A DNA stretch of 64,000 nucleotides. Origin: an uncultured Acidobacteriota bacterium (GTDB lineage Bacteria; Actinomycetota; Acidimicrobiia; Spongiisociales; ZC4RG35). The position numbers and the translations under genes are program-made. Below are positions 1 through 64,000 of this stretch, piece by piece. The stretch covers positions 19,463 to 83,462 of the forward strand of contig CAVZVJ010000002.1 of assembly GCA_963778755.1 (NCBI GenBank), in the 5' to 3' direction. The notes below the pieces were generated by a model, which had not been told where the DNA came from, ran no database searches, and saw nothing but the letters and a program-made list of their open reading frames with translations. Numbering within the stretch: the first letter of the stretch is position 1; every line of letters starts with the position of its first letter.

Positions 1-718
1 TCCAGGAGACGCCGATGCTGCTGATCCCAGAGCCGTTGGAACAGGAACCACCATCAAAGGTGGAGTTGACCACATAGACGGGGAGGTTCTGATACTGGCT
101 GAAGACCCGCAAACCGGCACCGCCTACATCGGGCCCGGACGGGTCGCACCGGTTCCCGACGAAGTGGCTGTTGACCACCTTGAACCTTCCGCCCCGAACG
201 AAGATCGCACCGCCTCCGCCGCCCCCTTCGAGACCGATGGTGGCTCCGGTGGAATTGCCGCCAGTGAACGTGAGGTTCTGCACCGTTAGTCGCGGGTGGT
301 CTTGGTTCTGGCAGTGCGAAGTGGTCCACACCTGTGCCTGGTCGCAGGTATTCATATACAAGATGCGACGAACTCCTCCACCGCTCAGAGTTACCCGACC
401 ACCGCCGTCGATGACGATCTCGGGACCGGTGTTGTTGACGATCTTCGCCGTCTGCGCCATCTGGATCGTCACCGGGTTGGGCCCGCAGTTGAAGGTGATT
501 ATCCCGCCGAGGGCTACAGCGGAAACCACAGCCGCCGAGGTGCAACTCTGCGGAGTGCCGTTGCCGATGACGTGGTCGGGACTGGAGGTGTTGACCGGGC
601 CTGCCTCTGGAGGCACCGGATAGCTGCCGGGCGTAGCCGCAGCACTTCCGGCCCCGAGCATCAACACAGCCGCGACGGTCGCCAATAAAAGGGCGCGCCG
701 ACTCCACACCTCGATCAC
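1..718 (-). CDS. Secreted right-handed parallel beta-helix repeat protein (N-terminal part; gene continues past the left edge)
   Basis: Absent from the ORF track because there is no stop in the window. My minus-strand translation from GTG 718 (or GTG 709) reads VWSRRALLLATVAAVLMLGAGSAAATPGSYP (signal-peptide-like). It continues with Gly/Asn-rich turns, e.g. LTFTGGNSTGATIGLEGGGGGGAIFVRGGRFKVVNSHFVGN, and stays open to position 2. The listed ORF 54..890 is the Arg-rich wrong frame of this gene. Confidence 0.6.
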   Translation of the reverse strand, partial: MIEVWSRRALLLATVAAVLMLGAGSAAATPGSYPVPPEAGPVNTSSPDHVIGNGTPQSCTSAAVVSAVALGGIITFNCGPNPVTIQMAQTAKIVNNTGPEIVIDGGGRVTLSGGGVRRILYMNTCDQAQVWTTSHCQNQDHPRLTVQNLTFTGGNSTGATIGLEGGGGGGAIFVRGGRFKVVNSHFVGNRCDPSGPDVGGAGLRVFSQYQNLPVYVVNSTFDGGSCSNGSGISSIGVSW

Positions 719-825
719 AGTCAGGTATATCGACCACTCTCCGTGGTCCTTGAGATGACAGCGAACGTCCGAGGCCCTTCGATGGAACTGTGTGTCTCTG
801 AAACTGGCGATTGGTACGCTTTCCC

Positions 826-1215
826 ATGACCGTCAACAGCTTCGAGACGGCTACCGCCATCATCATGTTGGACGGTGAGATCCTCATCATTCGCTCGACC
901 GGGGTTCACAGCACGCCGGAGTCGGTGAACGAGACTCTCGTGGCAGTGAAGGTCCTCCTCGGAGGCATTCGGCGTCCTCTCCTCTTCGATGCGAGGAAGT
1001 GGCCCGGCGGGGATCCTGAGGCGTGGGTGACCTTTATCTCGTCAGCGGAACAGATGTTTTCCGCGGGGGCGATGCTCTTCGACACCCTGGCGCCACCCGT
1101 CGTCGGTCGATTCCCCGAATTCATCGATCGTTTCGTGATCCCGTTCCGCACCTTCACGGACGAGTCCGAGGCGATCGATTTTCTCTTGGCGCGAGGGTCC
1201 GAAGAGGAAGAGTGA
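826..1215 (+). CDS. Small hypothetical protein, possibly STAS/SpoIIAA-like fold
   Basis: ORF 811..1215 has natural amino-acid composition. An internal ATG at 826 (MTVNSFETATAIIMLDGEILIIRSTG) is the more likely start. The family assignment comes from recall only. Confidence 0.45.
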   Translation: MTVNSFETATAIIMLDGEILIIRSTGVHSTPESVNETLVAVKVLLGGIRRPLLFDARKWPGGDPEAWVTFISSAEQMFSAGAMLFDTLAPPVVGRFPEFIDRFVIPFRTFTDESEAIDFLLARGSEEEE

Positions 1216-1230
1216 CGAGCGGGTGGAGTG

Positions 1231-2253
1231 TTAGCCGCGGCGGCCGGTCCGGGTGCGGGCGACCACATTCTCGTTCGGTATCGAAGCCTCGAGAAGATGC
1301 TGAATCTCTTCGATGTCCGGCCGATCGCCACCTTCGAATTGGTCGACCGCCTCACGGATCGCCGCGACGTGGTCCGCTGTCGAGCCACAACAGGCGCCGA
1401 TGATTCTCGCCCCGGAGCGCAAGGCTAGGTCCACATAGACCGACATCTCATCGGGCCCGATCGGGTAGGTGAGGCCCTCGGTCTGGTAAAGGGGAATACC
1501 GCAGTTGGCCTTCGTGATGGTCACCGTCTGCGGAGCGATGCCCCCGATCGCATGGGCCGCCGCAACCGCATCGCCCGGGCCAATCCCGCAATTGGCCCCG
1601 AGTGCTGCCACTCCCTGATTCTGGAGCCACCATTCGGCGAAAGCCCGGGGGTGAATCCCCATCATGGTGTGACCGGCAGTGTCAAAGCTCAGGGTGGCGG
1701 TGTAGGGCAGTCCCGTGGTCGCCGCGGCCTCGACCGCGGCATTTAATTCCTCATACGAGGAGATGGTCTCGATCCAGATGACGTCGGCTCCGGCCTCGGC
1801 GAGAGCTTCGCACTGCTCTGTGAACACCTCGACACCTCTCTGGTGGGAGAGAGTGCCCAGGGGTTCAAAAAGCTCACCGGTCGGCCCGACACTGCCGGCA
1901 ATAGCCACCTTCCGGTCGGCGAGGGCCACGGCCCTCTTCGCCACTTCGACCGCAGCTCGGTTCAACTCCGCAACGCGGTCACCCAGACGATGGAGATCGA
2001 GACGGAGGCGGTTTCCTCCGAAGGTGTTGGTGAGGATGATGTCCGAGCCGGCTTCGATGAAACTGCGATGCACCTTCTCGACGAGATCGGCCTGTTCGAC
2101 GTTGAGCAACTCAGGGCAGCCGCCGCCTTTCAGCCCCAGGGTGAAGAGCGTGGTGCCCATCGCCCCGTCTGCAACCAAATATGGGCGCGAGGCAAGCAAA
2201 TCAATGAATGTGTTCGAGGAGCCCTCGTTTGGTCCGGCCATCTTCATCTCCAT
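1231..2253 (-). CDS. Homocysteine S-methyltransferase family protein, likely betaine-homocysteine methyltransferase
   Basis: 340-aa ORF with LVADGAMGTTL, ILTNTFGGN and a C-terminal GACCGST zinc/homocysteine-binding motif. The glycine betaine context suggests BHMT. Confidence 0.75.
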   Translation of the reverse strand: MEMKMAGPNEGSSNTFIDLLASRPYLVADGAMGTTLFTLGLKGGGCPELLNVEQADLVEKVHRSFIEAGSDIILTNTFGGNRLRLDLHRLGDRVAELNRAAVEVAKRAVALADRKVAIAGSVGPTGELFEPLGTLSHQRGVEVFTEQCEALAEAGADVIWIETISSYEELNAAVEAAATTGLPYTATLSFDTAGHTMMGIHPRAFAEWWLQNQGVAALGANCGIGPGDAVAAAHAIGGIAPQTVTITKANCGIPLYQTEGLTYPIGPDEMSVYVDLALRSGARIIGACCGSTADHVAAIREAVDQFEGGDRPDIEEIQHLLEASIPNENVVARTRTGRRG

Positions 2254-2402
2254 TCTGAAGGCGGCCCTACAAAGAGAAACCGCCGCAGCGAGTGCCGGGC
2301 GGTTCTTCGTCCCGACGCTTTAGCCGCATTTCTTGAGCGCCCGCAAGCTGTGGATCAAATCGGCGCTGATAGAAAGGATACGCGGTTCCCGTTGCTGAGA
2401 CA

Positions 2403-2431
2403 AGAAAGGGCGGCCCAGGGCCGCCCTTTCT
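2403..2431 (-). terminator. Hairpin downstream of the substrate-binding protein gene (candidate intrinsic terminator)
   Basis: Perfect palindrome AGAAAGGGCGGCCC-A-GGGCCGCCCTTTCT lies 19 nt after the stop at 2450. On the minus strand it is followed by TGTCTC, so the U tract is weak. Confidence 0.45.
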
Positions 2432-2449
2432 AGCTATTGGTCGGTCAGG

Positions 2450-3424
2450 TCAGGAAAGCCAGGTGGACCAAACATCCTCGTGGTCGGCGATCCATTGGGC
2501 GGCGACGACTGAGGCGTCCTCACCATCGATTTCCACTGCCGGCAGCATCGAGAGCTGGTCCTCGTTGGTCAACGTGAACTTCTCCAAGAAGGCCAGAACC
2601 TCAGGGGCCTTGTCGGCAAGTTTCGCCGACGCCAACTTCTGAAGGACGTCCGGCGGGTAGGCACAGTCGACATCCGCAACGTCCCCGGCGTAGCACTCGT
2701 CGGTGTACTCGGGCAGCTCGACCTGGACCAGGTCGTACTTGGCCACCGCAGCAGTTGGTGTCCACCAGTACATCAGAATCGGCTCGTGGGCCGCAAACCT
2801 CGTGTCCAGCTCGGCAACCGTGGAGGCCTCAGAGCCGGAGAACACGACCTTGAAGGGCAACCCCAGGTTGGCGACGATCGGCTCGTCATACTGGGAGTAG
2901 GAGGGGTCGGTGGCCAGGAAGCGGCCCAGGTCTCCGGTTTCCGCCGTCGCGAACAATGCGGCGTTGGCCGGGTCCTTGTATCCCTCCCATGTAGCCAGGT
3001 CGGGGTGCTCTTCGACCACATAGCTGGGCACGAACCACCCAATCTGCCCGATCGCTCCTAGTTCGCCGATATTGACGACCGAGCCGTCGTCGAGGAACGC
3101 CTGCTCGGTGTCGTCGACGCCCGAGGGCCATAGTTCGAGCGCGGCATCGAGTGACCCGTCGGAGAGCCCGGTGAACATTGTGTTCTCGTCGATGGCGACG
3201 ATCTCTACCGGATTCCCGATTTCGGACTCGATCAACTGCTTGGCGATCTCGGCATTGATCGCCGATGCAGTCCAGGCGTTGGCCACCAGGTTGATTGTCT
3301 CGCCGTCTCCAGAGGCGGCGGTGCCCTCTGAGCCGGCAGTGGTGGTGCCCGACCCACCGCTATCGCCGCAGGACACAACAAGCATGGCTACGGCTACCAA
3401 TGAGATCCAGATTCGGTGTTTCAT
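2450..3424 (-). CDS. opuAC: Glycine betaine/proline betaine ABC transporter substrate-binding lipoprotein (OpuAC/ProX type)
   Basis: The ORF runs 2450..3625. The likely start is ATG 3424 (MKHRIWISLVAVAMLVVSCGDSGG, a lipobox). The remainder looks like an OpuAC-type binding protein. Confidence 0.85.
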   Translation of the reverse strand: MKHRIWISLVAVAMLVVSCGDSGGSGTTTAGSEGTAASGDGETINLVANAWTASAINAEIAKQLIESEIGNPVEIVAIDENTMFTGLSDGSLDAALELWPSGVDDTEQAFLDDGSVVNIGELGAIGQIGWFVPSYVVEEHPDLATWEGYKDPANAALFATAETGDLGRFLATDPSYSQYDEPIVANLGLPFKVVFSGSEASTVAELDTRFAAHEPILMYWWTPTAAVAKYDLVQVELPEYTDECYAGDVADVDCAYPPDVLQKLASAKLADKAPEVLAFLEKFTLTNEDQLSMLPAVEIDGEDASVVAAQWIADHEDVWSTWLS

Positions 3425-3507
3425 CGTTCTCCTAGGGCCCCTCAGCCGACAGTCGCGGCCAGAAAGGGCCTTTGTTACATTACCGACGTGGTTGGTTGGT
3501 ACGCGCC

Positions 3508-4531
3508 GTGACTGAAGATGTCTGCCTTTCAGTCGAGCAGGTGTGGAAGGTGTTCGGCGCTCATCCCGAAAAGGCGATCGATCTAGCCGAAAGCGGGGCG
3601 AGTCGGGCTGAAGTCGTGGACGCAACCGGTTGCACTCTCGGAGTTCGTGACGTCTCGTTCACGGTGGGCCGGGGGGAGACGTTTCGTCGTCATGGGGCTC
3701 TCCGGATCCGGTAAATCGACCTTGATCCGCTGCGTCGCCCGGCTCAACGATGTCACCCGAGGGCGAGTGTTGCTCGACGGCGAAGACCTCACGGCCATGG
3801 ACGCCGACCAGCTGCGCGAGGTCCGGCGACACAAGATGTCGATGGTCTTCCAACATTTCGGCCTGTTTCCCCACCGCCGGGTGATCGACAACGCCGCATA
3901 CGGGTTGGAAATTCAGGGCATCGACAAGGCGGAGCGTTACGAGCGCGCGATGCGGGTTCTCGAAGTCGTGGGACTCAAGGGATGGGAGCAGAGCTTCCCC
4001 CAACAGTTGTCGGGCGGGATGCAGCAACGGGTCGGGCTGGCCCGTGCCCTAGCGGTTGACCCAGAGATCATGTTCTTCGACGAGCCGTTCTCGGCATTGG
4101 ATCCCCTGATCAGACGAGAAATGCAAGACGAGCTGATCCGTCTCCAGGACACCTTGCAGCGGACCATCGTCTTCATCACCCATGACTTCGCAGAGGCGAT
4201 CAAGCTCGGTGACCGCATCGCCATCATGAAAGATGGCGCCTTCGACCAGGTGGGAACCGCGGTCGAGCTAATCACTAACCCGGCGACCGACTACGTGCGT
4301 GAGTTCACCAAAGAGATCCCCAAGGCCAAGGTTCTCACCGCCGCCGCCGTGCTCAGGGAGGGGAGCGGCGACGCGACCTCCCACACGGTGCATCTCGATG
4401 ACACCATCGAGACTGTTCTGCCTGCTTTGCTCGATGAGGAAGGTGAGATCTCGGTGGAGGACCCCGAGGGCCATCAGGTGGGAGTGATCGACCGGCACGC
4501 CGTTGCCCATGCCCTCGAGCCGGAGCAGTGA
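3508..4531 (+). CDS. proV: Glycine betaine ABC transporter ATP-binding protein ProV/OpuAA, interrupted by an apparent 1-nt insertion just before Walker A
   Basis: Frame 1 from GTG 3508 reads [53 protein letters not shown]. Frame 2 (ORF 3647..4531) continues [16 protein letters not shown]...[15 protein letters not shown]...[11 protein letters not shown]. The joined sequence is colinear with E. coli ProV. The shift lies within 3671-3684 (G6 run, then TTT). Confidence 0.85.
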
Positions 4532-6468
4532 CCGACGTCCTCCAGCCTCTGAAGTCCTCCGAGGCGATCGTTGCTGAGGACCGCCCAAGTCGGCTTCGTA
4601 CCCGCTATCTCTGGATCGCGGTTGTCGTGGCAGGGGTGGTGATTCTCCAGGTCCTGGCGCGGTCCAAGACATTTCCCCTGCCTTGGGACACAGTGTTCTC
4701 CGACCCGATCGACCAATTCACCAGGTGGGCGAGGGACAACCGTCACATCAACCCTGTGTTTACCGGGTTCTTCACCCCGATTTCGACCTCGATCGAGTGG
4801 GGCCTGACCACCGTCGAGTCCTTCCTGAAATGGCTTCCCTGGTACGTGCTTCCCATGGCCGTCTTCCTTGCGATCGCCCGAAGTGGGAATTGGAAGACCG
4901 CTTCGGTGGCCACCGTCGCCATGCTTTACCCGGGGCTGGTCGGGCTCTGGGACTCGACAATGGAAACGCTGTCCCTGATGACCATCGCGGTCATCATCAG
5001 TCTTGCCATCGGGATCCCACTCGGGGTCTGGGCCGCGGCCAACAAGAAGGTGGAGCGGTTCATCAGACCGTGGCTTGATGCCATGCAGACCATCCCGGCG
5101 CCGGTCTATTTCATCCCGATCGTCATCTTCTTTGGCATTCGCCGGGTGCCGGCGACCATCGCCACTGTCATCTACGCACTGCCTCCCGCAGTCAGGCTTA
5201 CCACCCTCGGCATCGTCGGTGTGCCCAAGCAGTCGGTGGAAGCCGCCGAGATGTTCGGCTCCACCAAGAGGCAGAGCCTGTTCAAGGTGCAACTGCCCAT
5301 GGCGATGCCCACGATCATGACCGGGATCAACCAAACGATCATGATGGCCTTGGGGATCGTCGTCTTGGCCACACTGCTCGGCGCCGGCGGTTTGGGTCAA
5401 GAAGTGATGGACGGTCTCAACAAGAGGCGGACCGGACGGGGTCTGGCGGCCGGGTTGGCGATCGTGGCGGTGGCCATGGTCCTCGATCGTGTCGGCCGGT
5501 CTTTTGCCTTTGCTGATAGGACCCGTCCCGCGTCTCGGCGCTATGTAGCCGCCGCATTCGGCGCGGTGGCGATCGGGATCGTCGTCGGGCGGATCATGGG
5601 CTGGATCGAGTTCCCCACGGTTTGGGAGGTGAAGGTATTCGACCCAATCGACAGTTTCGTGCTTTGGGGCAGGGACAACCTTTCCTTCATCACCCGCCCG
5701 GTCAACGACTTTGTTGTTGCCGGCCTCCTGATCCCGGTCCGTGACTTCCTCGTGGTGACCGTGGCTTGGCCGGTTCTCATATTCCTCACCGCGGTTCTGT
5801 GTTGGAGGATGAAGGGCTGGGGTTTGGCGATATTTGGAATCCTGTCGCTCCTCGCGGTCGGGTTCATCGGGATGTGGGAGCTGTCATTGGGAACCCTCAC
5901 CCAGGTGCTCGCCGGGGTGATCATCTCGATCGCCATCGCGATCCCGGTCGGGGTATGGGCGGGGCGAAATCCAAGAGTGGAAGCATTCCTGACGCCGATC
6001 CTCGATGCCCTGCAGACCATCCCCTCGTTCGTGTTCATCATCCCGGTGATCCTCTTCTTCACAGTGGGCCAGGTCCCCGGGATCATTGCGGCTGTGCTCT
6101 ACGCCATCGTCCCCGGGATCAGGATCACTGCGTTGGGGATCCGGCAGGTGCCTGAGGAGAGCATCGAGGCGTCGCAGACCTTCGGCGCCACTCCAAGGCA
6201 AACGATGTATGGGGTGAGGATCCCGCTCGCGGCACCGACGATCATGGCCGCGGTCAACCAGGTGATCATGATGGTGCTGGCAATGGTCATCATTGCCGGC
6301 CTGGTTGGGGGAGGAGCCCTCGGGTTTGAGACGGTGAGGGCAGTGACCAGAGGCCTGACCGGGCTCGGGTTCGAGGTCGGTTTCGCCATCGTGGTGATGG
6401 CAATAATCCTCGACAGGCTCACCCAGGCGTGGGCCGCCAAGCTGCAGCCTCCGACTCCGTCGAGCTGA
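4528..6468 (+). CDS. Glycine betaine ABC transporter permease with two tandem ProW/OpuAB-like transmembrane domains
   Basis: 646-aa ORF with an internal duplication. Compare [45 protein letters not shown] with [45 protein letters not shown]. Its start overlaps the proV stop. Confidence 0.85.
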
Positions 6469-6492
6469 TTGTCGTCTACTACCGTCCCGCCG

Positions 6493-7953
6493 ATGAGCCT
6501 CGACGTCCAACAGCTCTACATCGGCGGCTCCCGGGTGGACGCCACTTCGGGCGAGATGTTTCCCACCATCAACCCGGCTACCGGTCAGGAAATCTGCCAG
6601 GTCCAACACGCCGGGCCTGCTGATGTCGATCGGGCCGTCACTTCGGCCCGTGAAGGATTCCTGATCTGGCGCGAGATGAATGGTGCGGCTCGCGGAAGGA
6701 TCCTCAACAAGGCAGCCTGTCTGCTCCGGCAATACAACGAGGATCTGGCGCGTCTCGAGGTGTTGGACACCGGGAAACCGATCCAGGAGGCAATCGCGGT
6801 CGACGTGCTCTCTGGAGCCGACGCCGTCGAGTACTACGCCGGAATAGCCGCCAGCATTCATGGCGAGACCTATGACCTGGGGAGCGCTTGGGCCTACACC
6901 CGTCGCGAGCCGCTCGGGGTCTGTGCCGGGATCGGGGCCTGGAATTACCCGATCCAGATCGCCTGCTGGAAGTCGGCGCCCGCCTTGGCCTGCGGCAACT
7001 CGATGGTCTTCAAACCGGCCGAGTTGACGCCCCTCACCGCCCTTCGGCTCGCCGAGATCTTTACCGAAGCCGGGCTTCCCGATGGCGTGTTCAACGTGGT
7101 CCAGGGCGATCACCGGACCGGGGAGGCCCTGGTGGCTCATCCGGGCGTGGCCAAAGTCTCGCTGACGGGCGAGGTCGGGACCGGCAAGATTGTGATGGCC
7201 AATGCCGCCGCGACCCTCAAGCATGTGACCCTCGAGCTCGGGGGCAAGAGCCCTCTGATCATTTTCGACGACGCCGACCTGGACAACGCGGTGTCTGCGG
7301 CGCTGATGGCCAACTTCTACACCCAGGGGGAGATCTGCTCCAACGGCACCCGCGTCTACGTCCACGAGGAGATCCACGACGAGTTTCTCGACCGGCTGAT
7401 TACTCGCACCTCGAAGATGAAGATCGGCGATCCGATGGACCCCGACACCCACGTCGGGGCACTGATCTCCAAAGAGCACATGGCCAAAGTCCTCTTCTAT
7501 ATCGAGGCCGGAAAGTCGGCCGGTGCCCGGCTGGTGATTGGTGGCGGCCGCCCCACCGATCCATCGCTGGCAGATGGGTATTTCGTCGAGCCGACGGTGT
7601 TCGATGCTTGCACTGATGACATGTCGATCGTGCAGGATGAGATCTTCGGGCCGGTGATGGCGGTGCTCAGCTTCCGGGACGAGGACGACGTCATCGCGCG
7701 GGCCAACGACACGCCTTATGGATTGGCAGCTGGGGTCTTTACCAAAGACGTGCAGCGCGCTCACCGGGTGGTCGCCCGGCTCGAGGCGGGCACGACCTGG
7801 ATCAACAACTACAACATCACCCCGATCGAGATGCCCTTTGGCGGCTACAAGCAGTCAGGGATCGGGCGGGAGAACAGCCTCGTCACCATCAACCACTACA
7901 CCCAGGTGAAGAGCGTGTACGTGGAGATGGGCGATGTCGAGGCGCCTTACTGA
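6493..7953 (+). CDS. betB: Betaine aldehyde dehydrogenase
   Basis: The ORF runs 6469..7953, with a likely ATG at 6493 ([12 protein letters not shown]). It is colinear with E. coli BetB: [50 protein letters not shown]. Confidence 0.85.
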
Positions 7954-7978
7954 TCATTCCAAGCGAGAGGTGAAACAA

Positions 7979-8809
7979 ATGGCTGATGGCTTCCTGGCGG
8001 GCAAGACCGCCATGGTGACCGGCGGGGCATCCGGGATGGGGCTGGCAATGGCGCAGGCCTTCGCCTCCGAAGGCGCCAATGTCAGCATCGGCTCGCTGCT
8101 TGCGGGTGGATCCAAGGCGGAGGGGGAAGTGGTCCATATGCCAGGTCAGGAGCAGATGGACCACGCCATCTCGATCATCGAGGCGGAAGGGGTGGAGTCA
8201 CTGGGCGTGAACCTCGACGTGACCTCCGACGACTCGGTCGAGGCGTTCTATCAGGCGACCGTCGACCGCTTCGGCCAGGTGGACATACTGGCCAACGCCG
8301 CTGGCATCACTGCCGAGCAGACCATCGTCGGGCACTCCGACTCACTTTGGGCCAAGGTGATCGATGTCAATCTCACCGGCACCTACCGGGCCATCAAGCG
8401 AGCCCTGCCCGGGATGATCGAGCGCAAGTGGGGCCGGATCATCAACATCGCCTCGACTGCTGCCTCAGTGGGCGCAGTCACCTCAGGCGCCTATTGCGCC
8501 TCTAAGGCCGGAGTGGTCGGGCTCACCAGATGCGTGGCCTTGGAGGGGGCTCCCCACGGCGTCACCTGTAACGCGATCAGCCCGACCTGGGTGGACACCT
8601 CATTCGGACGGGAGTGGATGTCCGACATCGCCGAGAAGCAGGAGCACCGATCCGGCGCCGAGTACATCGCCGACGTAGAGAAGACCAACCCTCAGGGTCG
8701 TCTCATCTCACCCATCGAGATCGGGGCGTTGGCCCTGTTCCTGTGCAGTGCCGGGGCCAACGGGATCACCATGGAGGACCTGCGGGTCTCGGCCGGCTCG
8801 CTGTGGTGA
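7979..8809 (+). CDS. Short-chain dehydrogenase/reductase (SDR) family oxidoreductase
   Basis: ATG 7979 follows GAGAGG. Motifs are TAMVTGGASGMG (TGxxxGxG) and YCASKAG (YxxxK). Confidence 0.8.
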   Translation: MADGFLAGKTAMVTGGASGMGLAMAQAFASEGANVSIGSLLAGGSKAEGEVVHMPGQEQMDHAISIIEAEGVESLGVNLDVTSDDSVEAFYQATVDRFGQVDILANAAGITAEQTIVGHSDSLWAKVIDVNLTGTYRAIKRALPGMIERKWGRIINIASTAASVGAVTSGAYCASKAGVVGLTRCVALEGAPHGVTCNAISPTWVDTSFGREWMSDIAEKQEHRSGAEYIADVEKTNPQGRLISPIEIGALALFLCSAGANGITMEDLRVSAGSLW

Positions 8810-8821
8810 TACCCCCTCGCC

Positions 8822-8878
8822 CAGTGAACGAAGTGAGCATTTCTCCCCCCAGTGAACGGAGTGAGCGTTGGGGGGAGA
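8822..8878. repeat. Intergenic direct repeat plus C6/G6 hairpin between convergent genes (possible bidirectional terminator)
   Basis: CAGTGAACGAAGTGAGC (8822-8838) and CAGTGAACGGAGTGAGC (8850-8866) match at 16 of 17 positions. TCTCCCCCC (8842-8850) pairs with GGGGGGAGA (8870-8878). A second small hairpin, CCGGC-GAA-GCCGG, follows. Confidence 0.5.
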
Positions 8879-8912
8879 GCCGGCGAAGCCGGGAGGGGGG
8901 CAACCCCAGCGC

Positions 8913-9849
8913 CTACAACCCTTTGCGCCTCTTGACCTCGGCCACCACGGCCTCCAGCACCGGGTGGAGGTCGCCGATCACCGCGTAGTTGGCCTTGGTC
9001 ACCATCGGTGCCTCCGGGTCGTTGTTGATCGCCAAAACGTTCTTGGACGCCATCATTCCCACCCAGTGCTGGATCGCCCCCGAGATGCCGCAGGCCACGT
9101 AGAGGTTGGGGGCCACTCTGGTTCCGGTCTGGCCCACCTGATCCGAATGGGGACGCCAGCCATTGTTGGTGACTACCCGTGAACACCCAACGGCTCCCCC
9201 GAGAAGCCCGGCCAGTTCTTCGAGAACGGCGAACCCTTCGGGTGACCCCACTCCACGACCTCCACTGACCACTACCGGTGCGGTGGTGAGGGTGATCCCC
9301 GCGGCGACCGTGACCCGCTCCACCACGCGGGTCCGCGCCAGGTGCTCGGAGAGTTGTGGTGTAAATGTCTCCGGTTCGACGGGGTCTCCCGCTGGGGCGG
9401 CGGTTATCACGTGTAGCGCCACAGTTGCCAGCTTGATCGACCCGGATAGCTCGGCTTCCTCGAGAAGGCTTCCTCCCCAACGGGTGCGGGTCAGCTCCCA
9501 GCTCTTCTCAGTTGCATGTACTTCGGTGACATTGGTGGCCAGGGGGAGGTCCGAGAGCGCGGCCACGTGGGCCAAGACTTCGTTGCCACGTTCGGTCCCT
9601 GCGGCAACAAGCGCATCCGGCGACTCCGCTCGGAGCAGTTGGGCCAGGGCCTCTCCGATTGCCTCCGGGGCATAGTCGGAGAGGATGGGGTGATCGACCT
9701 TTAGATGACGGGCCACCCCCCCGATCTCGCAGGGGCCAACACTCACCGAGCTGACCTCACCCAGCGAGCGCGGCCAGGGCCAATGCTTGCAGTGAGGTCT
9801 CGAGTGGCACGCCCGCTTCGTGCTCCACAAAGACGAAGACCCGGCTCAC
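8913..9849 (-). CDS. etfA: Electron transfer flavoprotein subunit alpha, apparent frameshift near the N-terminus
   Basis: GTG 9849 overlaps the etfB stop (ATGTGA) and reads VSRVFVFVEHEAGVPLETSLQALALAA, then hits a stop. ORF 8913..9830 continues RSLGEVSSVSVGPCEIGG...ACGISGAIQHWVGMMASKNVLAINNDPEAP. The shift lies within 9761-9774. Confidence 0.85.
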
Positions 9850-10610
9850 ATCAGCCCCAGGCTCTCGAAGAGGTCGACAACGGCCGGCGCCGCTTCCGGC
9901 CCCTGGCCGAGGATGTTGGTTGCGCTGGCGACTTCGGTAGGCGTGACCAACCGCAACATCTTCAAACCGCCTGGCGCCATGTCAGCCTCGCTGACCGCGA
10001 CCTCGGCCTTCTTGGCCTGGAGTCGGCCGGGAAGGGTCGGGTAACGAGGCAGGTTGATCCCTTCCTTGACGGCGACCACCGCCGGAAGTGACAGCCGGTA
10101 GACCTCGGAGCCTGCATCGGTCTCTCGTCTGGCGACCAAAGTGTCGCCCTCGACGTCGATCTCCTTGATCCCGCTGACCACCGGCCGCTCCAGGGCGTGG
10201 GCCACCCGGATCCCGACCTGATATCCAGCGGAGTCGGCCGACTCGTTGCCAAAGAGGACGAGGTCGAAACGGCCGCCGGTTTCTTCAAGCTCCGCCGTGC
10301 GCTTGGCCAACATGTGTGCCGTTGCCTGAGGGTCCCAATCGGATCCGTCGGTTGCCACGAGAGCCGCCTCATCGGCTCCGACGGAGATGGCGTATCGCAA
10401 CTGCTCTTCGGCTTCGACCGGGCCCATGGTCATCACAGTGACACTGCCCCCGTGCTGTTCCTTGATCCGGATCGCTTCTTCCACGGCGCATTCCTCATGC
10501 GGGCTCACCGTGAATGGCAGATGACGGGCATCAACGGCTTGCTGGTCATCGGTGAGGACGATGCGGGCGCCGGGGGCCGGCACCCGCTTCACACAGACGA
10601 GGACTCTCAA
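9846..10610 (-). CDS. etfB: Electron transfer flavoprotein subunit beta
   Basis: Intact 254-aa ORF reading (M)RVLVCVKRVPAPGARIV... The TTG start forms a TTGA overlap with the upstream dehydrogenase stop. Confidence 0.9.
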   Translation of the reverse strand: MRVLVCVKRVPAPGARIVLTDDQQAVDARHLPFTVSPHEECAVEEAIRIKEQHGGSVTVMTMGPVEAEEQLRYAISVGADEAALVATDGSDWDPQATAHMLAKRTAELEETGGRFDLVLFGNESADSAGYQVGIRVAHALERPVVSGIKEIDVEGDTLVARRETDAGSEVYRLSLPAVVAVKEGINLPRYPTLPGRLQAKKAEVAVSEADMAPGGLKMLRLVTPTEVASATNILGQGPEAAPAVVDLFESLGLM

Positions 10611-13114
10611 CTCTTCATCCGCTGGTCCTCCGGATCGAAGAGGGGGGTCGATCCGGCCACGGTCACCTTCACCGGGTAGAGCTCGTTCATGTACATGACC
10701 GCCAGGTCGTTGCCCACCACGGCGTGCTCCGGTGGCAGATAGGCCATCATGAGGTACTTGCCAACCGAGGGCCCGGCGCCCGCAGTCGTCACGTAGGAGG
10801 GCCGATCCTTGCTGTCGGCGATCCGCCCGCCGTCCGGGGTGGTGATCGGCTCCCTGCCAGTCGGATAGCGCTTGATCTTGTCCCGGGCCGACATGTGGTC
10901 CTCGATCGTCAGGGTGCAGAGGATCGCTGCGGGCTCCTTCTCCCTGGCCTCGAGGTAGGCCTCCTTGCCGATGAAATCGTGCGACTTGACTCGCGGTCTC
11001 GCAAGCCCGGCCTCGACCGGGTTGTACTCACTCTCGAGCTCAGACCCCATCAGCCGATAGCCCTTCTCCAAACGCCCGGTGGTCCCGTATACCCCGGCGC
11101 CCACGGCGGTGACACCCAGGTCCTGACCCGCCTCCCAGAGCCGGTCCCACATCGGCCGGCCGGACTCGGACGGGACATAGACCTCCCAACCCAACTCCCC
11201 GACATACGAAATGCGGAATAGGCGGGCGTTGATCGAGTCGAAGTCCACGGCCTGGGTGGTTCCATAGGGAAAGGCGTCGTTGGAGAGATCGTGATCGGTG
11301 ATCGACTGCACGAGATCGCGCGCCTCGGGGCCCCAGACCCCGATCGTGGTGTAGGCGGAGGTGAGGTCGGACAGGTGTACGGATCCGTCCTCGGGGAGCC
11401 TTCGTCCGAACCAGTGTTTGTCCCTTGGGCCGTCGAAGGCCCCGGTGATCACCCGAAAATGCTCGTCCCCCAGACGCATGATCGTCAGATCGGCCTTGAA
11501 CCCACCCGACTCGGTGAGGAGCGGGGTGTAGACCGAGCGCCCGATCTCGACGTCGGCGTTGTTGACCGTCATCCGCTGGATGTAGTCCACGACTCCGGGC
11601 CCGGTGAAGTCGAAGATGACAAAGGGAGCAAGGTCGACCATGCCGACCTTGTCCCGCATCGCCAGGTGCTCGGCGCTCTGGATCGGAGACCACCAGCGAC
11701 GGTCCCACTCATGGGGACGGTCCTCGATTCCGTAGTGGGCCACCAGCGGCGCGTTCGACTCATACCAGTGGGGCCGCTCCCAACCGCCGGCCTCGAAGTA
11801 GACAGCCCCAAGATCGGCGGTGCGGGAATGGACCGGTGAAAGCCGCTTGTCGCGCTCTGAAGCCCATTGCTCCCGGGGGTGGACGATCCCATATGTCTTG
11901 TTGAAGTGCTCGGCACAGCGAGCCCGGATGTGATGCTGGGTTCGCGTGTATGGGTAGAACCTTGCGATGTCAGAGGCGTGTGGATCGAGCTCCGGGTAGC
12001 CGTGTGTCATCCACTCGGCGACGGCCCGCCCGGTGCCTGGGCCCTCCTTGATCCAGATGGCGGCGGCCGACCAGAGGTTCTCGACCTCGACGGTCTCGCC
12101 GATGAGCGGCATCGCGTCGGGGGTAAGAGACAGGAGGCCGTTGATCGCGTACTTGATCTCCGCACCGGACAGGATGTCGGGCATCAACTCCAGGGCATCT
12201 TCGAGTTGATCATCGAAGTCGTCGGCGGTGAATGGGAGCTCGGTAGGCGAGAACCGGGCCTCGGATAGGGACGGGATCTCGTCGGGGGAGTGGAAGATCG
12301 GGCGATGGGCGTAGGAGCCCACCTCCATGGATCCTGAGGTCTGCCGCTCATACATGTACGTGTCCATGTCGCGGACGATCGGAAACGCCAGTTCCTTGCC
12401 CGACTCCTGGAGGATCGGGATCGGGCCCACGTCAATCATCTGGTGGACGGCCGGGGTGAGGGGGATGGTCGCTCCGGCCATCCACGCGATACGAGGGCTC
12501 CATACCCCACAAGCGATGACGACGAATTCCGCCTCGACACGGCCCTTGTCCGTGACCACCGCGGTGACCCGGCCCCGCTCGGTCTCGATCCCGAGGATCT
12601 CTGTGTTGGCGACGGTCTCGAGGGCGCCCAATGCCTGGGCTCGCTCCCGAAAGATGGTGCCCGCCCGCAGCGAGTCGACCGCGGAGACAGTCGGGAAGTA
12701 ACAGCCACCGAGAAGGATCTCCTCGTTGATGAAGGGGACGAGATCCTTGATCTCGGCGGGGCTCACCAGGTGAGCCTCCATGTCCCAGTTCTTAGCCGAG
12801 CTCACCCTGCGCCGCAGTTCCTCCATCCGCGCTTCGGTCCGGGCGACTTCGATACCGCCGCAAGTGACGTTGACTCCCATCGCCTCGTACTGGCGCTGAC
12901 TGTCGAGGGTCAGCATGGCCATCTCTTTGTTGTGGTCCACCGGAAAGATGAAGTTGGAGGCGTGCCCGGTAGAGCCTCCGGGATTGGGGAGGGGGCCCTT
13001 GTCGATCTGGACGATGTCGCGCCAGCCGAGGTCGGCGAGATGACCGATTACCGAATTGCCGACGATTCCGGCTCCAATCACCACAACGCTGGCGCTGGAG
13101 GGCACATCACTCAC
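10607..13114 (-). CDS. Dimethylglycine/sarcosine dehydrogenase family protein (FAD domain plus folate-binding GcvT-like domain)
   Basis: Intact 835-aa ORF. The N-terminus has VVVIGAGIVGNSVIGHL (GxGxxG) and STGHASNF. The C-terminal half is aminomethyltransferase-like. It is translationally coupled to etfBA. Confidence 0.85.
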   Translation of the reverse strand: MSDVPSSASVVVIGAGIVGNSVIGHLADLGWRDIVQIDKGPLPNPGGSTGHASNFIFPVDHNKEMAMLTLDSQRQYEAMGVNVTCGGIEVARTEARMEELRRRVSSAKNWDMEAHLVSPAEIKDLVPFINEEILLGGCYFPTVSAVDSLRAGTIFRERAQALGALETVANTEILGIETERGRVTAVVTDKGRVEAEFVVIACGVWSPRIAWMAGATIPLTPAVHQMIDVGPIPILQESGKELAFPIVRDMDTYMYERQTSGSMEVGSYAHRPIFHSPDEIPSLSEARFSPTELPFTADDFDDQLEDALELMPDILSGAEIKYAINGLLSLTPDAMPLIGETVEVENLWSAAAIWIKEGPGTGRAVAEWMTHGYPELDPHASDIARFYPYTRTQHHIRARCAEHFNKTYGIVHPREQWASERDKRLSPVHSRTADLGAVYFEAGGWERPHWYESNAPLVAHYGIEDRPHEWDRRWWSPIQSAEHLAMRDKVGMVDLAPFVIFDFTGPGVVDYIQRMTVNNADVEIGRSVYTPLLTESGGFKADLTIMRLGDEHFRVITGAFDGPRDKHWFGRRLPEDGSVHLSDLTSAYTTIGVWGPEARDLVQSITDHDLSNDAFPYGTTQAVDFDSINARLFRISYVGELGWEVYVPSESGRPMWDRLWEAGQDLGVTAVGAGVYGTTGRLEKGYRLMGSELESEYNPVEAGLARPRVKSHDFIGKEAYLEAREKEPAAILCTLTIEDHMSARDKIKRYPTGREPITTPDGGRIADSKDRPSYVTTAGAGPSVGKYLMMAYLPPEHAVVGNDLAVMYMNELYPVKVTVAGSTPLFDPEDQRMKS

Positions 13115-13235
13115 GTAACAACCTCATTTCTTGGTATGGCCAATCATGGCCTGCCGTGGACTCAGGTGCGGTCGGGAGACTAGTGTTCCAACATACAGCA
13201 CACGACCACATCGTGGAACGCACCGGGAGAGGCCG

Positions 13236-13937
13236 ATGGCCGACGATGAGCTAGATCTGAATTCACTTTCTGACGCCGATCTGGTGACTCAGATGCATGA
13301 CGATCTCTACGACGGCATGGCAGATGAGATCGTCGAAGGCACGCGGATACTCCTCGGTCGCAACTGGGGCCCGCAAGAAGTTCTCAACGAGGCCCTCGTC
13401 GAGGGGATGCGCATCGTCGGGATCGATTTCCGAGACGGGATCCTCTTCGTGCCCGAAGTCCTGCTGGCGGCCAACGCCATGAAAGCCGGCATGGAGGTGC
13501 TCCGACCCCTGCTCGTCGAAACCGGGGCCCGCACCATCGGCAAGGTGGTGATCGGCACGGTCAAGGGGGACATTCACGACATCGGCAAGAACCTGGTGGC
13601 GATGATGCTCGAGGGTGCTGGCTTCGAGGTGATCAACCTGGGCATCAACACCGACGCCGAGGAATTCATCGCCGCCCTCGAGGAGCACAAGCCCGACATC
13701 CTGGGTATGTCGGCGCTGCTGACCACGACCATGCCCTACATGAAGGTTGTTATCGACACCTTGAAGGAGCGGAACATCCGGGACGACTACATCGTGATGG
13801 TCGGTGGGGCCCCGCTCAATGAGGAATTCGGCATGGCCATCGGCGCCGACGCCTATTGCCGCGATGCTGCGGTTGCCACCGAGACTGCCGAGGCTTTGGT
13901 GCTTGCTCGCCGTCTGACCTCAGGAGAGGACGCATGA
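13236..13937 (+). CDS. Cobalamin-binding corrinoid protein of a methyltransferase system (MtgC/MttC-like)
   Basis: ATG 13236 follows GGGAGAGG. It carries the B12-binding signature GTVKGDIHDIGKN (DxHxxG), plus GMSALLTTT and MVGGAPL. Confidence 0.85.
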   Translation: MADDELDLNSLSDADLVTQMHDDLYDGMADEIVEGTRILLGRNWGPQEVLNEALVEGMRIVGIDFRDGILFVPEVLLAANAMKAGMEVLRPLLVETGARTIGKVVIGTVKGDIHDIGKNLVAMMLEGAGFEVINLGINTDAEEFIAALEEHKPDILGMSALLTTTMPYMKVVIDTLKERNIRDDYIVMVGGAPLNEEFGMAIGADAYCRDAAVATETAEALVLARRLTSGEDA

Positions 13938-14545
13938 GCGAACCGCGGGACGGTGTGTTGGTGATTGCCTGTGGGGCGCTGGCCAAGGAGATCCTGGAAG
14001 TGGTCCGGGTCAACTCGTTGGACTGGGTGGACGTCGAGTGCCTTCCCTCCCGGCTCCACAACACACCCGACCGCATACCTGCGGCCATTGCCGAAAAAGT
14101 CGACTCCGGTCTCGAGCGCTACCGCGAAGTGTTTGTCGGCTACGCCGATTGCGGGACGGGCGGGGCTCTCGATGCGGTGCTCGAGGAGCGCGGCGTCGAA
14201 CGTCTTCCCGGCGCCCACTGCTACGAGTTCTTTGCGACCAGTGACGTCTTCGAATCCCTCTCCGAGCAGGAGCCGGGCACCTTCTACCTGACCGACTTCC
14301 TGGTGCGCCATTTCGATCGCCTCGTCTGGCGAGGGCTGGGTCTCGATCGTTGGCCCCACCTGCGAGACGATTACTTCGGCAACTACAAGCGTCTCGTCTA
14401 TCTCTCCCAGGTCGAAACGCCTGATCTGATCGCTAGGGCGGAGCTCGCCGCCTCTCGTCTCAGCCTCGCCTTCGAGCATCGGCCCGTCGGATACGGCGAT
14501 CTGGCCACCAGCCTGGTCGAGGTGTCGCGTCGGGTCCCCGCATGA
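13934..14545 (+). CDS. DUF1638 domain protein
   Basis: ATG 13934 overlaps the upstream stop (ATGA). It reads VLVIACGALAKEILEVV...VFVGYADCGTGGALD...PGAHCYEFF. This matches my recollection of DUF1638, a family that accompanies corrinoid methyltransferase genes. Confidence 0.6.
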   Translation: MSEPRDGVLVIACGALAKEILEVVRVNSLDWVDVECLPSRLHNTPDRIPAAIAEKVDSGLERYREVFVGYADCGTGGALDAVLEERGVERLPGAHCYEFFATSDVFESLSEQEPGTFYLTDFLVRHFDRLVWRGLGLDRWPHLRDDYFGNYKRLVYLSQVETPDLIARAELAASRLSLAFEHRPVGYGDLATSLVEVSRRVPA

Positions 14546-14853
14546 GCCCGCGTGAGGCTGGGCCCGAGTTGACCGTCATCCGCTGGCGCGAGATCCCTGC
14601 CCAGGTCGTGGCCCGGAAGGGGAGGGAGACGGTCAAGCGTGAGCTTTCCCCGAGATTTCAGGTCGCTATCGACCGCGCCGCTATGTACGCCGGATTGTTC
14701 GGCACCGATGACTACCTCTCAGAATGGGCCCGGGACACCCGCCCTTGCAGCGACGACTTGGAAAGCGAAGTGGCGGCCGAAACCACCCGCATCGAGACAG
14801 AGTTCGACCCGGAGACCCTCAATGACCTGGCCGGCAATGGAGGCGTGAGATGA
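14542..14853 (+). CDS. Small conserved protein of unknown function (about 100 aa; resembles the family Pfam names 'virulence factor')
   Basis: 103-aa ORF with 4-nt overlaps on both sides. It reads LTVIRWREIPAQVVARKGRETVKRELSPRFQVAIDRAAM. The family call is from recall only. Confidence 0.5.
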   Translation: MSPREAGPELTVIRWREIPAQVVARKGRETVKRELSPRFQVAIDRAAMYAGLFGTDDYLSEWARDTRPCSDDLESEVAAETTRIETEFDPETLNDLAGNGGVR

Positions 14854-15746
14854 CCGACACCGTGGTTTCATCACCAACCCGGGAGGTCGTGATCGGGTTC
14901 GACCGACCCTTCGTCTTGATCGGCGAGAGGATCAATCCCACCGGGCGCAAGCTCCTGGCCGAGGAGATGAAGAACGGCGACTTCAGCCGGGTCGAGACCG
15001 ATGCGCTGAGCCAGGTTCAGGCCGGCGCGCAAATGCTGGACGTCAACGCCGGGATCCCGCTCGCCGACGAGCCGGCACTCCTTGCCCGAGCCGTGGAGCT
15101 GGTTCAGTCTCTGACCGACGTGCCGTTGTCGATCGACTCATCGATCGTGGAGGCACTGGAGTCCGGGCTGGCTGCCTACAAGGGCAAGGCCCTGGTCAAC
15201 TCGGTGACCGGGGAAGAGGAGCGTTTGGAACGGGTCCTGCCCCTGGTCGCCAAACACGGGGCAGCGGTGGTGGCCATCTCCAATGATGAGACGGGGATCT
15301 CAGAGGATCCCGATGTCCGTTTCGAGGTGGCAAAGAAGATCGTGAACCGAGCCGCCGACTACGGGATTCCCACCGCGGACGTGGTGGTCGACCCGTTGGT
15401 GATGCCAATTGGTGCCATCGCCACGGCCGGGAGACAGGTCTTCCATCTAGTGCGCAGGCTGCGTGACGAGCTCGGGGTCAACACCACATGCGGCGCCTCC
15501 AACATCAGTTTCGGCCTCCCCAACCGTGCCGGCATCAACGCCGCCTACCTGGCGATGGTGATGGGGGCGGGGATGACCTGCGCCATCACCAATCCGCTGG
15601 AGGCCGAGATCCGACAGGCGATCCTGGCGGCAGACGTCCTCAACGGCCACGACCCCAACTGCGCAACCTGGATTCGGACCTATCGAGAGCCTCCGGCAGC
15701 CGGCGAGAGGGGCCGCGCCCGTGAGAACCGGCGCCGAACCGGCTAA
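14850..15746 (+). CDS. Pterin-binding methyltransferase (methyl-corrinoid:tetrahydrofolate methyltransferase, MtgA/AcsE/MetH-domain type)
   Basis: 298-aa ORF reading FVLIGERINPTGRKLLAEEMKNGDF...MLDVNAG...LSIDSS...LVNSV...TTCGASNISFGLPNR. Confidence 0.8.
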   Translation: MTDTVVSSPTREVVIGFDRPFVLIGERINPTGRKLLAEEMKNGDFSRVETDALSQVQAGAQMLDVNAGIPLADEPALLARAVELVQSLTDVPLSIDSSIVEALESGLAAYKGKALVNSVTGEEERLERVLPLVAKHGAAVVAISNDETGISEDPDVRFEVAKKIVNRAADYGIPTADVVVDPLVMPIGAIATAGRQVFHLVRRLRDELGVNTTCGASNISFGLPNRAGINAAYLAMVMGAGMTCAITNPLEAEIRQAILAADVLNGHDPNCATWIRTYREPPAAGERGRARENRRRTG

Positions 15747-15752
15747 ATCGCC

Positions 15753-17708
15753 ATGACGAGCCAGGTGATCTTCACGCCTTCGGGGCGGAGAGGATCGTTT
15801 CCCGAGGGCACCACCGTTCTCGACGCCGCCCGAGCGCTTGGCGTCGACCTCGACTCCGTGTGCGGCGGCCGAGGTTTGTGCGGGCGCTGTCAGGTGGTGA
15901 TCGGGAGCAGGCCAGGGGTGGAAGCTCGGCCCGAACGGCTCTCCCAGCCGGGTCCGACCGAGCTGGACTATCAGGGAAAGCGACCCCTCGTCGACGGCCA
16001 CCGGCTGGGATGCGCCGCTCACATCCAGGAAAACGTCGTGATCGATGTGCCTGCGGAGAGCCAGGTCCACAGACAGGTTGTTCGCAAGCGTGCAGGAGTG
16101 TCAGCCCTCCCGGTCGATCCGGTCGTCCGTCTCCACTACGTCGAGGTGGCCGAGCCCGACCTGGCCAGCCCTACCGGTGATCTGGAACGACTCATCGCCG
16201 CCCTCGGCGAGCAGTGGGAGCTGACCGGTCTTGAGATCGACCATCGCCTCCTGGCCCAGATCCAGACCGTATTGCGGCAAGGGAAATGGGCGGTGACCGT
16301 GGCGGTCCGCGAGGGAAGGGACCTGATCGCAATCTGGCCCGGTTTCCGGGACCTGGCGGTCGGGATCGCCTTCGACGTCGGCTCCACCACCATCGCCGGG
16401 CATCTTTGCGACCTGACTACAGGCGCGGTCCTCGCCTCTGCGGGCCGGATGAATCCCCAGATTGGCTTTGGCGAGGACCTGATGAGCCGGGTCTCCTACG
16501 TGATGATGAATGAGGACGGTGCCTCGCGTCTCACCATGGTCGTGCGCCAGGCACTCGACGAGTTGGTTGGGGAATTGGTGGGCGAAGGTGGCGTGGAGCG
16601 CACCGATGTCCTGGAGTTGACCCTCGTGGGCAACCCGATCATGCACCACCTCGCCCTGGGCTTCGACCCCAGGGAGTTGGGCACCGCTCCCTTCGCCTTG
16701 GTCACGACCTCCGCCCTCAGTACCCCGGCCGCCGAGCTCGGCCTCGGGGTGCATCCCGGCGCCCGGGTTTACACCCTTCCCTGTATTGCTGGCCACGTCG
16801 GGGCGGACGCCGCTGGGGCCGTCCTCTCCGAGGGCCCGCATCGGGGCGACAGCCTGCAACTGCTGGTCGATGTCGGCACCAACGCCGAGTTGGTCCTCGG
16901 CAACAAGCACCGGCTCCTGGCGGCATCGAGCCCAACCGGCCCCGCCTTCGAGGGAGCCCAGATCTCTTCGGGCCAGAGAGCAGCCCCCGGTGCCATCGAG
17001 CGGGTTCGCATCGACAAGACATCGTTGGAGCCCCGATTCTCCGTGATCGGCCAGGAGGCGTGGTCGGACGAGTCTGGTTTTGATTTCGAGGGAGTCACCG
17101 GGATCTGCGGATCGGGGATCATCGAGGCGATCGCTGGACTGTTCCTGGCCGGCGTCATCGACACCGATGGGGTGATCCGAGATCCGGCCAACCCATCGCC
17201 TCGAATCATGCCCTCCGAGCGGACCTTCTCCTACGTGTTGTGCTTCGAGCCCCGGATCGAGGTCACCCAGGCCGACGTCCGGGCGGTGCAACTGGCCAAG
17301 GCCGCGCTCTACGCAGGCGCCCGGCTCCTGATGGATCACTACGGGGTCGACCGGGTCGACGAGATCAGGTTGGCCGGGGCCTTCGGCAGCCACATCGACC
17401 CCATCTACGCCATGGTCCTGGGGATGATCCCAGACTGCGATCTCGACCGGGTGTCCGCCGCCGGGAACGCAGCCGGTGTGGGGGCGATGATGGCCTTGCT
17501 CTCAGGTGTTGCCCGGGTGGAGATCGAGACCACAGCTGCTTCGATCGAGAAAGTCGAGACCGCGGTGGAGCCCCGATTCCAAGAGCACTTCGTGGCCGCG
17601 TTGGCGATCCCGCACAAGACCGATCCCTTCCCGATGCTCTCCAAGGCGATCGACCTGCCGTCTCCAACTGAGACCAGGGGACGCCGCGGACGACGTTCCG
17701 GGCAGTAG
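15753..17708 (+). CDS. Reductive activator of corrinoid proteins (RACo-type: 2Fe-2S ferredoxin domain plus ASKHA ATPase domain)
   Basis: 651-aa ORF. The N-terminus has VCGGRGLCGRCQV. ASKHA motifs are IAFDVGSTTIAGHL, LLVDVGTNAELVLG and ICGSGIIEAIAGL. Confidence 0.8.
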   Translation: MTSQVIFTPSGRRGSFPEGTTVLDAARALGVDLDSVCGGRGLCGRCQVVIGSRPGVEARPERLSQPGPTELDYQGKRPLVDGHRLGCAAHIQENVVIDVPAESQVHRQVVRKRAGVSALPVDPVVRLHYVEVAEPDLASPTGDLERLIAALGEQWELTGLEIDHRLLAQIQTVLRQGKWAVTVAVREGRDLIAIWPGFRDLAVGIAFDVGSTTIAGHLCDLTTGAVLASAGRMNPQIGFGEDLMSRVSYVMMNEDGASRLTMVVRQALDELVGELVGEGGVERTDVLELTLVGNPIMHHLALGFDPRELGTAPFALVTTSALSTPAAELGLGVHPGARVYTLPCIAGHVGADAAGAVLSEGPHRGDSLQLLVDVGTNAELVLGNKHRLLAASSPTGPAFEGAQISSGQRAAPGAIERVRIDKTSLEPRFSVIGQEAWSDESGFDFEGVTGICGSGIIEAIAGLFLAGVIDTDGVIRDPANPSPRIMPSERTFSYVLCFEPRIEVTQADVRAVQLAKAALYAGARLLMDHYGVDRVDEIRLAGAFGSHIDPIYAMVLGMIPDCDLDRVSAAGNAAGVGAMMALLSGVARVEIETTAASIEKVETAVEPRFQEHFVAALAIPHKTDPFPMLSKAIDLPSPTETRGRRGRRSGQ

Positions 17709-17725
17709 CGGCTCTCCACGTTCGC

Positions 17726-17760
17726 GTTCCATGATGTAGTCTGGTACCACATCATGGAAC
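17726..17760. promoter_or_regulatory. 12-bp perfect inverted repeat spanning the MttB-family start codon
   Basis: GTTCCATGATGT (17726-17737), an 11-nt spacer, then ACATCATGGAAC (17749-17760). The ATG at 17754 lies in the right arm. The 14-mer CCACATCATGGAAC recurs as CCACATCGTGGAAC at 13206-13219, upstream of the corrinoid protein gene. Confidence 0.4.
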
Positions 17761-19291
17761 AGCCCACTGGACGTCGAAGTGGTGGCCGAGCAGCCCGACA
17801 GGCGGCGCGCACCGCCCGTGCCATCGACTCGGTGCCCTTCCTCACCAGGAGCGCTGGCCCCGGTCGAGGTGATGGGCGAAGAAGGGCTCTCTCTGATCGA
17901 GTCCAACGCCGAGGTGCTCCTCGAACGGGTCGGGATCGAAGTCCTCAACTATCCCGAGGCCCTGGACATCTTCCGCGGTGCAGGGTGTGAGGTCACCGAG
18001 ACCCGGGTTCGCTTCCCGGCCGGGCTCGCACGGAGCCTTCTCGCCACTGCCCCGTCCCAATTCACCCAGCACGCTCGCAATCCGGAACACGACGTGATTA
18101 TCGGCGACCCCCATCTGGTGTTCGCCCCGGCCTACGGGTCCCCCTTCGTGCGCGACCTCGAGGGAGGGCGTCGCTACGCCACCATCGCAGACTTCGAGAA
18201 CTTCGCCCGGCTCACTCACATGACGCCGTCGTTGCATCACGGCGGGGGAACGTTGTGCGAACCGGTCGACCTTGCCGGTGAACAAGCGGCATTACGACAT
18301 GGTCTTCGCCCACATCAAGAACCACGACAAGGCGTTCATGGGCTCGGTCACCGCTCCCCAGCGGGCCCAGGACACGGTCGATATGGCCGACATCGCATTC
18401 GGGGGAGAGGTGAAAGCGGGAAAGACGGTGCTGCTCTCGTTGTGCAATGCCAACAGCCCGATGAGCTGGGACTACAACATGCTCGGCTCGGCGAAGATCT
18501 ACGCAGAGAACAATCAGGCTTGTCTGATGACGCCGTTCATCCTTGCCGGGGCGATGGCACCGGTGACCGTCGCCGGGACCGCGACCCAAACCCTGGCCGA
18601 GGCAATGGCCGGGATGGCCTTCTGTCAGATGGTGCGACCGGGCGCACCGGTGGTCTTCGGATCGTTCGCTTCTTCGATCTCGATGCAATCTGGGGCGCCG
18701 ACCTTCGGTACGCCCGAGCCGGCCCTGGTCCTGTTCGTGATGGCGGCCTTGGCCCGGCGCCTGGGCATCCCTTTCCGCAGCGGCGGGAACCTCACGGCGG
18801 CCAAGACCCCTGACTACCAGGCTGCCTACGAGTCGGCGGCGACGTTCCTTCCGACGATTCTGGCCGGGGTCAACTTCGTGCTTCACACCGCGGGATGGCT
18901 CGAAGGTGGTCTGGCCATGGGCTACGAGAAGTTCATCCTCGACGCCGATCAGGCCGGCATGGCCGAGGCGATCCTCGGCGGCATCGATCTCTCCGAGAAC
19001 GGCCAGGCTCTAGAAGCCCTACTCGACAACCCACCGGGGCAGCATTTTCTGGGCAATGCCCACACTCTGGCCAATTTCGAAAGCGCCTTTTGGCGGAGTG
19101 GGACCGCCGACAACAACAGCTTCGAGCAATGGCAGGAGGCCGGTTCTCAGGAGGCCGCGACCCGGGCGAGCGGGATCTGGCGCCGAATGCTCAACGAGTA
19201 CGAGCCGCCAGCTCTCGACGAGGCGATCGAGGGGGAGCTGGTCGACTGGATTGGGCAGCGCAAGGCTTCCTTCCCGGACTCCGACGTCTGA
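17754..19291 (+). CDS. MttB-superfamily (non-pyrrolysine) quaternary-amine:corrinoid methyltransferase, two apparent 1-nt insertions
   Basis: Three frames join into one protein. ATG 17754 gives MEQPTGRRSGGRAARQAARTARAIDSVPFLTRS. ORF 17779 gives LAPVEVMGEEGLSLIESNAEVLLERVGIEVLNYPEALDIFRGAGCEV...GGGTLCEPVDL. ORF 18272 gives PVNKRHYDMVFAHIKNHDKAFMGSV... and runs to the stop at 19291. The shifts lie near 17851-17854 and near 18270. There is no in-frame TAG at either join. Confidence 0.85.
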
Positions 19292-19293
19292 CC

Positions 19294-20115
19294 ATGAGCG
19301 ACAGTCTGGTCAAGGCTCTTCTGAATGGAGCCGACTTTGAGGTGGTCCCTCTGAAGTCCGTCATGGACCAGGTGTCAGCCATTCCACCTGGCTACACGGT
19401 CTCGGTCACGGCTTCGCCGGCGAAGGGGATGAAGACCACGGTCGATCTGGCGATCGAGCTGCAGAAGCAGGGTTATCGGGCGGTGCCCCACCTCTCGGCT
19501 CGGATGATCGAAGGCCGCCGCGACCTGAGTTCGATCATCAAGCGCCTCGATGACGGTGGCGTATCCCGGGCCTTCATCACCGGTGGTGACGCCGAGCAGC
19601 GTGGGATCTACTTCGACGCCATGTCCCTGCTACTCGACCTCGCCGAGCTCGGACATCCCTTTTTCGAGGTGGGCATCACCGGTTATCCGGAGGGACATCC
19701 GGCGATTCCCGCCGATCGGCTGCGCAAGGCCCTGGTGGAGAAGCAGGCCCACGCCACCTACATCGTGACCCAAATGTGCTTCAACGCTAAGACGATCGCC
19801 GATTGGGTCACCTCGATCCGGGCCGATGGAGTCGCGCTCCCGATCAAGGTGGGGGTGCCGGGGGCGGTTGAACCAGCCAGGTTGTTGAGCATCGGAGCAC
19901 GAATCGGGGTTGGGGACTCGCTCAGGTTCGTGGCGAAGAATCGTCGAGCTCTGTTCCGGATCCTACGTCCTGGGAGATACCGGCCAGACCGGCTCGTCGA
20001 GCCTCTCGGGCGTCTGGGCGAAGGGCTCGGGTTGACCGGCCTGCACATCTTCACCTTCAACCAGGTCGCCCCGACGGTCGCCTGGCACAACAAGGCATTG
20101 GCAAGGATCGGCTGA
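19294..20115 (+). CDS. metF: Methylenetetrahydrofolate reductase family protein
   Basis: ATG 19294 lies 2 nt after the MttB stop. It reads FEVVPLKS...VSVTASPAKG...AVPHLSAR...FITGGD...ITGYPEGHP...IVTQMCF. Confidence 0.8.
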   Translation: MSDSLVKALLNGADFEVVPLKSVMDQVSAIPPGYTVSVTASPAKGMKTTVDLAIELQKQGYRAVPHLSARMIEGRRDLSSIIKRLDDGGVSRAFITGGDAEQRGIYFDAMSLLLDLAELGHPFFEVGITGYPEGHPAIPADRLRKALVEKQAHATYIVTQMCFNAKTIADWVTSIRADGVALPIKVGVPGAVEPARLLSIGARIGVGDSLRFVAKNRRALFRILRPGRYRPDRLVEPLGRLGEGLGLTGLHIFTFNQVAPTVAWHNKALARIG

Positions 20116-20861
20116 TGGCGGTCCAGTCGATCGATCGGGCGTTCGAGGTATTGAAGGCTCTCGCCATCGAGCCTTCCGGAGTCACCGACCTCGCACAGAG
20201 GGTTGGTCTGCCCAAGTCGACCGTGGCCCGGATCTTGTCGAGTCTGGAGGACCAGGGAGCGGTGACCAAAGGCACCGACGGCAACCTCTACTCGATCGGC
20301 ATGGGCCTGGTCGAGCTGGCGGGAGCCATCGACGCCACGGCCGCACTGGCAACTGCGGTTCGCCCCCACCTGCGAGGCCTATCAGATGTTCTCGGCGAGG
20401 CATCCGGGTTCAGCGTCCCCACCGGGTACACCATCCAGTACATGGTCCAAGTGGAGAGCCCCAATCCTGTGCAGGTCCGCGACTACACGGGTTTGGCGGT
20501 CCCCATGCACATCGGGCCCTCAGGCTTGTGTGTCATGGCCCAGTGGCCGCGCGAGGAAGTCGACCGATATCTCAAGCGCCCCCTGGAGCGCTACACACCG
20601 AGGACGGTTCTCGATCCCCCACAGATTCTCGAGCGGCTCGAGGAGATCCGTCGGGTGGGCCACTACTGGATCTACGAGGAGTTCGCAGAGGGGATCAACT
20701 CGGTGGCGGCGCCGGTCCTTGTGGAGGGGAGCCTGGCCATGGGCGCCATCCACGTCCATGGGCCTGCCTACCGATTTCCGGCCGAGGGGAAGGCCGATTC
20801 GATCGCTGAGCTGGTCATGGATGCGGCGGCCCGGTTCTCGGATCGGCCCGAAGTCATCTGA
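20115..20861 (+). CDS. IclR family transcriptional regulator
   Basis: 248-aa ORF reading MAVQSIDRAFEVLKALAIEPSGVTDLAQRVGLPKSTVARILSSLEDQGAV. The ATG overlaps the metF stop (TGATG). Confidence 0.85.
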   Translation: MAVQSIDRAFEVLKALAIEPSGVTDLAQRVGLPKSTVARILSSLEDQGAVTKGTDGNLYSIGMGLVELAGAIDATAALATAVRPHLRGLSDVLGEASGFSVPTGYTIQYMVQVESPNPVQVRDYTGLAVPMHIGPSGLCVMAQWPREEVDRYLKRPLERYTPRTVLDPPQILERLEEIRRVGHYWIYEEFAEGINSVAAPVLVEGSLAMGAIHVHGPAYRFPAEGKADSIAELVMDAAARFSDRPEVI

Positions 20862-20867
20862 CTTCAG

Positions 20868-21878
20868 TCATGTCCGATCGATGAGTGTGTCGCCTGATAA
20901 CTCCAGTCCGTGATCTTCAGGGTTGAGGCGGCCCGACTCCCGAAGACCCCGGTACAACTGCACGCTCCGGGCAATCCCCTCTGAGAGGCCGGTCACCGGC
21001 GGTGGGCCAAGGGCTTCGAGACCCGTGGTGTCGATGTCGTCGGGGAATGGCAACGGATTGGATCCGGGCCGAATCAAGTCCGTGGCGCCATCGACTGCCT
21101 CCTCGATGGCTGCCACAAAATCGACGATCGATGCCCGGGACCCGTTGAGGTTGAATATCTCGGCTCCCGTGGGCTGGGCGAAGGCGGCCTCGACCAGGGC
21201 ATAGGCCACGTCCGGGGCGTAGTGGAAGAGAGTCGAACCCCCGAATGAGATCTGATACGGATGGCCCATCACCGCGGCAACGATCGCCTTGGTGGGGGAG
21301 CTGGTCATCCCCTGGTCGTGGCCCGGCCCGTAAATCGTGAGAGGGCGCACGCCGAAACTGGCAACGCCCGAGTCGTGCCAGTAGGCGCGGGCCGTGCCTT
21401 CGTTTGCCAGTTTGTACACGCCGTAGTGGCTGTTCGGGATGGCGTAGGCGCCGTCGGGGATGCTCCCGCCGGACATGCTGAAGACCGCGATCGAACTGGT
21501 GTATACGACGTGGGGAATGGCATTGCTGCGAGCGGCCTCGAAGACATTGGCGGTGCCCACCACGTTGACCATCGCCCCGCCCGGAGGGTCGGCCTTGCAG
21601 AACGGAAGCTGAAGGGCGCCGAGGTGGATGATCCTGGTCACACCCTGGGACTCGATGGCGGAGTTGACCGAGGTGAGGTCGACAAGATCCCCGGCAATGA
21701 ACGCGACCCTCTCGAGGTCTTCCTCTGACATAACCAGATCCAGCCGACGCCGATTCGCAGATAGGTCGAAGGCAACCGCTTTGAGACCACGACGAACGAG
21801 TTCCCGCACCGTCCATGCGCCCACGCAACCCATGGCGCCGGTGACCAACACCGACCCGGGGTCGGGGAGCTCAGGCAT
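20868..21878 (-). CDS. NAD-dependent epimerase/dehydratase family protein
   Basis: The likely start is ATG 21878 (MPELPDPGSVLVTGAMGCVGAWTV, GxxGxxG). A YGVYK (YxxxK) motif is present. Confidence 0.8.
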   Translation of the reverse strand: MPELPDPGSVLVTGAMGCVGAWTVRELVRRGLKAVAFDLSANRRRLDLVMSEEDLERVAFIAGDLVDLTSVNSAIESQGVTRIIHLGALQLPFCKADPPGGAMVNVVGTANVFEAARSNAIPHVVYTSSIAVFSMSGGSIPDGAYAIPNSHYGVYKLANEGTARAYWHDSGVASFGVRPLTIYGPGHDQGMTSSPTKAIVAAVMGHPYQISFGGSTLFHYAPDVAYALVEAAFAQPTGAEIFNLNGSRASIVDFVAAIEEAVDGATDLIRPGSNPLPFPDDIDTTGLEALGPPPVTGLSEGIARSVQLYRGLRESGRLNPEDHGLELSGDTLIDRT

Positions 21879-21957
21879 CAGCGGACAACCTCGATCGCGG
21901 AACCACGCACCTGATTCTGGCGGTGCGAATAGTGTCCGACAAAAGAAGGGCTCATCT

Positions 21958-24700
21958 GTGACACTTGAAGTATCGAGGGAAACCAATTGGTACGGGTCGA
22001 CTGCCGCTGAGGTGGCGACGGCGCTCGAGGTCAGTCCCGAAGTCGGTCTGACGCAGGCCGAGGTGGGCAGCCGCCTCGAAAAGTACGGTTCGAACCGGCT
22101 GACCGGGGCAAAGAAGGAATCTGGCTTTCAGGCCTTCCTCCGTCAGTACCAGGACTTCATGCAGATCGTGCTCCTTGCTGCGGCGCTCATGAACCAGCTG
22201 GTGACCGGAGACACCGCGACGACCGTCGTGCTGGCCGGGCTCACACTTTTCAATGCAGTCATAGGCATGCGTCAGGAGTCGAAGGCCGAGGAGAGTGTCG
22301 CCGCCCTTGCCTCGATGCTGAAGACGATTGCACGAGTCCGACGCGATGGCCAGGTGCTCGAGGTGCAGGCCGAGGAACTGGTGCCCGGGGACATCGTGTT
22401 GATGGAGGCCGGCAACCTGGTCCCGGCGGATGGCCGGATCATGGTTGCCGCCACGTTGGAAATCGAAGAAGCCGCCCTGACCGGTGAGAGCCTGCCGGTG
22501 GCGAAGAGCATCGATTCGGTGCCAGGTGATGAGGTGGCCCTCGGCGACCGTGTCTGCATGGGCTATATGAACACCTCGGTCACCCGGGGCCGTGGGGAGA
22601 TGATCGTCACCGCGACCGGGATGAGCACCGAAGTCGGCCACATCGCCGATCTGTTGGCCAACACGGGCACGGACAAGACCCCGCTCCAAAAGCAACTGGA
22701 TGGCCTGTCCAAGATCATCGCCACCATTGCTGCGGCCGCCCTCGTCATCGTTGTCCTGCTGGGGCTCTCCGCAGGCCAAACGTTTGACACCTTGTTCATC
22801 ACAGGTGTTGCACTTGCGGTCGCGGCCATCCCGACCGGCTTGCCCGCCGTCGTCACTGCCCTGCTCTCGATCGGGACCCGGGAGATCGCCCGCCGGAACG
22901 CCATCGTCAAACGTCTCCCAGCGGTGGAGACCTTGGGGTCGACGTCGGCGATCTGCTCCGACAAGACGGGGACGCTGACTTTGAACAAGATGACCGCCCG
23001 GGAGTTGGCGATCCCCGGCCAGAACGTCTTCAAGGTGTCGGGGGAGGGCTATTCGACTGCCGGCGAGATCAAGCATGTTGGCGGCGAGAACTTCGACCTC
23101 GACCCGTATCTGCTTCCGATGGTCCTCTGTGCCGATGCGGTCCTCGACGGGGAAAGCCTGATCGGAGATCCCACCGAGGGCGCCTTGATCGTGCTCGGTG
23201 CCAAGGGAGGTTTGGACATCGACCTCACCCGATCCACCTACCCCAGGGTCGCCGAAGTTCCGTTCGACTCGGACTACAAGTTCATGGCCACCTTCCACGA
23301 GATGAAAGGCGGCGACGGCTCGCCGGTCATCCGTTGCTATGTAAAGGGCGCACCCGATGTCCTCATCGCCAAGGGTGGCTCATATCTCGGCCCTGATGGG
23401 GTCAAGGTGCCGGTGACGGAAGAGAACAGCCATCTGGCACTGGAAGTCAACGACCGCATGGCAGCCTCGGGTGAGCGGGTCATGGTGGTCGCGCAGCGGG
23501 ATTTCGACCCGGGTTCCTTCGACCCGAGAGGGAAATCTGATCGATCTGGTTCGCGATCTGACGTTGCTCGCCATGGTCGGGATCGTCGACCCGCCGCGAG
23601 CAGAGGCCAAGGCTGCCATCGCCAAGTGTCACGACGCCGGGATCCAGGTGCGGATGATCACCGGCGACCACGCTGTCACCGCCGCCGCCATCGCCGGGGA
23701 GCTCGGCATCGAAGGCAGGGCGATCACCGGGGCGCAGTTTGCCGCCATGAGTGACGGAGAACTGATCGAGCAGTTGCCCGAGATCGGGGTGATCGCTCGG
23801 GTCGCCCCCGAGGACAAGGTGCGCCTGGTTCGGATGCTGCAGCAATCAGGCAATGTCGTGGCGATGACCGGTGATGGGGTCAACGACGCCCCCGCCCTCA
23901 AGGCGGCGGACATCGGGGTGGCGATGGGGATCACCGGCACCGAAGTCTCCAAGGAGGCTGCGGTGATGATCCTCACCGACGACAACTTCGCCACCATCGT
24001 CGGCGCAGTCGAATACGGGCGTTCCCTTTACGACAATCTGCTCAAGTACCTCCGCTTCCAGATGTCCACTCTGGTCGCCTATATCGCGGTGTTCATCGGC
24101 GCCGGCATTTTTGCCATTGCCGGTGGGATTCCTTTGAACCCGCTCCAGATCCTGTGGCTCAACATGGTGATCGACATACCACTAGCCATAGCCCTGGGTT
24201 TCGACGAGCCCACGCCCGGCCTGATGAAGCGTCTCCCGCGCCCTGTCGGATCGCCGGTCCTGTCGTCTCGAAACTGGGTTCGGCTATGCGTGCAGGGCTT
24301 TGTGATGACGGTGGGCACGCTCGCCGTTTATCAGCTAGCGGAGCCGAAATTCGGCGCTGCGGTTGCCTCGACGATGCTGCTCACCACGCTTTCGCTGTTC
24401 CACCTCATCGCCGGCTACATGGCCAGGGACCAGGAGAACACGATTTTCGATAGGGCGAGCCTTCCGGGATCGACCCAACTTCGTCGCTACGGACTAGCCC
24501 TATTCGCCATTGTGGCTGTCACCGGCCTTGGGTTCCTGCAGCGAATCTTTGCGACGGTCGAGCTGAGCTTCGAGCAGTGGTCGATTTGCGTCGGGATCGC
24601 CTTGAGCCTGCTGGTGGTCGAGGAACTGGTCAAGTTCTTCATTCGGAGGCGTGGGACAACTGCGGAGACGGTCTCTGCGGCACCGGCCCTGGCCATCTGA
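21958..24700 (+). CDS. Cation-transporting P-type ATPase (P2, Ca2+/Mg2+-like), one apparent 1-nt insertion
   Basis: From GTG 21958 it reads TLEVSRETNWYGSTAAEVATAL...TGESLPV...ICSDKTGTLTLNKM... up to DFDPGSFDP. ORF 23471 continues NLIDLVRDLTLLAMVGIVDPPR...MITGDH...MTGDGVNDAPALKAADIGVAMG. The shift lies near 23526-23531. Confidence 0.85.
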
Positions 24701-24726
24701 CGACGACCCTCGGTTCGGCCTTGCGG

Positions 24727-26204
24727 TTAACGGCGTCCGAATCTCTCGACAAGCAGGCCGTGGCGTAGGCCGCGATCGCTGACCACGAGTGTCGCTCGTC
24801 CCAGCTTCTCCATGACGGTGCGGACGATGCAGGCCCCAGCGAGGATCACATCAGCTCGCTTGGGTTGAAGACCCGCGATCGAGCGTCGCCCATCTGCGTC
24901 CAGTCCTCGATACAACTCGATCTGGCGGTCGATCTCCTCTGTGGAGAGGGTGGTGCCCTGGACGAGGTCAGGGTCGTAGACAGTCATCTCATGGCTGACG
25001 GCCGTGATGTTGGTTATGGCCCCGCCCATGCCCACCAATGCGTCGGGTGATGGGCGATCGTCGAGGCGAGAGAGGTCGTTGGAGACAGCCACGAGGACAT
25101 CGCGCACCACATCTGGCCCGATCGCCTGAGCCAGGCCAAAACGCTCGGTGTAGCGGACCGCGCCCACGTTGACACTGAATCGCTCGATGACCCGCTCTCC
25201 CTCCCCGAAGGTGAACTGGCTGCTGCCGCCGCCTGTGTCGAATACGACCAGCGAGCCCTCACCGAGCCCGAGCCCGGCCTCGACGGCTAGGTAGGCGAGT
25301 CGGCCCTCCTCGTCGCCCGAGATGACCTCCACTTTGACTCCGGTCCTCTGGTGGATCGCGTCCGTGACGAGTTCACGGTTCGACGCGAGCCTCATTCCTG
25401 CCGTGCCCACTGCGGCAACGGCCCGAGCCCCTTTGTCCTTCGCCTCGGCCACCATGCCCACCACCGCCTCAACGGTGCGGGCAATCGCCTCCGGAGTGAA
25501 CTCGTGGTGCGGCTCCAGGCCTTCGCCGAGTCTCGTCACATCTGCACGATCGACGATGGGTTGCCAGGTCCCGTCCTTCTTCTTCTCGCCCACGTGGAAC
25601 TTCACCGAGTTGGTCCCGATGTCGATCACCGCGTAGCGCGGGCCCTCGCCCGCAATCAGCGACCGCAAACCGGTGATGTAACTGATGTTGACGTATCCGC
25701 CGAGGCCGATGGCCTCGACGTTCGCCATCACCGAGTCGGGGTTTTCGCCCTCGACGGCAATCGTCTGGGTGGTGCTTTCGCCGACCGTGAGTTCCGTCAC
25801 CTCGGCTGTGCAATCGCCGAGTCGGTAGCGGACCCGTGTCTTATCGACCAGAACCGCCTGCAGCCGAGGATCGGCTTCGACGACTTCCTCCAACAACTGT
25901 GTCATGTCGTACTCGGCCCGGTCCAGGGCGGGTAGCGGGCGTTCCAGCAAAGAGAAGACCTCAGCGATATCGGCAGCCGATATCGGGAAGCCGACCTTCA
26001 TCACCGGGGTCCACAGTTCCAGACCGCGGCTGTCGGTCTTCCTTGAGCACCTTGACGTCGACCAGGTCATCGCGGATCTTGACGTTGGCATCGACGTCGC
26101 CGACGAGATAGAGGTCGCGACTCGTCTTTCGCTCGATTGGCTCCAGGGCGCGCGAAGAACTTCGTCAGCCGGAGGGAACCCGGCCAAACGTCCGCCACTC
26201 CCAT
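24727..26204 (-). CDS. Ppx/GppA family phosphatase with an N-terminal CYTH-like domain, one or two apparent frameshifts at the N-terminus
   Basis: The C-terminal part is clear: RYAVIDIGTNSVKFHV...VVFDTGGGSSQFTF...GMGGAITN. The N-terminal roughly 190 aa read across frames as LEPIERKTSRDLYLVGDVDANVKIRDDLVDVKVLKE then TDSRGLELWTPVMKVGFPIS...VRYRLGDCTAEVTELTV. The shifts lie near 26036-26045 and possibly 26145-26155. The start (ATG 26204) is uncertain. Confidence 0.7.
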
Positions 26205-26235
26205 CGGGGCACGATCTCTGCCACTGCTCCGCTCC

Positions 26236-27935
26236 TCAGTCGGATCGGGCTGCCGGGTCATCTTCGTCCGGGCCCGTCATCGAAGGGGCGGGTGAAGACG
26301 CTCCCACCGGCACGGTTGGGATCTTGTCGGTGAAGAAGAGGCCGACGAGCGCCAACACGGCCAACACCGAGAGGCTGGTTCGAAGTCCCGCGATCCGCGC
26401 GGCCTCGTTTTCAGCGACAATCGCGTCCGCCTGATCCTGCGGGATCCCGGCATCGTCGAGAGCTGTCTCGAGTTGGGCGTCGGAGACGAAGGGGATGCCG
26501 CTTGCCAGCTCGATCTGCGGCCTCCTGGGAGACCTCGGGTGGGATGTCAGGATTGGCCACCACCCCCGTCAGGAATGCTGTAGTCAGTCCGGCGATGAGA
26601 ATCGAGCCGGCGAGGGCGGTGCCCAGCGAGGCACCGAGGTTGGTCATCGTGTTCTGGAGACCGCCTACCTCACCGGTCTCCTCGTCGCGGACGCCAGAGA
26701 CGGTGACCGCACCTAGTTGGGAGGCAAGAGCACCGACTCCGAGGCCGGCCAGGAGCATCGGGACAGTGACGATCTCTGGACCGGCGCCGACTTCGAGTGC
26801 GCCAACCATGGAGACGATCCCGAAGAACAGGAAGATGAGCCCCAACCGAACGACATTTCGTGGATTGGCCTGAGGGCGATATTTCGGGATGCCAACGGCG
26901 GCGATGAGGAGGGTGACGGAAAGGGGAAGGAGGCGGATCCCGGTATCCAGGGCACTGAGACCAAGGGCCACCGACAGGAACAGCGGCACGGTGAAGAACA
27001 GACCGGCCTGGATCAGGAACTGGAAGAAGAACATGGTCAGCCCGCCGGCCAGCTGCCGATTCCGAAGCATCTGGGGGCGAATCAATGGCTCCCGACCGGC
27101 TGCGATCTGCCGTTCCTCCCAAGCGAAGAAGAGCCAGACGATCGACATCCCGATCAGGATGAGCCAGAGCGTCATCGAGAGCCCCAGCCACTGAGGTGCG
27201 TCCGGCTTGGGCTGCACCCACCCCCAGACGCCGGAGCGAAGGACTCCGAAGACCGCGAGCCCGAGCCCCGCGGCGGACAGGAAGACTCCGACGAGGTCAA
27301 GGGGCGGCTGGGGCTCCAGCGGCACGTCCTGCATCTTCCGGCTCAGCGCCAGGATGACGATCACGAGAACCACTTCCCCGGCGAACACGTAGCGCCAGGT
27401 CCAGTACGTGGTCACTGCGCCCCCGATCAGCGGGCCGGCGGCCACCGCGATGGCACCGGCGGAGGCGACCAGCCCGTAGGCCCGGGCTCGTCCCGATGGC
27501 GGGAAGTTGGAGGCGACCAGAGCCACGATCGCCGGCATGATCAGCGCTGCTCCGAGCCCTTCGAGGACCGACCAGCCGATGATCAGGACGGTCAGGGTCG
27601 GGGCGAGGGCGGTGGTCAATGACCCTGCCCCGTAGATGACGCAACCGATGGCGAAGGCCTTGCGTCGGCCGATCTTGCTCCCGATCTTTCCCCCGGTGAT
27701 CATCATCGTGGCCATGACCAACGTATAGAGCGTGATCGCGGTCTGGACGCCGGTGACCGTGGTTCCGACATCCTCGGCGACCTGGGCAATCGACACGTTC
27801 ATCACCGCGCTGTCGAGAGTCATCAGGAACTGGCCGGTGGAGAGCGTCAGCAGACACCAGACCGGCGCCGGCCGCCGCCTTCTCCGCCGTGCTTGGGCTT
27901 GAAGAGTCGGGGGAGCTCAAGTGGGCTCCGCCCAA
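26236..27935 (-). CDS. MFS transporter, DHA2 (14-TM, EmrB/QacA-like) family, frameshifted near both ends
   Basis: The core ORF is 26411..27823. The N-terminus continues in another frame: (M)GGAHLSSPDSSSPSTAEKAAAGAGLV then LLTLSTGQFLMTLDSAVMNV, with the shift near 27846-27862. The C-terminus continues as QIELASGIPFVSDAQLETALDDAG...LRTSLSVLAVLALVGLFFTDKIP to the stop at 26236, with the shift near 26510-26524. Confidence 0.8.
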
Positions 27936-29119
27936 GGTTCACGGGAATGGATTTTCGCCCATAGATACGAGAGAAGGACACGGACATTGGCCACCACCGG
28001 GACCGCAAGGATTGCACCCAGGATGCCGGCAACCTGATATCCGGCGGTCACCGAGATAAGGACAACGAGGGCGGGTAATTGGACGGAGTGGCCCATGACC
28101 TTGGGGGCGACGATGTTGCTCTCCAATTGCTGGATGAGGGTGTAGGCCACGATGACCAGGAGAGCGAACACGATGTTGTTCATCTCCACGAACCGGGTCG
28201 ATCCTTGAACCAACGCGATGATCACCGCGGGAATGGTGGCAATGATGGGGCCAAAGGTCGGGATGACCTCGAGAAGGCCGGCGATTATGGCCAGGAACAA
28301 GGCACCCGGAAGCCCGATGAGCCAGACGACCACGAAGGTGGTGAATCCGATGACGAGGATCATGATTCCCTGGCCCCGTATGTAATCGTTCCATGACACG
28401 TTGAGTCTTCGGCCCAGTTCGAACACCTCGAGCTCGTGCTCTTTGGGGACCAGGTGGGCAATGCTCCGAAAGTACCGGCCCGAGTCGGCCGTCATGTACA
28501 CGGCGATGATCAGGACGAAGACGATCCCCGATATGACCCCGATCAGTAATCCGGCGACGCCAGCCACCGCCACCAACGCCTGGGTGAGGGCGCCGACCCA
28601 ACGACCTGGATCTATCAGGTCGGCACTGCCGGATGTCTGACTGGAGGCGTCGCTTACGGCCGAGAGGGCACTGAGATCGATCCCCAGGAAGTTGGATGAG
28701 GCGAGGCTGGTCGCGATGTCGTTGAGCCATTTCTCGAAGGAGGCGACGATCTCATGGAAATCGATTTGCGCAAGCGAGCCGATGATCAAGGCCGGGAGAA
28801 TGAACACCGCGCCGATGGCGATGGCGGCAGTCGCCAGATAGACCACGGTGACGGCCAGCCACCTCGGGAAGTGGAGCTTGTTGACCAGCCCGCGCAGGAT
28901 CGGCTCGATCAAGAATGCCAGTAGGGCGGCGACGATGATCGAATCGAGAACGCCGAACAGGAGGAAGAAGCCCAAGGCGACGACCCCGATCACCAGAGCC
29001 ACGGCCACCAGGCGGCGGGTGGACGCCGACCACGCCGGTCCGGTCACGGGCACAGATTCTTGATCTTGAGTCGGTTGCTGACTTGTCGAGGGATCGGGTT
29101 GGAGCTCTTGGTCAGTCAC
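27917..29119 (-). CDS. AI-2E family transporter (PerM/YhhT-like permease)
   Basis: Intact 400-aa ORF starting at GTG. It is a multi-TM protein with the typical IPTFGPIIATIPAVIIALVQG and QQLESNIVAPKVMG segments. Confidence 0.85.
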   Translation of the reverse strand: MTDQELQPDPSTSQQPTQDQESVPVTGPAWSASTRRLVAVALVIGVVALGFFLLFGVLDSIIVAALLAFLIEPILRGLVNKLHFPRWLAVTVVYLATAAIAIGAVFILPALIIGSLAQIDFHEIVASFEKWLNDIATSLASSNFLGIDLSALSAVSDASSQTSGSADLIDPGRWVGALTQALVAVAGVAGLLIGVISGIVFVLIIAVYMTADSGRYFRSIAHLVPKEHELEVFELGRRLNVSWNDYIRGQGIMILVIGFTTFVVVWLIGLPGALFLAIIAGLLEVIPTFGPIIATIPAVIIALVQGSTRFVEMNNIVFALLVIVAYTLIQQLESNIVAPKVMGHSVQLPALVVLISVTAGYQVAGILGAILAVPVVANVRVLLSYLWAKIHSREPWAEPT

Positions 29120-29161
29120 GAATGTGAAACGTAGCTGTCAAAAGCCAGCGACGCAGACCAA

Positions 29162-30583
29162 TCACCCGGGCGGTATGAGGACCGCGTTCACCACGTGGGC
29201 CGTGCCGTTGCTGCCGATCACGTTGCTCACGGTCACTGTCGACGTGCCGTTGAGCACGATCTGCCCGTTGGTCACGCGATATCGCGAGGTCTCCGCCCTG
29301 GGCCGTGGTCACCGATGTCATCCCGGCCAGGTCGAAGCCGCTGAGGTTGTCGTTGACCACGTGATAGAGCAAGACCGCAGCCAGGGCCTCGGGGTCGGTG
29401 GGCAACGGCTGCAGCAAGTCGCGCGAACGCGTCGTCGGTTGGCGCAAATAGCGTGAACGGGCCCGGTCCGGACAGGGTCTCGGTGAGACCAGCAGCGTCG
29501 ATCGCCGCCAGCAGTTGGGTGAACTGGCCGGCGTCGGCGAGGACCTGGAGGATCCCCCCGGACGGCTGGGGCGTTGTCGTGGCGGGCGGCGGCAACAGTT
29601 GTCGTAGCCGCGGCGGCCGCCGTGGTCGTGGTCTCGGCGGGCACAGTGGTTGCCGGTCCGCGACCTGGTTCGGTCGTGGCAGTGGTGGGTGGGGCCTCAC
29701 CTGCATCGTTGAGCGCCTTCTCGAAAGCACTCAACGTGGCAGCATCGACAACTCCGGTGGCCGGGACTCCGAGATCGGTTTGAAGAGCCTTGAGTGCGTC
29801 TTCGAGCTCGCGGGACCAGATCCCGTCAACGGCACCGTCGTAGTAACCGGTGCTGATCAAGATTCCCTGGAGGGCGCCGATCTCTGCCGATTGACGCTGA
29901 CCCAGGGCCGCGGCGAGGGCAGCCTGGGTGGCCGGGTCGACCAGCCCTGTCACCGGGAGACCGGCATCTTTCTGCAGCTTCTCGACGGCCGCAATCGTCT
30001 GCGGCCCGTAGATCCCGTCGATGCCACCGTCATAGAGGCCGGCGGCCTGGAGGTCGGTCTGGAGGGCGGTCACATAGTCGGAGACCCACTGTGAGGCCTG
30101 GGCCTCGTCCTCAATGCATCCGGCGTCGGCGAAGAGGCGAACCCATGCCACCTCGAGCCCGTAGGCGGCCGATGTGAAGTTGACACCCGCCTCGACCACC
30201 GTTGTGTTGTCGTCGATGTCGCTGGCGGCGGCGAAAGCAGCCTCGGCGTCCTTGACCGCATCGATCGATTCGGGCTGGATGATCTCGACCGTGAGACCGG
30301 GCGTGGTGTCGGCCGTGACAGCCTCCTGGAACGTGGCCGCCGACTCCTCGACTGCCTCGCGGCCGGGTGCCAACTCGTCTGCTGCATTCTTCACATCACC
30401 GACCGTGAGGTCGACGTCTTCGAACAGCCCTCCGTAGTTGCCGATCGCGGAAACGTATTGCTCGACATCGGAGCAGAACTGCGCCTGAGCGGCCGCAACG
30501 TCGATCGGCTCGTCTTCGGTGCATCCCGAGATCGTCAGTCCGAGGAGGATGGTCAGGGCGATGGTCGCGAATCTTGATCTCAT
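29162..30583 (-). pseudogene. Lipoprotein with two peptidoglycan-binding repeats and a C-terminal fasciclin (FAS1) domain; the FAS1 part is split over four frames
   Basis: The N-terminus has MRSRFATIALTILLGLTISGC (lipobox). The two PG-binding-type repeats are LQTDLQAAGLYDGGIDGIYGPQTIAAVEKLQKDAGLPVTGLVD and LQGILISTGYYDGAVDGIWSRELEDALKALQTDLGVPATGVVD. A Thr/Ala linker follows. The FAS1 domain reads, across frames, [46 protein letters not shown], then [28 protein letters not shown]...GGDLAIS, then TNGQIVLNGTSTVTVSNVIGSNGTAHVVNAVLIPPG. The shifts lie near 29580, 29420 and 29275. Confidence 0.7.
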
Positions 30584-30742
30584 GACAGTTCCGTCACCTT
30601 CAACTCGGGGAATGGCCTTGGACGCGTGATGCCAAGCTAATTCCAGGTCGCCGCTAGTTGCGTCATCTGAATCTCAATCGTGGCACGAGGCCCCGCCACC
30701 ACGGTGTATCTTTGGGCGTCGCACTACCTAGAGGAGACAAAC

Positions 30743-31120
30743 GTGCCGTTAATGGATTTGTTCTGGACAATGCTCTGGTTGTTCCTGTTTTTTGCCTGGA
30801 TCTGGCTACTGATCACGGTGTTCTCCGACATCTTCCGTAGCGATGATCTCGGCGGATGGGCGAAGGCCTTGTGGATACTTTTCACCGTCTTCTTGCCCTA
30901 CCTCGGTGTCTTGGTATACCTGATAGCTCGCGGAAGCTCCATGCAACAGAGAACCCTCGCCGAAATGGCAGCTCGTGAAGAGATGACCAGGGCCTATGTC
31001 CAGCAGGTGGCGAGGAGCGGCTCCACAGCCGAAGAGCTCTCCATGCTGGCCAACCTGCGGGACACGGGCGTTCTCACCAACGAGGAGTTCAACCAGCAAA
31101 AGGCCAAGCTGCTGCTTTGA
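30743..31120 (+). CDS. Small membrane protein with a PLD-nuclease N-terminal-like (PLDc_N) domain and a C-terminal SHOCT domain
   Basis: The ORF is 30680..31120. The likely start is GTG 30743 (6 nt after GAGGAG) or ATG 30752. It has two TM helices with FSDIFRSDDLGGWAKALWILFTVFLPYLGVLVYLI, and a C-terminal AEELSMLANLRDTGVLTNEEFNQQKAKLL. Confidence 0.65.
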   Translation: MPLMDLFWTMLWLFLFFAWIWLLITVFSDIFRSDDLGGWAKALWILFTVFLPYLGVLVYLIARGSSMQQRTLAEMAAREEMTRAYVQQVARSGSTAEELSMLANLRDTGVLTNEEFNQQKAKLLL

Positions 31121-32226
31121 GCGGTCTCGCTGATCGGGTTGATGCGGATCGCCTGCTCCGCACCTTCCTCGAGTTGGTGGCGATAGATAGCCCAACCGGC
31201 CATGAGGAAGTAATCGGCCGGGAACTGGCGTCTCGTTTCGAGAAGCTGGGCTGCTCGGTGACTCAGGACCATGTTGGGAATCTGATCGCAGTGCTGCCCG
31301 GGGACAGACCGGACACCATCCTCATCTCGACCCACATGGACACCGCCGGCACCGATGTCGGGATCAAGCCGATCGTCGAGGACGGAATGATTCGGACTGA
31401 CGGCTCCACCATCCTCGGTGCCGACGACAAGTCGGGTATTGCCGGTTGCCTTGAGGTCTTGACGCTGCTCCAGGAGGATCCGGGCGCCTCGCACCCCAGC
31501 ATCGAATTCGTGATCAGCGTTGGTGAGGAGAGCGGTCTGGTTGGTTCTCGTCAGATGGATGTCAGCCAACTCAATGCCACCCACGGGTTTGTGTTCGACA
31601 CCGCGGGCGCCATTAGTGCCATCACCTATTGGGCGCCAACGTCTGTTTACATAACGGCAACGGTCCACGGCAAGAAGGTCCATGCCGGTGTGGAGCCCGA
31701 GAAGGGCATAAATGCAGTCAAGGTCGCAGCTGAGGCAATCGCTGCCATGCCCCTGGGTCGCATCGATGAGGAGACCGTGGCGAATATTGGGACCATCTCC
31801 GGAGGAGAAGCTCGAAACATCGTGCCCGGTGAAGTGGTCTTAGAGGGGATGGCTCGCAGCCACGACCAGGTGAAACTCGATGAGCAACTCGATGCGATGC
31901 GAAACGCCCTCGAGGAGGCTGCATCCTGTCACGGGGCGACCGTTGACTTCGAGGCTGAGGAGATCTATCGGACCTATCACATCGAGGAATCGGACAAGCC
32001 CTATCGGGAGGCCGCCCGAGCGATTCGCTCGCTGGGTCTCGAGGTGGTGCCTCGAAAGAGCGGTGGCGGGACCGATGGCAACTTCTTCAATGCCAAAGGC
32101 ATACCCTGTGTGGCCATGGCTACCGGCATGGTTGACGAGCACGCCACGACTGAGCACATCGCCATCGAAGATATGGTCACCGCGTGCAAGATCCTGGTGA
32201 CGATCGCCACTCAGGACCCGGAGTGA
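31117..32226 (+). CDS. M20/M42-type metallopeptidase (PepT/tripeptidase-like)
   Basis: Intact 369-aa ORF reading FLELVAIDSPTGHE...ISTHMDT...ILGADDKSGIAG...GEESGLVGS...GGGTDGN. Confidence 0.8.
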   Translation: MSGLADRVDADRLLRTFLELVAIDSPTGHEEVIGRELASRFEKLGCSVTQDHVGNLIAVLPGDRPDTILISTHMDTAGTDVGIKPIVEDGMIRTDGSTILGADDKSGIAGCLEVLTLLQEDPGASHPSIEFVISVGEESGLVGSRQMDVSQLNATHGFVFDTAGAISAITYWAPTSVYITATVHGKKVHAGVEPEKGINAVKVAAEAIAAMPLGRIDEETVANIGTISGGEARNIVPGEVVLEGMARSHDQVKLDEQLDAMRNALEEAASCHGATVDFEAEEIYRTYHIEESDKPYREAARAIRSLGLEVVPRKSGGGTDGNFFNAKGIPCVAMATGMVDEHATTEHIAIEDMVTACKILVTIATQDPE

Positions 32227-32242
32227 AGGAGGGAGCGGCACC

Positions 32243-32659
32243 ATGACCTACCTCAGAAGACAGAAGTGGGCGTTCGCCCTCGCGGCGCTCGCTCTTACCC
32301 TCGCAGCATGTGGGAATGCCGCGGAGAGGGATCTCTGTCGGGAATACAAGGATCTGCAACAGGCAGTGGCTCAGGTCGACGAGCTGGATCCTGAGACGGC
32401 AACTGCTGCCGACGCGCTGGCGATCGTGGAGAATGTGATGGCCCAACTCGACCAGTTCCAGGCTGCGTCGGACGGCCTCTACGACCAGGCGGTGTCGAAT
32501 CTGAACCTGGCGTTGGAGGATCTGAGAGTGGTGGTATTTGATGTCGGTGACGAGAGCCTCGCCGTGGCGAAGCCCCTGATGGAGGACTCGTTGACCAGCA
32601 CCGCAGCGGCATATGACGCCTTGAAGCAGCGACTCGACGTCGTCTGCGGCACGGACTGA
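32243..32659 (+). CDS. Hypothetical helical lipoprotein
   Basis: 138-aa ORF. It has the lipobox LALTLAAC, acidic helical composition and one Cys near each end. Confidence 0.6.
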   Translation: MTYLRRQKWAFALAALALTLAACGNAAERDLCREYKDLQQAVAQVDELDPETATAADALAIVENVMAQLDQFQAASDGLYDQAVSNLNLALEDLRVVVFDVGDESLAVAKPLMEDSLTSTAAAYDALKQRLDVVCGTD

Positions 32660-32674
32660 TTCCAAAGGAGACAA

Positions 32675-34015
32675 ATGGACGCCATATTCATCCTGGAAGC
32701 GTTGGTGGTGCTTGGCGCCATCGTGATGGGTACCCGCGCCGGTGGTGTCGGGATCGGGTTGTGGGGTGGCCTCGGTGTCGCCATCCTCGTATTCGTCTTC
32801 CAGGAAGCACCGGGTGAGCCGCCGATCTCCGCAATGCTCATCATCCTGGCGGTGGTGACCGCGGCTTCGATGATGCAGGTGGCAGGCGGCGTCGACTGGA
32901 TGGTCAAGGTGGCTGCAGGTGTGATCCAAGCCCACCCCAAGCAGATCACTCTCATTGCGCCGCTCACCGCTTTCGCCTTCACCGTCGGTGCGGGGACCAG
33001 CAACATCATGTACCCGCTGCTTCCGGTCATCTACGACGTGTCGTATCAGAACAACATCCGACCCTCGCGCCCACTGACTGTTGCGGTGGTGCAGTCCGGG
33101 ATGTCCCTGGCCGCCTCACCGGTCTCGGCGGCGATGGCGGCGATGTTGACCCTGACCGCGGTCGCCCCCTACAACTTCGACCTGGCGCAGATCCTTTCGA
33201 TCACTATCCCGGCCGGCATCATCGGCATCATCGTCACCGCTCTGTTCGTGGGGCGGATGGGCCTTGACATCGACGAAGATCCGGAAATCCAAGCCAAGAT
33301 TTCTTCTGGGGAGCTGCCTCGTCCCGGGACGTCCGGCACGAAGATCGAGTTGACGGCAACCAAGGAAGGCCGGAACGCGGGGATCATCTTCCTGCTCGGC
33401 GTGGTCGTCATCGTCATCTTCGGTCTGTTCCCCGATCTGCGGCCGTCCTTCGGCCCCGCAGGGGAAGCGGTTCCGATCGACATGACCACGACCATCGAGC
33501 TGGTCATGTTCAGCGTTGGTGTCCTGATCATGCTGGTGGCCCGGCCCGACGTGTCACAAGTGCCTGAGGCCTCAGTATTCAAGGCAGGCATGGTCTCGGC
33601 GATCGCCCTATTCGGAATCGCCTGGCTGACGGCCACCTTCATCGCCGCCCATGAGGAGTTCATCGTCACCACGATCGGCGGCTGGGTCAACAACGCGACG
33701 TGGATCTTCGCCCTCGCCATCTTCTTGGTTGCGGCTTTGACAACCAGCCAGTCGACGGCGACCAGGACCATCGTCCCAATCGGTCTTGCCGCCGGGCTGG
33801 CCCCTGGCTTGGTGACCGGTATGTGGGGTGGTGCGCTTGGTGGCGTGTACACCCTCCCCGCCAACGGCACTCAGATCGCAGCAGCCAACTTCGACCTGAC
33901 CGGGTCGACCAAGTTGGGGACCAAGTTGCTGGATCACAGTTTCTTCGTCCCGATGCTGATCATGACCGTCGTCTCAGTCGTGGTTGGTGCCCTGATCGGC
34001 GTCATCTTCTACTAA
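32675..34015 (+). CDS. Anaerobic C4-dicarboxylate transporter family protein (DcuA/DcuB type)
   Basis: Intact 446-aa polytopic ORF reading MDAIFILEALVVLGAIVMGTRAGGVGIGLWGGLG...TSNIMYPLLPVIYDVSYQNNIRPSRPL. Confidence 0.8.
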   Translation: MDAIFILEALVVLGAIVMGTRAGGVGIGLWGGLGVAILVFVFQEAPGEPPISAMLIILAVVTAASMMQVAGGVDWMVKVAAGVIQAHPKQITLIAPLTAFAFTVGAGTSNIMYPLLPVIYDVSYQNNIRPSRPLTVAVVQSGMSLAASPVSAAMAAMLTLTAVAPYNFDLAQILSITIPAGIIGIIVTALFVGRMGLDIDEDPEIQAKISSGELPRPGTSGTKIELTATKEGRNAGIIFLLGVVVIVIFGLFPDLRPSFGPAGEAVPIDMTTTIELVMFSVGVLIMLVARPDVSQVPEASVFKAGMVSAIALFGIAWLTATFIAAHEEFIVTTIGGWVNNATWIFALAIFLVAALTTSQSTATRTIVPIGLAAGLAPGLVTGMWGGALGGVYTLPANGTQIAAANFDLTGSTKLGTKLLDHSFFVPMLIMTVVSVVVGALIGVIFY

Positions 34016-34028
34016 TCGAGAGAGCCTG

Positions 34029-35339
34029 ATGACCACCTCTGAGAACGTAACGGCTCCCCGGATGAGCGTCCGGGGAGCTGCCTCCCTCGGGATCGGCGCC
34101 ATGGTCGGGGCAGGCATTTTCGCCCTGCTCGGTGAGGCCGGTGCAGTAGCCGGCAATGCCACCTGGTTGGCCTTCCTGCTCGGAGGGGTAGTGGCAACCC
34201 TGCTCGGATATGTCGTGGCCAAGCTGGGGGCGCGCTACCCCTCTAGGGGCGGACTGGTGACCTATCTGATGGAGGGCTACGGACCCGGGCATCTAGCCGG
34301 GGTGTTCTCCTGGTTGCTCTACTTCGCCGCCATCATCATCACCGCCATGGTCGCTGTCTCCTTCGGCAGCTATGCGGTTGCTCTGTTCATCGGTGAAGGA
34401 GCTTCCGCCACCTCGGCGAATCTCTTCACTGCCGGGGTGATTGTCGTGGTGGCGGCGATCCAGATCCTCGGCGCCGAGGCGATCTCCAAGATCCAGTCTT
34501 TGATCGTGGTGATCCTCCTGGCAGTGTTCGCGGTGTTCATCGTGGTCACCTTGGGGGAGATGGACTCGGCGCTGCTTTCGACCTCCCTCTATCCGCCGGC
34601 CTTCGACATCGTTTCCAGTGTCGCCCTCACCTTCTTCGCCTATCTCGGGTTCGCGGTGATCAGCTATGCCGGTGAGGACCTTCCCGATCCAAAACGCGAC
34701 CTCCCTAAAGCCACCTATATCGCGCTCGGGATCACTACGGCTCTCTACATCCTCATTTCGATTGGTGTGTTCGGGACGCTCACCGTCGATCAGGTCATTC
34801 AGTACGGAGAAACGGCCCTCGCCGAGGCAGCCAGGCCGGTTCTCGGTGACGCCGGGTTCGCCATGATGGCCATCGCCGCCTTGTTGGCCACTTTCACCTC
34901 GGTCAACGCCAACATCTACGGGGCGGTCGGCTCGACCTCGGCGCTGGCCAAGACCCGTCAGTTCCCGCCGATCTTCGGGAAGCGGGGCCGGTTCGGAAGC
35001 ACGGTGGGATTGACCATTTCGGCTTTGGCGATCCTTCTCCTCGCGGTCCTGGCCGATCTGAGCGCAATAGCCTCGCTCGGGAGCGTGGTCGCCTTGGTCA
35101 TCTTCCTCATGGTCGCCTTGGCCGGGCTGCGGTTACGGGCCGAAACTGGCTCCAGCCTTCTGATCATCTGGCTGGCCATTGTGTCGACTCTGGTTGTCCT
35201 CGTTGTCTTCGGGATCCAAACACTCCAGGACGCACCTGAGACCTTCGTCGCCATGGTCGTCGTTCTCGTCCTTGCGGCCATATTGGAGTACGTGTGGAGT
35301 GCGATGCGGAAGCGTCGTGAAACGGCCGGGACCGCGTAG
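34029..35339 (+). CDS. APC superfamily amino acid permease
   Basis: Intact 436-aa polytopic ORF with GAASLGIGAMVGAGIFALLGEAG. Confidence 0.8.
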   Translation: MTTSENVTAPRMSVRGAASLGIGAMVGAGIFALLGEAGAVAGNATWLAFLLGGVVATLLGYVVAKLGARYPSRGGLVTYLMEGYGPGHLAGVFSWLLYFAAIIITAMVAVSFGSYAVALFIGEGASATSANLFTAGVIVVVAAIQILGAEAISKIQSLIVVILLAVFAVFIVVTLGEMDSALLSTSLYPPAFDIVSSVALTFFAYLGFAVISYAGEDLPDPKRDLPKATYIALGITTALYILISIGVFGTLTVDQVIQYGETALAEAARPVLGDAGFAMMAIAALLATFTSVNANIYGAVGSTSALAKTRQFPPIFGKRGRFGSTVGLTISALAILLLAVLADLSAIASLGSVVALVIFLMVALAGLRLRAETGSSLLIIWLAIVSTLVVLVVFGIQTLQDAPETFVAMVVVLVLAAILEYVWSAMRKRRETAGTA

Positions 35340-35357
35340 TGAACTGAGGAGTAGGAG

Positions 35358-36701
35358 ATGTTGACCGCCGACGAAATTCGATCACGAGCCAAGGCCCTGA
35401 TGCCACAGCTCACCGAGGACCTGAAGGATCTGGTCAGCCACGCCTCCTGTTCCTTCCCCGGATATCCGGTGGAGCCGGTGACTGAGATGCGACAGGCCGC
35501 GATGGCCCTTCTGAATCGCTACGGGGCAGGTGTCCGCGAGCTCGACCTCGGTGAGGGAAAGCCCGCGATCTATGGCGAAATCCCCGGCCCGGCCGGTTCG
35601 CCAACCGTCCTTCTCTATGCCCACTATGACGTGCAGCCGGCACCCGTGGAGGCGGGTTGGGACACCGACCCCTGGACTGCTGAGATCCGAGACGGGCGGC
35701 TCTACGGGCGGGGGGCCGCCGACGACAAGAGTGGTGTCATCATCCACGCCGGCACTCTGGGTGTCTTCGAGGGGCAGTTCCCGGTCAACCTGCGGATTGT
35801 GATCGAGGGCGAGGAGGAGACGGTGAGCCATATCGGCCCGTTCGTCGACGCCCATCCCGAAATGTTTCAGGCGGACACTTATGTCATCGCTGACATGGGA
35901 AACCCGGCGGCGGGAGTGCCCGCTCTCACCACCACGCTGCGGGGCAATGTTGTATGCACGGTCAAGGTCAGTTCGCTGCACTTCCCGGCACACTCAGGGT
36001 TGTTCGGTGGCGCTGCTCCCGATGCTCTGCTCGCCCTCATTCACATCCTCGCCACGCTTCACGACGATGCTGGTGACACCGTGGTTCCCGGCCTCGCTGC
36101 CTTCGAATGGTCCGGAACCGAGATGGAGGAGGACGCGTTCCGCACCGCCGCCGGCATGGTCGACGGGGCCGAACTGATCGGCTCAGGAACCCTTGGCGCC
36201 CGCCTCTGGTCCCGACCGGCAGCCTCGGTGATCGGTATCGACGCCCCGACGGTCAAGGACGCCGCCAATGTGGTGCTCCCCGAAGCCGCAGCCAAGATAT
36301 CGATGCGGGTCCCACCGGGCGCCGATTCAGAGCACGAGCTCAGCCTGCTCATGGATCACCTCAAGAGGGTGGCGCCGTGGGGTGTCGAGGTCGAGGTGGA
36401 GAAGGTCCGGGTTGGCTACCCATTCTCAGCGAGGATGGACGGCCCGGCGGTCAAGGCGGCGATGGCTGCCATGGGAGCCGCGTTTGACACTGATGCAGGG
36501 GAGATGGGTAGCGGGGGATCCATACCGCTGGTAGCCCGCCTCCAGGGCATCAGCCCGAATGCCGAGGTGATCCTCTGGGGTGCCGAAGACATCGCCCTGG
36601 CCAAGATCCATGCCTCGAACGAGAGTGTCGATCTGAATGAGATCGAGCGACTGATCGTGGCCCAGGCGCTCACCCTGCAGACTCTGGGCTCCGGCGGCTA
36701 G
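35358..36701 (+). CDS. M20 family dipeptidase
   Basis: Intact 447-aa ORF reading LLYAHYDVQP...GRGAADDKSG...IEGEEE...GGSIP. Confidence 0.8.
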   Translation: MLTADEIRSRAKALMPQLTEDLKDLVSHASCSFPGYPVEPVTEMRQAAMALLNRYGAGVRELDLGEGKPAIYGEIPGPAGSPTVLLYAHYDVQPAPVEAGWDTDPWTAEIRDGRLYGRGAADDKSGVIIHAGTLGVFEGQFPVNLRIVIEGEEETVSHIGPFVDAHPEMFQADTYVIADMGNPAAGVPALTTTLRGNVVCTVKVSSLHFPAHSGLFGGAAPDALLALIHILATLHDDAGDTVVPGLAAFEWSGTEMEEDAFRTAAGMVDGAELIGSGTLGARLWSRPAASVIGIDAPTVKDAANVVLPEAAAKISMRVPPGADSEHELSLLMDHLKRVAPWGVEVEVEKVRVGYPFSARMDGPAVKAAMAAMGAAFDTDAGEMGSGGSIPLVARLQGISPNAEVILWGAEDIALAKIHASNESVDLNEIERLIVAQALTLQTLGSGG

Positions 36702-37378
36702 TCACTCCGGGAGGTTCGGGTCGACCGGTCGCCGGATCTCCTGTGGGGGGTTAGGTCGACCGGGCCTGGTGTCACCCAGCCACGCCATACGCCGATGGCC
36801 CTGATGAGGACCACGAGTCCCATGCTCGCCAGAGCAATGAGGTTGCCCGGTAGGTCGGTCCATATCACGAGCCCTGTATAAAGGGAAGCGCCCGCCAGCG
36901 CCGCGGATGCGTATGGAGCGTCTCTTCGGAATGCGTGCGGTGGTGAGTCGCCAACTAGCACGTCCCGTAGTAGACCCCCTCCAATCCCGGTCACGACTCC
37001 GAGCATCACGGCAGATATCGGCGGGAGGTTGAACAGCAACGCCCGTGAGGCTCCAACAGTGGTGAACAGGCCGAGGGCTAGGGCATCGACTCCCGCCACC
37101 AGGACTCGGAGACGGTCGACCAACGACCCGAAGAACATTCCAACTATTCCCGCAGCGATAACCGTGTAGAGATAGGCGGGATTGCCAAGGGCCAGAGGAC
37201 GGGTACCGAGCAGGATGTCTCGGAGCACCCCACCTCCCAGGCCACCGACGACGGCCATAGCGCCGATTCCAACAGCGTCGAGGCCGCGGCCCGCCCCGAA
37301 GACCGCACCGGCCAGCGCGCCGGCAACGATCGCGGTCAACTCCATCCACAGTGGGGGAGCGACGAGGGACACGTCCAT
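36698..37378 (-). CDS. Trimeric intracellular cation channel (TRIC/UPF0126, 'glycine transporter' repeat) family membrane protein
   Basis: The likely start is ATG 37378 (MDVSLVAPPLWMELTAIV). Two repeats carry GGLGGGVLRDILLG and TGIGGGLLRDVLVG. Confidence 0.75.
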   Translation of the reverse strand: MDVSLVAPPLWMELTAIVAGALAGAVFGAGRGLDAVGIGAMAVVGGLGGGVLRDILLGTRPLALGNPAYLYTVIAAGIVGMFFGSLVDRLRVLVAGVDALALGLFTTVGASRALLFNLPPISAVMLGVVTGIGGGLLRDVLVGDSPPHAFRRDAPYASAALAGASLYTGLVIWTDLPGNLIALASMGLVVLIRAIGVWRGWVTPGPVDLTPHRRSGDRSTRTSRSD

Positions 37379-37517
37379 ATCTTTCGATGCTATCGGCCGA
37401 AGTTGACGGCTCATGAGCATCGTTTCGGTCCCAGCACTGGTAGGTGCGGTTGTCGATAGAGTTGAACGGCGGTTCAGTAAAACGAGGAGGAGCCTGTTGG
37501 CCAACGAACGCAGTGAG

Positions 37518-38676
37518 ATGTTGGAGAAGAGCAGCACGCTCTATTTCGGACCCTGGTATCGGCAGTCGCCCTTCTTCAAGTCGACCCTGGCCGCCGGCTG
37601 CTCCGCATATGACATCTACAACCACATGTATCTGCCGGCCTACTACGACGACCCGGATGTCGAGTACTGGGCCCTGGTCAACGGGGTGACGATGTGGGAC
37701 GTCGGGGTCGAGCGCACTGTGGAGGTGAGTGGCAAGGACGCGGATCGACTGATCGACTACATCACGTGCCGTGACCTGACCAAGTGTGCGGTCGGCCAGG
37801 GAAAGTACATGCCGGTGATCGCCCCGGACGGTGGGATCGTCAACGACCCGGTCCTCCTCCACGTCGCCGAGAAGCGGTGGTGGATGCAGTTGGCCGACTC
37901 CGACGCCGGGCTCTACGCCTTGGGTGTGGCCGCCGGGCGTTTCGATGTCGACGTCACCCTGCCGGATGTTCACCCGATGCAGGTTCAGGGGCCTTTGGCG
38001 GCCAAGACGATTGAGAAGCTGGTTGGGCCAACGATCTATGACATCAAGTACTACTGGCTGGCGGAATTCGACATCAATGGGATCCCGGTGGTGGTCAGCC
38101 GCACCGGCTGGACGGCGATCCCCGGGTTCGAGATCAACATCCTCGACCGAAGTGGGGGCGCTGATCTCTGGGACGCGGTTGCTGATGCGGGTGAGGAATT
38201 CGGGATCCGGCCGATCGCCCCCTGCGAGGCACGTCGGATCGAGGCCGGCATCTTCAATTACGGGTCTGACATGACTCTCGGCGACACCCCGTTCCATGTC
38301 AGCGGGATGGAGAGGTTGGTCGAGCCCCAGCAACAGGACTACCTGGGCAAGGATGCGCTGGAGCGTCTCCGGGAGACCGGCGTCGATCGCAAGCTGGTTG
38401 GCATGTTCCTCGAGGGCGACGAGTTGCGAGCGGAGTTGTCCGAGGTCTGGCCGGTGTTCTCCGGCGGCCGTCAGGTAGGAAGAGTCACGGACGCGGTGCT
38501 GGTCTCCAGGGCTTGAGCAGAACATCGGATACATGTGGGTTCCGATCGAGCTATCGGACCCAGGCACTCGTCTCGACGTGGTCACCGAAGACGGTGCGGA
38601 ATTGATGGCTGTGGTCGCCTCCTTGCCGTTTGTCGACCCGAAAAAGGAAGCCCCAGCACACAGCCTCAGGGTGTGA
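37518..38676 (+). CDS. Aminomethyltransferase (GcvT) family protein with a DmdA-like layout, apparent 1-nt insertion near the C-terminus
   Basis: The ORF is 37413..38516, with ATG 37518 the preferred start. It reads YDIYNHMYLPAYYDDPDVEYWALVNGVTMWDVGVERTVEVSGKDA...PMQVQGP. After ...GRVTDAV the +1 frame continues WSPGLEQNIGYMWVPIELSDPGTRLDVVTEDGAELMAVVASLPFVDPKKE to the TGA at 38676. The shift lies near 38493-38502. Confidence 0.75.
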
Positions 38677-38693
38677 GAGATAAGGAAGACGCA

Positions 38694-39086
38694 ATGGCCA
38701 TCGATCTGGAAAACTGGTTGGAGAGCTACCGGCGGGCCTGGGAGGAGAAGGACTCCAACGGCGCTGCCGCATTGTTCAGCGAGGACGCCACCTATCGATC
38801 GAACATCTTCGAGGATCCCTACCAGGGTCGGGAAGGTGTCTTCTCCTACTGGTCTGAAGTGACCAGCACCCAGGAAGGGGTATCGGTGAAGATGGGCCAG
38901 CCGTTCGTCGACGGAAATCGGGTGGCTGCCGAGTTCTGGACGGTGATGAGTAGTGAAGGCACGGAAATCACACTGCCCGGGTGCCTGTTGTTGGAGTTCA
39001 ACGACGACGGCCTCTGTCGAAGCCTCCGCGAGTACTGGCAGGTAGAGGTCGGGCCGCACACACCGCCGCCCGAGTGGGGAACCTGA
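38694..39086 (+). CDS. SnoaL-like/NTF2-fold protein
   Basis: ATG 38694 follows AAGGAAG. It reads MAIDLENWLESYRRAWEEKDSNGAAALFSEDATYRSN. Confidence 0.65.
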   Translation: MAIDLENWLESYRRAWEEKDSNGAAALFSEDATYRSNIFEDPYQGREGVFSYWSEVTSTQEGVSVKMGQPFVDGNRVAAEFWTVMSSEGTEITLPGCLLLEFNDDGLCRSLREYWQVEVGPHTPPPEWGT

Positions 39087-39097
39087 GTCCAGATCGA

Positions 39098-40181
39098 TCA
39101 GTCGGGACGCTTCACCCGACCGCCGACGGCGAGCGCAACCAGCCCAGAGATCAGGAGCAACGAACCGGCCGCCACCCACGGTGACGCGCTCGCCCCGGTG
39201 ACCGGAAGTATCTCCGCAGTCGTCGTGGTGGCCGGAGTGGTCGTGGTGGTGACGGCGGCGATACATGGCGGACGGGGGACTACTGATCCGGGAGCGGTGC
39301 TGAGACAGGCTTGGAGACCCAGGTTCGTCCCGGTGAAGACAGTGGCCCCGGCGTTCACCGCATAGGTGAAGGGATCCTGCAATCCGCCAACCAGGTTGGG
39401 ATCGGAGAGGTCGACCCAGATGTCACCGATGAACACTGGCTGCAATGCGCCGGGCGCGGGGACGGGTGGCGGTCCGTTGTTGGCGCATGGCCCAAAACCG
39501 AGATCGAACGGTGGGATTACGCCCACGGCGAATGAGTAGGTGTCAGGGAGGCCCGTGACCTGCCATTGCCCCGCCGAGTCGGTCATCGTCGGGATCACGA
39601 ATGGCGGCGAGGTTAGAACGTAGATGCAGGCTTGGGCTCACCGGTGCACCGCCTACCGTGATGACCGTGCCGGAGAGGGTGACTGACCCCAGGGGAGGCG
39701 CAGCCTGGAGGCCGTTGGTGCTGTAGGTCGCCACCGCTTCGCTGGCGGAGCTGGCGATGGCGCTGATGTTGGCTCCCGAACCAGGGTTCACGGCGGCGCC
39801 GACGTCGACGAACACCGACAGGGTCTGCGGGCTGTTCACACTCTGTCCGTCCCAATCACAGGTGACGGTTGTCGCCCCCTCGACGCAGTTGGTCAGCTGG
39901 GAGCTGGTCCCTGCGGGGTCGAGGCGAAGGGTGCCAAAGCTGGTGTCCGGGAACTCGATACCGACAGTGATCGGCCCGCTGTCGGCCGATAGTGAAAACG
40001 TCGCCGTGGCCGTGGCGGTCGACCCGGCGGGCACCGGATTGGGGCTCGGGTTGTTCATGGTCGCCGACAATTCAGGGATGATCGCCCATGCGGGAAGGGC
40101 ATATCCGATGACCAGGGTGGCAGTCGTCAGACACACTGCTCCAAGGCGCGCGTATCTGTTGCGATGCGAACTGGCATTCAT
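39098..40181 (-). CDS. Secreted surface protein with an LPXTG-like sortase signal, one apparent frameshift
   Basis: ORF 39543..40181 supplies the signal peptide (LTTATLVIGYALPAWA). ORF 39098..39598 ends LPVTGASASPWVAAGSLLLISGLVALAVGGRVKRPD. The join reads ...TLSGTVITVGGAPV then AQACIYVLTSPPFVIPTMTDSAGQWQVTGLPDTY (carboxypeptidase-regulatory-like), near 39630-39648. Confidence 0.7.
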
Positions 40182-40279
40182 TCGAGGCTCTCTGTCCGTC
40201 GGGGTCGACTGATCGATGATGACACCCCGCTACGGGGTCTCTTGGATTATCGGTCGGTTGACGCCGAGCTTCAGTCCAC

Positions 40280-41173
40280 CTATTCGGGTTGATACTTGAA
40301 CTCGAAAACCCTTTCCCGACCCAGATCGTCGGAGACGTTGACCACGAACGCCTGCCCGGCAGGTGCCTCAGGGAAGAACACATGGATCTCCCATTGCCCT
40401 TCGCCATTCACGACGACGGTTCCCGAGCCGTACTCGGATTGGACCGACACCGTCGACCCCGGTTCACCCTTGCCGTAGTACACGTCGTAGGGCGGAGTCA
40501 GGGCGCACACACCGAAGGTGGCGCTGGCCACGAATTCGGCGTGCTCCTTGACGACGGTGGTTGCGGTGGTCGATTCGACAACCGCGTAGGTGACCGTGAT
40601 CCCCGCGCCGGTGGTGTTGCCCGCGGCGTCTCGGGCCATGACCTCGATGTGGTTCGAGCCTTTGACCAGATTGAGGGTCAGTGACCACGAGCCATCCACA
40701 TCGACATTGGCTTTTCGCTCACCGGACTTGACCACAGCCCCTGGCTCCGTGACTCCGACGACGGTGACCTCGGCCTTGTGGACTTCTGCACCGTCGCTCG
40801 GCGAGATGATCTCCAGCAGTGGCGGCGTGAGGTCTGCGGGGACGGTGGTCACCGTGGGCGCCTTGGTCGTCACCACGGCTGGCTCGATCGGCCGAAGGAA
40901 CAGACCAGGTTCGATCAACGAGATCGAAGGTGCCGGCAAAGTCGTTGTTGGGGTGGTTACCGGTGGCGTCTCGGGCGCTGGCTCCGCAACCAGAGCCACC
41001 GCGACTGCGGAGCCGAGCACCAGACAAGCCGCGATCAGCGCCAGACGCAGGCTGGGTCGACGTCGCACTATTACCGGGACCGGGGCCGATCCATGATGAA
41101 GCGGTGCCGATTCCACAGCGGCCTTCAGGTTCTCGGCGGCCCTGCGGGCGATGGTGTCGAGATCACGACTCAT
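40280..41173 (-). CDS. Single-pass membrane protein downstream of the ECF sigma factor (candidate anti-sigma factor) with an extracytoplasmic two-domain module
   Basis: ATG 41173 overlaps the sigma factor stop. It reads MSRDLDTIARRAAENL..., then a TM helix (LALIAACLVLGSAVAVALV), a Pro/Thr linker, and DLTPPLLEIISPSDGAEV...NHIEVMARDAAGN...PPYDVYYGKGEPGS...SEYGSG. The upstream part of ORF 40280..41569 is the wrong frame of the sigma gene. Confidence 0.6.
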   Translation of the reverse strand: MSRDLDTIARRAAENLKAAVESAPLHHGSAPVPVIVRRRPSLRLALIAACLVLGSAVAVALVAEPAPETPPVTTPTTTLPAPSISLIEPGLFLRPIEPAVVTTKAPTVTTVPADLTPPLLEIISPSDGAEVHKAEVTVVGVTEPGAVVKSGERKANVDVDGSWSLTLNLVKGSNHIEVMARDAAGNTTGAGITVTYAVVESTTATTVVKEHAEFVASATFGVCALTPPYDVYYGKGEPGSTVSVQSEYGSGTVVVNGEGQWEIHVFFPEAPAGQAFVVNVSDDLGRERVFEFKYQPE

Positions 41174-41708
41174 TTGGCACCTCCACTCCGAGACGGGCGG
41201 CCAGGGCCTGACGGCCCCTGAATAGATGGACCTTGGCGGTGTTGGGGCTGCAGCCGAGGATCTCCGAGATCTCGGCGACGGAGCGATCCTCGAGGTAGTG
41301 CAGTGTGATCGCTTGGGTCTGACGGGTTGGAAGCTCTCGAACCAGATTCCAGAATTGCTCGTCCTCGGGCTCGAGCATGGGGAGCTCGATCGGCGTCTGG
41401 CCGGCGAGACGCTCCAGAGCCTTGCGCTCTGCGGTCTTTCTTCGAAATGCTGAGATCGCCATGTTCGCCACCACCCGTCGCACCCAGGCGTCGGGCTTCT
41501 CGTACGCCCCAATTCGGTCCCATCGCTGGTGAGCCGCGATGAAGGCCTCCTGGGCGAGGTCTTCGGCACCTGACCTGCTGCCAGAAAGGGCGTAGGCCAG
41601 GGCTACCACTTTTCGGTACTCGCGTTCGTAGAAGCTCTCAAAGGCCTCCACGACGATCGCTGCGGTGGTGCCACTGGAAACCGTCTGACTCCGAATCCGT
41701 GCCGTCAC
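41163..41708 (-). CDS. ECF (sigma-70 family group 4) RNA polymerase sigma factor
   Basis: Intact 181-aa ORF. Region 2 reads AEDLAQEAFIAAHQRWDRI. Region 4 reads LPTRQTQAITLHYLEDRSVAEISEILGCSPNTAKVHLFRGRQAL. Confidence 0.9.
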   Translation of the reverse strand: MTARIRSQTVSSGTTAAIVVEAFESFYEREYRKVVALAYALSGSRSGAEDLAQEAFIAAHQRWDRIGAYEKPDAWVRRVVANMAISAFRRKTAERKALERLAGQTPIELPMLEPEDEQFWNLVRELPTRQTQAITLHYLEDRSVAEISEILGCSPNTAKVHLFRGRQALAARLGVEVPNES

Positions 41709-41713
41709 GATTC

Positions 41714-41742
41714 AGACGAATCGGCAGGTTGAAAGGTTTACC
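41714..41742 (-). promoter_or_regulatory. Possible ECF-type autoregulated promoter
   Basis: The minus strand reads GGTAAACC, then 16 nt, then TCGTCT, then GAATC, then GTG (start). This is AAC/CGT-like spacing. The match is weak. Confidence 0.25.
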
Positions 41743-41835
41743 TGAGGGCTCGTAAACCGGATTGACCCCAGATGCGTGTAATTGGCACGGGGCAGGCGGG
41801 ATGGCAACCGAGATTGAGCCAGGGGGTTCGTACTG

Positions 41836-42690
41836 ATGCGCAAATGGTTGGCATTCATCGCCGGGTTGAGCCTGATCGTGGGGTCAGGAGTGGCCTTCGC
41901 CCAGACGAGGGCCGAGTCGCCGCTCACCACTGTCAAGGCAGAGAAGGTGGTCGAGGTAGAGAAGCCTGACCCGGCCGTCGTCGATGGCCATGAAGAGAGG
42001 TGGATCGACGACGAGCCCGCCAAGGATGTCGAAGAGCCAGCCGGGGAAGAGCCGGCGGGGCCACCCGACAAAGACGAGCCGGAAATGGACACCACCCCTC
42101 CTGCAATCCAGATCCTTCATCCTGCCGAGGGTCAGGTCTTCGAGACCAAGAAGGTCGTCTTCGAGGGAACCAGCGAGCCCGGGGCGAGGGTGTTCGCCGG
42201 TGAGCATGAGGCCGATGTCAACGATGCCGGCAACTGGCGGATCGTCCTCATCCTGTCACCCGGGACCAATCACGTCACACTGAGGGCCAAGGATGCCGCC
42301 GGCGATGTCGGCGAAGATTCGGTCACCGTGGTGTTCAAGCCGGTCGAAGAGCCGAAGGACGGGCAAGAGCCGCCCAAGGATCACGAAGAGCAGCCACCGA
42401 AAGACGGCGGCGGGGGCGAGGTCAACTGGGAATTCGTGGCTCATCAGGCCTACGGCCAGTGCGCCGAGAGCCCTCCGTTCGATGTCTTCTACGGAAAGGG
42501 CAAGCCCGGTTCAGTGATCCATGTCGTGTCCGAATACGGCAGCGGTGAGGCCGAAGTCAACGGTGACGGTGGCTGGGAACTGAGGGTCTATTTCGAGGGA
42601 TCGCCAATTGGTCAGGGCATCCAGGTCAGGGTGTACGACCAGTTCGACCACCAGCAGACGTTCGAGTTCACTCACACAGCAGCGGACTGA
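41836..42690 (+). CDS. Secreted protein paralogous to the ectodomain of the candidate anti-sigma factor
   Basis: It has a signal peptide (MRKWLAFIAGLSLIVGSGVAFA) and an acidic Pro/Glu linker. It then reads DTTPPAIQILHPAEGQVF...NHVTLRAKDAAGD...PPFDVFYGKGKPGS...SEYGSG...FEF, colinear with 40280..41173. Confidence 0.7.
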   Translation: MRKWLAFIAGLSLIVGSGVAFAQTRAESPLTTVKAEKVVEVEKPDPAVVDGHEERWIDDEPAKDVEEPAGEEPAGPPDKDEPEMDTTPPAIQILHPAEGQVFETKKVVFEGTSEPGARVFAGEHEADVNDAGNWRIVLILSPGTNHVTLRAKDAAGDVGEDSVTVVFKPVEEPKDGQEPPKDHEEQPPKDGGGGEVNWEFVAHQAYGQCAESPPFDVFYGKGKPGSVIHVVSEYGSGEAEVNGDGGWELRVYFEGSPIGQGIQVRVYDQFDHQQTFEFTHTAAD

Positions 42691-42700
42691 GCCGTCAGGA

Positions 42701-42738
42701 TGCGCCCTCCCACCATCCACAGAGGGTGGGAGGGCGCA
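42701..42738 (+). terminator. Perfect 14-bp stem hairpin after the secreted paralog gene
   Basis: TGCGCCCTCCCACC, a 10-nt loop, then GGTGGGAGGGCGCA, 10 nt after the stop. There is no T tract. Confidence 0.45.
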
Positions 42739-42802
42739 CCGGCCCGATTGAGGAGTCTTCAAAGGATTCGAGTGCCCCTATCTTGCTTGTCGTGAGCACG
42801 AG

Positions 42803-43741
42803 ATGAGCACTCCGCCCGACGACCCGGCCAATTGGCGCCGTAAGGGTCTCGGCATCATCGCAATCCTGTTGGTTGGCGTGGTGACCGTGGTCGCCTTGGT
42901 GGCGATGCGTTCAACCCCGGTGGTTGTTCTTGGCGCTGACGGCGTTGTAGCCGATATTCCTCCAGCCCTCCCCGGTCTCGGAGGCCAATCGGTACGTTTG
43001 GCGGTGCTCGGCGACGTGGGAACCGGCGACGTGAGCGAGCAGTCGATTGCCGATTTGGTTGCAGCGACCGTAAATGGGGATCCTTACGACGCCCTGGTGC
43101 TGCTTGGCGACAATGTCTACCCGGCCGGCGATCCGGCTCGCCTCGACGCAACGGTCTTCCGCCCGTTTAGCGGCGTTCTCGACGACGGAACCGTCGTGTT
43201 GCCGGTGTTGGGGAATCACGACGTGTTGCTGGGCCACGCCGATGGGCAAGTCGAAGCATTGGGTATGCCTGGGCGGTGGTACTCCACTGTCATTGGGCCG
43301 GCCCTTTTCATCGGATTGGACTCCAACCTCGTGCAGAGCGGGGCTCAGACCGACTGGCTGGAATCGACCCTGGATGGCGCCGACACGCCGTGGATGATTG
43401 TGGCGATGCACCACCCCGCATATTCAGTCGGTTTTCACGGCTCCACGGAAGAGATCCAGAATCGATGGGTGCCGTTGTTTGAAAAGTACGGAGTCGACCT
43501 GGTCCTTGCCGGTCACGATCACGACTACCAGCGCACGATGCCGATCAATGGCGTGACTTACGTCGTGTCGGGCGGTGGTTCAGGCACCAGACCCACCGGT
43601 GACGCTGATTTCATCGAACTTGCTGTCTCGATTCGGCACTTCGTCGACCTCGAGATATCCGAGGATCGGATCGAACTGACGGCGATCGGCCAGGATGGGC
43701 CCTTCGACCATGTGACGATCGCTTCGTCCGACCGGCCTTAG
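42803..43741 (+). CDS. Membrane-anchored calcineurin-like metallophosphoesterase
   Basis: 312-aa ORF with an N-terminal TM helix. Motifs are LGDVGTG, LLGDNVY, VLGNHD, MHHP and GHDHDYQR. Confidence 0.85.
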   Translation: MSTPPDDPANWRRKGLGIIAILLVGVVTVVALVAMRSTPVVVLGADGVVADIPPALPGLGGQSVRLAVLGDVGTGDVSEQSIADLVAATVNGDPYDALVLLGDNVYPAGDPARLDATVFRPFSGVLDDGTVVLPVLGNHDVLLGHADGQVEALGMPGRWYSTVIGPALFIGLDSNLVQSGAQTDWLESTLDGADTPWMIVAMHHPAYSVGFHGSTEEIQNRWVPLFEKYGVDLVLAGHDHDYQRTMPINGVTYVVSGGGSGTRPTGDADFIELAVSIRHFVDLEISEDRIELTAIGQDGPFDHVTIASSDRP

Positions 43742-43774
43742 GCGAAGGGTGTTTCCGGGGATAGTCAAGGCTCG

Positions 43775-43806
43775 TTGACGTATGCCATAATTGTGGCATA
43801 ATTGTG
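43775..43806 (+). promoter_or_regulatory. mazE promoter/operator: TTGACG-N16-CATAAT with a tandem CATAATTGTG repeat, placed for a leaderless transcript
   Basis: TTGACG lies at 43775-43780 and CATAAT at 43797-43802. CATAATTGTG occurs at 43786-43795 and 43797-43806, 11 bp apart. The ATG at 43809 lies 7 nt after the -10 element. Confidence 0.5.
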
Positions 43807-43808
43807 CC

Positions 43809-44045
43809 ATGGCAAGAGTGAGGGTAAGCACCACGGTGGATGAAGGCCTGCTTCGCGCTGCGAGGCAGGCACGTTTACAGATGAACGATGCGGCTCTGAT
43901 TGACGCGGCATTGACCGCTCTGTTGGCCGCTCACCAGGCGGAAGAGATCAACGCCGCATACGTGGCATACGACGGCCATCCGCTGAATGAGCCGGACGAA
44001 TGGGGCGACCTCGAGTCGTTCCGTGAGGCAGCTGGCTCGTCGTGA
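43809..44045 (+). CDS. mazE: Type II antitoxin, MazE-like
   Basis: It reads MARVRVSTTVDEGLLRAARQARLQMNDAALIDAALTALLAAH... Its stop overlaps the GTG of the toxin gene. Confidence 0.65.
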   Translation: MARVRVSTTVDEGLLRAARQARLQMNDAALIDAALTALLAAHQAEEINAAYVAYDGHPLNEPDEWGDLESFREAAGSS

Positions 44046-44366
44046 TGGACCTGCCGAGGAGGGGGGAGGTCTGGTGGTGCGAGCTGCCGCAGATCTCACG
44101 CCGCCCGGTCGTGGTCCTGTCCAGAAACGTCGGCCATTCCGAGACTGCGGCGGGCCCTTGTCGCTCCCTGTACGACCAACGTTCGAGGGCTACCGAGCGA
44201 AGTCGTTCTCGAGGCAGGCGAAGACCCGATCCCACGCCGGTCGGCCGTCAACCTCGACTCGGTCGAGAGTGTTTCCGTGGGCGTATTAACGGAACGTCTA
44301 GGCCGGCTCAGCGCCGAGCGAATGCATGAGGTTTGCTCGGCGCTGGCCGTTGCCGTCGACTGCTGA
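44042..44366 (+). CDS. mazF: MazF/PemK family endoribonuclease toxin, apparent 1-nt insertion
   Basis: It reads (M)MDLPRRGEVWWCELPQISRRPVVVLSRNV. The +1 frame continues AIPRLRRALVAPCTTNVRGLPSEVVLEAGEDPIPRRSAVNLDSVESVSVGVLTERLGRLSAERMHEVCSALAVAVDC. The shift lies near 44126-44136. Confidence 0.8.
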
Positions 44367-45454
44367 TCACTCGGGGGTCAGGGTGCTGACCTCGCTATGC
44401 GAGCTCGTGTAGAACAGCTCTCCGTCGGGAATGAAAGCGAGGAACGTCCAGAATTCGGGATCCAGGGTCTGGTCTGCCACCATCTCGCCGGTCTGGATGT
44501 CCCACAGTCGGTCCGATCCGGGCGATGAGGTACCGAGGAGGCCATCGCCGTTCATAGCGATGTCGATGACGATTTCGGAATGCGCCGACAACTTCTGCAC
44601 CGTCGCCTCCTCCACCGTCGCCCCGCCCACAAGGGCGTCGAAATCGAGGACCAAAGCAGTTCCGTCGAGGTTGGCCATCGCGAGGTACTTCCCGGTCGGA
44701 TCAAAAGCCAGCCTCAGCCCTTGATCGAGACCGGTGTCGCTCATCAAGGTGTGGCTCGACATGTCATATATCTCGCTGACAGTGGTTTCTGAATCCGCGG
44801 ACGGGTTGGCCACGATCGTCAAGTAGCGACCCGCTTCCGCGCCGCCAGGATTGAAGACCGCGTCGTGGATATAGCGCCCTCCGAGATCGAGGACCTCGGT
44901 GCCTGACGCCCATTGGATCACCCGACCCCGACATTCAGGATCGTCACCTCCGCTGAGAACCAATAGCGACCCGTCGGGGCTGAAGGCCTTGGGGATGGTG
45001 CAGTCCGGCAGTTGCTGCGGACAGCGGCTCGAACGACTCGAAGTCCCGGACCCAACCACCGCCTTCCGCATCAACCATCGCAACCAGACTCCAGTCAGAG
45101 CTCAACGCCTCGCCGTGTCGCCCAATGGAGATCTTGATTCTCGAAGTCCCGCAATTGTTCTCCGGAGCCAATGTCGTACACCCGAACCATGTTCGGCTCG
45201 GTGGAAAAGACGACAACCTGTGAACCATCCGGGGAAACCTCGACGCGATACGGGTACCCGGCTTGGTCCGGCTCCTGATCGAGATCGATCGCACCAGGGT
45301 TCGTGGGTATGGCTGTGGTGGTTTCCGCCACCGCCGGCGGGGTCGTGGTCGCCGTTGCCGTCGTTTGGTCTGTCGCTTGGGTTTCACATCCGGCCAGGAT
45401 CAACGTCAGGAAAAGGGTTCCGAGGATGGTTAGAAATAGCGGATCGATTTCGCA
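44367..45454 (-). pseudogene. WD40-like beta-propeller lipoprotein, read across three frame changes
   Basis: ATG 45454 follows AAAGGAG. The reconstruction is MRNRS then LFLTILGTLFLTLILAGCETQ...VEVSPDGSQVVVFSTEPNMVRVYDIGSGEQLRDFE, then IKISIGRHGEALSSDWSLVAMVD, then QLPDCTIPKAFSPDGSLLVLSGG...AFDPTGKYLAMANLDG... The shifts lie near 45440, 45140 and 45020. Confidence 0.65.
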
Positions 45455-45541
45455 TGTGCAGCTCCTTTCAGCTGCATGCGATACGACCCGATCACGTTGG
45501 AAAGCCGCTTGTGAACGGCTTGGAACTATGCCGAGGGCGGA

Positions 45542-48500
45542 TCAGTCGGCAGACTCGCAGGCCGTCTCCAGGTATCGCTCGCATTCCTCGGGGGTCAAAT
45601 CCCTCGTGACTCTGGTTTCAGCGAGCTTCGATGAGCGGTTCAGGGTCGAAGTTGAAGGTGCGAATCCCGCCGTCTCCGTAGAGCAGATAATCGCCCTCAG
45701 GGCCGAAGGTGCTGACCGGGGGAGCGTTGGAGCCGACATAGGGTTCGGCGATCATCGACCCGCTCGAACACGTCCCACGAGCCGAAGCGACCGTGCCGAT
45801 GTGGTGGCAAGTACCCCGTCGGCGTTGATCGCAACCCGCCAGAAGACGTCGTCTCCGCGGGGTTCTGAAGATGAGCGAGTCCTCCGGTGAGTTGCCTTCG
45901 AGAACCGCCACCATGTCGAGGACCCAGGCGTCCCCGCCGTCCATTTCCCCTCCGGCCAGGTATCGCCCGCGTAGGGTCGAAGGCGATCGAGACGGTGTTT
46001 GGGAACACCGGACCCATAACAGTTCTCCAGTCGACATGTCGTAGATCAAGGCGGCGGCAGCGGAAGAGTTATCGTGTGGACCAGCCGCAATCGCCAGATA
46101 GCGACCGGCCTCGAAGGTGCCGCCAGGATTGAATTTCGCTTCATTGAGGTAGTTGGCGGGCGAGTCCAGCAATTCGACGCCGGTTTTCCAATCGATCCGA
46201 CCACGCTGGGTCGTCGCAACTGCTCACGGACCAACAGATGGGTCGTCGCGCACATGCTTTCGGGTAGAGCAACGAGCAAGTCATCCTTCTCGGAGGTTGA
46301 AGCTCTTCGGGTACCAATGCAGTCGGGAAGGTCCGTCGATCGCGAAAGGTTGACGAGGTCGCCGTATCCAACGCGTCGCCATCGAGTAGCTGGCCAGATT
46401 ACGGACCAATCCGGCACCGTCGGGCGGATATCGAGAGCCTGATCTGGTCGAGGGAGCTCGAACTTCGCCGGTCACGACGTCGATCAGGTCAAACGATCCG
46501 CCCTTACTTTGGACAGCCAATTCCGCCTGCCGTCGGCCGATACGTCGATCTGGATGACGTCGTCGGGGTGCGGAAGCGGTCGATTCACGGGCGGCGGCCC
46601 GGCTGGTGTGACATCCCAGGTTCGGGCAGTTCCGTCGGTGCTGACACTGTGGAGATGCTCTCCATCAGAGTTGAACATCACGTCAAACACAATGCCTTCA
46701 TGACCGGCCAGAGTCCCGACATTGGAGAGAGACTCGGTCTCGAGGAGTCGTGACCTTGCCATCGTTTCCCGACACTGCACCAACCCCGAATCGGCGACAT
46801 CGAGTGCCGGGATATCAGTCGTCAGAGGTTCATCGGATTCGCTCCACCACGGTTTTCCGTCCCAGGTTCCAGGCCGCCACCGATCCCTGGCCTCGTCGGC
46901 AGTGATCAGACGGTTGTTTTGACCGATCCACGCGCCAACCGGTGGGGGTGCGAAGTCGATCGTGGCATCCGGTCTTGCTCGTTCACTCGGGACGTCGTAG
47001 GAGACGACTTCGTCGGCATCGACCGTGGGCCACCAGCAACGTCCTGTTGTCGAGGAAGGCCACGTCCAATTGGTGAGGGGAGTCGACGTCGTCCAAGGGC
47101 TTGCGAGAACAGTCTCGTCGCGTCGACGTGTCCCAGACCACTAACGGACGGTCGGAGTTGGAGACCGTCACCGCCAGATATGCACCATCGGGCTGGACCA
47201 GGCCATTCGTGAAGTGTGCTCGTCCTGAGGCAACCCGATCGGATACGGGTGAAGCTCGTTTCGCCGTTAGTCGGATCCCAGATGATGAAGACCGGCGTGT
47301 CGATTCGGCCCCGCCAGGTAGCCGACCGCCAGACGCCCATCGGGGCTCCAGGCGAGTCCTATCACCTCGCCGGGCCGGGCAAGTCCAATGAGAATCTTCC
47401 CATTGTCGAGATCCCAATCGAAACCTCTTCGAGGCCTCCTTAGGGGAGCCACGGTTGTCGGTAGCGACCAGTTCTCCGGCCGACCAGACCTCGACCTGTC
47501 GATAGCCACCATCCACCGCTCCTCCACGCGGGACGACCTGCACCGCGTTGTGCAACGCCGCCATCGTCTCTGCGGGACCTCCAGGCCCGCAGCGAGGGCT
47601 CGTTCGGCCGACTCCAACCGAGGAGTATCGCCAGTTCGGGGTCGGTGTCCAGGACGACTACGGAATCGGTCGCCAGCTCCCTACCAACGAGAGAACCTCC
47701 TCACGGTCCGCCTGATTGCGCTGGCTGAGAGCCAAACCACCCAGGGTTCCGACGACGACGAGAGCGCCGGCCAACGCCGCCAGGAGACCACGCCGCCTAC
47801 GCCGCCTCGCGTGCGCTCTCTTCCTGGTTGAGCGCCACGCTGGCGGACAGGTAGTCGGCCTCACTCCCGGAGATGGCGATCCCGCTCTCCTCCCGCCATC
47901 GCTCGGCCTGATCGAGACGGGCCCCCCGCAGCAAGATAGCTCGCGTTCCATGCCCGACTCGGCCCACTCCCCCGCGGCCGCGTTGATGCTCCGCTGAACT
48001 GTGAGATCGCCACGTTTGGCTTCCACCCACGAGCTCAATCTCCCCCATTCGGTGAGCAGAGCCTCGTGGGCGACCTCCACGGTCGGGCCCCGGTGTCACC
48101 GGATGAAGATCGAACGACAGAAGTCGAAAGGCGCCGAACTGCTGGAGTGCCTGGTCGAGAGCCATTTGGTCGATGGCAAGGCTTCTCAACTCGCTCTGCA
48201 GGATGCGGCGTCTCGTGGTTCCCGCCGTCTCGTCCACGGTTAGCAGACGTAGGAATAGTTGTTCGGTGGCCACCTGGCCCGCCGGAGACAGCGAGTCGTA
48301 TATCTCGTCGGCCCGTCGGCCCAGGGCCCCGAGGACCCCACCAGTCGACTTGTAGAGCTCGACGGTCAGCAGGTTTCCCTGTCGCTGGGAGAACATCTCG
48401 GTTAAGGCGTATTGCAGGAGCGGGAGACTGCCTGGCTGGCCTGCGACGTCACGAAGCACATGGTTGACCAGCCCTGGCTCGAGGTCGACGCCAACCCTTT

Positions 48501-50774
48501 TCGCCGGCCCGGAGACCGCCTGGGCCAGACCCTCTTCGGAAGGGAAGACTCACCGGGACCACTCCGCTTCTCATCACCTGAGCGAAGGCGGGATACTCGA
48601 GTGGTCGATCGAAGAAGTCTGCTCGCAGCGTCAGAATCAGCCGAACCCGGGATCGATCGTCACTGATGACGGTGGTCAGCGCGTCGAGGAATAGGCGGCG
48701 AGTCCCTTCGGACGCCACGGACGAGAACAGCTCTTCGAACTGATCGATGATCAACACCAGGTCGCTGTCGCTCCCGGGAAGGATCTGCTTGGAGATCCGA
48801 AGCAGCCCTCGCTCATCGGAGACCAGTTCGTCGACCAGATCCGGAGGGTTGTCCACCGCCACCCGTAACAGGGCTGCTCCCAGCTCCTCGAACGGATATG
48901 ACCCCGGGAACATGTCGGTGAAGAGCCATCCTCGCGAGCCGGGCAGGCCACCAGACCGCAGCGCCGGGATCAGCCCGGCCCGAACCACCGAGGACTTCCC
49001 GCTTCCAGAGGGCCCGACCACTGTCACCAGTCGGTTGGTTGCGAGAGCTCGCAAGAGTTCGTCGACCAGAGCTCCGCGTCCGTAGAAGTCGATGGCGTCG
49101 GTCTCGGTGAAGGCCCGGAGCCCTTTGTATGGGTTGCGCGGGGGAGCAGCCTGGGGCGGGGGCTGGTCGACATCTGCAACCGCCACCACGTCGGCTCCGA
49201 CCGCTCGTCGAATCGCCCTCAAGAGGTCGTCTGCCCGCTCGTATCGATTCATTGGCTGATCGTCGGTCGCCTTCGTCAACACCTCGACCAGCTCGGGGGA
49301 AAGATGTCCGTTCGATTCCACGGAGCCGGGGGTACCCGTCAGACAGTGCCGGGCCAGCACTCCCAGGCTGAAGATGTCCGATCGGGTGGTCAGCGGCTCC
49401 CCCCTCGCTTCCTCGGGAGGCAAATAGGCGAGAGAGGTGGTCACAGGTGCCCCCTCTTGGTCCGCCCGGCGAGCGGCGATTCCGAAGTCAGACAAATAGG
49501 CGTTGCCGTCGTCGTCGAGGAGGACGTTGGCCGCCTTGATGTCGCGATGGATCACACCGTGGCGGTGTGCATAGGACACCGCAGGCACCAACCTGCTCTA
49601 TGAGACGGAGCACCGGCGCCAGGTCCCAGGGCCCGTGACGAAGCGTGTCGGCAACACTCCCACCTCTGAGCAGTGGCATCACCAGATAGGCCCCCTCCGG
49701 CCCTCTCCAATAGTCGAGAAGGGTGACGATGTGGGGATGCTCCAACTCGGCGACGACTTGCGCCTCCGCCTCGAAGCGCCTGATGAAGTCGGCCCGGTTC
49801 ACGTATTCCGGTCGGATGAACTTGATGGCGGCCTCACGCCCGACGGAGGGCTGGAACGCCCGATAGACCACCCCGTAGTCGCCGATCCCGATCTGTTCTC
49901 TCAACTCAAAGCCTCGCACATTGGCGCCGACTACGGGTTCGAGATCAGTGTGCTCCTCCTCGTGGATCTTCTCGACCGTGGCGTCGACTTTGACGTCCAG
50001 TGTCGGGTCCTGCTCCAGGATCCGTTGCTCGAGGTCCTGGAGGCCCGGCGACGGGTTGATGCCCAGTTCCTCCCCGAGGAGAGTCCTCGTCTTCTGAAAG
50101 GCGCGCAAGGCGTCGGCCTGCTGCCCCGATCGGTAAAGGGCGAGCATCTGCATCTCCGCCATGCGCTCGCGGAAGGGGTTCTCCCGAACCAGGGTCTCCA
50201 GCTCACCGATCACTCGTCGGTGGTTGCCGAGAGCAAGCTCGGCTTCGATCCGGTACTCGACCGCTATCAAACGCATTTCCTCGAGCCGGGCGATGTCAGC
50301 GCTGAGCGCCGGCTCCCCGCTCAGATCTCCGTAGGGCTCCCCGTACCAGAGGTCCAAAGCTTGCTGAAGCAGAGTCTGAGCCGAAGCTGGATCGGACGCC
50401 AGGACATTCCTTGCATCGTCGACCATTCTCTCGAAGCGGAGGGAATCCAGCTTTTCGGAATCGACGGCGACCCTGTATCCGTCTCCCTGGCTGATGAGCT
50501 CCTCGCCCAGCTCCGCACGAAGGTGTGAGACGTAGCTGTGCAGGGTCGCCTTGGCCGCGTCCGGTGCCTCGCCCGCCCAAACCGCCTCGATCAGAGCGTC
50601 ACGGGAAACGACGCGGTTGGTACTAGCAAGGAGCACGGCCAGGACCATGCGCTGTCGTCGCCCACCGAGAACCAGGCTCTCTCCGTCCTGGACCGCACTG
50701 AGCGGACCAAGGATCCGATACTCCACGGTCTCAATGTTCGCGGAGACCGGTTCGTCACGCGCCGTTTCGGCCAT
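45542..50774 (-). pseudogene. Giant multidomain signalling protein: SARP (winged helix + BTAD), Ser/Thr kinase, nSTAND-type P-loop NTPase, one TM helix, WD40-like propeller. At least 10 frame changes.
   Basis: - SARP domain, about 50100-50774: VEYRILGPLSAVQDG...ALDLWYGEPYGDL.
- Kinase, about 49250-49960: GIGDYGVVYRA, AIKFI, HRDIKAANVLLD, DFG.
- NTPase, about 48080-49130: NPYKGLRAFTETDAIDFYGRG, VVGPSGSGKSSVVRAGLIPAL, LIIDQFEELF, VEVAHEALLTEW.
- TM helix, about 47730-47800: RRRRRRGLLAALAGALVVVGTLGGLAL.
- WD40-like repeats, 45542-47650: e.g. LAGHEGIVFDVMFNSDGEHLHSVSTDGTARTWDV, ending LTPEECERYLETACESAD.
- The pieces come from ORFs 49488..50774, 48449..49591, 47797..48459, 47658..48080 and many shorter fragments. 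Confidence 0.7.
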
Positions 50775-50838
50775 GTCGCTCAGTTTTCAATGTCTGGCTT
50801 GTAGATCGCTTGGAAGACGTTCGACGCTAGTTGTCGGA

Positions 50839-51609
50839 CTATTTCTGCCATCGTCCGATGAGAACCCTGTAGCCAGGAAGCTCACGGACGAACAGGCCGG
50901 CCTGATACGTGAAGGGCAGGGGGACGGGAAGCATCCGTGAGTCGGGTAGTCGAGGCATCCCGTTAACTGCCTCCCAGTGCTCTCCGTCGGCTGAGATATA
51001 CAAACTCAGATTGTTCGGTCTGAACACTGAGGGACCTCCGAAGGTCATCTTCATCCAACCGAAGTCTGTGGAAACCGGTTCTACTCGACGCCTCATCTCA
51101 GGGGAGCCCGGTGGAGGCGGCGGTGCGTTCAGTGGATCCTTCAACTCAACCCATTTGCCGTCGTGTCTGCTCAAGACCTTGACCCCATCATCTGACCTGA
51201 GAGTCACCCAGGTCACGCCGTCCACCTCGTAGAACTCGTGCTCGACCCCCCCGGCGGTGAACTCCGCAAGGGCGGCGTCTGGCGGTGATCCAAGGTCGCT
51301 CCAGACGATTCCATCGGCGGACGTCCACCAGGATTGGCGGTGATTTACATAGAAGACTCCGTCCAACCTGAACACGTAGGCCGCCCCGTAGGGGTATCCC
51401 CGGGCATAGGACCATTCGATGGTTCCGAGGCTCGTCTCAGAGGTAGCGACGCCGAGCTTTGCGTGCATACCCGGGACGACGACAATCGTTGTAGCGGGCG
51501 TCGACGGTGTGGGTTCCTCGGCTCGCCCATCTCGAGTCTGGCATCCGATCAATGACACCATCACCACGGCCCAGGCAAGTGGATTCTCGAGACGACGTGC
51601 GATCTTCAT
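50839..51609 (-). CDS. Lipoprotein with BNR/Asp-box (SxDxGxxW) repeats, paralog A
   Basis: Intact 256-aa ORF with the lipobox VSLIGC. Asp-box-like motifs are WTSADGIVW and YISADGEHW. It is homologous to the next two genes. Confidence 0.7.
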   Translation of the reverse strand: MKIARRLENPLAWAVVMVSLIGCQTRDGRAEEPTPSTPATTIVVVPGMHAKLGVATSETSLGTIEWSYARGYPYGAAYVFRLDGVFYVNHRQSWWTSADGIVWSDLGSPPDAALAEFTAGGVEHEFYEVDGVTWVTLRSDDGVKVLSRHDGKWVELKDPLNAPPPPPGSPEMRRRVEPVSTDFGWMKMTFGGPSVFRPNNLSLYISADGEHWEAVNGMPRLPDSRMLPVPLPFTYQAGLFVRELPGYRVLIGRWQK

Positions 51610-51637
51610 GACTGAGGCCTTTCCCTGCTAGGCGCCG

Positions 51638-52863
51638 CTATTCAGCGAAGCGGCCCGTCCAGACAGTTGGCACGGTGAAATTCCACCGTCGGACGAAGAG
51701 GCCACCCTGGTAGTCGAGTGGTGTCGGCGGGCCTGCGACAAAGCCCGATGGAGGACCTGGGGCGGTCCTTTGCTCCCAGTCCAATCCGTCGGAGGAAACG
51801 AGCAGTCTGAAGGTGTCCGGGTTGTACAGCCCGTCGTCGTATGGCTCACCCAGTGTCGTGATCATCCATCCGAAATCTGTTGGTTGCGGTGGTGTAGGCG
51901 ACCATGGGCTAACAAAGTTCCATCGGGTGTTCACCGGTTGCCATTCGACTCCGTCGGTTGAGGTCCACAGCTCCTGTGGTGCCCCGACAGAGAGCATGAG
52001 CCTCCCGTGTCCTGCGCTGAGATAGCCCCAAGACAGACTTGTCATTTCAGGGAGCTCTACGGTCTCCCAGTTGGTCCCATCCTCGGATCGCCACATGGTC
52101 AATCCGGCGGCGGCGCTGTTCATAATTTCAGCTGAGATCCCATAGATCGCCCCTTTGAGAGCGACCATTCCCGAACCCTTCCCACTTGGAGCGGGAACGG
52201 TCATGGGCTCACCACCGCGGATCACAACGGCCCAGTCGTTCATGCTGGCGTGGCGGTATATCCGAGCGTGGGGGACACCTATTGCACCCAGGTAGCTACT
52301 TGACGAACTCGATGTCCGGGAGGAGGCTTAGGCAACGTCACCGAAGCCTTGACCCAATTGGCTCCTTCCTTGTGGAGCAGTCTCAGGCGGCCATTGGTTG
52401 AATCGACGATGGCCCACGTCTCGCCTTCGTCTTCGAAGACCTGGAAATTGGAGCCTTCTGTATTGAACTCGGTCGGAGTCGAGGGCGGGGGTGAGGTCTG
52501 GCGGCTCCACTCGATCCCATCTGCTGAGATCCACCAACGACCATCGGACTTCGCGTAGTAACGGCCGTCAATCTGCAACCTTGTTGTCACCGACATCTCG
52601 AAGCTTGCCACCCTGCCCGGATAGGTCGGTGACGCGAACCATTCGAGTTTCCCCAGACCGGTCCAAGCGGATGTCATCGGCTTGTCCGTCGGGACCACGG
52701 TGCTTGGTTCACTCGTAGCAACTGCTGTCGTCACGCTGGCCGACGACGCGGATGTGATCGGGGCTTCGGCGTTGTCCTGACATCCGGCGAGCATGACCAT
52801 CCCCACTGTGAACAAGATCGCCGTCGGAAGGTGTCGCCGCTTGGTCGTGTCTCTGCTTTCCAT
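51638..52863 (-). CDS. Lipoprotein with BNR/Asp-box repeats, paralog B (two apparent frameshifts joining ORFs 52279..52863 and 51638..52243)
   Basis: Lipobox VMLAGC. Motifs are WISADGIEW, WRSEDGTNW, WTSTDGVEW and VSSDGLDW. The join reads LPKPPPG, then IEFVK, then SYLGAIGVPHARIYRHASMNDWAVV, near 52285-52305. It is colinear with paralog C. Confidence 0.65.
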
Positions 52864-53073
52864 CCCTCCCTATCAACCTGACCGCGGTGGTAGGACTCTT
52901 GTGATCTGCTTGAAGGCCGCCATCGAACAAGCGTGGAAGGCGGTCGCTTCCTGGCCGGAACGCCGCCTTCGATAGGTTCCATGGGCCCGTCTGCAAAACG
53001 GGCGACCCAGGCGGCGGAGAAACCGCGGAGAAGTGCGGCTTAGACCGACCAGCCGGTTTGGTCAATCCAGTAG

Positions 53074-54288
53074 TTATTCAGTGAACTTGCCGACCCGGAC
53101 CTTGACGCCGTTGATATCCGAATAGCGAACGAACAGATCATCCTGGAAGGTGAGCTCGTTCCGTCCGCAACAGATATAGCCCCCACTAAGGCGGGGAACT
53201 CCCACGCTCTGCCAATTCAGACCATCAGGCGATACGAGCATTGCGAACTGCTTGAGATTGAATTGCCCATAACCAAGTGGTTCACCGTGGTTGACGATCA
53301 TCCACCCAAAATCGGTCGGTAGCGGTGGAGTGGGGCCTGACATGCCTCCAACACCGGCTACTTCGACTGGCTGCCATTCCACGCCGTCAGGGGAACTCCA
53401 GATCTCCTGGGGGGCCCCAACCGAGAGCATCAAACGGCCGTGCCCGGCGGTGAGGTAGGCCCAGGACAGCCTGCTCGGGGACATTTCCGGGAGGTCCACC
53501 GGCGCCCATTCGACACCGTCCTCCGATCGCCAGACGGTGAATCCGGAGGCGCCGCGGCCTTCGATTTCGACCGAGACCCCGTACACCGCGTTGTTCAGCG
53601 CAACCATTCCCGAGCCGTTGCCGTTGGGATCAGGCACCGTCATCAACTGGTCACCCTGCGTCACGACGGTTGAAGCGGGTGCGCCTACGCCCGGGAAGGT
53701 CTCGCCGGCGATTCTGCGAGGGATCCCGTTCACCAGGATCGCCCCCCGATTGGCCTTCACCAACTCGATTCCGGGTGGAGGCTGGGGAGTGGTGACCGGC
53801 ACTTCCGCCCAGTCCTCACCTTGCCGGTGAAAGAGCCTGATCGCCCCGATGGTGGGAGCAAGAGTCGCCCAGGTTTCACCGTCGAGCTTCGAACATCTCG
53901 AAGTTTGACCCCTCGGAACTGAACTCCGGTGGAACGACATCTGGGGCGGACGCCAGTTCACGCCATGCGAGACCATCGGGCGAGGTCCACCAGCCATGCT
54001 CGGATTCGGCGTAATAGGTCCCGTCGAGACGAAACGGCGTTGATGTCGGATAGGGGTATCCAGGGGAGTTGTACCACTCGATCACCCCCACGCTCGTCAT
54101 CGACTTCTCGACTGGCTGGGGAGTCCAGGACGCTGGTGGTGGGACTGGACGGGGCCGTGGTGCGTGGGCTGTGGTCGTTGCCGATGGCCCTGCGCATCGG
54201 TTCCTCGGTCTGGTAACTGGCAGCCGACCAGCAGCGCCGCCACCAAGGTCAGGCCAATTGTGTTCTGCAAGTACCGGTGACGCCTCAT
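53074..54288 (-). pseudogene. Lipoprotein with BNR/Asp-box repeats, paralog C (about three frame changes)
   Basis: ATG 54288 follows AAGGAG, giving MRRHRYLQNTIGLTLVAALLVGC. Motifs are WTSPDGLAW, WRSEDGVEW, WSSPDGVEW and VSPDGLNW. The shifts lie near 54205, 54100 and 53885. Confidence 0.65.
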
Positions 54289-54425
54289 CTTCGGTCTCCT
54301 TTCAACTCGAGTCTGAGCCAACCCGATGGTGTTGGACGCAACCTTGTGACTTTCTTGGAGGCCGGTCCGAAATGGAGAAAGGGGGCGGGCCGGGCCCGCC
54401 CCCTTTCTCCAGGCAACCCGAACGG

Positions 54426-55378
54426 TCAGTTTCGAGTGGTCACGTAGATGTCGCCTGCTCCGGTCCGGGTCGAACCGAAGTACAGAGTCTTCCCATTCGA
54501 GGAAAGGCTGGGCCGAGTGTCCGAGGCCGCACTGTTCACCAGCGGTCCAAGGTTCGCCGGCGCCGACCAGGGGTCGGTGACCGATGCACGTGTGGCCGAG
54601 TAGATGTCGTTGCCCTGCGCTCCCGGGCGGTTGCTGAAGAAGAAGATCTCCTTCCCGTCCTTGCGCACGTTGGGCTGACCCTCGACTGCATCCGTGTTCA
54701 AGCCTGGGACCTGGGTCGCCACCTGGAACGAACCATGGTGGGAGCGGCTGACATAGATGTCGCCGCTGCCGGTCCGGGTGCTCGAGAAGTACAGCAACAA
54801 GCCATTCTTCTTGTCACGCTGCGGGAACGGGCTCGCCTCGTCGGACCCACTGTTGGGCCCGCCGTCGACGTCACATGCCAGGTGCTTCACCGGGGCGAAT
54901 GCCGGACGGTTGGGATCACCGAGTTGCAGTGCCCCCTTGTCCTTCAGCTTGGTGACATAGATGTCGGCGTTGGCGGCCGTGCCGCAATAGCCGGCCCGAT
55001 TACTGACGAAGTAGAACGACTTGCCGTTGCGTGCCAGCGTCGGGCAGAAGTCGGTTCCTGATCCGAGTTCACCGGAGCACCAACATTGTGGGCCGGTCCC
55101 CACGGGTCTGACTTGTTGGCCCGAATCGAAACCCAGATGTCGATCTGGCCCAGCCCGCCCGGTCGGGTCGATGCCATGAACAGCATCTTCCCGTCAGGGC
55201 TGATGAATGGGCACCCGTCCAAGAACCCATCCGTATTGAACGCTGGATCGGTGCCAGGAAGGTCCTGAACCCGTTGTGCCTGGCCCCACGGACCGAATCC
55301 GCCCATGGCCAGTGCCACGTTCGAAATCGAGGTCAGCATGACGGCCAGCAGCACAGCTATCCATTTGCGCCTGCTCAT
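54426..55378 (-). CDS. Secreted TolB-like (PD40 repeat) beta-propeller protein, one apparent frameshift
   Basis: ATG 55378 gives MSRRKWIAVLLAVMLTSISNVALA (signal peptide). PD40-type repeats are PFISPDGKMLFMASTRPGGLGQIDIWV, NGKSFYFVSNR, LLLYFSSTRTGSGDIYV, DGKEIFFFSNRPG and NGKTLYFGSTRTGAGDIYV. The join lies near 55060. Confidence 0.75.
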
Positions 55379-55509
55379 CACATCTCCCTTCGAGACAGAG
55401 CCCACCGAATTGGTGGCAAGTGGATATGGTATGGCCCTGCTCTTGGAGTGCTCTTGGAGTTCAGTGGCAGGGGTATCCAGAGCCTCGGTTGAGCCGCTAA
55501 CGGCATCGG

Positions 55510-57516
55510 TTGATAGATTCCGGCGTCCCAGCAGGAAGTCGAGGCGGAGCGGTGGCTCTCACTGAATCGGACCTCACAGACGGCTTGGACGCAATGGCCA
55601 GAAATGACTGGGGCCAGGCGTATCAGCTGCTCCGACTCCTGCTCGCAGACCCGGATGCGCCCCCGGAACACCTCGAGGCGCTCATGGAGGCCTCGTGGTG
55701 GGTTGGTCATATCGACGATTCGATTGCGGCAGGCGAGAGAGCGGCGAACCTCTATTCGTCCTTCGACCGCAACGCCGACGCAGCACGGGTCGCCATCCAC
55801 GTGGCCGAGAGCTATGCCCAGCGACTCCAATCTTCGATCGCGAACGGGTGGATGAGACGGGCTGCTCGATGGTTGGAGGGCGCTGAAGAAACCCGGGAGT
55901 TGGGTCAGCTCCGCAGACTGGAGGCAATGCTCGCCGCTGGATCCACGGAGGGCCTTGGGCAGGCGCTCGAGCTGGTGAGCGAAGTCGAAGCGATCGGGGC
56001 CCGCACCGGGGACAAAGACCTCGAGATGCTCGGACTCCATGATCGGGGGCGGTTCTCGGTCTATCTCGGAGCCATTGACGACGGGATGGCAATGATGGAA
56101 GACGCCATGGTGAGCGTGGTCGCCGGAGAGCTGCGCCCCAGGACGACGGGACGCATCCTGTGCAACATGATCGAGGTCACTGCCTCGATGGCGGACTACA
56201 AGAGTGCGAGCGAGTGGAGCGATCAGGCAACGCGGTGGTGTGACTCGATCGGAAATGCTGGCGGTTTCCCGGGCGCGTGCAGGGTTCACAGATCGGAGTT
56301 CATGCGCCTGCGCGGCGCATGGTCGGCTGCTGAGAGTGAAGCGAACCGCGCTGCCGACGATCTCGCCGACATCCGCCCCTATCAGGCGCAGGCATTCAAT
56401 GAATTGGGAATGATCCATCTCAACAGGGGGGACCTCGACGACGCCGAGGGCGAATTCCGGAAAGCGCATTCACTCGGGTTGGCCCCGATGCCGGGCTTTG
56501 CCATGTTGTCACTGACTCGCGGGGACATCTTGGGCGGTTGGGCCATGATTGAATCGGCGTTGGCCGGGACGGGCGCCGACCTTGCGAGGGCAAAGCTCAT
56601 TCCACCTGCGATCGAGATCGCCCTTGCCGCCGACATGGTCGACGATGCGAAAGTTCTGGCAGGTGAACTCGGCGAAATCGGAGAGCGGTATCAGTCCGAG
56701 CTGCTTGGAGTCTTTGCCTTGCAGGCTCAGGGGCGAATTGCGGCGAAGGAAGAGCGATTCTCGGATGCCATGGCTCCATTGCGCGAAGTCGTTGAGAAGT
56801 TGGTTTCTTGGGGAATGCCCTATGAGGCAGCACGGGCCAGATGCGACCTGGGTCGGGTCTTGATGGAGATGGGGTCCGACGCGCTCGGATCGCTCGAGAT
56901 CACAGCGGCGAGAACAGAATTCGAACGACTCGGCGCCAATCCCGAATTGGAGCGTATTTCCACGATTGCCGTCCTGTCCGACAATCAGGTTGTGAATCGA
57001 TCACTAACCACGATGATGTTCACGGACATAGTTGATTCGACGAAGCTCATCGGCCTGATCGGGGATGAGGCCTGGGCTGATCTCATCTCGTGGCACGATC
57101 GCACCATTCGTGGACTGCTGCAGACCCACGGCGGCTCGGAGATCGATCACGCGGGCGACGGGTTCTTTGTCTCGTTCCAGTCGCCACAGGAAGCGTTGAA
57201 GTGTGCGTCTGAGATCCAGGTCGTTTTACGGGCTCATCGCAAGGAGTCTGGGTTCGCACCTCGGGTCAGGATCGGGGTTCATGCTGGCGAAGTCCTGGAG
57301 TCGAATGGTGGCCTGGTGGGCACGGAAGTCCACGCTGCGTCACGGGTGGCCTCGGCCGCCGCGGGCGACGAGGTCCTGGTGTCCAGCTCGACGACAGAGG
57401 TCGCCGGCGACGGCTTCGAGTTCAGTGATGAAGTCGCGATCGAGGCCAAGGGCATGAGCGAGCCGATTCGGGTTCGAAACCTCATCTGGAAGTATCCCGC
57501 ACCCCCGGCATCCTGA
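55510..57516 (+). CDS. Class III adenylate/guanylate cyclase with a long N-terminal helical (TPR/MalT-like) region
   Basis: Intact 668-aa ORF; the start is uncertain. The C-terminal catalytic domain reads TTMMFTDIVDSTKL...HAGDGFFVSF...RIGVHAGEV. Confidence 0.8.
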   Translation: MIDSGVPAGSRGGAVALTESDLTDGLDAMARNDWGQAYQLLRLLLADPDAPPEHLEALMEASWWVGHIDDSIAAGERAANLYSSFDRNADAARVAIHVAESYAQRLQSSIANGWMRRAARWLEGAEETRELGQLRRLEAMLAAGSTEGLGQALELVSEVEAIGARTGDKDLEMLGLHDRGRFSVYLGAIDDGMAMMEDAMVSVVAGELRPRTTGRILCNMIEVTASMADYKSASEWSDQATRWCDSIGNAGGFPGACRVHRSEFMRLRGAWSAAESEANRAADDLADIRPYQAQAFNELGMIHLNRGDLDDAEGEFRKAHSLGLAPMPGFAMLSLTRGDILGGWAMIESALAGTGADLARAKLIPPAIEIALAADMVDDAKVLAGELGEIGERYQSELLGVFALQAQGRIAAKEERFSDAMAPLREVVEKLVSWGMPYEAARARCDLGRVLMEMGSDALGSLEITAARTEFERLGANPELERISTIAVLSDNQVVNRSLTTMMFTDIVDSTKLIGLIGDEAWADLISWHDRTIRGLLQTHGGSEIDHAGDGFFVSFQSPQEALKCASEIQVVLRAHRKESGFAPRVRIGVHAGEVLESNGGLVGTEVHAASRVASAAAGDEVLVSSSTTEVAGDGFEFSDEVAIEAKGMSEPIRVRNLIWKYPAPPAS

Positions 57517-57554
57517 GTCGACCGCGAGCTAGCCTCCGGCTCCTCGAACGGAAA

Positions 57555-57962
57555 GTGCGATCGACAGTGGATGCAAGTCGGCTCGGATCAGTCCCCCTTT
57601 TTGCCGAGCTCTCACGCAAGGATCTCAAGGCGGTTGCACGCCACGCCGACGAGGTCGACCTCCGCGAGGGGGCCAACATCGTCGAGCAGGGGCGACTGGC
57701 CTACGAGTTGTTCGTGATTGAGAGCGGGACCGCCGATGTGCAGATCGACGGATCGGTGATTGCACAACTCGGCCCTGGCGATGTTGTGGGGGAGATAGGC
57801 GTACTCCAGACTCACATGCGAACTGCCACCGTGGTTGCCACCTCGCCGGTCAAGGCCATCGTCATCTACGGCCCTGAGCTGACGGCGCTCACCGAAACTA
57901 TGCCTGGGGTCTTCGCCGAGCTTCAGCGTTTGATCACGGAGCGAACCGCCAGAAGCGGCTGA
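57555..57962 (+). CDS. Cyclic nucleotide-binding domain protein (stand-alone)
   Basis: 135-aa ORF reading VPLFAELSRKDL...GPGDVVGEIGVLQTHMRTATVVA. Confidence 0.85.
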   Translation: MRSTVDASRLGSVPLFAELSRKDLKAVARHADEVDLREGANIVEQGRLAYELFVIESGTADVQIDGSVIAQLGPGDVVGEIGVLQTHMRTATVVATSPVKAIVIYGPELTALTETMPGVFAELQRLITERTARSG

Positions 57963-58064
57963 CCGACTTACCACGGGGACATTCCCTGCGGCAAAGGCGG
58001 GTAGTGTGAATCACAGACCCGAATCCGGTCCCGGGTTCGACAACAAGACTTGGTGGAGGTTCAC

Positions 58065-58733
58065 GTGAAGATGTCCCGCATGATTGCTCTGGTTTCGGTG
58101 CTGCTCCTTATCGCTGCCTGTGGAGGGGCCGACTCGGGAGGAAGCACGACGGCCCCTAACGCGGTGACAACTTCCGAGGCTGTCGAGGTCACCACCGTTC
58201 CCAGCGAAGACGACCCGGGAGTGGCGAGTCTCGAGGACATGCCCGCGGAGTGCATTGATGCCTTCCGCAATTTCCTGCAGGCGATTGAGCCAATCATTCA
58301 GGACATCGATTTCCAGAACTCGACGATGAACGATCTCGATGCCCTGTCCGAGCAGCTGCAGCCGATCAGCGACTCCTTCGAGGCAGAGACCGCCAACTGC
58401 CCCGAGCTAGACATGTCCAGCGAGGAGAGCATTGCAGCGATGCAGGCAATGGCCGAACGTGATGCTCCGGGAACCGCCGCCTACTTCGCGTGGCTCGCCA
58501 GCTTGATGGCTAGCGTCGGCGACGGAGGGGGAGCGACAGTCTCCGGCGATTGTGAGACCGATATTGCCGCCATGCAGGAATACATCGATCGGGGAGGCAC
58601 CATGTCCGACCTCACCATGGGCGAGCTCACGGCGGTCAGCACGTTGATGTCGGCTTTGGCCACCGAGTGTTCGGCCGAACGATTCCAGGAATGGGCCGAG
58701 CAGGCGGACGTGGCGGCGTTCTCCGGCGGCTGA
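58065..58733 (+). CDS. Acidic hypothetical lipoprotein
   Basis: GTG 58065 lies 5 nt after GGAGG. The lipobox is LLLIAAC. The protein is Asp/Glu rich and has several Cys residues. Confidence 0.6.
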   Translation: MKMSRMIALVSVLLLIAACGGADSGGSTTAPNAVTTSEAVEVTTVPSEDDPGVASLEDMPAECIDAFRNFLQAIEPIIQDIDFQNSTMNDLDALSEQLQPISDSFEAETANCPELDMSSEESIAAMQAMAERDAPGTAAYFAWLASLMASVGDGGGATVSGDCETDIAAMQEYIDRGGTMSDLTMGELTAVSTLMSALATECSAERFQEWAEQADVAAFSGG

Positions 58734-58747
58734 GGTCCCTTGCTCGG

Positions 58748-59270
58748 TCAGTCGGTATATAGATCCTCAAGAGCTTTGAGATAGCCATCGGTGGCGGCGG
58801 CATTGTGCTGTCGCCACAATTCGAGAAGGTCGGGCGTGTCTTTCGGGATACTTTCCAGGGCGACGAGGGTGGGTTGCAACAACCGTCGCTGTTTCCCGAT
58901 CAAGGCAAGCGGTGATGCTCCCGAGCGCTGCAACAACACCAATTTGAGTTGGAACTCAACACGCATGTCGCGGACGTGTCTCACTGGCTCGCCGAGCCAG
59001 ACTTTCAGGCGGCGTCTTCCCAATGGAGTCGCCTTGTGAATCAGACGTTGCGGACCCCCGTCGCCGGGCTCAGTGTGAAGTGGTTCAGCAAGCCCAAGCG
59101 TGACCAGCCTGTCGAGGGCCCTGTAGGTCAAGGGTCGCCGCACCGTGAGCACTCGTCCCACCGCCCCGCTGGGGGCGAGGTCTCGAGAGATGGCAAACCC
59201 ATGTGTCGGCCCCTCGGCGAGAAGCCCCAAGCACCGCGTACTCGGTGAGGGACAGCTGTGGATCACCCAT
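58748..59270 (-). CDS. PadR family transcriptional regulator, apparent 1-nt insertion after codon 15
   Basis: ATG 59270 gives MGDPQLSLTEYAVLG. ORF 58748..59266 then gives LLAEGPTHGFAISRDLAP...RPLTYRALDRLVTLGL. The shift falls in a G4 run near 59221-59231. Confidence 0.75.
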
Positions 59271-59319
59271 TTGCGGGCAAACGGTAGATAGCTGTCGCCC
59301 GATAGCGTATTCTCCCTGC

Positions 59320-59335
59320 GACTAGCTAACTAGTC
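59320..59335. promoter_or_regulatory. Inverted repeat GACTAG-CTAA-CTAGTC in the padR/modA divergent intergenic region (candidate operator)
   Basis: Seen directly at 59320-59335. No known consensus could be assigned. Confidence 0.25.
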
Positions 59336-59362
59336 ACAGAGAGAATAATGGAGGTTTCGTTC

Positions 59363-60135
59363 ATGACCAGATACAGAATGGCTCTTCTGGTCGGAATCGT
59401 TCTCACGATCGCGGCCTGTAGCTCATCGAGTGGGGACACCACCACCACAGCTTCCGGCCTCGAGGGCGAGGTGCTGGTGTCTGCCGCAGCCTCGCTCACC
59501 GATGCATTCGGTGAAGCGGAAACTGCCTTCGAGGACGCAAACCCCGGAGTCGATGTCGTGCTCAATTTCGGAAGCAGCTCGTCCCTCCGTGAGCAGATCA
59601 TCGAAGGCGCCCCGGCGGATGTGTTCGCATCAGCCAACACCTCGAACATGGACCAGGTCGTGGAGGCTGATGCTGCGTCTGAGCCACAGATCTTCGCCAC
59701 CAACCTTCTCCAAATTGCGGTGCCCGAGGGCAACGAAGCCGGGGTCACCGGTCTCGAGGACTTCGCCAAAGAGGATCTCCTGATCGGACTGTGCGAGAAG
59801 GGACGTTCCGTGCGGCGACTTTGCCCGTGAGGCGCTCGAGAAAGCTGGCGTCACACCCTCCATCGACACCAACGAGCCTGATGTGCGAGCATTGCTGACC
59901 AAGAGTCGAGGCTGGTGAGTTGGACGCAGGGATTGTGTACGTGACCGACGTCCTCTCCACCGGTGGGACCGTGGACGGCATCGACATCCCTGAAGAGGAC
60001 AATGTGGTCGCCAGCTATCCGATAGTGGCCCTGAACGATGCTCCAAACCCGAATGCGGCTGCTGCCTTCGTGGCATTCGTCCTCTCCGACGAGGGCCAGG
60101 CGATCCTCGGAGATTTCGGGTTTTCGGGACCGTGA
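59363..60135 (+). CDS. modA: Molybdate ABC transporter substrate-binding lipoprotein, two apparent 1-nt insertions
   Basis: It reads MTRYRMALLVGIVLTIAAC...VLVSAAASLTDAF...NFGSSSSL...LIGLCEK, then DVPCGDFAREALEKAGVTPSIDTNEPDVRALLTK, then VEAGELDAGIVYVTDV...SYPIVAL. The shifts lie near 59795 and 59905. Confidence 0.8.
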
Positions 60136-60941
60136 CGAGCAAGCCTCCAGCTAGGCGGGGATTGGGGCACCCCCCGATCCTCATGGTGATCCTGGGAGCA
60201 CTCGGCCTCGCCCTGTTCCTGGTGCCCTTCCTGGGGTTGCTGACCAGGGTGCCTTGGTCTGACCTTCCAGAGCTCTTGGGCGAGGAGGTGGTGACCGATG
60301 CTCTGCGCCTTTCCTTGATCACGTCTCTGACCGCGACTGCGATCGCCGCCATCGTCGGCATACCCCTTGCCTGGTTGCTGGCGAGGGTCGCTTTTCCTGG
60401 TCGCGCCCTCGCCCGCGGCCTGGTCACCCTTCCTCTGGTCTTGCCGCCTGTGGTGGGGGGAGCGGCGCTTCTCTTCGCCCTGGGTCGTCGCGGGCTCATC
60501 GGCGAACCGTTGCATCAGGCGACCGGGCTCTTGCTTCCCTTCTCGACCTGGGGGGTGGTGATCGCCAACACTTTCGTTGCAATGCCCTTCCTCGTAATCA
60601 CGGTCGAAGCCGCCTTGCGCAACCTCGATCAACGCTACGAGGGAGCGGCTGCAACTCTCGGAGCCGGGAGGTGGACGGTGCTGCGGCGGGTGACGCTGCC
60701 GATGATTGCTCCCTCTTTGATCGCAGGATTGGTGCTCACCTGGGCCCGAGCGTTCGGAGAGTTCGGGGCGACCATCACCTTCGCCGGCAACTTGCAAGGG
60801 CGCACGCAAACGTTGCCCCTTGCCGTATTCGTGGCAATGGAAGGCGACCGCGACACGGCTGTCGTCTTGAGCCTGATGATGGTGATTGTCTCGCTGGCGG
60901 TCTTGTTGGCGCTTCGAGATCGATGGTGGAAAGCCCTGTGA
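60132..60941 (+). CDS. modB: Molybdate ABC transporter permease
   Basis: Intact 269-aa ORF with a GTGA overlap with modA. It reads LPLVLPPVVGGAALL...EAAATLGAGRWTVLRRVTLP. Confidence 0.9.
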   Translation: MTSKPPARRGLGHPPILMVILGALGLALFLVPFLGLLTRVPWSDLPELLGEEVVTDALRLSLITSLTATAIAAIVGIPLAWLLARVAFPGRALARGLVTLPLVLPPVVGGAALLFALGRRGLIGEPLHQATGLLLPFSTWGVVIANTFVAMPFLVITVEAALRNLDQRYEGAAATLGAGRWTVLRRVTLPMIAPSLIAGLVLTWARAFGEFGATITFAGNLQGRTQTLPLAVFVAMEGDRDTAVVLSLMMVIVSLAVLLALRDRWWKAL

Positions 60942-62007
60942 CCGCGAGAGGGCCTCGACGCAAATTTTTCGGTCAGGCGCGGCGATTCGTTCCAACTCGA
61001 GCTTTCTCTGTCGATTCCATCGGGTCGCACGGTGGCGTTGCTTGGGCCCAATGGCGCCGGCAAGTCCACGGCGGTTGCTGCTTGGCCGGTTACTTCCGAT
61101 CGACTCAGGGCGGATCACGCTCGGGGGAGTCACCGTCGACGATCCGGACGAGGGTCTCTTCGTCCCGGCGGAAGCGCGCAGAGTGGGTGTGGTCTTCCAG
61201 GACTATCTGTTGTTCCCACATTTGACCGTTCTCGACAACGTGGCTTTCGGGCTTCGCAGCCGGAAAGTGAACCGGTCCGAGTCGCAGGCCCGAGCTGGCG
61301 AGTGGCTGGATCGAATGGGGCTGGGCGGACAGTCACGGATGAAGCCGGGCGATCTCTCTGGCGGCCAGGCGCAACGGGTCGCCCTAGCCCGCGCCCTCGT
61401 GACCGAGCCCGACCTTCTGTTATTGGACGAGCCTCTCTCCGCTCTCGATGTCACCACTCGGGTTCAACTCCGCCGTGCTTTGGCGGAGCATCTCGAGGGG
61501 TTTCCCGGGCCCCGCCTGGTCATCACGCATGATCCCACCGAAGCCTTCCTCCTCGCCGACGAGATCCACGTCATCGAGGAGGGCAAGGTGACTCAGGCGG
61601 GCACTGCGGAAGACATTCGGCTTCGGCCCCGCACTCCCTATGCGGCCGATCTCGCAGGCTCCAACCTCGTGTCCGGCGTTGCCAATGACGGTGTTGTCGA
61701 TACCGGCGCCCATGTGCTCCACATCGCCGATCATCGGATCTCCGGTCCGGTTCTGGCGACGATTCGCCCGGCCGCCATTTCCGTCCACCTCCGGGAGCCA
61801 GAAGGGAGCCCGCGCAACTCCTGGAAGACGACCATCGACCTTGTCGAGCACCTTGGCGAACGTGCTCGGCTGAGGACCGGCGACCCACTCGTCCTTGCTG
61901 TCGAAGTCACCGACGAGGCTGCACGTGCTCTCGATCTCGTCGAAGGCACGCCGGTGTGGGTCTCGATCAAGGCGACCGAGATCACGGTCGAGCCGTACGA
62001 TGCCTGA
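60938..62007 (+). CDS. modC: Molybdate ABC transporter ATP-binding protein, two apparent 1-nt insertions near the N-terminus
   Basis: GTG 60938 overlaps the modB stop. It reads (M)TA, then GLDANFSVRRGDSFQLELSLSIPSGRTVALLGPNGAGKSTAVA, then LLPIDSGRITLGG...LSGGQAQRVALARAL...LLLDEPLSALD, with a C-terminal TOBE-like tail. The shifts lie near 60947 and 61085. Confidence 0.8.
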
Positions 62008-62167
62008 CCCGGTGGTGAATCTGTGAACGCGGGAGTCCGCGCTGACCTGTCCGACGTGCACCACCGCGGATACGGCTTCCACGCCGCCATGTGCGCTCCG
62101 GGGATCCTTCATCATCTCGAGCCCGTGCTGGAAAGTGGCGGTCTCGTTGGCCGTAAAGAGGTCTGAG

Positions 62168-62497
62168 CTATTTGGAGGGAAGGCTCTCGGCGAAACGGAC
62201 CCCGCGCTCGATCCAGGCTTCGAGGTCATCACGACTGGAGATCCCGTCGGCGCCGATCACAAGCCAGCCCTTCATCGGGCGAGAGGAGAGGTCGAAGACT
62301 CGGGCGCCGGGCAGCACGACAGTTTCGTCATGGGCGTCCTTGCCGACCCGCACCATCAGCTCGTCCCCGGTGACCCCAACCGCCATATTCCCGCCAATCA
62401 GAAAGGCGATGCCTCCGAACATCTCCTTCTCGTTGAGCCCGGGATGATCACCGATGTGATTCCGGATCTCGTCGGCGAGGTCACGGCTATACGCCAT
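62168..62497 (-). CDS. TfoX/Sxy N-terminal domain family protein
   Basis: Intact 109-aa ORF reading MAYSRDLADEIRNHIGDHPGLNEKEMFGGIAFLIGGNMAVGV. Confidence 0.7.
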   Translation of the reverse strand: MAYSRDLADEIRNHIGDHPGLNEKEMFGGIAFLIGGNMAVGVTGDELMVRVGKDAHDETVVLPGARVFDLSSRPMKGWLVIGADGISSRDDLEAWIERGVRFAESLPSK

Positions 62498-62501
62498 GGG
62501 A

Positions 62502-63593
62502 TCAGGATAAGGGCCCGGGCCAGAGCGGCCTCGGCTCGCTCAGGGACGGATCGAACAGGATCTTCACTTGTGTTTGACGGTGCTCTGCCATCGGTTGCAG
62601 GCCAGTAGTGACCAGGTCCTCGAGTGGGTAGACAGTCGGCGCCAGGTGAGACCAAATCTCGGGGCGTCGGGTCAACAGTTCCACTGCGTCGGCAAAGTCC
62701 GTCGCCGAACGCATGAGCCATGGTCCCGATCATTTCTTTCTCGCCGAAGGTGAGCAGCTTGAAGTCGAACTCGAATGGCTTCGGTTGGTGACCAACGAGC
62801 ACCACTCGGCCGTTGTCTGAGACCACCCTCACCGCCATCTCAAGAGGTCCGGGAGCGCCGGTGCATTCGAAGACGAGATTTGGTTGTCGATCGAGCTGCT
62901 TCAGGAGCTCCGAAGGCTCTGAGGCGTTCAACGTCGTGCTCGCGCCAAGGGCTCGACGGCGATGTCGAGGCGACCCGGGTCGAGGTCGACCGCGATGACT
63001 TCAGCTCCCTGTGCGGAGGCGCAGTAGGTCAGGAAGCTTCCGATCCCGCCCACTCCCATGACCAGCACCAGATCATCAGGGCTCAAACGACCGCGACGAG
63101 CGGCGTGAACTGCGATCGACATCGGCTGTGCCAGAGCAGCAATGTCCGGCGCGATGTCGAAGGAGCGAGGTTGAGACAGCAAGAGGCAGGCACAGCCACC
63201 TTCTCGGCCATCGCTCCGTGGGCGTGGAGGCCCACCGTCCAATAGGAGTCGCACATGTTGGTGTCGCCTCGCCGACACGGAGCACAGACCCCGCAGGACA
63301 CCCCGGCTCCAGAGGCCACCAGGTCTCCGACGGCGAAGCCCTCCACGCCGGCGCCCACCTCTGCCACGACTCCCGAGAACTCGTGGCCGGGGATCGTCGG
63401 TCCCAGGTGGCCGCTATGAGGGTGGCGTTCGCGAGATTGGAAAGAAGTGCGGGTCATTCACGTAATCGGCCACGTCGGTCCCGCAGATCCCGACCGTGGC
63501 CACATCAATGAGCAACTGCCCCGGACCGGCGACAGGATCGTCCATCTGCTCGAATCGAACGTCACCGGGGCCGTGGTAAACCGCTGCCCTCAA
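62502..63593 (-). pseudogene. Zinc-dependent alcohol dehydrogenase (MDR family, sorbitol/butanediol/threonine dehydrogenase-like), at least 4 frame changes
   Basis: Five fragments join into one protein:
- (M)RAAVYHGPGDVRFEQMDDPVAGPGQLLIDVATVGICGTDV
- PTIPGHEFSGVVAEVGAGVEGFAVGDLV...CGVCAPCRRGDTNMC
- AQPMSIAVHAARRGRLSPDDLVLVMGVGGIGSF
- NLVFECTGAPGPLEMAVRVVSDNGRVVLVG
- FADAVELLTRRPEIW...
The shifts lie near 63430, 63185, 62935 and 62705. Confidence 0.7.
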
Positions 63594-63646
63594 GCTGCCA
63601 CCATGCCAGGGACGCTAACCCAGCCGTTTTGAGAGGAGAGCCTCAA

Positions 63647-64000
63647 ATGACTTCCGAAGATGGTGTTGTAAATCGGCCGACCGTCGGGTTCATCGGTCTG
63701 GGCCGGATGGGGAGCTTGATGGCCGCCAACGTTGCCCGGGCCGGGTTTCCGATGCGCGTCTACAACCGCACCCAAGCCGTGGCCGAGCAGTTCGTTGCCG
63801 AGAACGGGGGATGGGCGGCGCCGAGCTTGAAGGAGATGGCCGACGGCTCGGATTTCGTGGTTTCGATGCTTGCCGACGGGGACGCTCTGATCGAGGCCTA
63901 CACCCGGGCCGACGGCGTGCTCTCAGGGCTGACTCCAGGGACGATCGCGATCGACATGGGCACCAGCGGGACCGAGGCCGTGAAACTGGTACGCGAGAAG
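63647..64000 (+). CDS. NAD(P)-dependent 3-hydroxyisobutyrate/6-phosphogluconate dehydrogenase-like oxidoreductase (N-terminal part; runs off the right edge)
   Basis: ATG 63647 follows GAGAGGAGAG. My translation is MTSEDGVVNRPTVGFIGLGRMGSLMAANVARAGFPMRVYNRT... (GxGxxG Rossmann motif). It stays open to the window end and is not in the ORF track. Confidence 0.75.
   Translation, partial: MTSEDGVVNRPTVGFIGLGRMGSLMAANVARAGFPMRVYNRTQAVAEQFVAENGGWAAPSLKEMADGSDFVVSMLADGDALIEAYTRADGVLSGLTPGTIAIDMGTSGTEAVKLVREK

Follow-up and report, generated by a model that had tools for sequence, protein, structure and literature searches.

The window, 64,000 nucleotides in length, carries at positions 1231-20861 an island that matches the aerobic MtgBCDE system, joined to genes for OpuA-type uptake, for BetB and DMGDH-EtfBA, and for a MetF-like reductase. 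Pfam and NCBIfam profile searches were employed to annotate it, and all genes listed by an earlier note on this DNA were found in place. The island comprises the following features:

1231-2253, minus strand: S-methyl_trans protein, probable MtgE (340 aa; PF02574)
2262-2310, minus strand: terminator-like hairpin with U-rich tract (MFE fold)
2300-2376, minus strand: SAM-II-like (SAM_alpha) RNA element (RF00521)
2403-2435, no strand: perfect palindrome (palindrome search of the intergenic sequence)
2450-3424, minus strand: OpuAC-type substrate-binding lipoprotein (PF04069)
about 3496-4531, plus strand: OpuAA/ProV-type ABC ATPase (ABC_tran)
4528-6468, plus strand: fused double OpuAB-type permease (two BPD_transp_1 stretches)
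6469-7953, plus strand: BetB, betaine-aldehyde dehydrogenase (NF009725, TIGR01804)
7934-8809, plus strand: SDR, short-chain dehydrogenase (adh_short)
8913-9849, minus strand: EtfA (ETF_alpha and ETF)
9846-10610, minus strand: EtfB (ETF)
10607-13114, minus strand: DMGDH-type enzyme (DAO, FAO_M, GCV_T and GCV_T_C)
13236-13937, plus strand: MtgC-type corrinoid protein (PF02607 and PF02310)
13934-14545, plus strand: DUF1638 protein (PF07796)
14542-14853, plus strand: small PF13769 ('Virulence_fact') protein
14850-15746, plus strand: MtgD-type Pterin_bind methyltransferase (PF00809, NF005719)
15753-17708, plus strand: RACo/RamA-like activase (Fer2, RACo_linker, Raco_middle and RACo_C_ter)
17754-19291, plus strand: MttB-superfamily methyltransferase, putative MtgB (PF06253)
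19294-20115, plus strand: MetF-like reductase (PF02219)
20115-20861, plus strand: IclR-family regulator, last gene of the operon (HTH_IclR and IclR_C)

The gene that follows betB proved to be an SDR and not the BHMT-like gene, and the earlier list was extended by the SDR, the DUF1638 and PF13769 proteins, the IclR regulator and the SAM-II-like element. Three loci from the same genus are syntenic with the island, and the core operon is kept in 47-66 of 80 related loci, so the genes have not come together by chance. Among the 80 loci, the MetF-like gene follows MttB in 66 and the IclR gene is kept in 49. The host is a soil member of the Acidimicrobiia (Actinomycetota). Its genome encodes aerobic respiration (COX1, 518 bits); together with the gene set, this bears out the earlier description of a quaternary-amine island in an aerobic-looking organism, and a non-pyrrolysine MttB homologue indeed adjoins the FAD/ETF branch and a Bmt-family gene.

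The OpuAC-type binding protein (PF04069, E 1e-44) has a signal peptide and a lipobox (VVSCG), and this lipoprotein is predicted to bind glycine betaine or a related compound. OpuAA is 48% identical to ProV of Sinorhizobium meliloti. BetB reached 808 bits with NF009725 (cut-off 593) and 699 bits with TIGR01804 (cut-off 669). The SDR gene overlaps betB by 20 nt, and relatives retain it next to the island with 87-93% identity; no NCBIfam model passed its cut-off on this protein, which is a candidate partner for oxidising choline or an alcohol. The gene of the DMGDH-type enzyme, described earlier as translationally coupled to etfB-etfA, has -4 and overlapping-stop junctions to them. By tblastn on the genome, this enzyme is the sole member of its family in the assembly, which is 58% complete.

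The island has the same set of parts as the S. meliloti cluster, at 48-77% identity for the individual proteins. MtgC contains a B12 cap and a B12-binding domain with the motif GDIHDIG, of the DxHxxG form; its best NCBIfam models are the MtgC models, at scores below their strict cut-offs, and its identity to the cobalamin-binding protein of S. meliloti is 77%. MtgD, with 365 bits for NF005719 (cut-off 259) and 66% identity to the S. meliloti enzyme, is predicted to pass methyl groups between methyl-corrinoid and tetrahydrofolate in both directions. The RACo/RamA-like protein has an N-terminal 2Fe-2S domain, is 57% identical to an S. meliloti ASKHA protein and is a predicted ATP-dependent reductive activase. 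Genetic data from Phaeobacter inhibens indicate that DUF1638 is needed alongside the RamA-like activase (Price et al., 2018, PLoS Genet, PMC5764234). The invariant residues of DUF1638 in the alignment, C13, H42, C73, H95 and C96, suggest a metal site. The PF13769 protein is present in 47 of the 80 loci and in the S. meliloti cluster (49% identity). Structures were predicted for DUF1638 and the PF13769 protein with pLDDT 90 and 93, respectively, and a search of the PDB found no neighbour for either model. The MetF-like protein (PF02219, 38.9 bits against a cut-off of 24) is dissimilar to the MTHFR and MTHFR_C pair of S. meliloti and may, by analogy with PMC12478193, oxidise methyl-THF in a MetF2 role.

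The MttB gene is split over three frames by single-base insertions at about 17851 and 18272, and PF06253 matches it in two frames, at profile positions 11-168 and 166-500. Judged against relatives, OpuAA and EtfA also carry one extra base each, at about 3681 (two relatives) and about 9767, which places their N-terminal parts in another frame. Across 27 kb, 11 window-specific insertions (+1 or +4, nearly all +1) were counted, each with the support of at least two relatives, and they are spread over unrelated genes; the only deletions, two in number, lie at gene junctions. This window-wide pattern, together with intact MttB orthologues (516-531 aa, eight of them intact at the 18272 break), suggests that the breaks in MttB, OpuAA and EtfA are likely consensus errors of a long-read metagenome assembly. 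True inactivation of the three genes in this strain, with a decaying corrinoid route that leaves only the Bmt-type enzyme and MetH, would accommodate two independent breaks in the single gene MttB, neither extra base of which lies in a long homopolymer run. Such a decay is nevertheless highly improbable, since the insertions recur in unrelated genes, the same bias appears at other sites in a second MAG of the genus, the assembly has a low completeness given its few contigs (11), and MttB without the extra bases is free of stop codons and 96-97% identical to the intact orthologues. The closest solved structure to MttB is PDB 4YYC, an S. meliloti protein with which it shares 60.5% identity. We infer that MttB is MtgB, a glycine betaine:corrinoid methyltransferase; the genes around it supply betaine and consume dimethylglycine. 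With MtgABC of Desulfitobacterium hafniense (Ticak, 2014; Picking et al., 2026, PMC13080624; PDB 2QNE/9YCE) the system shares the non-pyrrolysine MttB-superfamily TIM barrel with Leu at the pyrrolysine position, a corrinoid protein and a methyl-corrinoid:THF methyltransferase, whereas the host here is an aerobe and the partner that binds pterin belongs to the MetH/MeTr-like NF005719 type. Of the four residues with which D. hafniense MtgB contacts glycine betaine, three (Y97, R312 and H348) have equivalents in MttB. Gly takes the place of the fourth, F356, and a Trp stands four residues upstream of it, so the two proteins cannot bind betaine in exactly the same way. Action on another quaternary amine (proline betaine, carnitine, gamma-butyrobetaine, choline or trimethylamine), with the betaine genes as mere neighbours, is improbable. 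Family membership does not predict substrates in the MttB superfamily, F356 is unconserved, and the resemblance to characterised MtgB is confined to 267 bits over the C-terminal 330 residues, at about 42-45% similarity. Against these points, the three contacts are conserved, among them Y97, while the aromatic pair is reported as not conserved in MtcB, MtpB, MthB and MtyB (PMC13080624); the pyrrolysine position holds Leu, and no PylS is present. In addition, the operon has as neighbours an OpuAC transporter, the betaine-making BetB and the dimethylglycine-using DMGDH-type enzyme, DMGDH-EtfBA adjoins it in about 20 of the 80 loci, and the orthologous S. meliloti cluster is the one that Mausz et al. 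assign to betaine (PMC12478193).

The earlier note had also suggested two parallel first-step demethylation routes, through MttB and the BHMT-like protein. The latter (PF02574, E 5e-62) is not an MmuM/YagD-type enzyme (97 bits, cut-off 215), in line with the earlier note. It shares with human BHMT (PDB 1LT8/8D45) and the SAR11-type enzyme the PF02574 barrel, the three Zn cysteines and equivalents of the homocysteine-side D26 and E159. In contrast, BHMT positions W44/Y77/Y160 are C/G/T, the same type as in MetH, the BHMT-specific loop with F261/F267 is absent, and the best PDB match is the homocysteine domain of T. maritima MetH at 173 bits, three-fold the score of about 60 bits for BHMT. The protein is 48% identical to S. 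meliloti Bmt, reinterpreted as MtgE, a module drawing methyl groups from the shared corrinoid protein (PMC12478193). These results speak against two independent first steps: the BHMT-like protein probably does not demethylate betaine independently and is probably MtgE, which in a split methionine synthase is the Zn-dependent module that binds homocysteine. Of the suggested 'redundant or condition-specific routes', the condition-specific part was right in spirit, while a redundant first step is probably wrong. That the protein is a genuine cobalamin-independent BHMT, giving the island two first-step demethylases (BHMT and MttB) for different conditions, is unlikely. Its gene does adjoin the betaine transporter, and the protein passes the NCBIfam equivalog model NF005718, named betaine--homocysteine S-methyltransferase (381 bits against a cut-off of 338). 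A true BHMT would be equally suited to control by a SAM riboswitch, methionine synthesis does not depend on MtgE alone given a classical MetH in the genome, and the MtgE reading of Bmt-type proteins comes from genetics and argument in Proteobacteria (PMC12478193). Apart from the MetH-type residues, the missing loop and the MetH likeness, the case against BHMT includes two statements of Mausz et al.: that betaine-binding residues are retained only in the SAR11 type, and that an S. meliloti bmt mutant given methionine still degrades betaine (PMC12478193). Among 41 relatives, the gene occurs in 17 of 18 genomes with this MttB clade and in 0 of 23 without it, so that no case lacks the MttB/corrinoid system, though mere physical linkage could produce this pattern.

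The leader of the MtgE-like gene is predicted to hold a SAM-II-like (SAM_alpha) riboswitch aptamer at 2300-2376. The RF00521 match scored 32.2 bits (E 7e-4), below the gathering score of 36. Of 13 relatives, 10 have the element ahead of the orthologous gene and in the correct orientation, in one case at 44.8 bits, and an eleventh has a weak match. The core shows no variation, and covariation in the outer P1 pair gives A-U, C-G and U-A. With its own SAM-riboswitch-like leader, the gene looks like an anabolic methionine gene. The classical metH of the genome carries a SAM-I riboswitch, so both homocysteine methylases appear to be SAM-controlled. The GC-rich hairpin at 2262-2310 (AACCGCC...GGCGGUU), followed by its U-rich tract, overlaps the 3' end of the aptamer and may serve as a terminator-like expression platform; a simple terminator scan did not call it. 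Immediately past the stop codon of the binding protein, the palindrome AGAAAGGGCGGCCC-A-GGGCCGCCCTTTCT is a probable terminator separating the transcripts of the binding protein and MtgE.

From gene content, orthology, residue patterns, synteny and the RNA element, we infer the activities, substrates and direction of methyl flow of the following scheme. Glycine betaine would be imported by OpuA or made by BetB, possibly with the coupled SDR, from choline-derived betaine aldehyde. MtgB would move one methyl group of glycine betaine onto the Co(I) corrinoid of MtgC. The dimethylglycine left behind would lose its remaining methyl groups oxidatively through the DMGDH-type enzyme and EtfBA. The single corrinoid protein loaded by MtgB would then serve two methyl acceptors. 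Through MtgD the methyl group would reach tetrahydrofolate, and the MetF-like enzyme would oxidise methyl-THF for C1 metabolism; through MtgE it would pass from methyl-MtgC, not directly from betaine, to homocysteine to form methionine. Inactivated Co(II) would be re-reduced by RACo and DUF1638, perhaps with the PF13769 protein, and mtgE would be transcribed separately under the SAM-II-type riboswitch. Taken as a whole, a compact actinobacterial MtgBCDE island with one first-step demethylase, two acceptor branches and frame breaks due to assembly error is a reasonably probable reading.

The combination of MttB, FAD/ETF and Bmt-type genes was published in 2025 for aerobic Proteobacteria. Cobalamin-dependent glycine betaine demethylation was described in marine bacteria (Mausz, 2025, PNAS, PMC12478193), and Ruegeria pomeroyi requires MtgC and MtgD both to grow on glycine betaine and to make methionine (PMC12478193). 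The MtgBCDE systems of R. pomeroyi DSS-3 and S. meliloti have the same MtgB, MtgC, MtgD, MtgE, RamA/RACo, DUF1638 and MetF paralogue, and their hosts are likewise aerobic, with downstream dimethylglycine genes. Unlike them, the present host is not a proteobacterium, a classical MetH is also present, and all modules lie with mtgE, OpuA, BetB and DMGDH-EtfBA within 20 kb. The SAM-II-like leader of mtgE is a further difference, as none was found upstream of S. meliloti bmt. The three-part methionine synthase of P. inhibens is likewise built from PF02574, PF00809 and cap/B12-binding proteins, with reactivation by RamA-like and DUF1638 proteins. P. inhibens has no other methionine synthase, and that paper drew no connection to betaine (PMC5764234); here the split enzyme coexists with MetH, and its modules form part of an island for betaine catabolism.

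Four transcription units make up the island at 1231-20861, and ORF listing together with profile searches recovered every gene that the earlier note had named there. Missing from its list were an SDR, a DUF1638 protein, a PF13769 protein and an IclR gene, which are included in the layout below.

Layout of the island
Unit 1, minus strand: OpuAC-type binding lipoprotein (2450-3424), then a palindrome (2403-2435), then a separately led S-methyl_trans gene (1231-2253)
Unit 2, plus strand: OpuAA, fused double permease, BetB and SDR (7934-8809), with junctions of -4, 0 and -20 nt
Unit 3, minus strand: DMGDH-type enzyme, EtfB and EtfA, translationally coupled
Unit 4, plus strand: corrinoid protein, DUF1638 (13934-14545), PF13769 protein (14542-14853), pterin-binding methyltransferase, RACo, MttB (start at 17754), MetF-like enzyme and IclR

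Four junctions of unit 4 are overlaps of 1-4 nt, and the remaining gaps measure 2, 6 and 48 nt. The SDR shares its first 20 nt with the end of betB and keeps this place in relatives, with 87-93% identity. No NCBIfam model matched it above cut-off and the island carries no GMC-type choline dehydrogenase; the SDR could be a candidate for the missing choline/alcohol oxidising step.

A system of this composition has been described in the aerobic Ruegeria pomeroyi, where glycine betaine is demethylated by MtgB (MttB family), MtgC (corrinoid protein) and MtgD (pterin-binding), while MtgC and MtgD form a split methionine synthase with the PF02574 protein MtgE (Mausz et al., 2025; PMC12478193). In that system RamA and DUF1638 serve reactivation and methyl-THF is oxidised by MetF2, and the authors argue that the 'Bhmt' of S. 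meliloti (SMc04325) is MtgE. Genetics in Phaeobacter inhibens had also described a split synthase, which depends on a RamA-like protein and DUF1638 (PMC5764234). The annotated record of the S. meliloti cluster lists an ASKHA/RACo protein, a methyl-THF:cobalamin methyltransferase, MTHFR, a 'virulence factor' (PF13769), DUF1638, a cobalamin-binding protein, an MttB-family protein identical in sequence to PDB 4YYC, and proV, with bmt 6 kb away. Compared with these proteins, the island shows identities of 77% for MtgC, 66% for MtgD, 60.5% for MttB, 57% for RACo, 49% each for DUF1638 and the PF13769 protein, and 48% each for Bmt and ProV.

The defining parts were also found individually by profile. 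MttB is a non-pyrrolysine PF06253 methyltransferase covering profile positions 11-500 over two frames, and the stand-alone corrinoid protein combines a B12 cap (PF02607) with a B12-binding domain (PF02310) and carries the DxHxxG motif as GDIHDIG. The stand-alone pterin-binding protein matches NF005719 as MtgD (365 bits, cut-off 259), the stand-alone PF02574 homocysteine module akin to S. meliloti Bmt scores above the cut-off of NF005718, and a RamA/RACo-like activase and DUF1638 were both recognised by Pfam. Because of the part-by-part identity to the S. meliloti proteins, we assign the island, as judged from sequence, to the known MtgBCDE system. The locus is a new and unusually compact actinobacterial member of a system published in 2025 for Proteobacteria. 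The earlier note had read the island as two parallel first-step demethylation routes, a BHMT-like enzyme and a corrinoid MttB system; its interpretation holds in part, and the biology that it found surprising had already been published for Proteobacteria in that year.

The proposed BHMT-like route depends on whether the S-methyl_trans protein is a true BHMT or an MtgE module. In favor of BHMT, the protein passes the NCBI equivalog for betaine--homocysteine S-methyltransferase (381 bits, cut-off 338); a plain MmuM/YagD-type enzyme, which the earlier note had considered, does not fit (97 bits, cut-off 215). Against solved structures the T. maritima MetH homocysteine domain scores 173 bits and rat and human BHMT score 60-63 bits. 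The protein was aligned using MAFFT with human BHMT (sequence identical to PDB 8D45) and two MetH homocysteine domains, and pocket residues were taken from a published list (PMC9713302, which cites Evans 2002). The BHMT Zn site (C217, C299 and C300) and the homocysteine-side residues D26 and E159, which animal/SAR11-type BHMT shares, are all conserved. The substrate-pocket residues W44, Y77 and Y160 are not; they are replaced by C46, G79 and T163, residues of the same types as in the two MetH domains, and the BHMT-specific loop with F261 and F267 is missing. W44, Y77 and Y160 presumably form the betaine side of the BHMT pocket (Evans 2002 and Castro 2004). This assignment agrees with the remark of Mausz et al. 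that betaine-binding residues are kept only in SAR11-type Bhmt (PMC12478193).

Distribution was examined across 41 relatives. Eighteen of these genomes have this MttB clade, and 17 of them carry the S-methyl_trans gene at 45% identity or more; no such gene occurs in the 23 that lack the clade. The gene often lies on the same contig as MttB and is adjacent to it in three genera, and this physical linkage may explain part of the co-occurrence. In the window the MtgE-like gene is separated from the transporter transcript by the terminator-like palindrome at 2403-2435, a perfect repeat with a 14-bp stem, and the gene does not resemble a first step of bulk catabolism. If the MtgE reading is true, annotators should treat the name "betaine--homocysteine S-methyltransferase" with caution in such islands, as it probably stands there for a corrinoid-dependent MtgE module.

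To assign the substrate of MttB, binding-site residues and gene context were used. According to Picking et al. (2026; PMC13080624), D. hafniense MtgB holds glycine betaine through Y97, F356, R312 and H348, with an aromatic pair that is not conserved in MtcB, MtpB, MthB and MtyB. After correction of a two-residue numbering offset, the carboxylate contacts R312 (PFRSGG) and H348 (LHTAGW) are kept in the window MttB. From the aromatic pair Y97 is kept (AYGSPF), whereas F356 is replaced by Gly, and a Trp lies four residues before that position. The S. meliloti protein (4YYC) has the same pattern, Gly at the F356 position and Trp four residues earlier. The neighbors of MttB are the OpuAC transporter, BetB as a predicted betaine producer and the DMGDH-type enzyme as a predicted consumer of the product. 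On the strength of these residues and neighbors, glycine betaine is most likely the substrate, an assignment in which we place good confidence.

A pyrrolysine-dependent MttB was rejected, as the gene has no in-frame TAG, Leu occupies the place of the M. barkeri MttB pyrrolysine, as in D. hafniense MtgB, and no PylS was found above cut-off in the window's genome or in 14 relatives. The protein scores 193 bits against TIGR02369, with a cut-off of 525. Weak PYLIS_3 matches lie within the MttB coding sequence near the former pyrrolysine position, at 18794-18890 (+) in the window (25 bits) and at L107:14515-14606 in the S. meliloti cluster locus (30 bits), with a gathering score of 38; most likely they reflect coding-sequence homology, not an RNA element.

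The MttB gene is spread over three frames from its true start, ATG 17754 (MEQPTGRR...), with one extra base near 17851 and one at 18272-18274. Its orthologues are intact, with 516-531 aa and 88-97% identity, and at the second break eight of them read GAC-YTN-CCN (Asp-Leu-Pro) where the window has one more base. The same kind of break occurs in OpuAA (~3681), EtfA (~9767), the P-type ATPase (~23533), the GCV_T gene (37482 and 38498) and others. To polarise the indels, at least two of three relative loci had to agree against the window, and counting was confined to the 27.2 kb for which two or more relatives gave coverage. Of the thirteen uncompensated frame-changing differences obtained, 11 are window insertions of +1 or +4, and both deletions fall at gene junctions. 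One relative MAG carries +1 insertions of its own at different sites. Gene decay and a programmed +1 frameshift in MttB were both weighed as explanations. The frameshift was excluded, since the eight orthologues show no interruption at 18272, the extra base is found only in the window and many such insertions occur there. Against decay stand the insertion bias, at about 1 per 2.5 kb across unrelated genes, and a protein otherwise near-identical and without stops; with high confidence we infer that the frame breaks are consensus errors of long-read assembly. Genes outside the island are affected as well.

Interrupted genes outside the island
21628-24700, plus strand: P-type cation ATPase, which one extra base near 23533 divides between two frames
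37413-38516, plus strand: stand-alone, aminomethyltransferase-like GCV_T-family gene, interrupted in the window alone by single extra bases at 37482 and 38498
44367-50774, minus strand: giant SARP/BTAD, Ser/Thr kinase, nSTAND and WD40 gene cut into many ORFs, its kinase domain divided between 49488-50774 and 48449-49591

The fragmentation of the giant gene is a further sign of assembly indel errors. The GCV_T-family gene could have a role in C1 or methylamine metabolism.

Both homocysteine methylases of this genome are preceded by a riboswitch or a riboswitch-like element.

Leader elements
2300-2376, minus strand: SAM-II-type aptamer in the mtgE leader (Rfam RF00521, 32.2 bits against a gathering score of 36, E 7e-4)
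Contig C2:183692-183778 of the window's own genome G000 (metH locus L122:693-779, plus strand): SAM-I riboswitch upstream of metH (RF00162, 68.7 bits, above gathering score), ~100 kb downstream of the window

Ten of 13 relatives, which span several genera, have the same aptamer 5' of the mtgE orthologue, on the right strand and at the same position, and an eleventh gives a weak match; in one relative's genome, G033, it exceeds the gathering threshold at 44.8 bits. Comparison of 11 aligned sequences shows diverging flanks and no variation in the core motifs GAUUUGA, CAGCUUGC and GCUAAAGCG, and the outer P1 pair covaries (A-U, C-G, U-A). Next, 3' of the aptamer, comes a GC-rich hairpin that has a U-rich tail; a simple promoter/terminator scan called neither hairpin near mtgE. 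The classical metH is a 1160-aa open frame, and a 2007 survey (PMC2258182) found the combination of SAM-I with a SAM-II element in one genome in no species. Since mtgE has the SAM-II-like leader and metH has SAM-I, both appear to be SAM-repressed methionine genes. A riboswitch at mtgE fits MtgE and true BHMT alike and does not discriminate between them.

It is an evenly balanced proposal that, in these Acidimicrobiia, a SAM-II-class riboswitch with a terminator-like platform controls the MtgE branch and a SAM-I riboswitch controls metH, the SAM level deciding whether the betaine-derived methyl on the corrinoid protein goes to homocysteine or THF. Should this hold, it would place a SAM-II riboswitch in Actinomycetota and be the first reported riboswitch control of a split-methionine-synthase module, none having been found in a non-exhaustive literature search. 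The mtgE gene with its riboswitch-like leader is a small new feature of the locus, and the putative riboswitch offers a testable handle on the methyl split between catabolism and methionine synthesis. The class of this leader is typical of Proteobacteria. Together with the identity of MtgC (77%) and MtgD (66%) between an actinobacterium and an alphaproteobacterium, this would point to horizontal transfer of the mtg cassette between phyla. The idea that absence of MetH and MetE makes MtgE essential was not borne out in the window's genome, where MetH is present. The relative G010, a member of the same genus (89% complete), carries the island with no match to the MetH activation domain or to MetE, and it is the only relative clearly so, which makes it weak evidence; in strains like it the MtgCDE modules may be the sole methionine synthase. 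G006, another relative's genome, resembles it in MetH/MetE absence and is fragmented.

From gene content, orthology, residue patterns and the RNA element, we infer the following activities. MtgB would transfer a methyl group of glycine betaine to Co(I)-MtgC, releasing dimethylglycine. MtgD would then pass the methyl to tetrahydrofolate for oxidation by the MetF-like enzyme, and at low SAM MtgE would pass it to homocysteine. Co(II) would be repaired by RACo and DUF1638, perhaps with the PF13769 protein, and the respiratory chain would receive, through DMGDH and EtfBA, the electrons of the N-methyl groups that remain. With all parts in 20 kb, the compact island is a convenient template for in vitro reconstitution.

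The host is an uncultured soil Acidimicrobiia with an assembly of 1.8 Mb in 11 contigs, 58% complete, which encodes a haem-copper oxidase (COX1, 518 bits). The whole island is syntenic in three same-genus loci at 77-88% nucleotide identity. Species-representative genomes yielded more than 590 related stretches, the nearest loci belonging to Acidimicrobiia MAGs and then to Chloroflexota (Limnocylindria) and others. Among 80 related loci, core operon members recur as MetF-like (66), RACo (60), MtgD (54), MtgC (51), DUF1638 (49), IclR (49) and PF13769 (47), and DMGDH-EtfBA is adjacent in about 20. If our reading is true, MtgBCDE would be a standard operon-encoded betaine route in abundant uncultured soil Acidimicrobiia and Chloroflexota, beyond marine and rhizobial Proteobacteria, and the known vitamin B12 demand in soil would widen.

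For the divergent promoter regions, a search for a shared operator motif gave only 8-9-mers of doubtful meaning. Models of DUF1638 (pLDDT 90) and of the PF13769 protein (pLDDT 93) had no PDB neighbor better than E 0.01 in a fold search, from which no function was assignable. The PF13769 'virulence factor' protein, for which no mention was found in the literature searched, is a constant operon member in the island and in S. meliloti. DUF1638 has invariant C13, H42, C73, H95 and C96, a pattern that suggests a metal or iron-sulfur site.

Follow-up and report, generated by a model that had tools for sequence, protein, structure and literature searches.

AfsR-type "large" SARPs of Streptomyces combine a SARP module with an NB-ARC STAND ATPase and TPR repeats, with AfsK phosphorylating in trans (PMC10972967). 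The large gene described here lies on the minus strand of the window, i.e., the whole stretch of 64,000 nucleotides that was analyzed. It resembles AfsR in its N-terminal winged helix and BTAD, in the succession of SARP, STAND-class NTPase, and C-terminal repeat sensor, and in the involvement of a Ser/Thr kinase, which in the case of AfsR acts in the pathway (PMC10972967). However, it has nSTAND1 rather than NB-ARC and WD40 rather than TPR, its kinase is built into the same chain in cis, placed between the SARP and STAND parts, and a transmembrane (TM) helix separates the STAND domain from the repeats, which are predicted to be extracellular. The NCBIfam AfsR model gives this gene 190 bits, with the cut-off at 1430. 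Receptor Ser/Thr kinases (PknD with an NHL propeller, PknB with PASTA, and planctomycetal proteins with WD40/TPR) also join a cytoplasmic Hanks kinase through a single TM helix to an external sensor, and periplasmic WD40 domains are on record for planctomycetal single-pass kinases (PMC11032199). M. tuberculosis PknD and the large gene both place an external beta-propeller sensor after one TM helix. In the PknH-EmbR pair the SARP is the downstream target, whereas the large gene carries the transcription factor within its own chain; it further differs from receptor Ser/Thr kinases by a ~450-residue STAND NTPase between kinase and membrane. Its architecture is a variation on AfsR-type SARPs and receptor Ser/Thr kinases, both already known.

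Three other groups share parts of this plan. The likeness to predicted conflict systems with nSTAND1 (Kaur, Iyer, Burroughs and Aravind 2021) lies in the full PF20703 domain, the invariant Walker A and B motifs, and an N-terminal output domain, and that to Apaf-1 in the C-terminal tandem WD40 propeller. In contrast to both, the output of the large gene is a DNA-binding activator plus a kinase, not a caspase, TIR, or peptidase, and the membrane is predicted to separate its sensor from the NTPase. In the Esr pathway of oral Actinomycetota, the surface WD40-propeller protein EsrA triggers a transcriptional response by way of Ser/Thr kinases (bioRxiv 2026, PMC13622651). The two have in common, by description and with no claim of homology, a diversifying cell-surface WD40-class propeller, a Ser/Thr phosphorylation relay, a transcriptional output, and the phylum Actinomycetota. 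However, Esr is a multi-protein system (secreted filamentous EsrA, separate kinases, and an FHA protein) with linked vWA-MoxR and Esx genes, and it contains neither a STAND NTPase nor a SARP. ToxR and CadC are activators that bind DNA while anchored in the membrane; their OmpR-family winged helix is cytoplasmic, and one TM helix connects it to an external sensor. Compared at the level of the wHTH superfamily, the large gene shares the N-terminal winged helix, the one TM helix, and the predicted external sensor with them, but these two small proteins lack a BTAD, a kinase, and an NTPase.

A colinear reading unit of SARP, kinase, and nSTAND1 domains

The first-pass annotation had described one colinear minus-strand architecture. 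Across the reading frames, Pfam matched Trans_reg_C, BTAD, Pkinase, nSTAND1, and WD40 in colinear order, and every named domain was found in its place. The order from 50774 to 45545 is winged helix and BTAD (SARP), Hanks kinase, nSTAND1, Arg cluster and TM helix, helical stalk, and tandem WD40 propeller. The features are as follows.

45542..50774, minus: whole reading unit; ATG start at 50774, stop codon at 45542-45544; ~1,730 codons once frame-corrected
50460..50663, minus: OmpR-type winged-helix DNA-binding domain (SARP DBD), residues ~38-105; Pfam Trans_reg_C, E 5.6e-10
50004..50459, minus: BTAD (bacterial transcriptional activation domain), residues ~106-257; Pfam E 2.4e-42, full profile 1-146
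49202..49910, minus: Hanks-type Ser/Thr kinase, residues ~289-524; Pfam Pkinase in two frames; 1-nt insertion at 49583
47952..49138, minus: nSTAND1 NTPase, residues ~546-940; Pfam nSTAND1 in three frames
49015-48989, minus: Walker A GPSGSGKSS within nSTAND1 (stitched translation)
48760-48725, minus: Walker B LVLIIDQFEE within nSTAND1 (stitched translation)
48544 and 48093, minus: nSTAND1 frameshifts; a further one at 47944 just past the domain
47724..47807, minus: Arg cluster and TM helix; predicted single TM, N-in/C-out
47807-47790, minus: RRRRRR cluster directly preceding the TM helix
47789-47724, minus: TM helix GLLAALAGALVVVGTLGGLALS; 22 residues, uncharged, hydrophobic
47505..47723, minus: predicted extracytoplasmic helical stalk with DPELAILLG motif, linking the TM helix to the first blade
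45545..47504, minus: tandem WD40 propeller region; ~14 blades in intact homologues; ~18-25 frameshifts, the heaviest load in the gene
46224, minus: in-frame stop in the large gene (frameshift-aware alignment)
49583, 48544, 48093, 47944, 47817, 47677, 47615, 47577, 47423, 47302, 47258, and 47193, minus: robust frameshift sites, first half
47021, 46893, 46862, 46527, 46454, 46248, 46021, 45969, 45863, 45778, 45762, and 45629, minus: robust frameshift sites, second half
44367..45403 (ends approximate), minus: neighboring WD40-propeller lipoprotein with lipobox LILAGC; start uncertain; frameshifts at ~45118 and ~45015

The earlier proposal of one reading unit of ~1,700 residues stands as to colinearity and length (~1,730 codons after correction), and the corrected gene is colinear with uninterrupted homologues of 1,680-1,780 aa. 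However, the unit is not one ORF in the assembly. The ORF list and three-frame translation give a longest open piece of 428 aa, and a stop-free path requires at least 10 frame switches (computed minimum). Guided by a close relative, frameshift-aware alignments against the homologue P0001 and against the orthologue in the related MAG L003 give 24-32 frameshifts and one in-frame stop, and the gene is untranslatable in its assembled state. Adjacent independent genes for a SARP regulator, a kinase, an NTPase, and a WD40 protein, each with its own start, would agree with the distinct ATG/GTG/TTG-initiated pieces in the ORF lists. However, the frame changes cut the kinase mid-profile (94|107) and nSTAND1 twice (184|188 and 329|332), the pieces abut or overlap with no intergenic gap, and homologues carry the whole array as a single ORF. 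Because the breaks fall within domains, the pieces are not separate genes; this explanation is ruled out, and the view that no separate starts lie between the domains holds.

The OmpR-type winged helix and BTAD expected at the N-terminus were both recovered by Pfam. Their best PDB sequence match is AfsR (residues 25-278, PDB 8k60, E 1.7e-46), and they also align to EmbR (PDB 2fez, E 2.5e-36); judged by sequence, the SARP module is closest to these two proteins. The Pkinase match is split over two frames (profile 1-94, E 2.2e-14; 107-201, E 1.9e-20), and the break at 49583 is a single-base indel when seen against the L003 orthologue. The stitched translation contains the intact catalytic motifs reported earlier, namely, the G-loop GIGDYG, the VAIK-like Lys of AAIK, HRD, and DFG. 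The domain matches PknA/PknB/PknD models, with all NCBIfam kinase matches far under the equivalog cut-offs. The catalytic Asp is kept in 40 of 62 homologues; about a third of the family lacks it, and therefore phosphotransfer cannot be a universal output.

The P-loop STAND module, previously recognized from its NPYxGLxxF...GPSGSGKSS signature, covers the full PF20703 profile over three frames (1-184, E 4.7e-49; 188-329, E 1.2e-37; 332-377, E 2.5e-11) and has NPYKGLRAF as its motif in the stitched translation. The Walker A Lys and the Walker B Asp/Glu are invariant in all 62 homologues. An AF2 model of the homologous region (pLDDT 89.7) alternates strands and helices in its N-terminal part and continues with helical and short-strand segments, and its fold neighbors are Cdc6/ORC and STAND proteins (NOD2, NRC, ZAR1, and Apaf-1), i.e., AAA+/STAND.

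Membrane topology and the predicted external propeller

The Arg-flanked hydrophobic helix is predicted to be a TM segment. It has a Kyte-Doolittle 19-residue mean of 2.22, the sole peak of at least 1.6 in the stitched protein, and homologues show just one hydropathy peak, of 2.0-2.95, at around residue 1000. Of 122 sequences, 110 conserve the segment, and its uncharged core averages 21.6 residues. The mean Lys/Arg count is 7.2 on its N-side and 3.3 on its C-side, and the N-side has the higher count in 109 of 110 homologues (positive-inside). In the AF2 model the TM helix forms part of a continuous helix, and the model of the C-terminal part of P0004 has helices at 2-66, 71-87, and 94-106 ahead of the first strand.

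The multi-blade WD40-like propeller is likewise borne out. Pfam WD40 and beta-propeller families match this region (28.7 bits for one WD40 repeat, where the cut-off is 27), and the repeat consensus FSPDG...WD..TG occurs ~14 times. The AF2 model of the post-TM part of P0004 (pLDDT 91.7, pTM 0.88) is a tandem propeller of ~56 strands, with 2ymu_A ("highly repetitive propeller structure") as the best PDB match (E 1e-30) and Apaf-1 also matched. The region closes with a Cys-containing motif, LTPEECERYLETAC, and the pattern [DE]Cxx[YFW]x4-14C is found in 72 of 93 homologues. Among homologues, Cys density is 0.53% after the TM helix and 0.10% before it, and the count after the helix, mostly 4, is even in 87 of 91. 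The protein probably has two seven-bladed WD40 propellers outside the membrane, held by two disulfides. The C-terminal part shows 21-44% identity among homologues, compared with 55-89% in nSTAND1.

The adjoining lipoprotein, which had been cited in favor of an outside sensor, has a Pfam WD40 match (E 1.2e-8) and is matched by residues 1485-1687 of P0001 at 40%. Its L003 orthologue has a signal peptide, MRSRSVSRITLGPLCLALLLAGC, and a propeller 36-52% identical to that of the L003 large gene. By sequence comparison, this propeller is paralogous to the C-terminal propeller of the large gene. The search for such neighbors found one here and in L003, but the association is lineage-specific and not a trait of the family.

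A hydrophobic helix that does not span the membrane, or a reversed topology, would leave the WD40 propellers in the cytoplasm as in Apaf-1. Classical STAND proteins do hold repeat sensor and NTPase in one compartment, and the propeller model also matches Apaf-1. We consider this improbable: the uncharged core of 21-22 residues has a hydropathy of 2.0-2.95 and a strong positive-inside bias, the post-helix Cys counts are even (87/91), a lipoprotein carries a paralogous propeller, a sister subfamily has a solute-binding protein domain after the helix, and Planctomycetota are documented to have single-pass Ser/Thr kinases whose WD40 domains are periplasmic (PMC11032199). The predicted outside location, as the earlier note had it, is supported by the positive-inside rule, the Cys parity, the lipobox-bearing paralogue, and the sister subfamily.

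Frameshifts: consensus errors or decay

The favored source of the frameshifts, over a pseudogene, is single-base consensus error in a metagenome assembly built from noisy long reads, because the events are single-base indels, neighboring genes are broken, the breaks in L003 differ, and cytoplasmic dN/dS is low. Measured against intact L003 ORFs, all eight of the other genes tested at 29-64 kb contain frameshifts (17 over 8.34 kb, or 2.0 per kb), including a GcvT-like enzyme, a SBP_bac_11 solute-binding protein, an ABC ATPase with TOBE, and a Zn-ADH. All indels are single-base (28 insertions and 13 deletions), gene lengths are kept, and there are no larger deletions. The L003 orthologue is broken 7-11 times, at other positions; the isolate name of L003, MFD02242.bin.2.214, points to the MFD-LR catalogue, which is Nanopore-only and once Medaka-polished (PMC12313526). 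After frame correction, dN/dS relative to L003 (dS ~0.64) is 0.18 for the SARP, 0.06 for the kinase, 0.12 for nSTAND1, 0.20 for the TM helix and linker, and 0.43 for the propeller.

Alternatively, the frameshifts may be real, and the locus a decaying pseudogene of the family in a degenerating accessory region in which the lipoprotein and a MazF-like toxin decay as well; we regard this as possible but less likely. The 24-32 frameshifts and the in-frame stop would fit such decay, as would the propeller region, in which ~8-9 frameshifts per kb amount to ~4 times the density in neighboring genes. Indel density is uneven, and the left 37 kb of the window is largely clean, with intact genes totaling ~13 kb. 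The adjoining lipoprotein and the MazF-like/PemK-like toxin gene are also broken, and the break sites show no enrichment at homopolymers of 4 or more. In L003 the large gene is broken and its flanking genes are intact; a gene broken in two assemblies is therefore a frameshift hotspot, unexplained by random error alone. However, all tested neighbors are broken, metabolic and transporter genes included, no break is common to both MAGs, and cytoplasmic-domain dN/dS values of 0.06-0.2 and intact catalytic motifs argue against decay. Natural pseudogene decay in bacteria is reportedly deletion-biased (Mira, Ochman and Moran, 2001), and the excess of insertions among length-preserving single-base events contrasts with this bias.

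Family distribution and proposed function

The first-pass annotation called the arrangement not textbook. We found no publication describing a SARP-kinase-nSTAND1-TM-WD40 architecture in the literature searched, and none of the published SARP classes (small, medium, large, and SARP-LAL) has it (PMC10972967). However, its rarity was overstated because it is common in sequence databases. The orthologue search found the complete fusion in abundance, dozens of times in one uninterrupted ORF. Among the 120 best matches, 93 are at least 1,600 aa, and nearly all 93 carry PF00486/PF03704, PF00069, PF20703, and WD40 families; in the 40 loci fetched, the ORFs run without interruption for 1,300-2,080 aa, and a hydrophobic peak falls at the same relative position. 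Acidimicrobiia, Gaiellaceae, Jiangella, and others commonly encode intact ~1,700-aa proteins in which the domains follow this order. The form in Chloroflexota lacks the SARP, and a sister subfamily has the order SARP-cyclase-kinase-nSTAND1-TM-SBP_bac_1, the last being an extracellular solute-binding domain. Some genomes have several copies (L048/L056; L039/L041).

In the proposed mechanism, a ligand would bind the fast-evolving external propellers, and the change would reach the nSTAND1 switch by way of the stalk and the membrane helix, leading to nucleotide exchange and oligomerization. Oligomerization may gather the kinase domains for trans-autophosphorylation, and the activated SARP domain would then switch on target promoters from the membrane. 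Such a relay would amount to an AfsK-to-AfsR or PknH-to-EmbR pathway collapsed into one polypeptide, and the adjoining secreted lipoprotein propeller may be a co-receptor or decoy in this lineage.

The suggestion of a conflict or surveillance module lacks direct support. An immune STAND sensor (NLR/Avs-like) that kills or arrests the cell through its kinase, in place of a transcriptional receptor, appears unlikely. nSTAND1 was defined in predicted counter-invader systems, in which S/T/Y kinases are among the listed effectors (PMC8195603), and a surface WD40 sensor with Ser/Thr kinases defends Actinomycetota against epibionts (PMC13622651). The sensor also evolves fast (dN/dS of 0.43 vs. 0.06-0.18; identity of 21-44% vs. 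55-89% in nSTAND1), and some genomes hold multiple copies. However, PADLOC gave generic kinase-domain matches only, with no STAND or system match, and examination of three contexts (L001, the P0007 contig, and L003) revealed no conserved defence-type neighbors. Moreover, the N-terminal module is a transcription activator and not a toxin-type effector, and phage proteins inside the cell are out of reach of an extracytoplasmic sensor.

The large gene is a member of a widespread uncharacterized family, mainly in Actinomycetota, of giant single-pass membrane receptors. Overall, the locus is best explained as a single gene for a type-II (N-in) single-pass protein of ~1,730 residues, with breaks that are most probably consensus errors. 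If so, the large gene would be intact in the organism.

Domain architecture and protein family

The first-pass annotation had described window positions 50774-45542 on the minus strand as one reading unit with a colinear order of domains. This region contains no long ORF, and its longest pieces (428, 380, and 220 aa) each lie in another frame. The Pfam domains are strictly colinear across the translated pieces, which bears out the domain order proposed.

Domain matches in the large gene (window 50774-45542, minus strand), from N- to C-terminus
Trans_reg_C (PF00486): residues 38-93; 39.6 bits, cut-off 26.2, E 5.6e-10
BTAD (PF03704): residues 109-253; 145.2 bits, cut-off 22.1, E 2.4e-42
Pkinase (PF00069): profile positions 1-94 in the first piece and 107-201 in the next; 53.9 and 73.8 bits, cut-off 31.7
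nSTAND1 (PF20703): profile positions 1-184, 188-329, and 332-377 in three successive frames; 168.4, 130.9, and 44.3 bits, cut-off 27.1
WD40: downstream of nSTAND1; one match above cut-off and many matches to beta-propeller families

The winged helix (PF00486) lies immediately before BTAD (PF03704), the arrangement of a SARP. Among proteins of known structure, this part matched AfsR best (8k60, 8jke, and 8hvr; E 1.7e-46) and EmbR (2fez) as well, and the kinase N-lobe gave its best alignment to PknA. All motifs quoted in the earlier reading were recovered once the translation was stitched across the frame breaks. The kinase motifs are GIGDYG, AAIK, FEAEA, HRDIKAANVLL, and SDFG, as predicted for a Hanks-type Ser/Thr kinase. 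The test for nSTAND1 was a full-length PF20703 match above the gathering score with a Walker A of the form GxxGxGKS and a Walker B of the form hhhhDQFEE; we found profile coverage of 1-377 of 379 positions, together with NPYKGLRAF, GPSGSGKSS (Walker A), and LVLIIDQFEE (Walker B). An Arg cluster and a hydrophobic helix follow (RRRRRR-GLLAALAGALVVVGTLGGLALS). Since the frame changes cut through domains, the pieces cannot be independent genes, and a split into separate genes was thus discounted.

When the first 1,052 residues of the stitched translation served as a protein query, 5,557 proteins matched at E<=1e-20. Among the 120 best matches, 93 have at least 1,600 aa, and almost all of these carry PF00486/PF03704, PF00069, PF20703, and WD40-type families, as counted from the precomputed Pfam lists of the search; orthologues therefore share the fusion. 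Forty fetched loci have an uninterrupted ORF with a hydrophobic helix at the equivalent place. For some members, the JGI or NCBI annotation says no more than [quoted passage not shown] or "BTAD domain-containing putative transcriptional regulator." The full-length form occurs in Acidimicrobiia (including Ilumatobacteraceae), Gaiellaceae/Thermoleophilia, Egibacteraceae, Jiangella aurantiaca, and many unclassified Actinomycetota MAGs.

Two variants of this architecture were found. In Chloroflexota (Anaerolineae, Phototrophicaceae, and Kouleothrix; genome-collection loci L024-L051), the protein begins at the kinase and has the order kinase, nSTAND1, TM helix, and a tail of ~700-800 aa; the absence of the SARP part suggests a transmembrane STAND core that predates the SARP fusion or moves more readily. 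A sister subfamily has the order SARP, adenylate/guanylate cyclase, kinase, nSTAND1, TM helix, and SBP_bac_1, with the helix at about residue 1170 and an external part of ~580 residues that carries SBP_bac_1 instead of WD40. Its domains were checked in three homologous proteins (P0036, P0072, and P0082), and loci L007, L008, L010-L012, L014, and L032 were grouped with them by TM position and tail length. As judged from these sequences, sensor modules (WD40 or a solute-binding domain) are swapped on the same predicted cytoplasmic chassis.

The nucleotide-binding residues are more constant than those of the kinase. In an alignment of 62 family members (alignment A2), the Walker A Lys/Ser and the Walker B Asp/Glu are invariant (62/62), and the kinase residues are kept to varying degrees (DFG Asp in 57/62, VAIK Lys in 54/62, catalytic Asp in 40/62, and HRD Arg in 28/62). 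All of these residues are present in the window copy. Half of the 62 members are non-RD (HGD) and about a third lack the catalytic Asp, a pattern that points to pseudokinases within the family.

Membrane topology and propeller proteins

Most members show a single strong Kyte-Doolittle peak (2.0-2.95 over 19 residues), formed by the hydrophobic segment; this segment always lies near residue 1000 and has an uncharged core of 21.6 residues on average. In the 15 residues ahead of the helix, Lys/Arg number 7.2 on average, compared with 3.3 after it, and the N-terminal side has the higher count in 109 of 110 sequences. By the positive-inside rule, this charge bias would place the N-terminal 1,000 residues in the cytoplasm and the C-terminal ~700 outside. 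Cys is five times denser after the helix than before it (0.53% vs. 0.10%). The number of Cys after the helix, usually four, is even in 87 of 91 full-length members, and a C-terminal motif [DE]Cxx[YFW]x4-14C is present in 72 of 93. In Actinobacteria, such a bias toward even numbers of Cys is known to mark exported proteins with disulfide bonds, and two disulfides are predicted here. The solute-binding domain of the sister subfamily follows the helix, and its cyclase, an enzyme dependent on ATP or GTP, precedes it.

The gene directly downstream of the large gene encodes a WD40 lipoprotein, with the lipobox LILAGC in the window and MRSRSVSRITLGPLCLALLLAGC in L003, a MAG that is a close syntenic relative of the window. 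The propeller of this lipoprotein and the last one of the large protein share 36-52% identity, which agrees with the earlier proposal of a predicted exported paralogue next door. Such a neighbor is no trait of the whole family, since beyond the window a propeller lipoprotein was seen next to the orthologue only in L003; in the context of P0004, an intact homologue, the lipoprotein downstream is unrelated. Together, the charge bias, the even Cys counts, the lipoprotein paralogue, and SBP_bac_1 in the sister subfamily strongly predict a single-pass N-in/C-out topology with WD40 outside. The earlier assignments of a TM helix and an extracytoplasmic propeller are thus upheld as predictions.

The locus is also rich in other exported propeller-type proteins.

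Genes upstream of the large gene
50839-54360, minus strand: directly upstream; tandem paralogous lipoproteins with lipoboxes LIGC, LAGC, and LTGC and repeated WxSxDGxxW motifs (Asp-box/BNR-like), none with a Pfam match; window pieces of 194-307 aa, intact in L003 (7386-8672, 429 aa; 8814-9917, 367 aa)
54429-55450, minus strand: PD40 (TolB-like) beta-propeller protein with a hydrophobic N-terminal segment; two frameshifts in the window (L003 6125-7291)

The window copy is too frameshifted for direct modeling, and the propeller was modeled on P0004. AlphaFold2 prediction of its post-STAND part (776 residues, 63-row alignment) gave a pLDDT of 91.7 and a pTM of 0.88. In the model, one long helix comprises the Arg cluster, the TM segment, and the start of the stalk; two further helices are followed by ~56 strands, equal to 14 blades, and by two short C-terminal helices that bear the Cys motif. 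Among PDB entries, the modeled propeller best matched 2ymu_A (E 1e-30), which carries the deposited title "highly repetitive propeller structure"; further tandem-propeller proteins ranked next, Apaf-1 among them. The model and the Pfam matches in the window point to WD40 tandem propellers, each of seven four-stranded blades. For the nSTAND1 region, no solved relative was detectable by sequence. The model of a homologous region (pLDDT 89.7) has an N-terminal part of alternating strands and helices, followed by helical and short-strand segments, and its fold neighbors are Cdc6/ORC AAA+ proteins, NOD2, NRC1-3, ZAR1, and Apaf-1 (E 5e-8 to 1e-5). With WD40 repeats C-terminal to it, this predicted fold corresponds to the STAND arrangement, an NBD-helical-winged-helix core with a repeat sensor after it.

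Frameshifts in the large gene and its surroundings

The large gene is not an intact single ORF, as any stop-free path through it needs at least 10 frame switches in a homology-free calculation. Frameshift-aware alignment to P0001, the best database homolog (65% identity), gave 16-34 events depending on the penalty. Alignment to the frame-corrected L003 ortholog (80% amino-acid identity) gave 24-32 events and an in-frame stop at 46224, and the count stays at 24 at very high penalty. Six frameshifts are in the first 3.1 kb (SARP, kinase, and nSTAND1), and the stalk and propellers, which take up the last 2.1 kb, carry the remaining 18 or more. Gaps in a raw blastn alignment to L003 were not a usable measure, because compensating 1-nt gaps at ~80% identity inflate the counts everywhere; the protein-guided frameshift-aware alignment took their place. 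A GC3 frame plot had too weak a phase signal at 62% GC for placing frameshifts. Programmed frameshifting was ruled out, because the sites are far too many, none is common to L003, and no slippery motif recurs.

L003 (CAVRWT010000006.1, isolate MFD02242.bin.2.214) is syntenic with the window at ~82-87% nucleotide identity in the genome-collection scan. Its name places it in the Microflora Danica long-read catalog, whose MAGs are metaFlye assemblies of Nanopore reads alone, polished once with Medaka (PMC12313526). It is labeled "uncultured Acidobacteriota bacterium," yet other members of the protein family come from Actinomycetota and Chloroflexota; there may be an error in the label or in the binning.

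We lean toward consensus error as the source of the frame breaks. The L003 ortholog is likewise broken, 7-11 times, at positions not common to the window. Eight other window genes from the interval 29-64 kb were compared with their intact L003 ORFs, and every one was frameshifted as well, with 17 events in 8.34 kb (2.0 per kb); these encode a GcvT-like enzyme, a solute-binding protein (SBP_bac_11), a TOBE-domain ABC ATPase, a Zn-alcohol dehydrogenase, the PD40 propeller protein, two lipoproteins, and a peptidoglycan-binding protein. Gene lengths are kept, and the events inspected at the nucleotide level are single-base indels within conserved sequence. Insertions outnumber deletions (28 vs. 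13). Natural decay of bacterial pseudogenes is deletion-biased, so this excess in the opposite direction counts for assembly noise. Genuine pseudogenization of the large gene, which we regard as rather unlikely, must also be weighed against the frame-corrected dN/dS relative to L003, which is 0.18 for SARP, 0.06 for the kinase, 0.12 for nSTAND1, 0.20 for the TM helix and linker, and 0.43 for the propeller, at a dS of ~0.64. By these values, purifying selection has acted on the large gene during most of its divergence from the L003 copy, and the sensor evolves faster than the cytoplasmic modules.

However, several patterns argue against simple random error. We found no homopolymer enrichment at the frameshift sites of the large gene, real genes within the left 37 kb of the window, ~13 kb in total, are unbroken, the propeller region is ~4 times denser in frameshifts than the neighboring genes, and the flanks in L003 are clean even though its copy of the large gene is broken. 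The large gene is therefore a frameshift hotspot in two assemblies. Our preferred reading is a poor consensus from mixed reads of paralogs or co-existing strains, because the family is multi-copy in some genomes, the sensor is repetitive and fast-evolving, and a paralogous propeller adjoins it.

Indel density is very uneven along the contig. Genes of 436-835 aa are intact in the left part (window 1-37000), namely, those for DAO-GcvT, RACo, an ABC permease, DcuA/B, an amino-acid permease, M20, MFS, and Ppx; in the right part (44000-64000), every gene tested is broken, at ~2 events per kb. Such unevenness points to coverage or strain heterogeneity that changes locally, or to a chimeric join. The ORFs of 835-854 aa had raised the idea that the window is wholly intact outside the large gene, which is ruled out by the eight frameshifted genes between 29 and 64 kb.

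Other affected or doubtful genes in the window
21628-23754 and 23471-24700, plus strand: overlapping ORFs of 708 and 409 aa in different frames, a P-type cation ATPase probably split by one more frameshift near 23.5-23.7 kb
36702-39266, minus strand: ATG-initiated ORF of 854 aa without a Pfam match, antisense to the next gene; probably a spurious high-GC frame
37413-38673, plus strand: GcvT-like aminomethyltransferase gene, 94% identical to its L003 counterpart; frameshifted at ~38499
43791-44363, plus strand: antitoxin-like ORF (84 aa, no Pfam match), then a PemK/MazF-like toxin (PF02452, E 2.9e-8) with its N-terminal part in another frame; frameshift near 44100-44150
59360-62000, plus strand: ABC transport operon (SBP_bac_11 solute-binding protein and TOBE-domain ABC ATPase) that looks molybdate/sulfate-type; two frameshifts per gene relative to L003

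The right-hand 20-35 kb of the window thus carry ~2 single-base indels per kb, and gene calls there are not trustworthy without re-polishing. Because of these indels, the window copy is a poor exemplar of the architecture.

Comparison with known systems and possible function

The reading unit itself was confirmed, and its architectural and topological interpretation is supported, with the topology as a prediction. The arrangement had been called unusual, which is true of the literature: we found no description of a SARP-kinase-nSTAND1-TM-WD40 protein in the literature that could be searched, and NCBIfam has no model for it (all matches were far below cut-off). In sequence databases, it is common. 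SARPs have been classed as small, medium (NB-ARC), large (NB-ARC and TPR), and SARP-LAL only (PMC10972967); unlike AfsR and other "large SARPs," the large gene has nSTAND1 and WD40 in place of NB-ARC and TPR. It does not belong to the AfsR subclass, as the AfsR equivalog NF053617 matched with 190 bits against a cut-off of 1430 and at model positions 18-279 only.

ToxR and CadC activate promoters while anchored in the membrane, and the large protein would likewise act in this state. Single-pass Ser/Thr kinases with periplasmic WD40 are known in Planctomycetota (PMC11032199), and in Actinomycetota, a surface WD40 sensor coupled to Ser/Thr kinases mediates epibiont defense (PMC13622651). nSTAND1 has been named in predicted counter-invader systems (PMC8195603). 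In PADLOC-DB v2, the large protein matched in the kinase domain only (PD-T4-6, mad6, MkoA, and PglW; residues ~280-590), which does not qualify it as one of the known anti-phage defense systems, and no partner genes of defense systems were seen in the three contexts examined (L001, the contig of homolog P0007, and L003).

A possible mechanism would start with ligand binding outside, relayed via the stalk and TM helix to the nSTAND1 switch. Nucleotide-dependent oligomerization of nSTAND1 would bring the kinase domains together for trans-autophosphorylation, and the same oligomerization would activate the SARP module, which would recruit RNA polymerase at target promoters with the protein still membrane-anchored. 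A relay such as that from AfsK to AfsR (PMC10972967), or from PknH to EmbR, would in effect be fused into one chain. As the catalytic Asp is lost in a third of the members, the core common to all is probably the NTPase-SARP axis rather than phosphotransfer. In the window/L003 lineage only, the lipoprotein propeller may serve as a co-receptor or as a decoy.

We tentatively picture a "transmembrane NLR," in which a ligand bound by the external WD40 propellers would trigger NTP-dependent oligomerization inside and switch on the fused kinase and the membrane-tethered SARP, although the odds are against this full scheme. Such a protein would be a one-polypeptide surface surveillance receptor that acts directly on transcription and possibly monitors cell-envelope damage, competitors, epibionts, or adsorbing phage, and the first STAND with demonstrated transmembrane signaling. 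If the topology and coupling hold, a STAND (NLR-type) switch could be controlled by a sensor located across the membrane, a SARP activator could function while membrane-tethered, and AfsK/AfsR, PknH/EmbR, and receptor kinases, three well-studied themes of actinobacterial signaling, would be linked in one chain. The family is widespread in soil Acidimicrobiia, Thermoleophilia, and their relatives, and one characterized member would annotate thousands of proteins.
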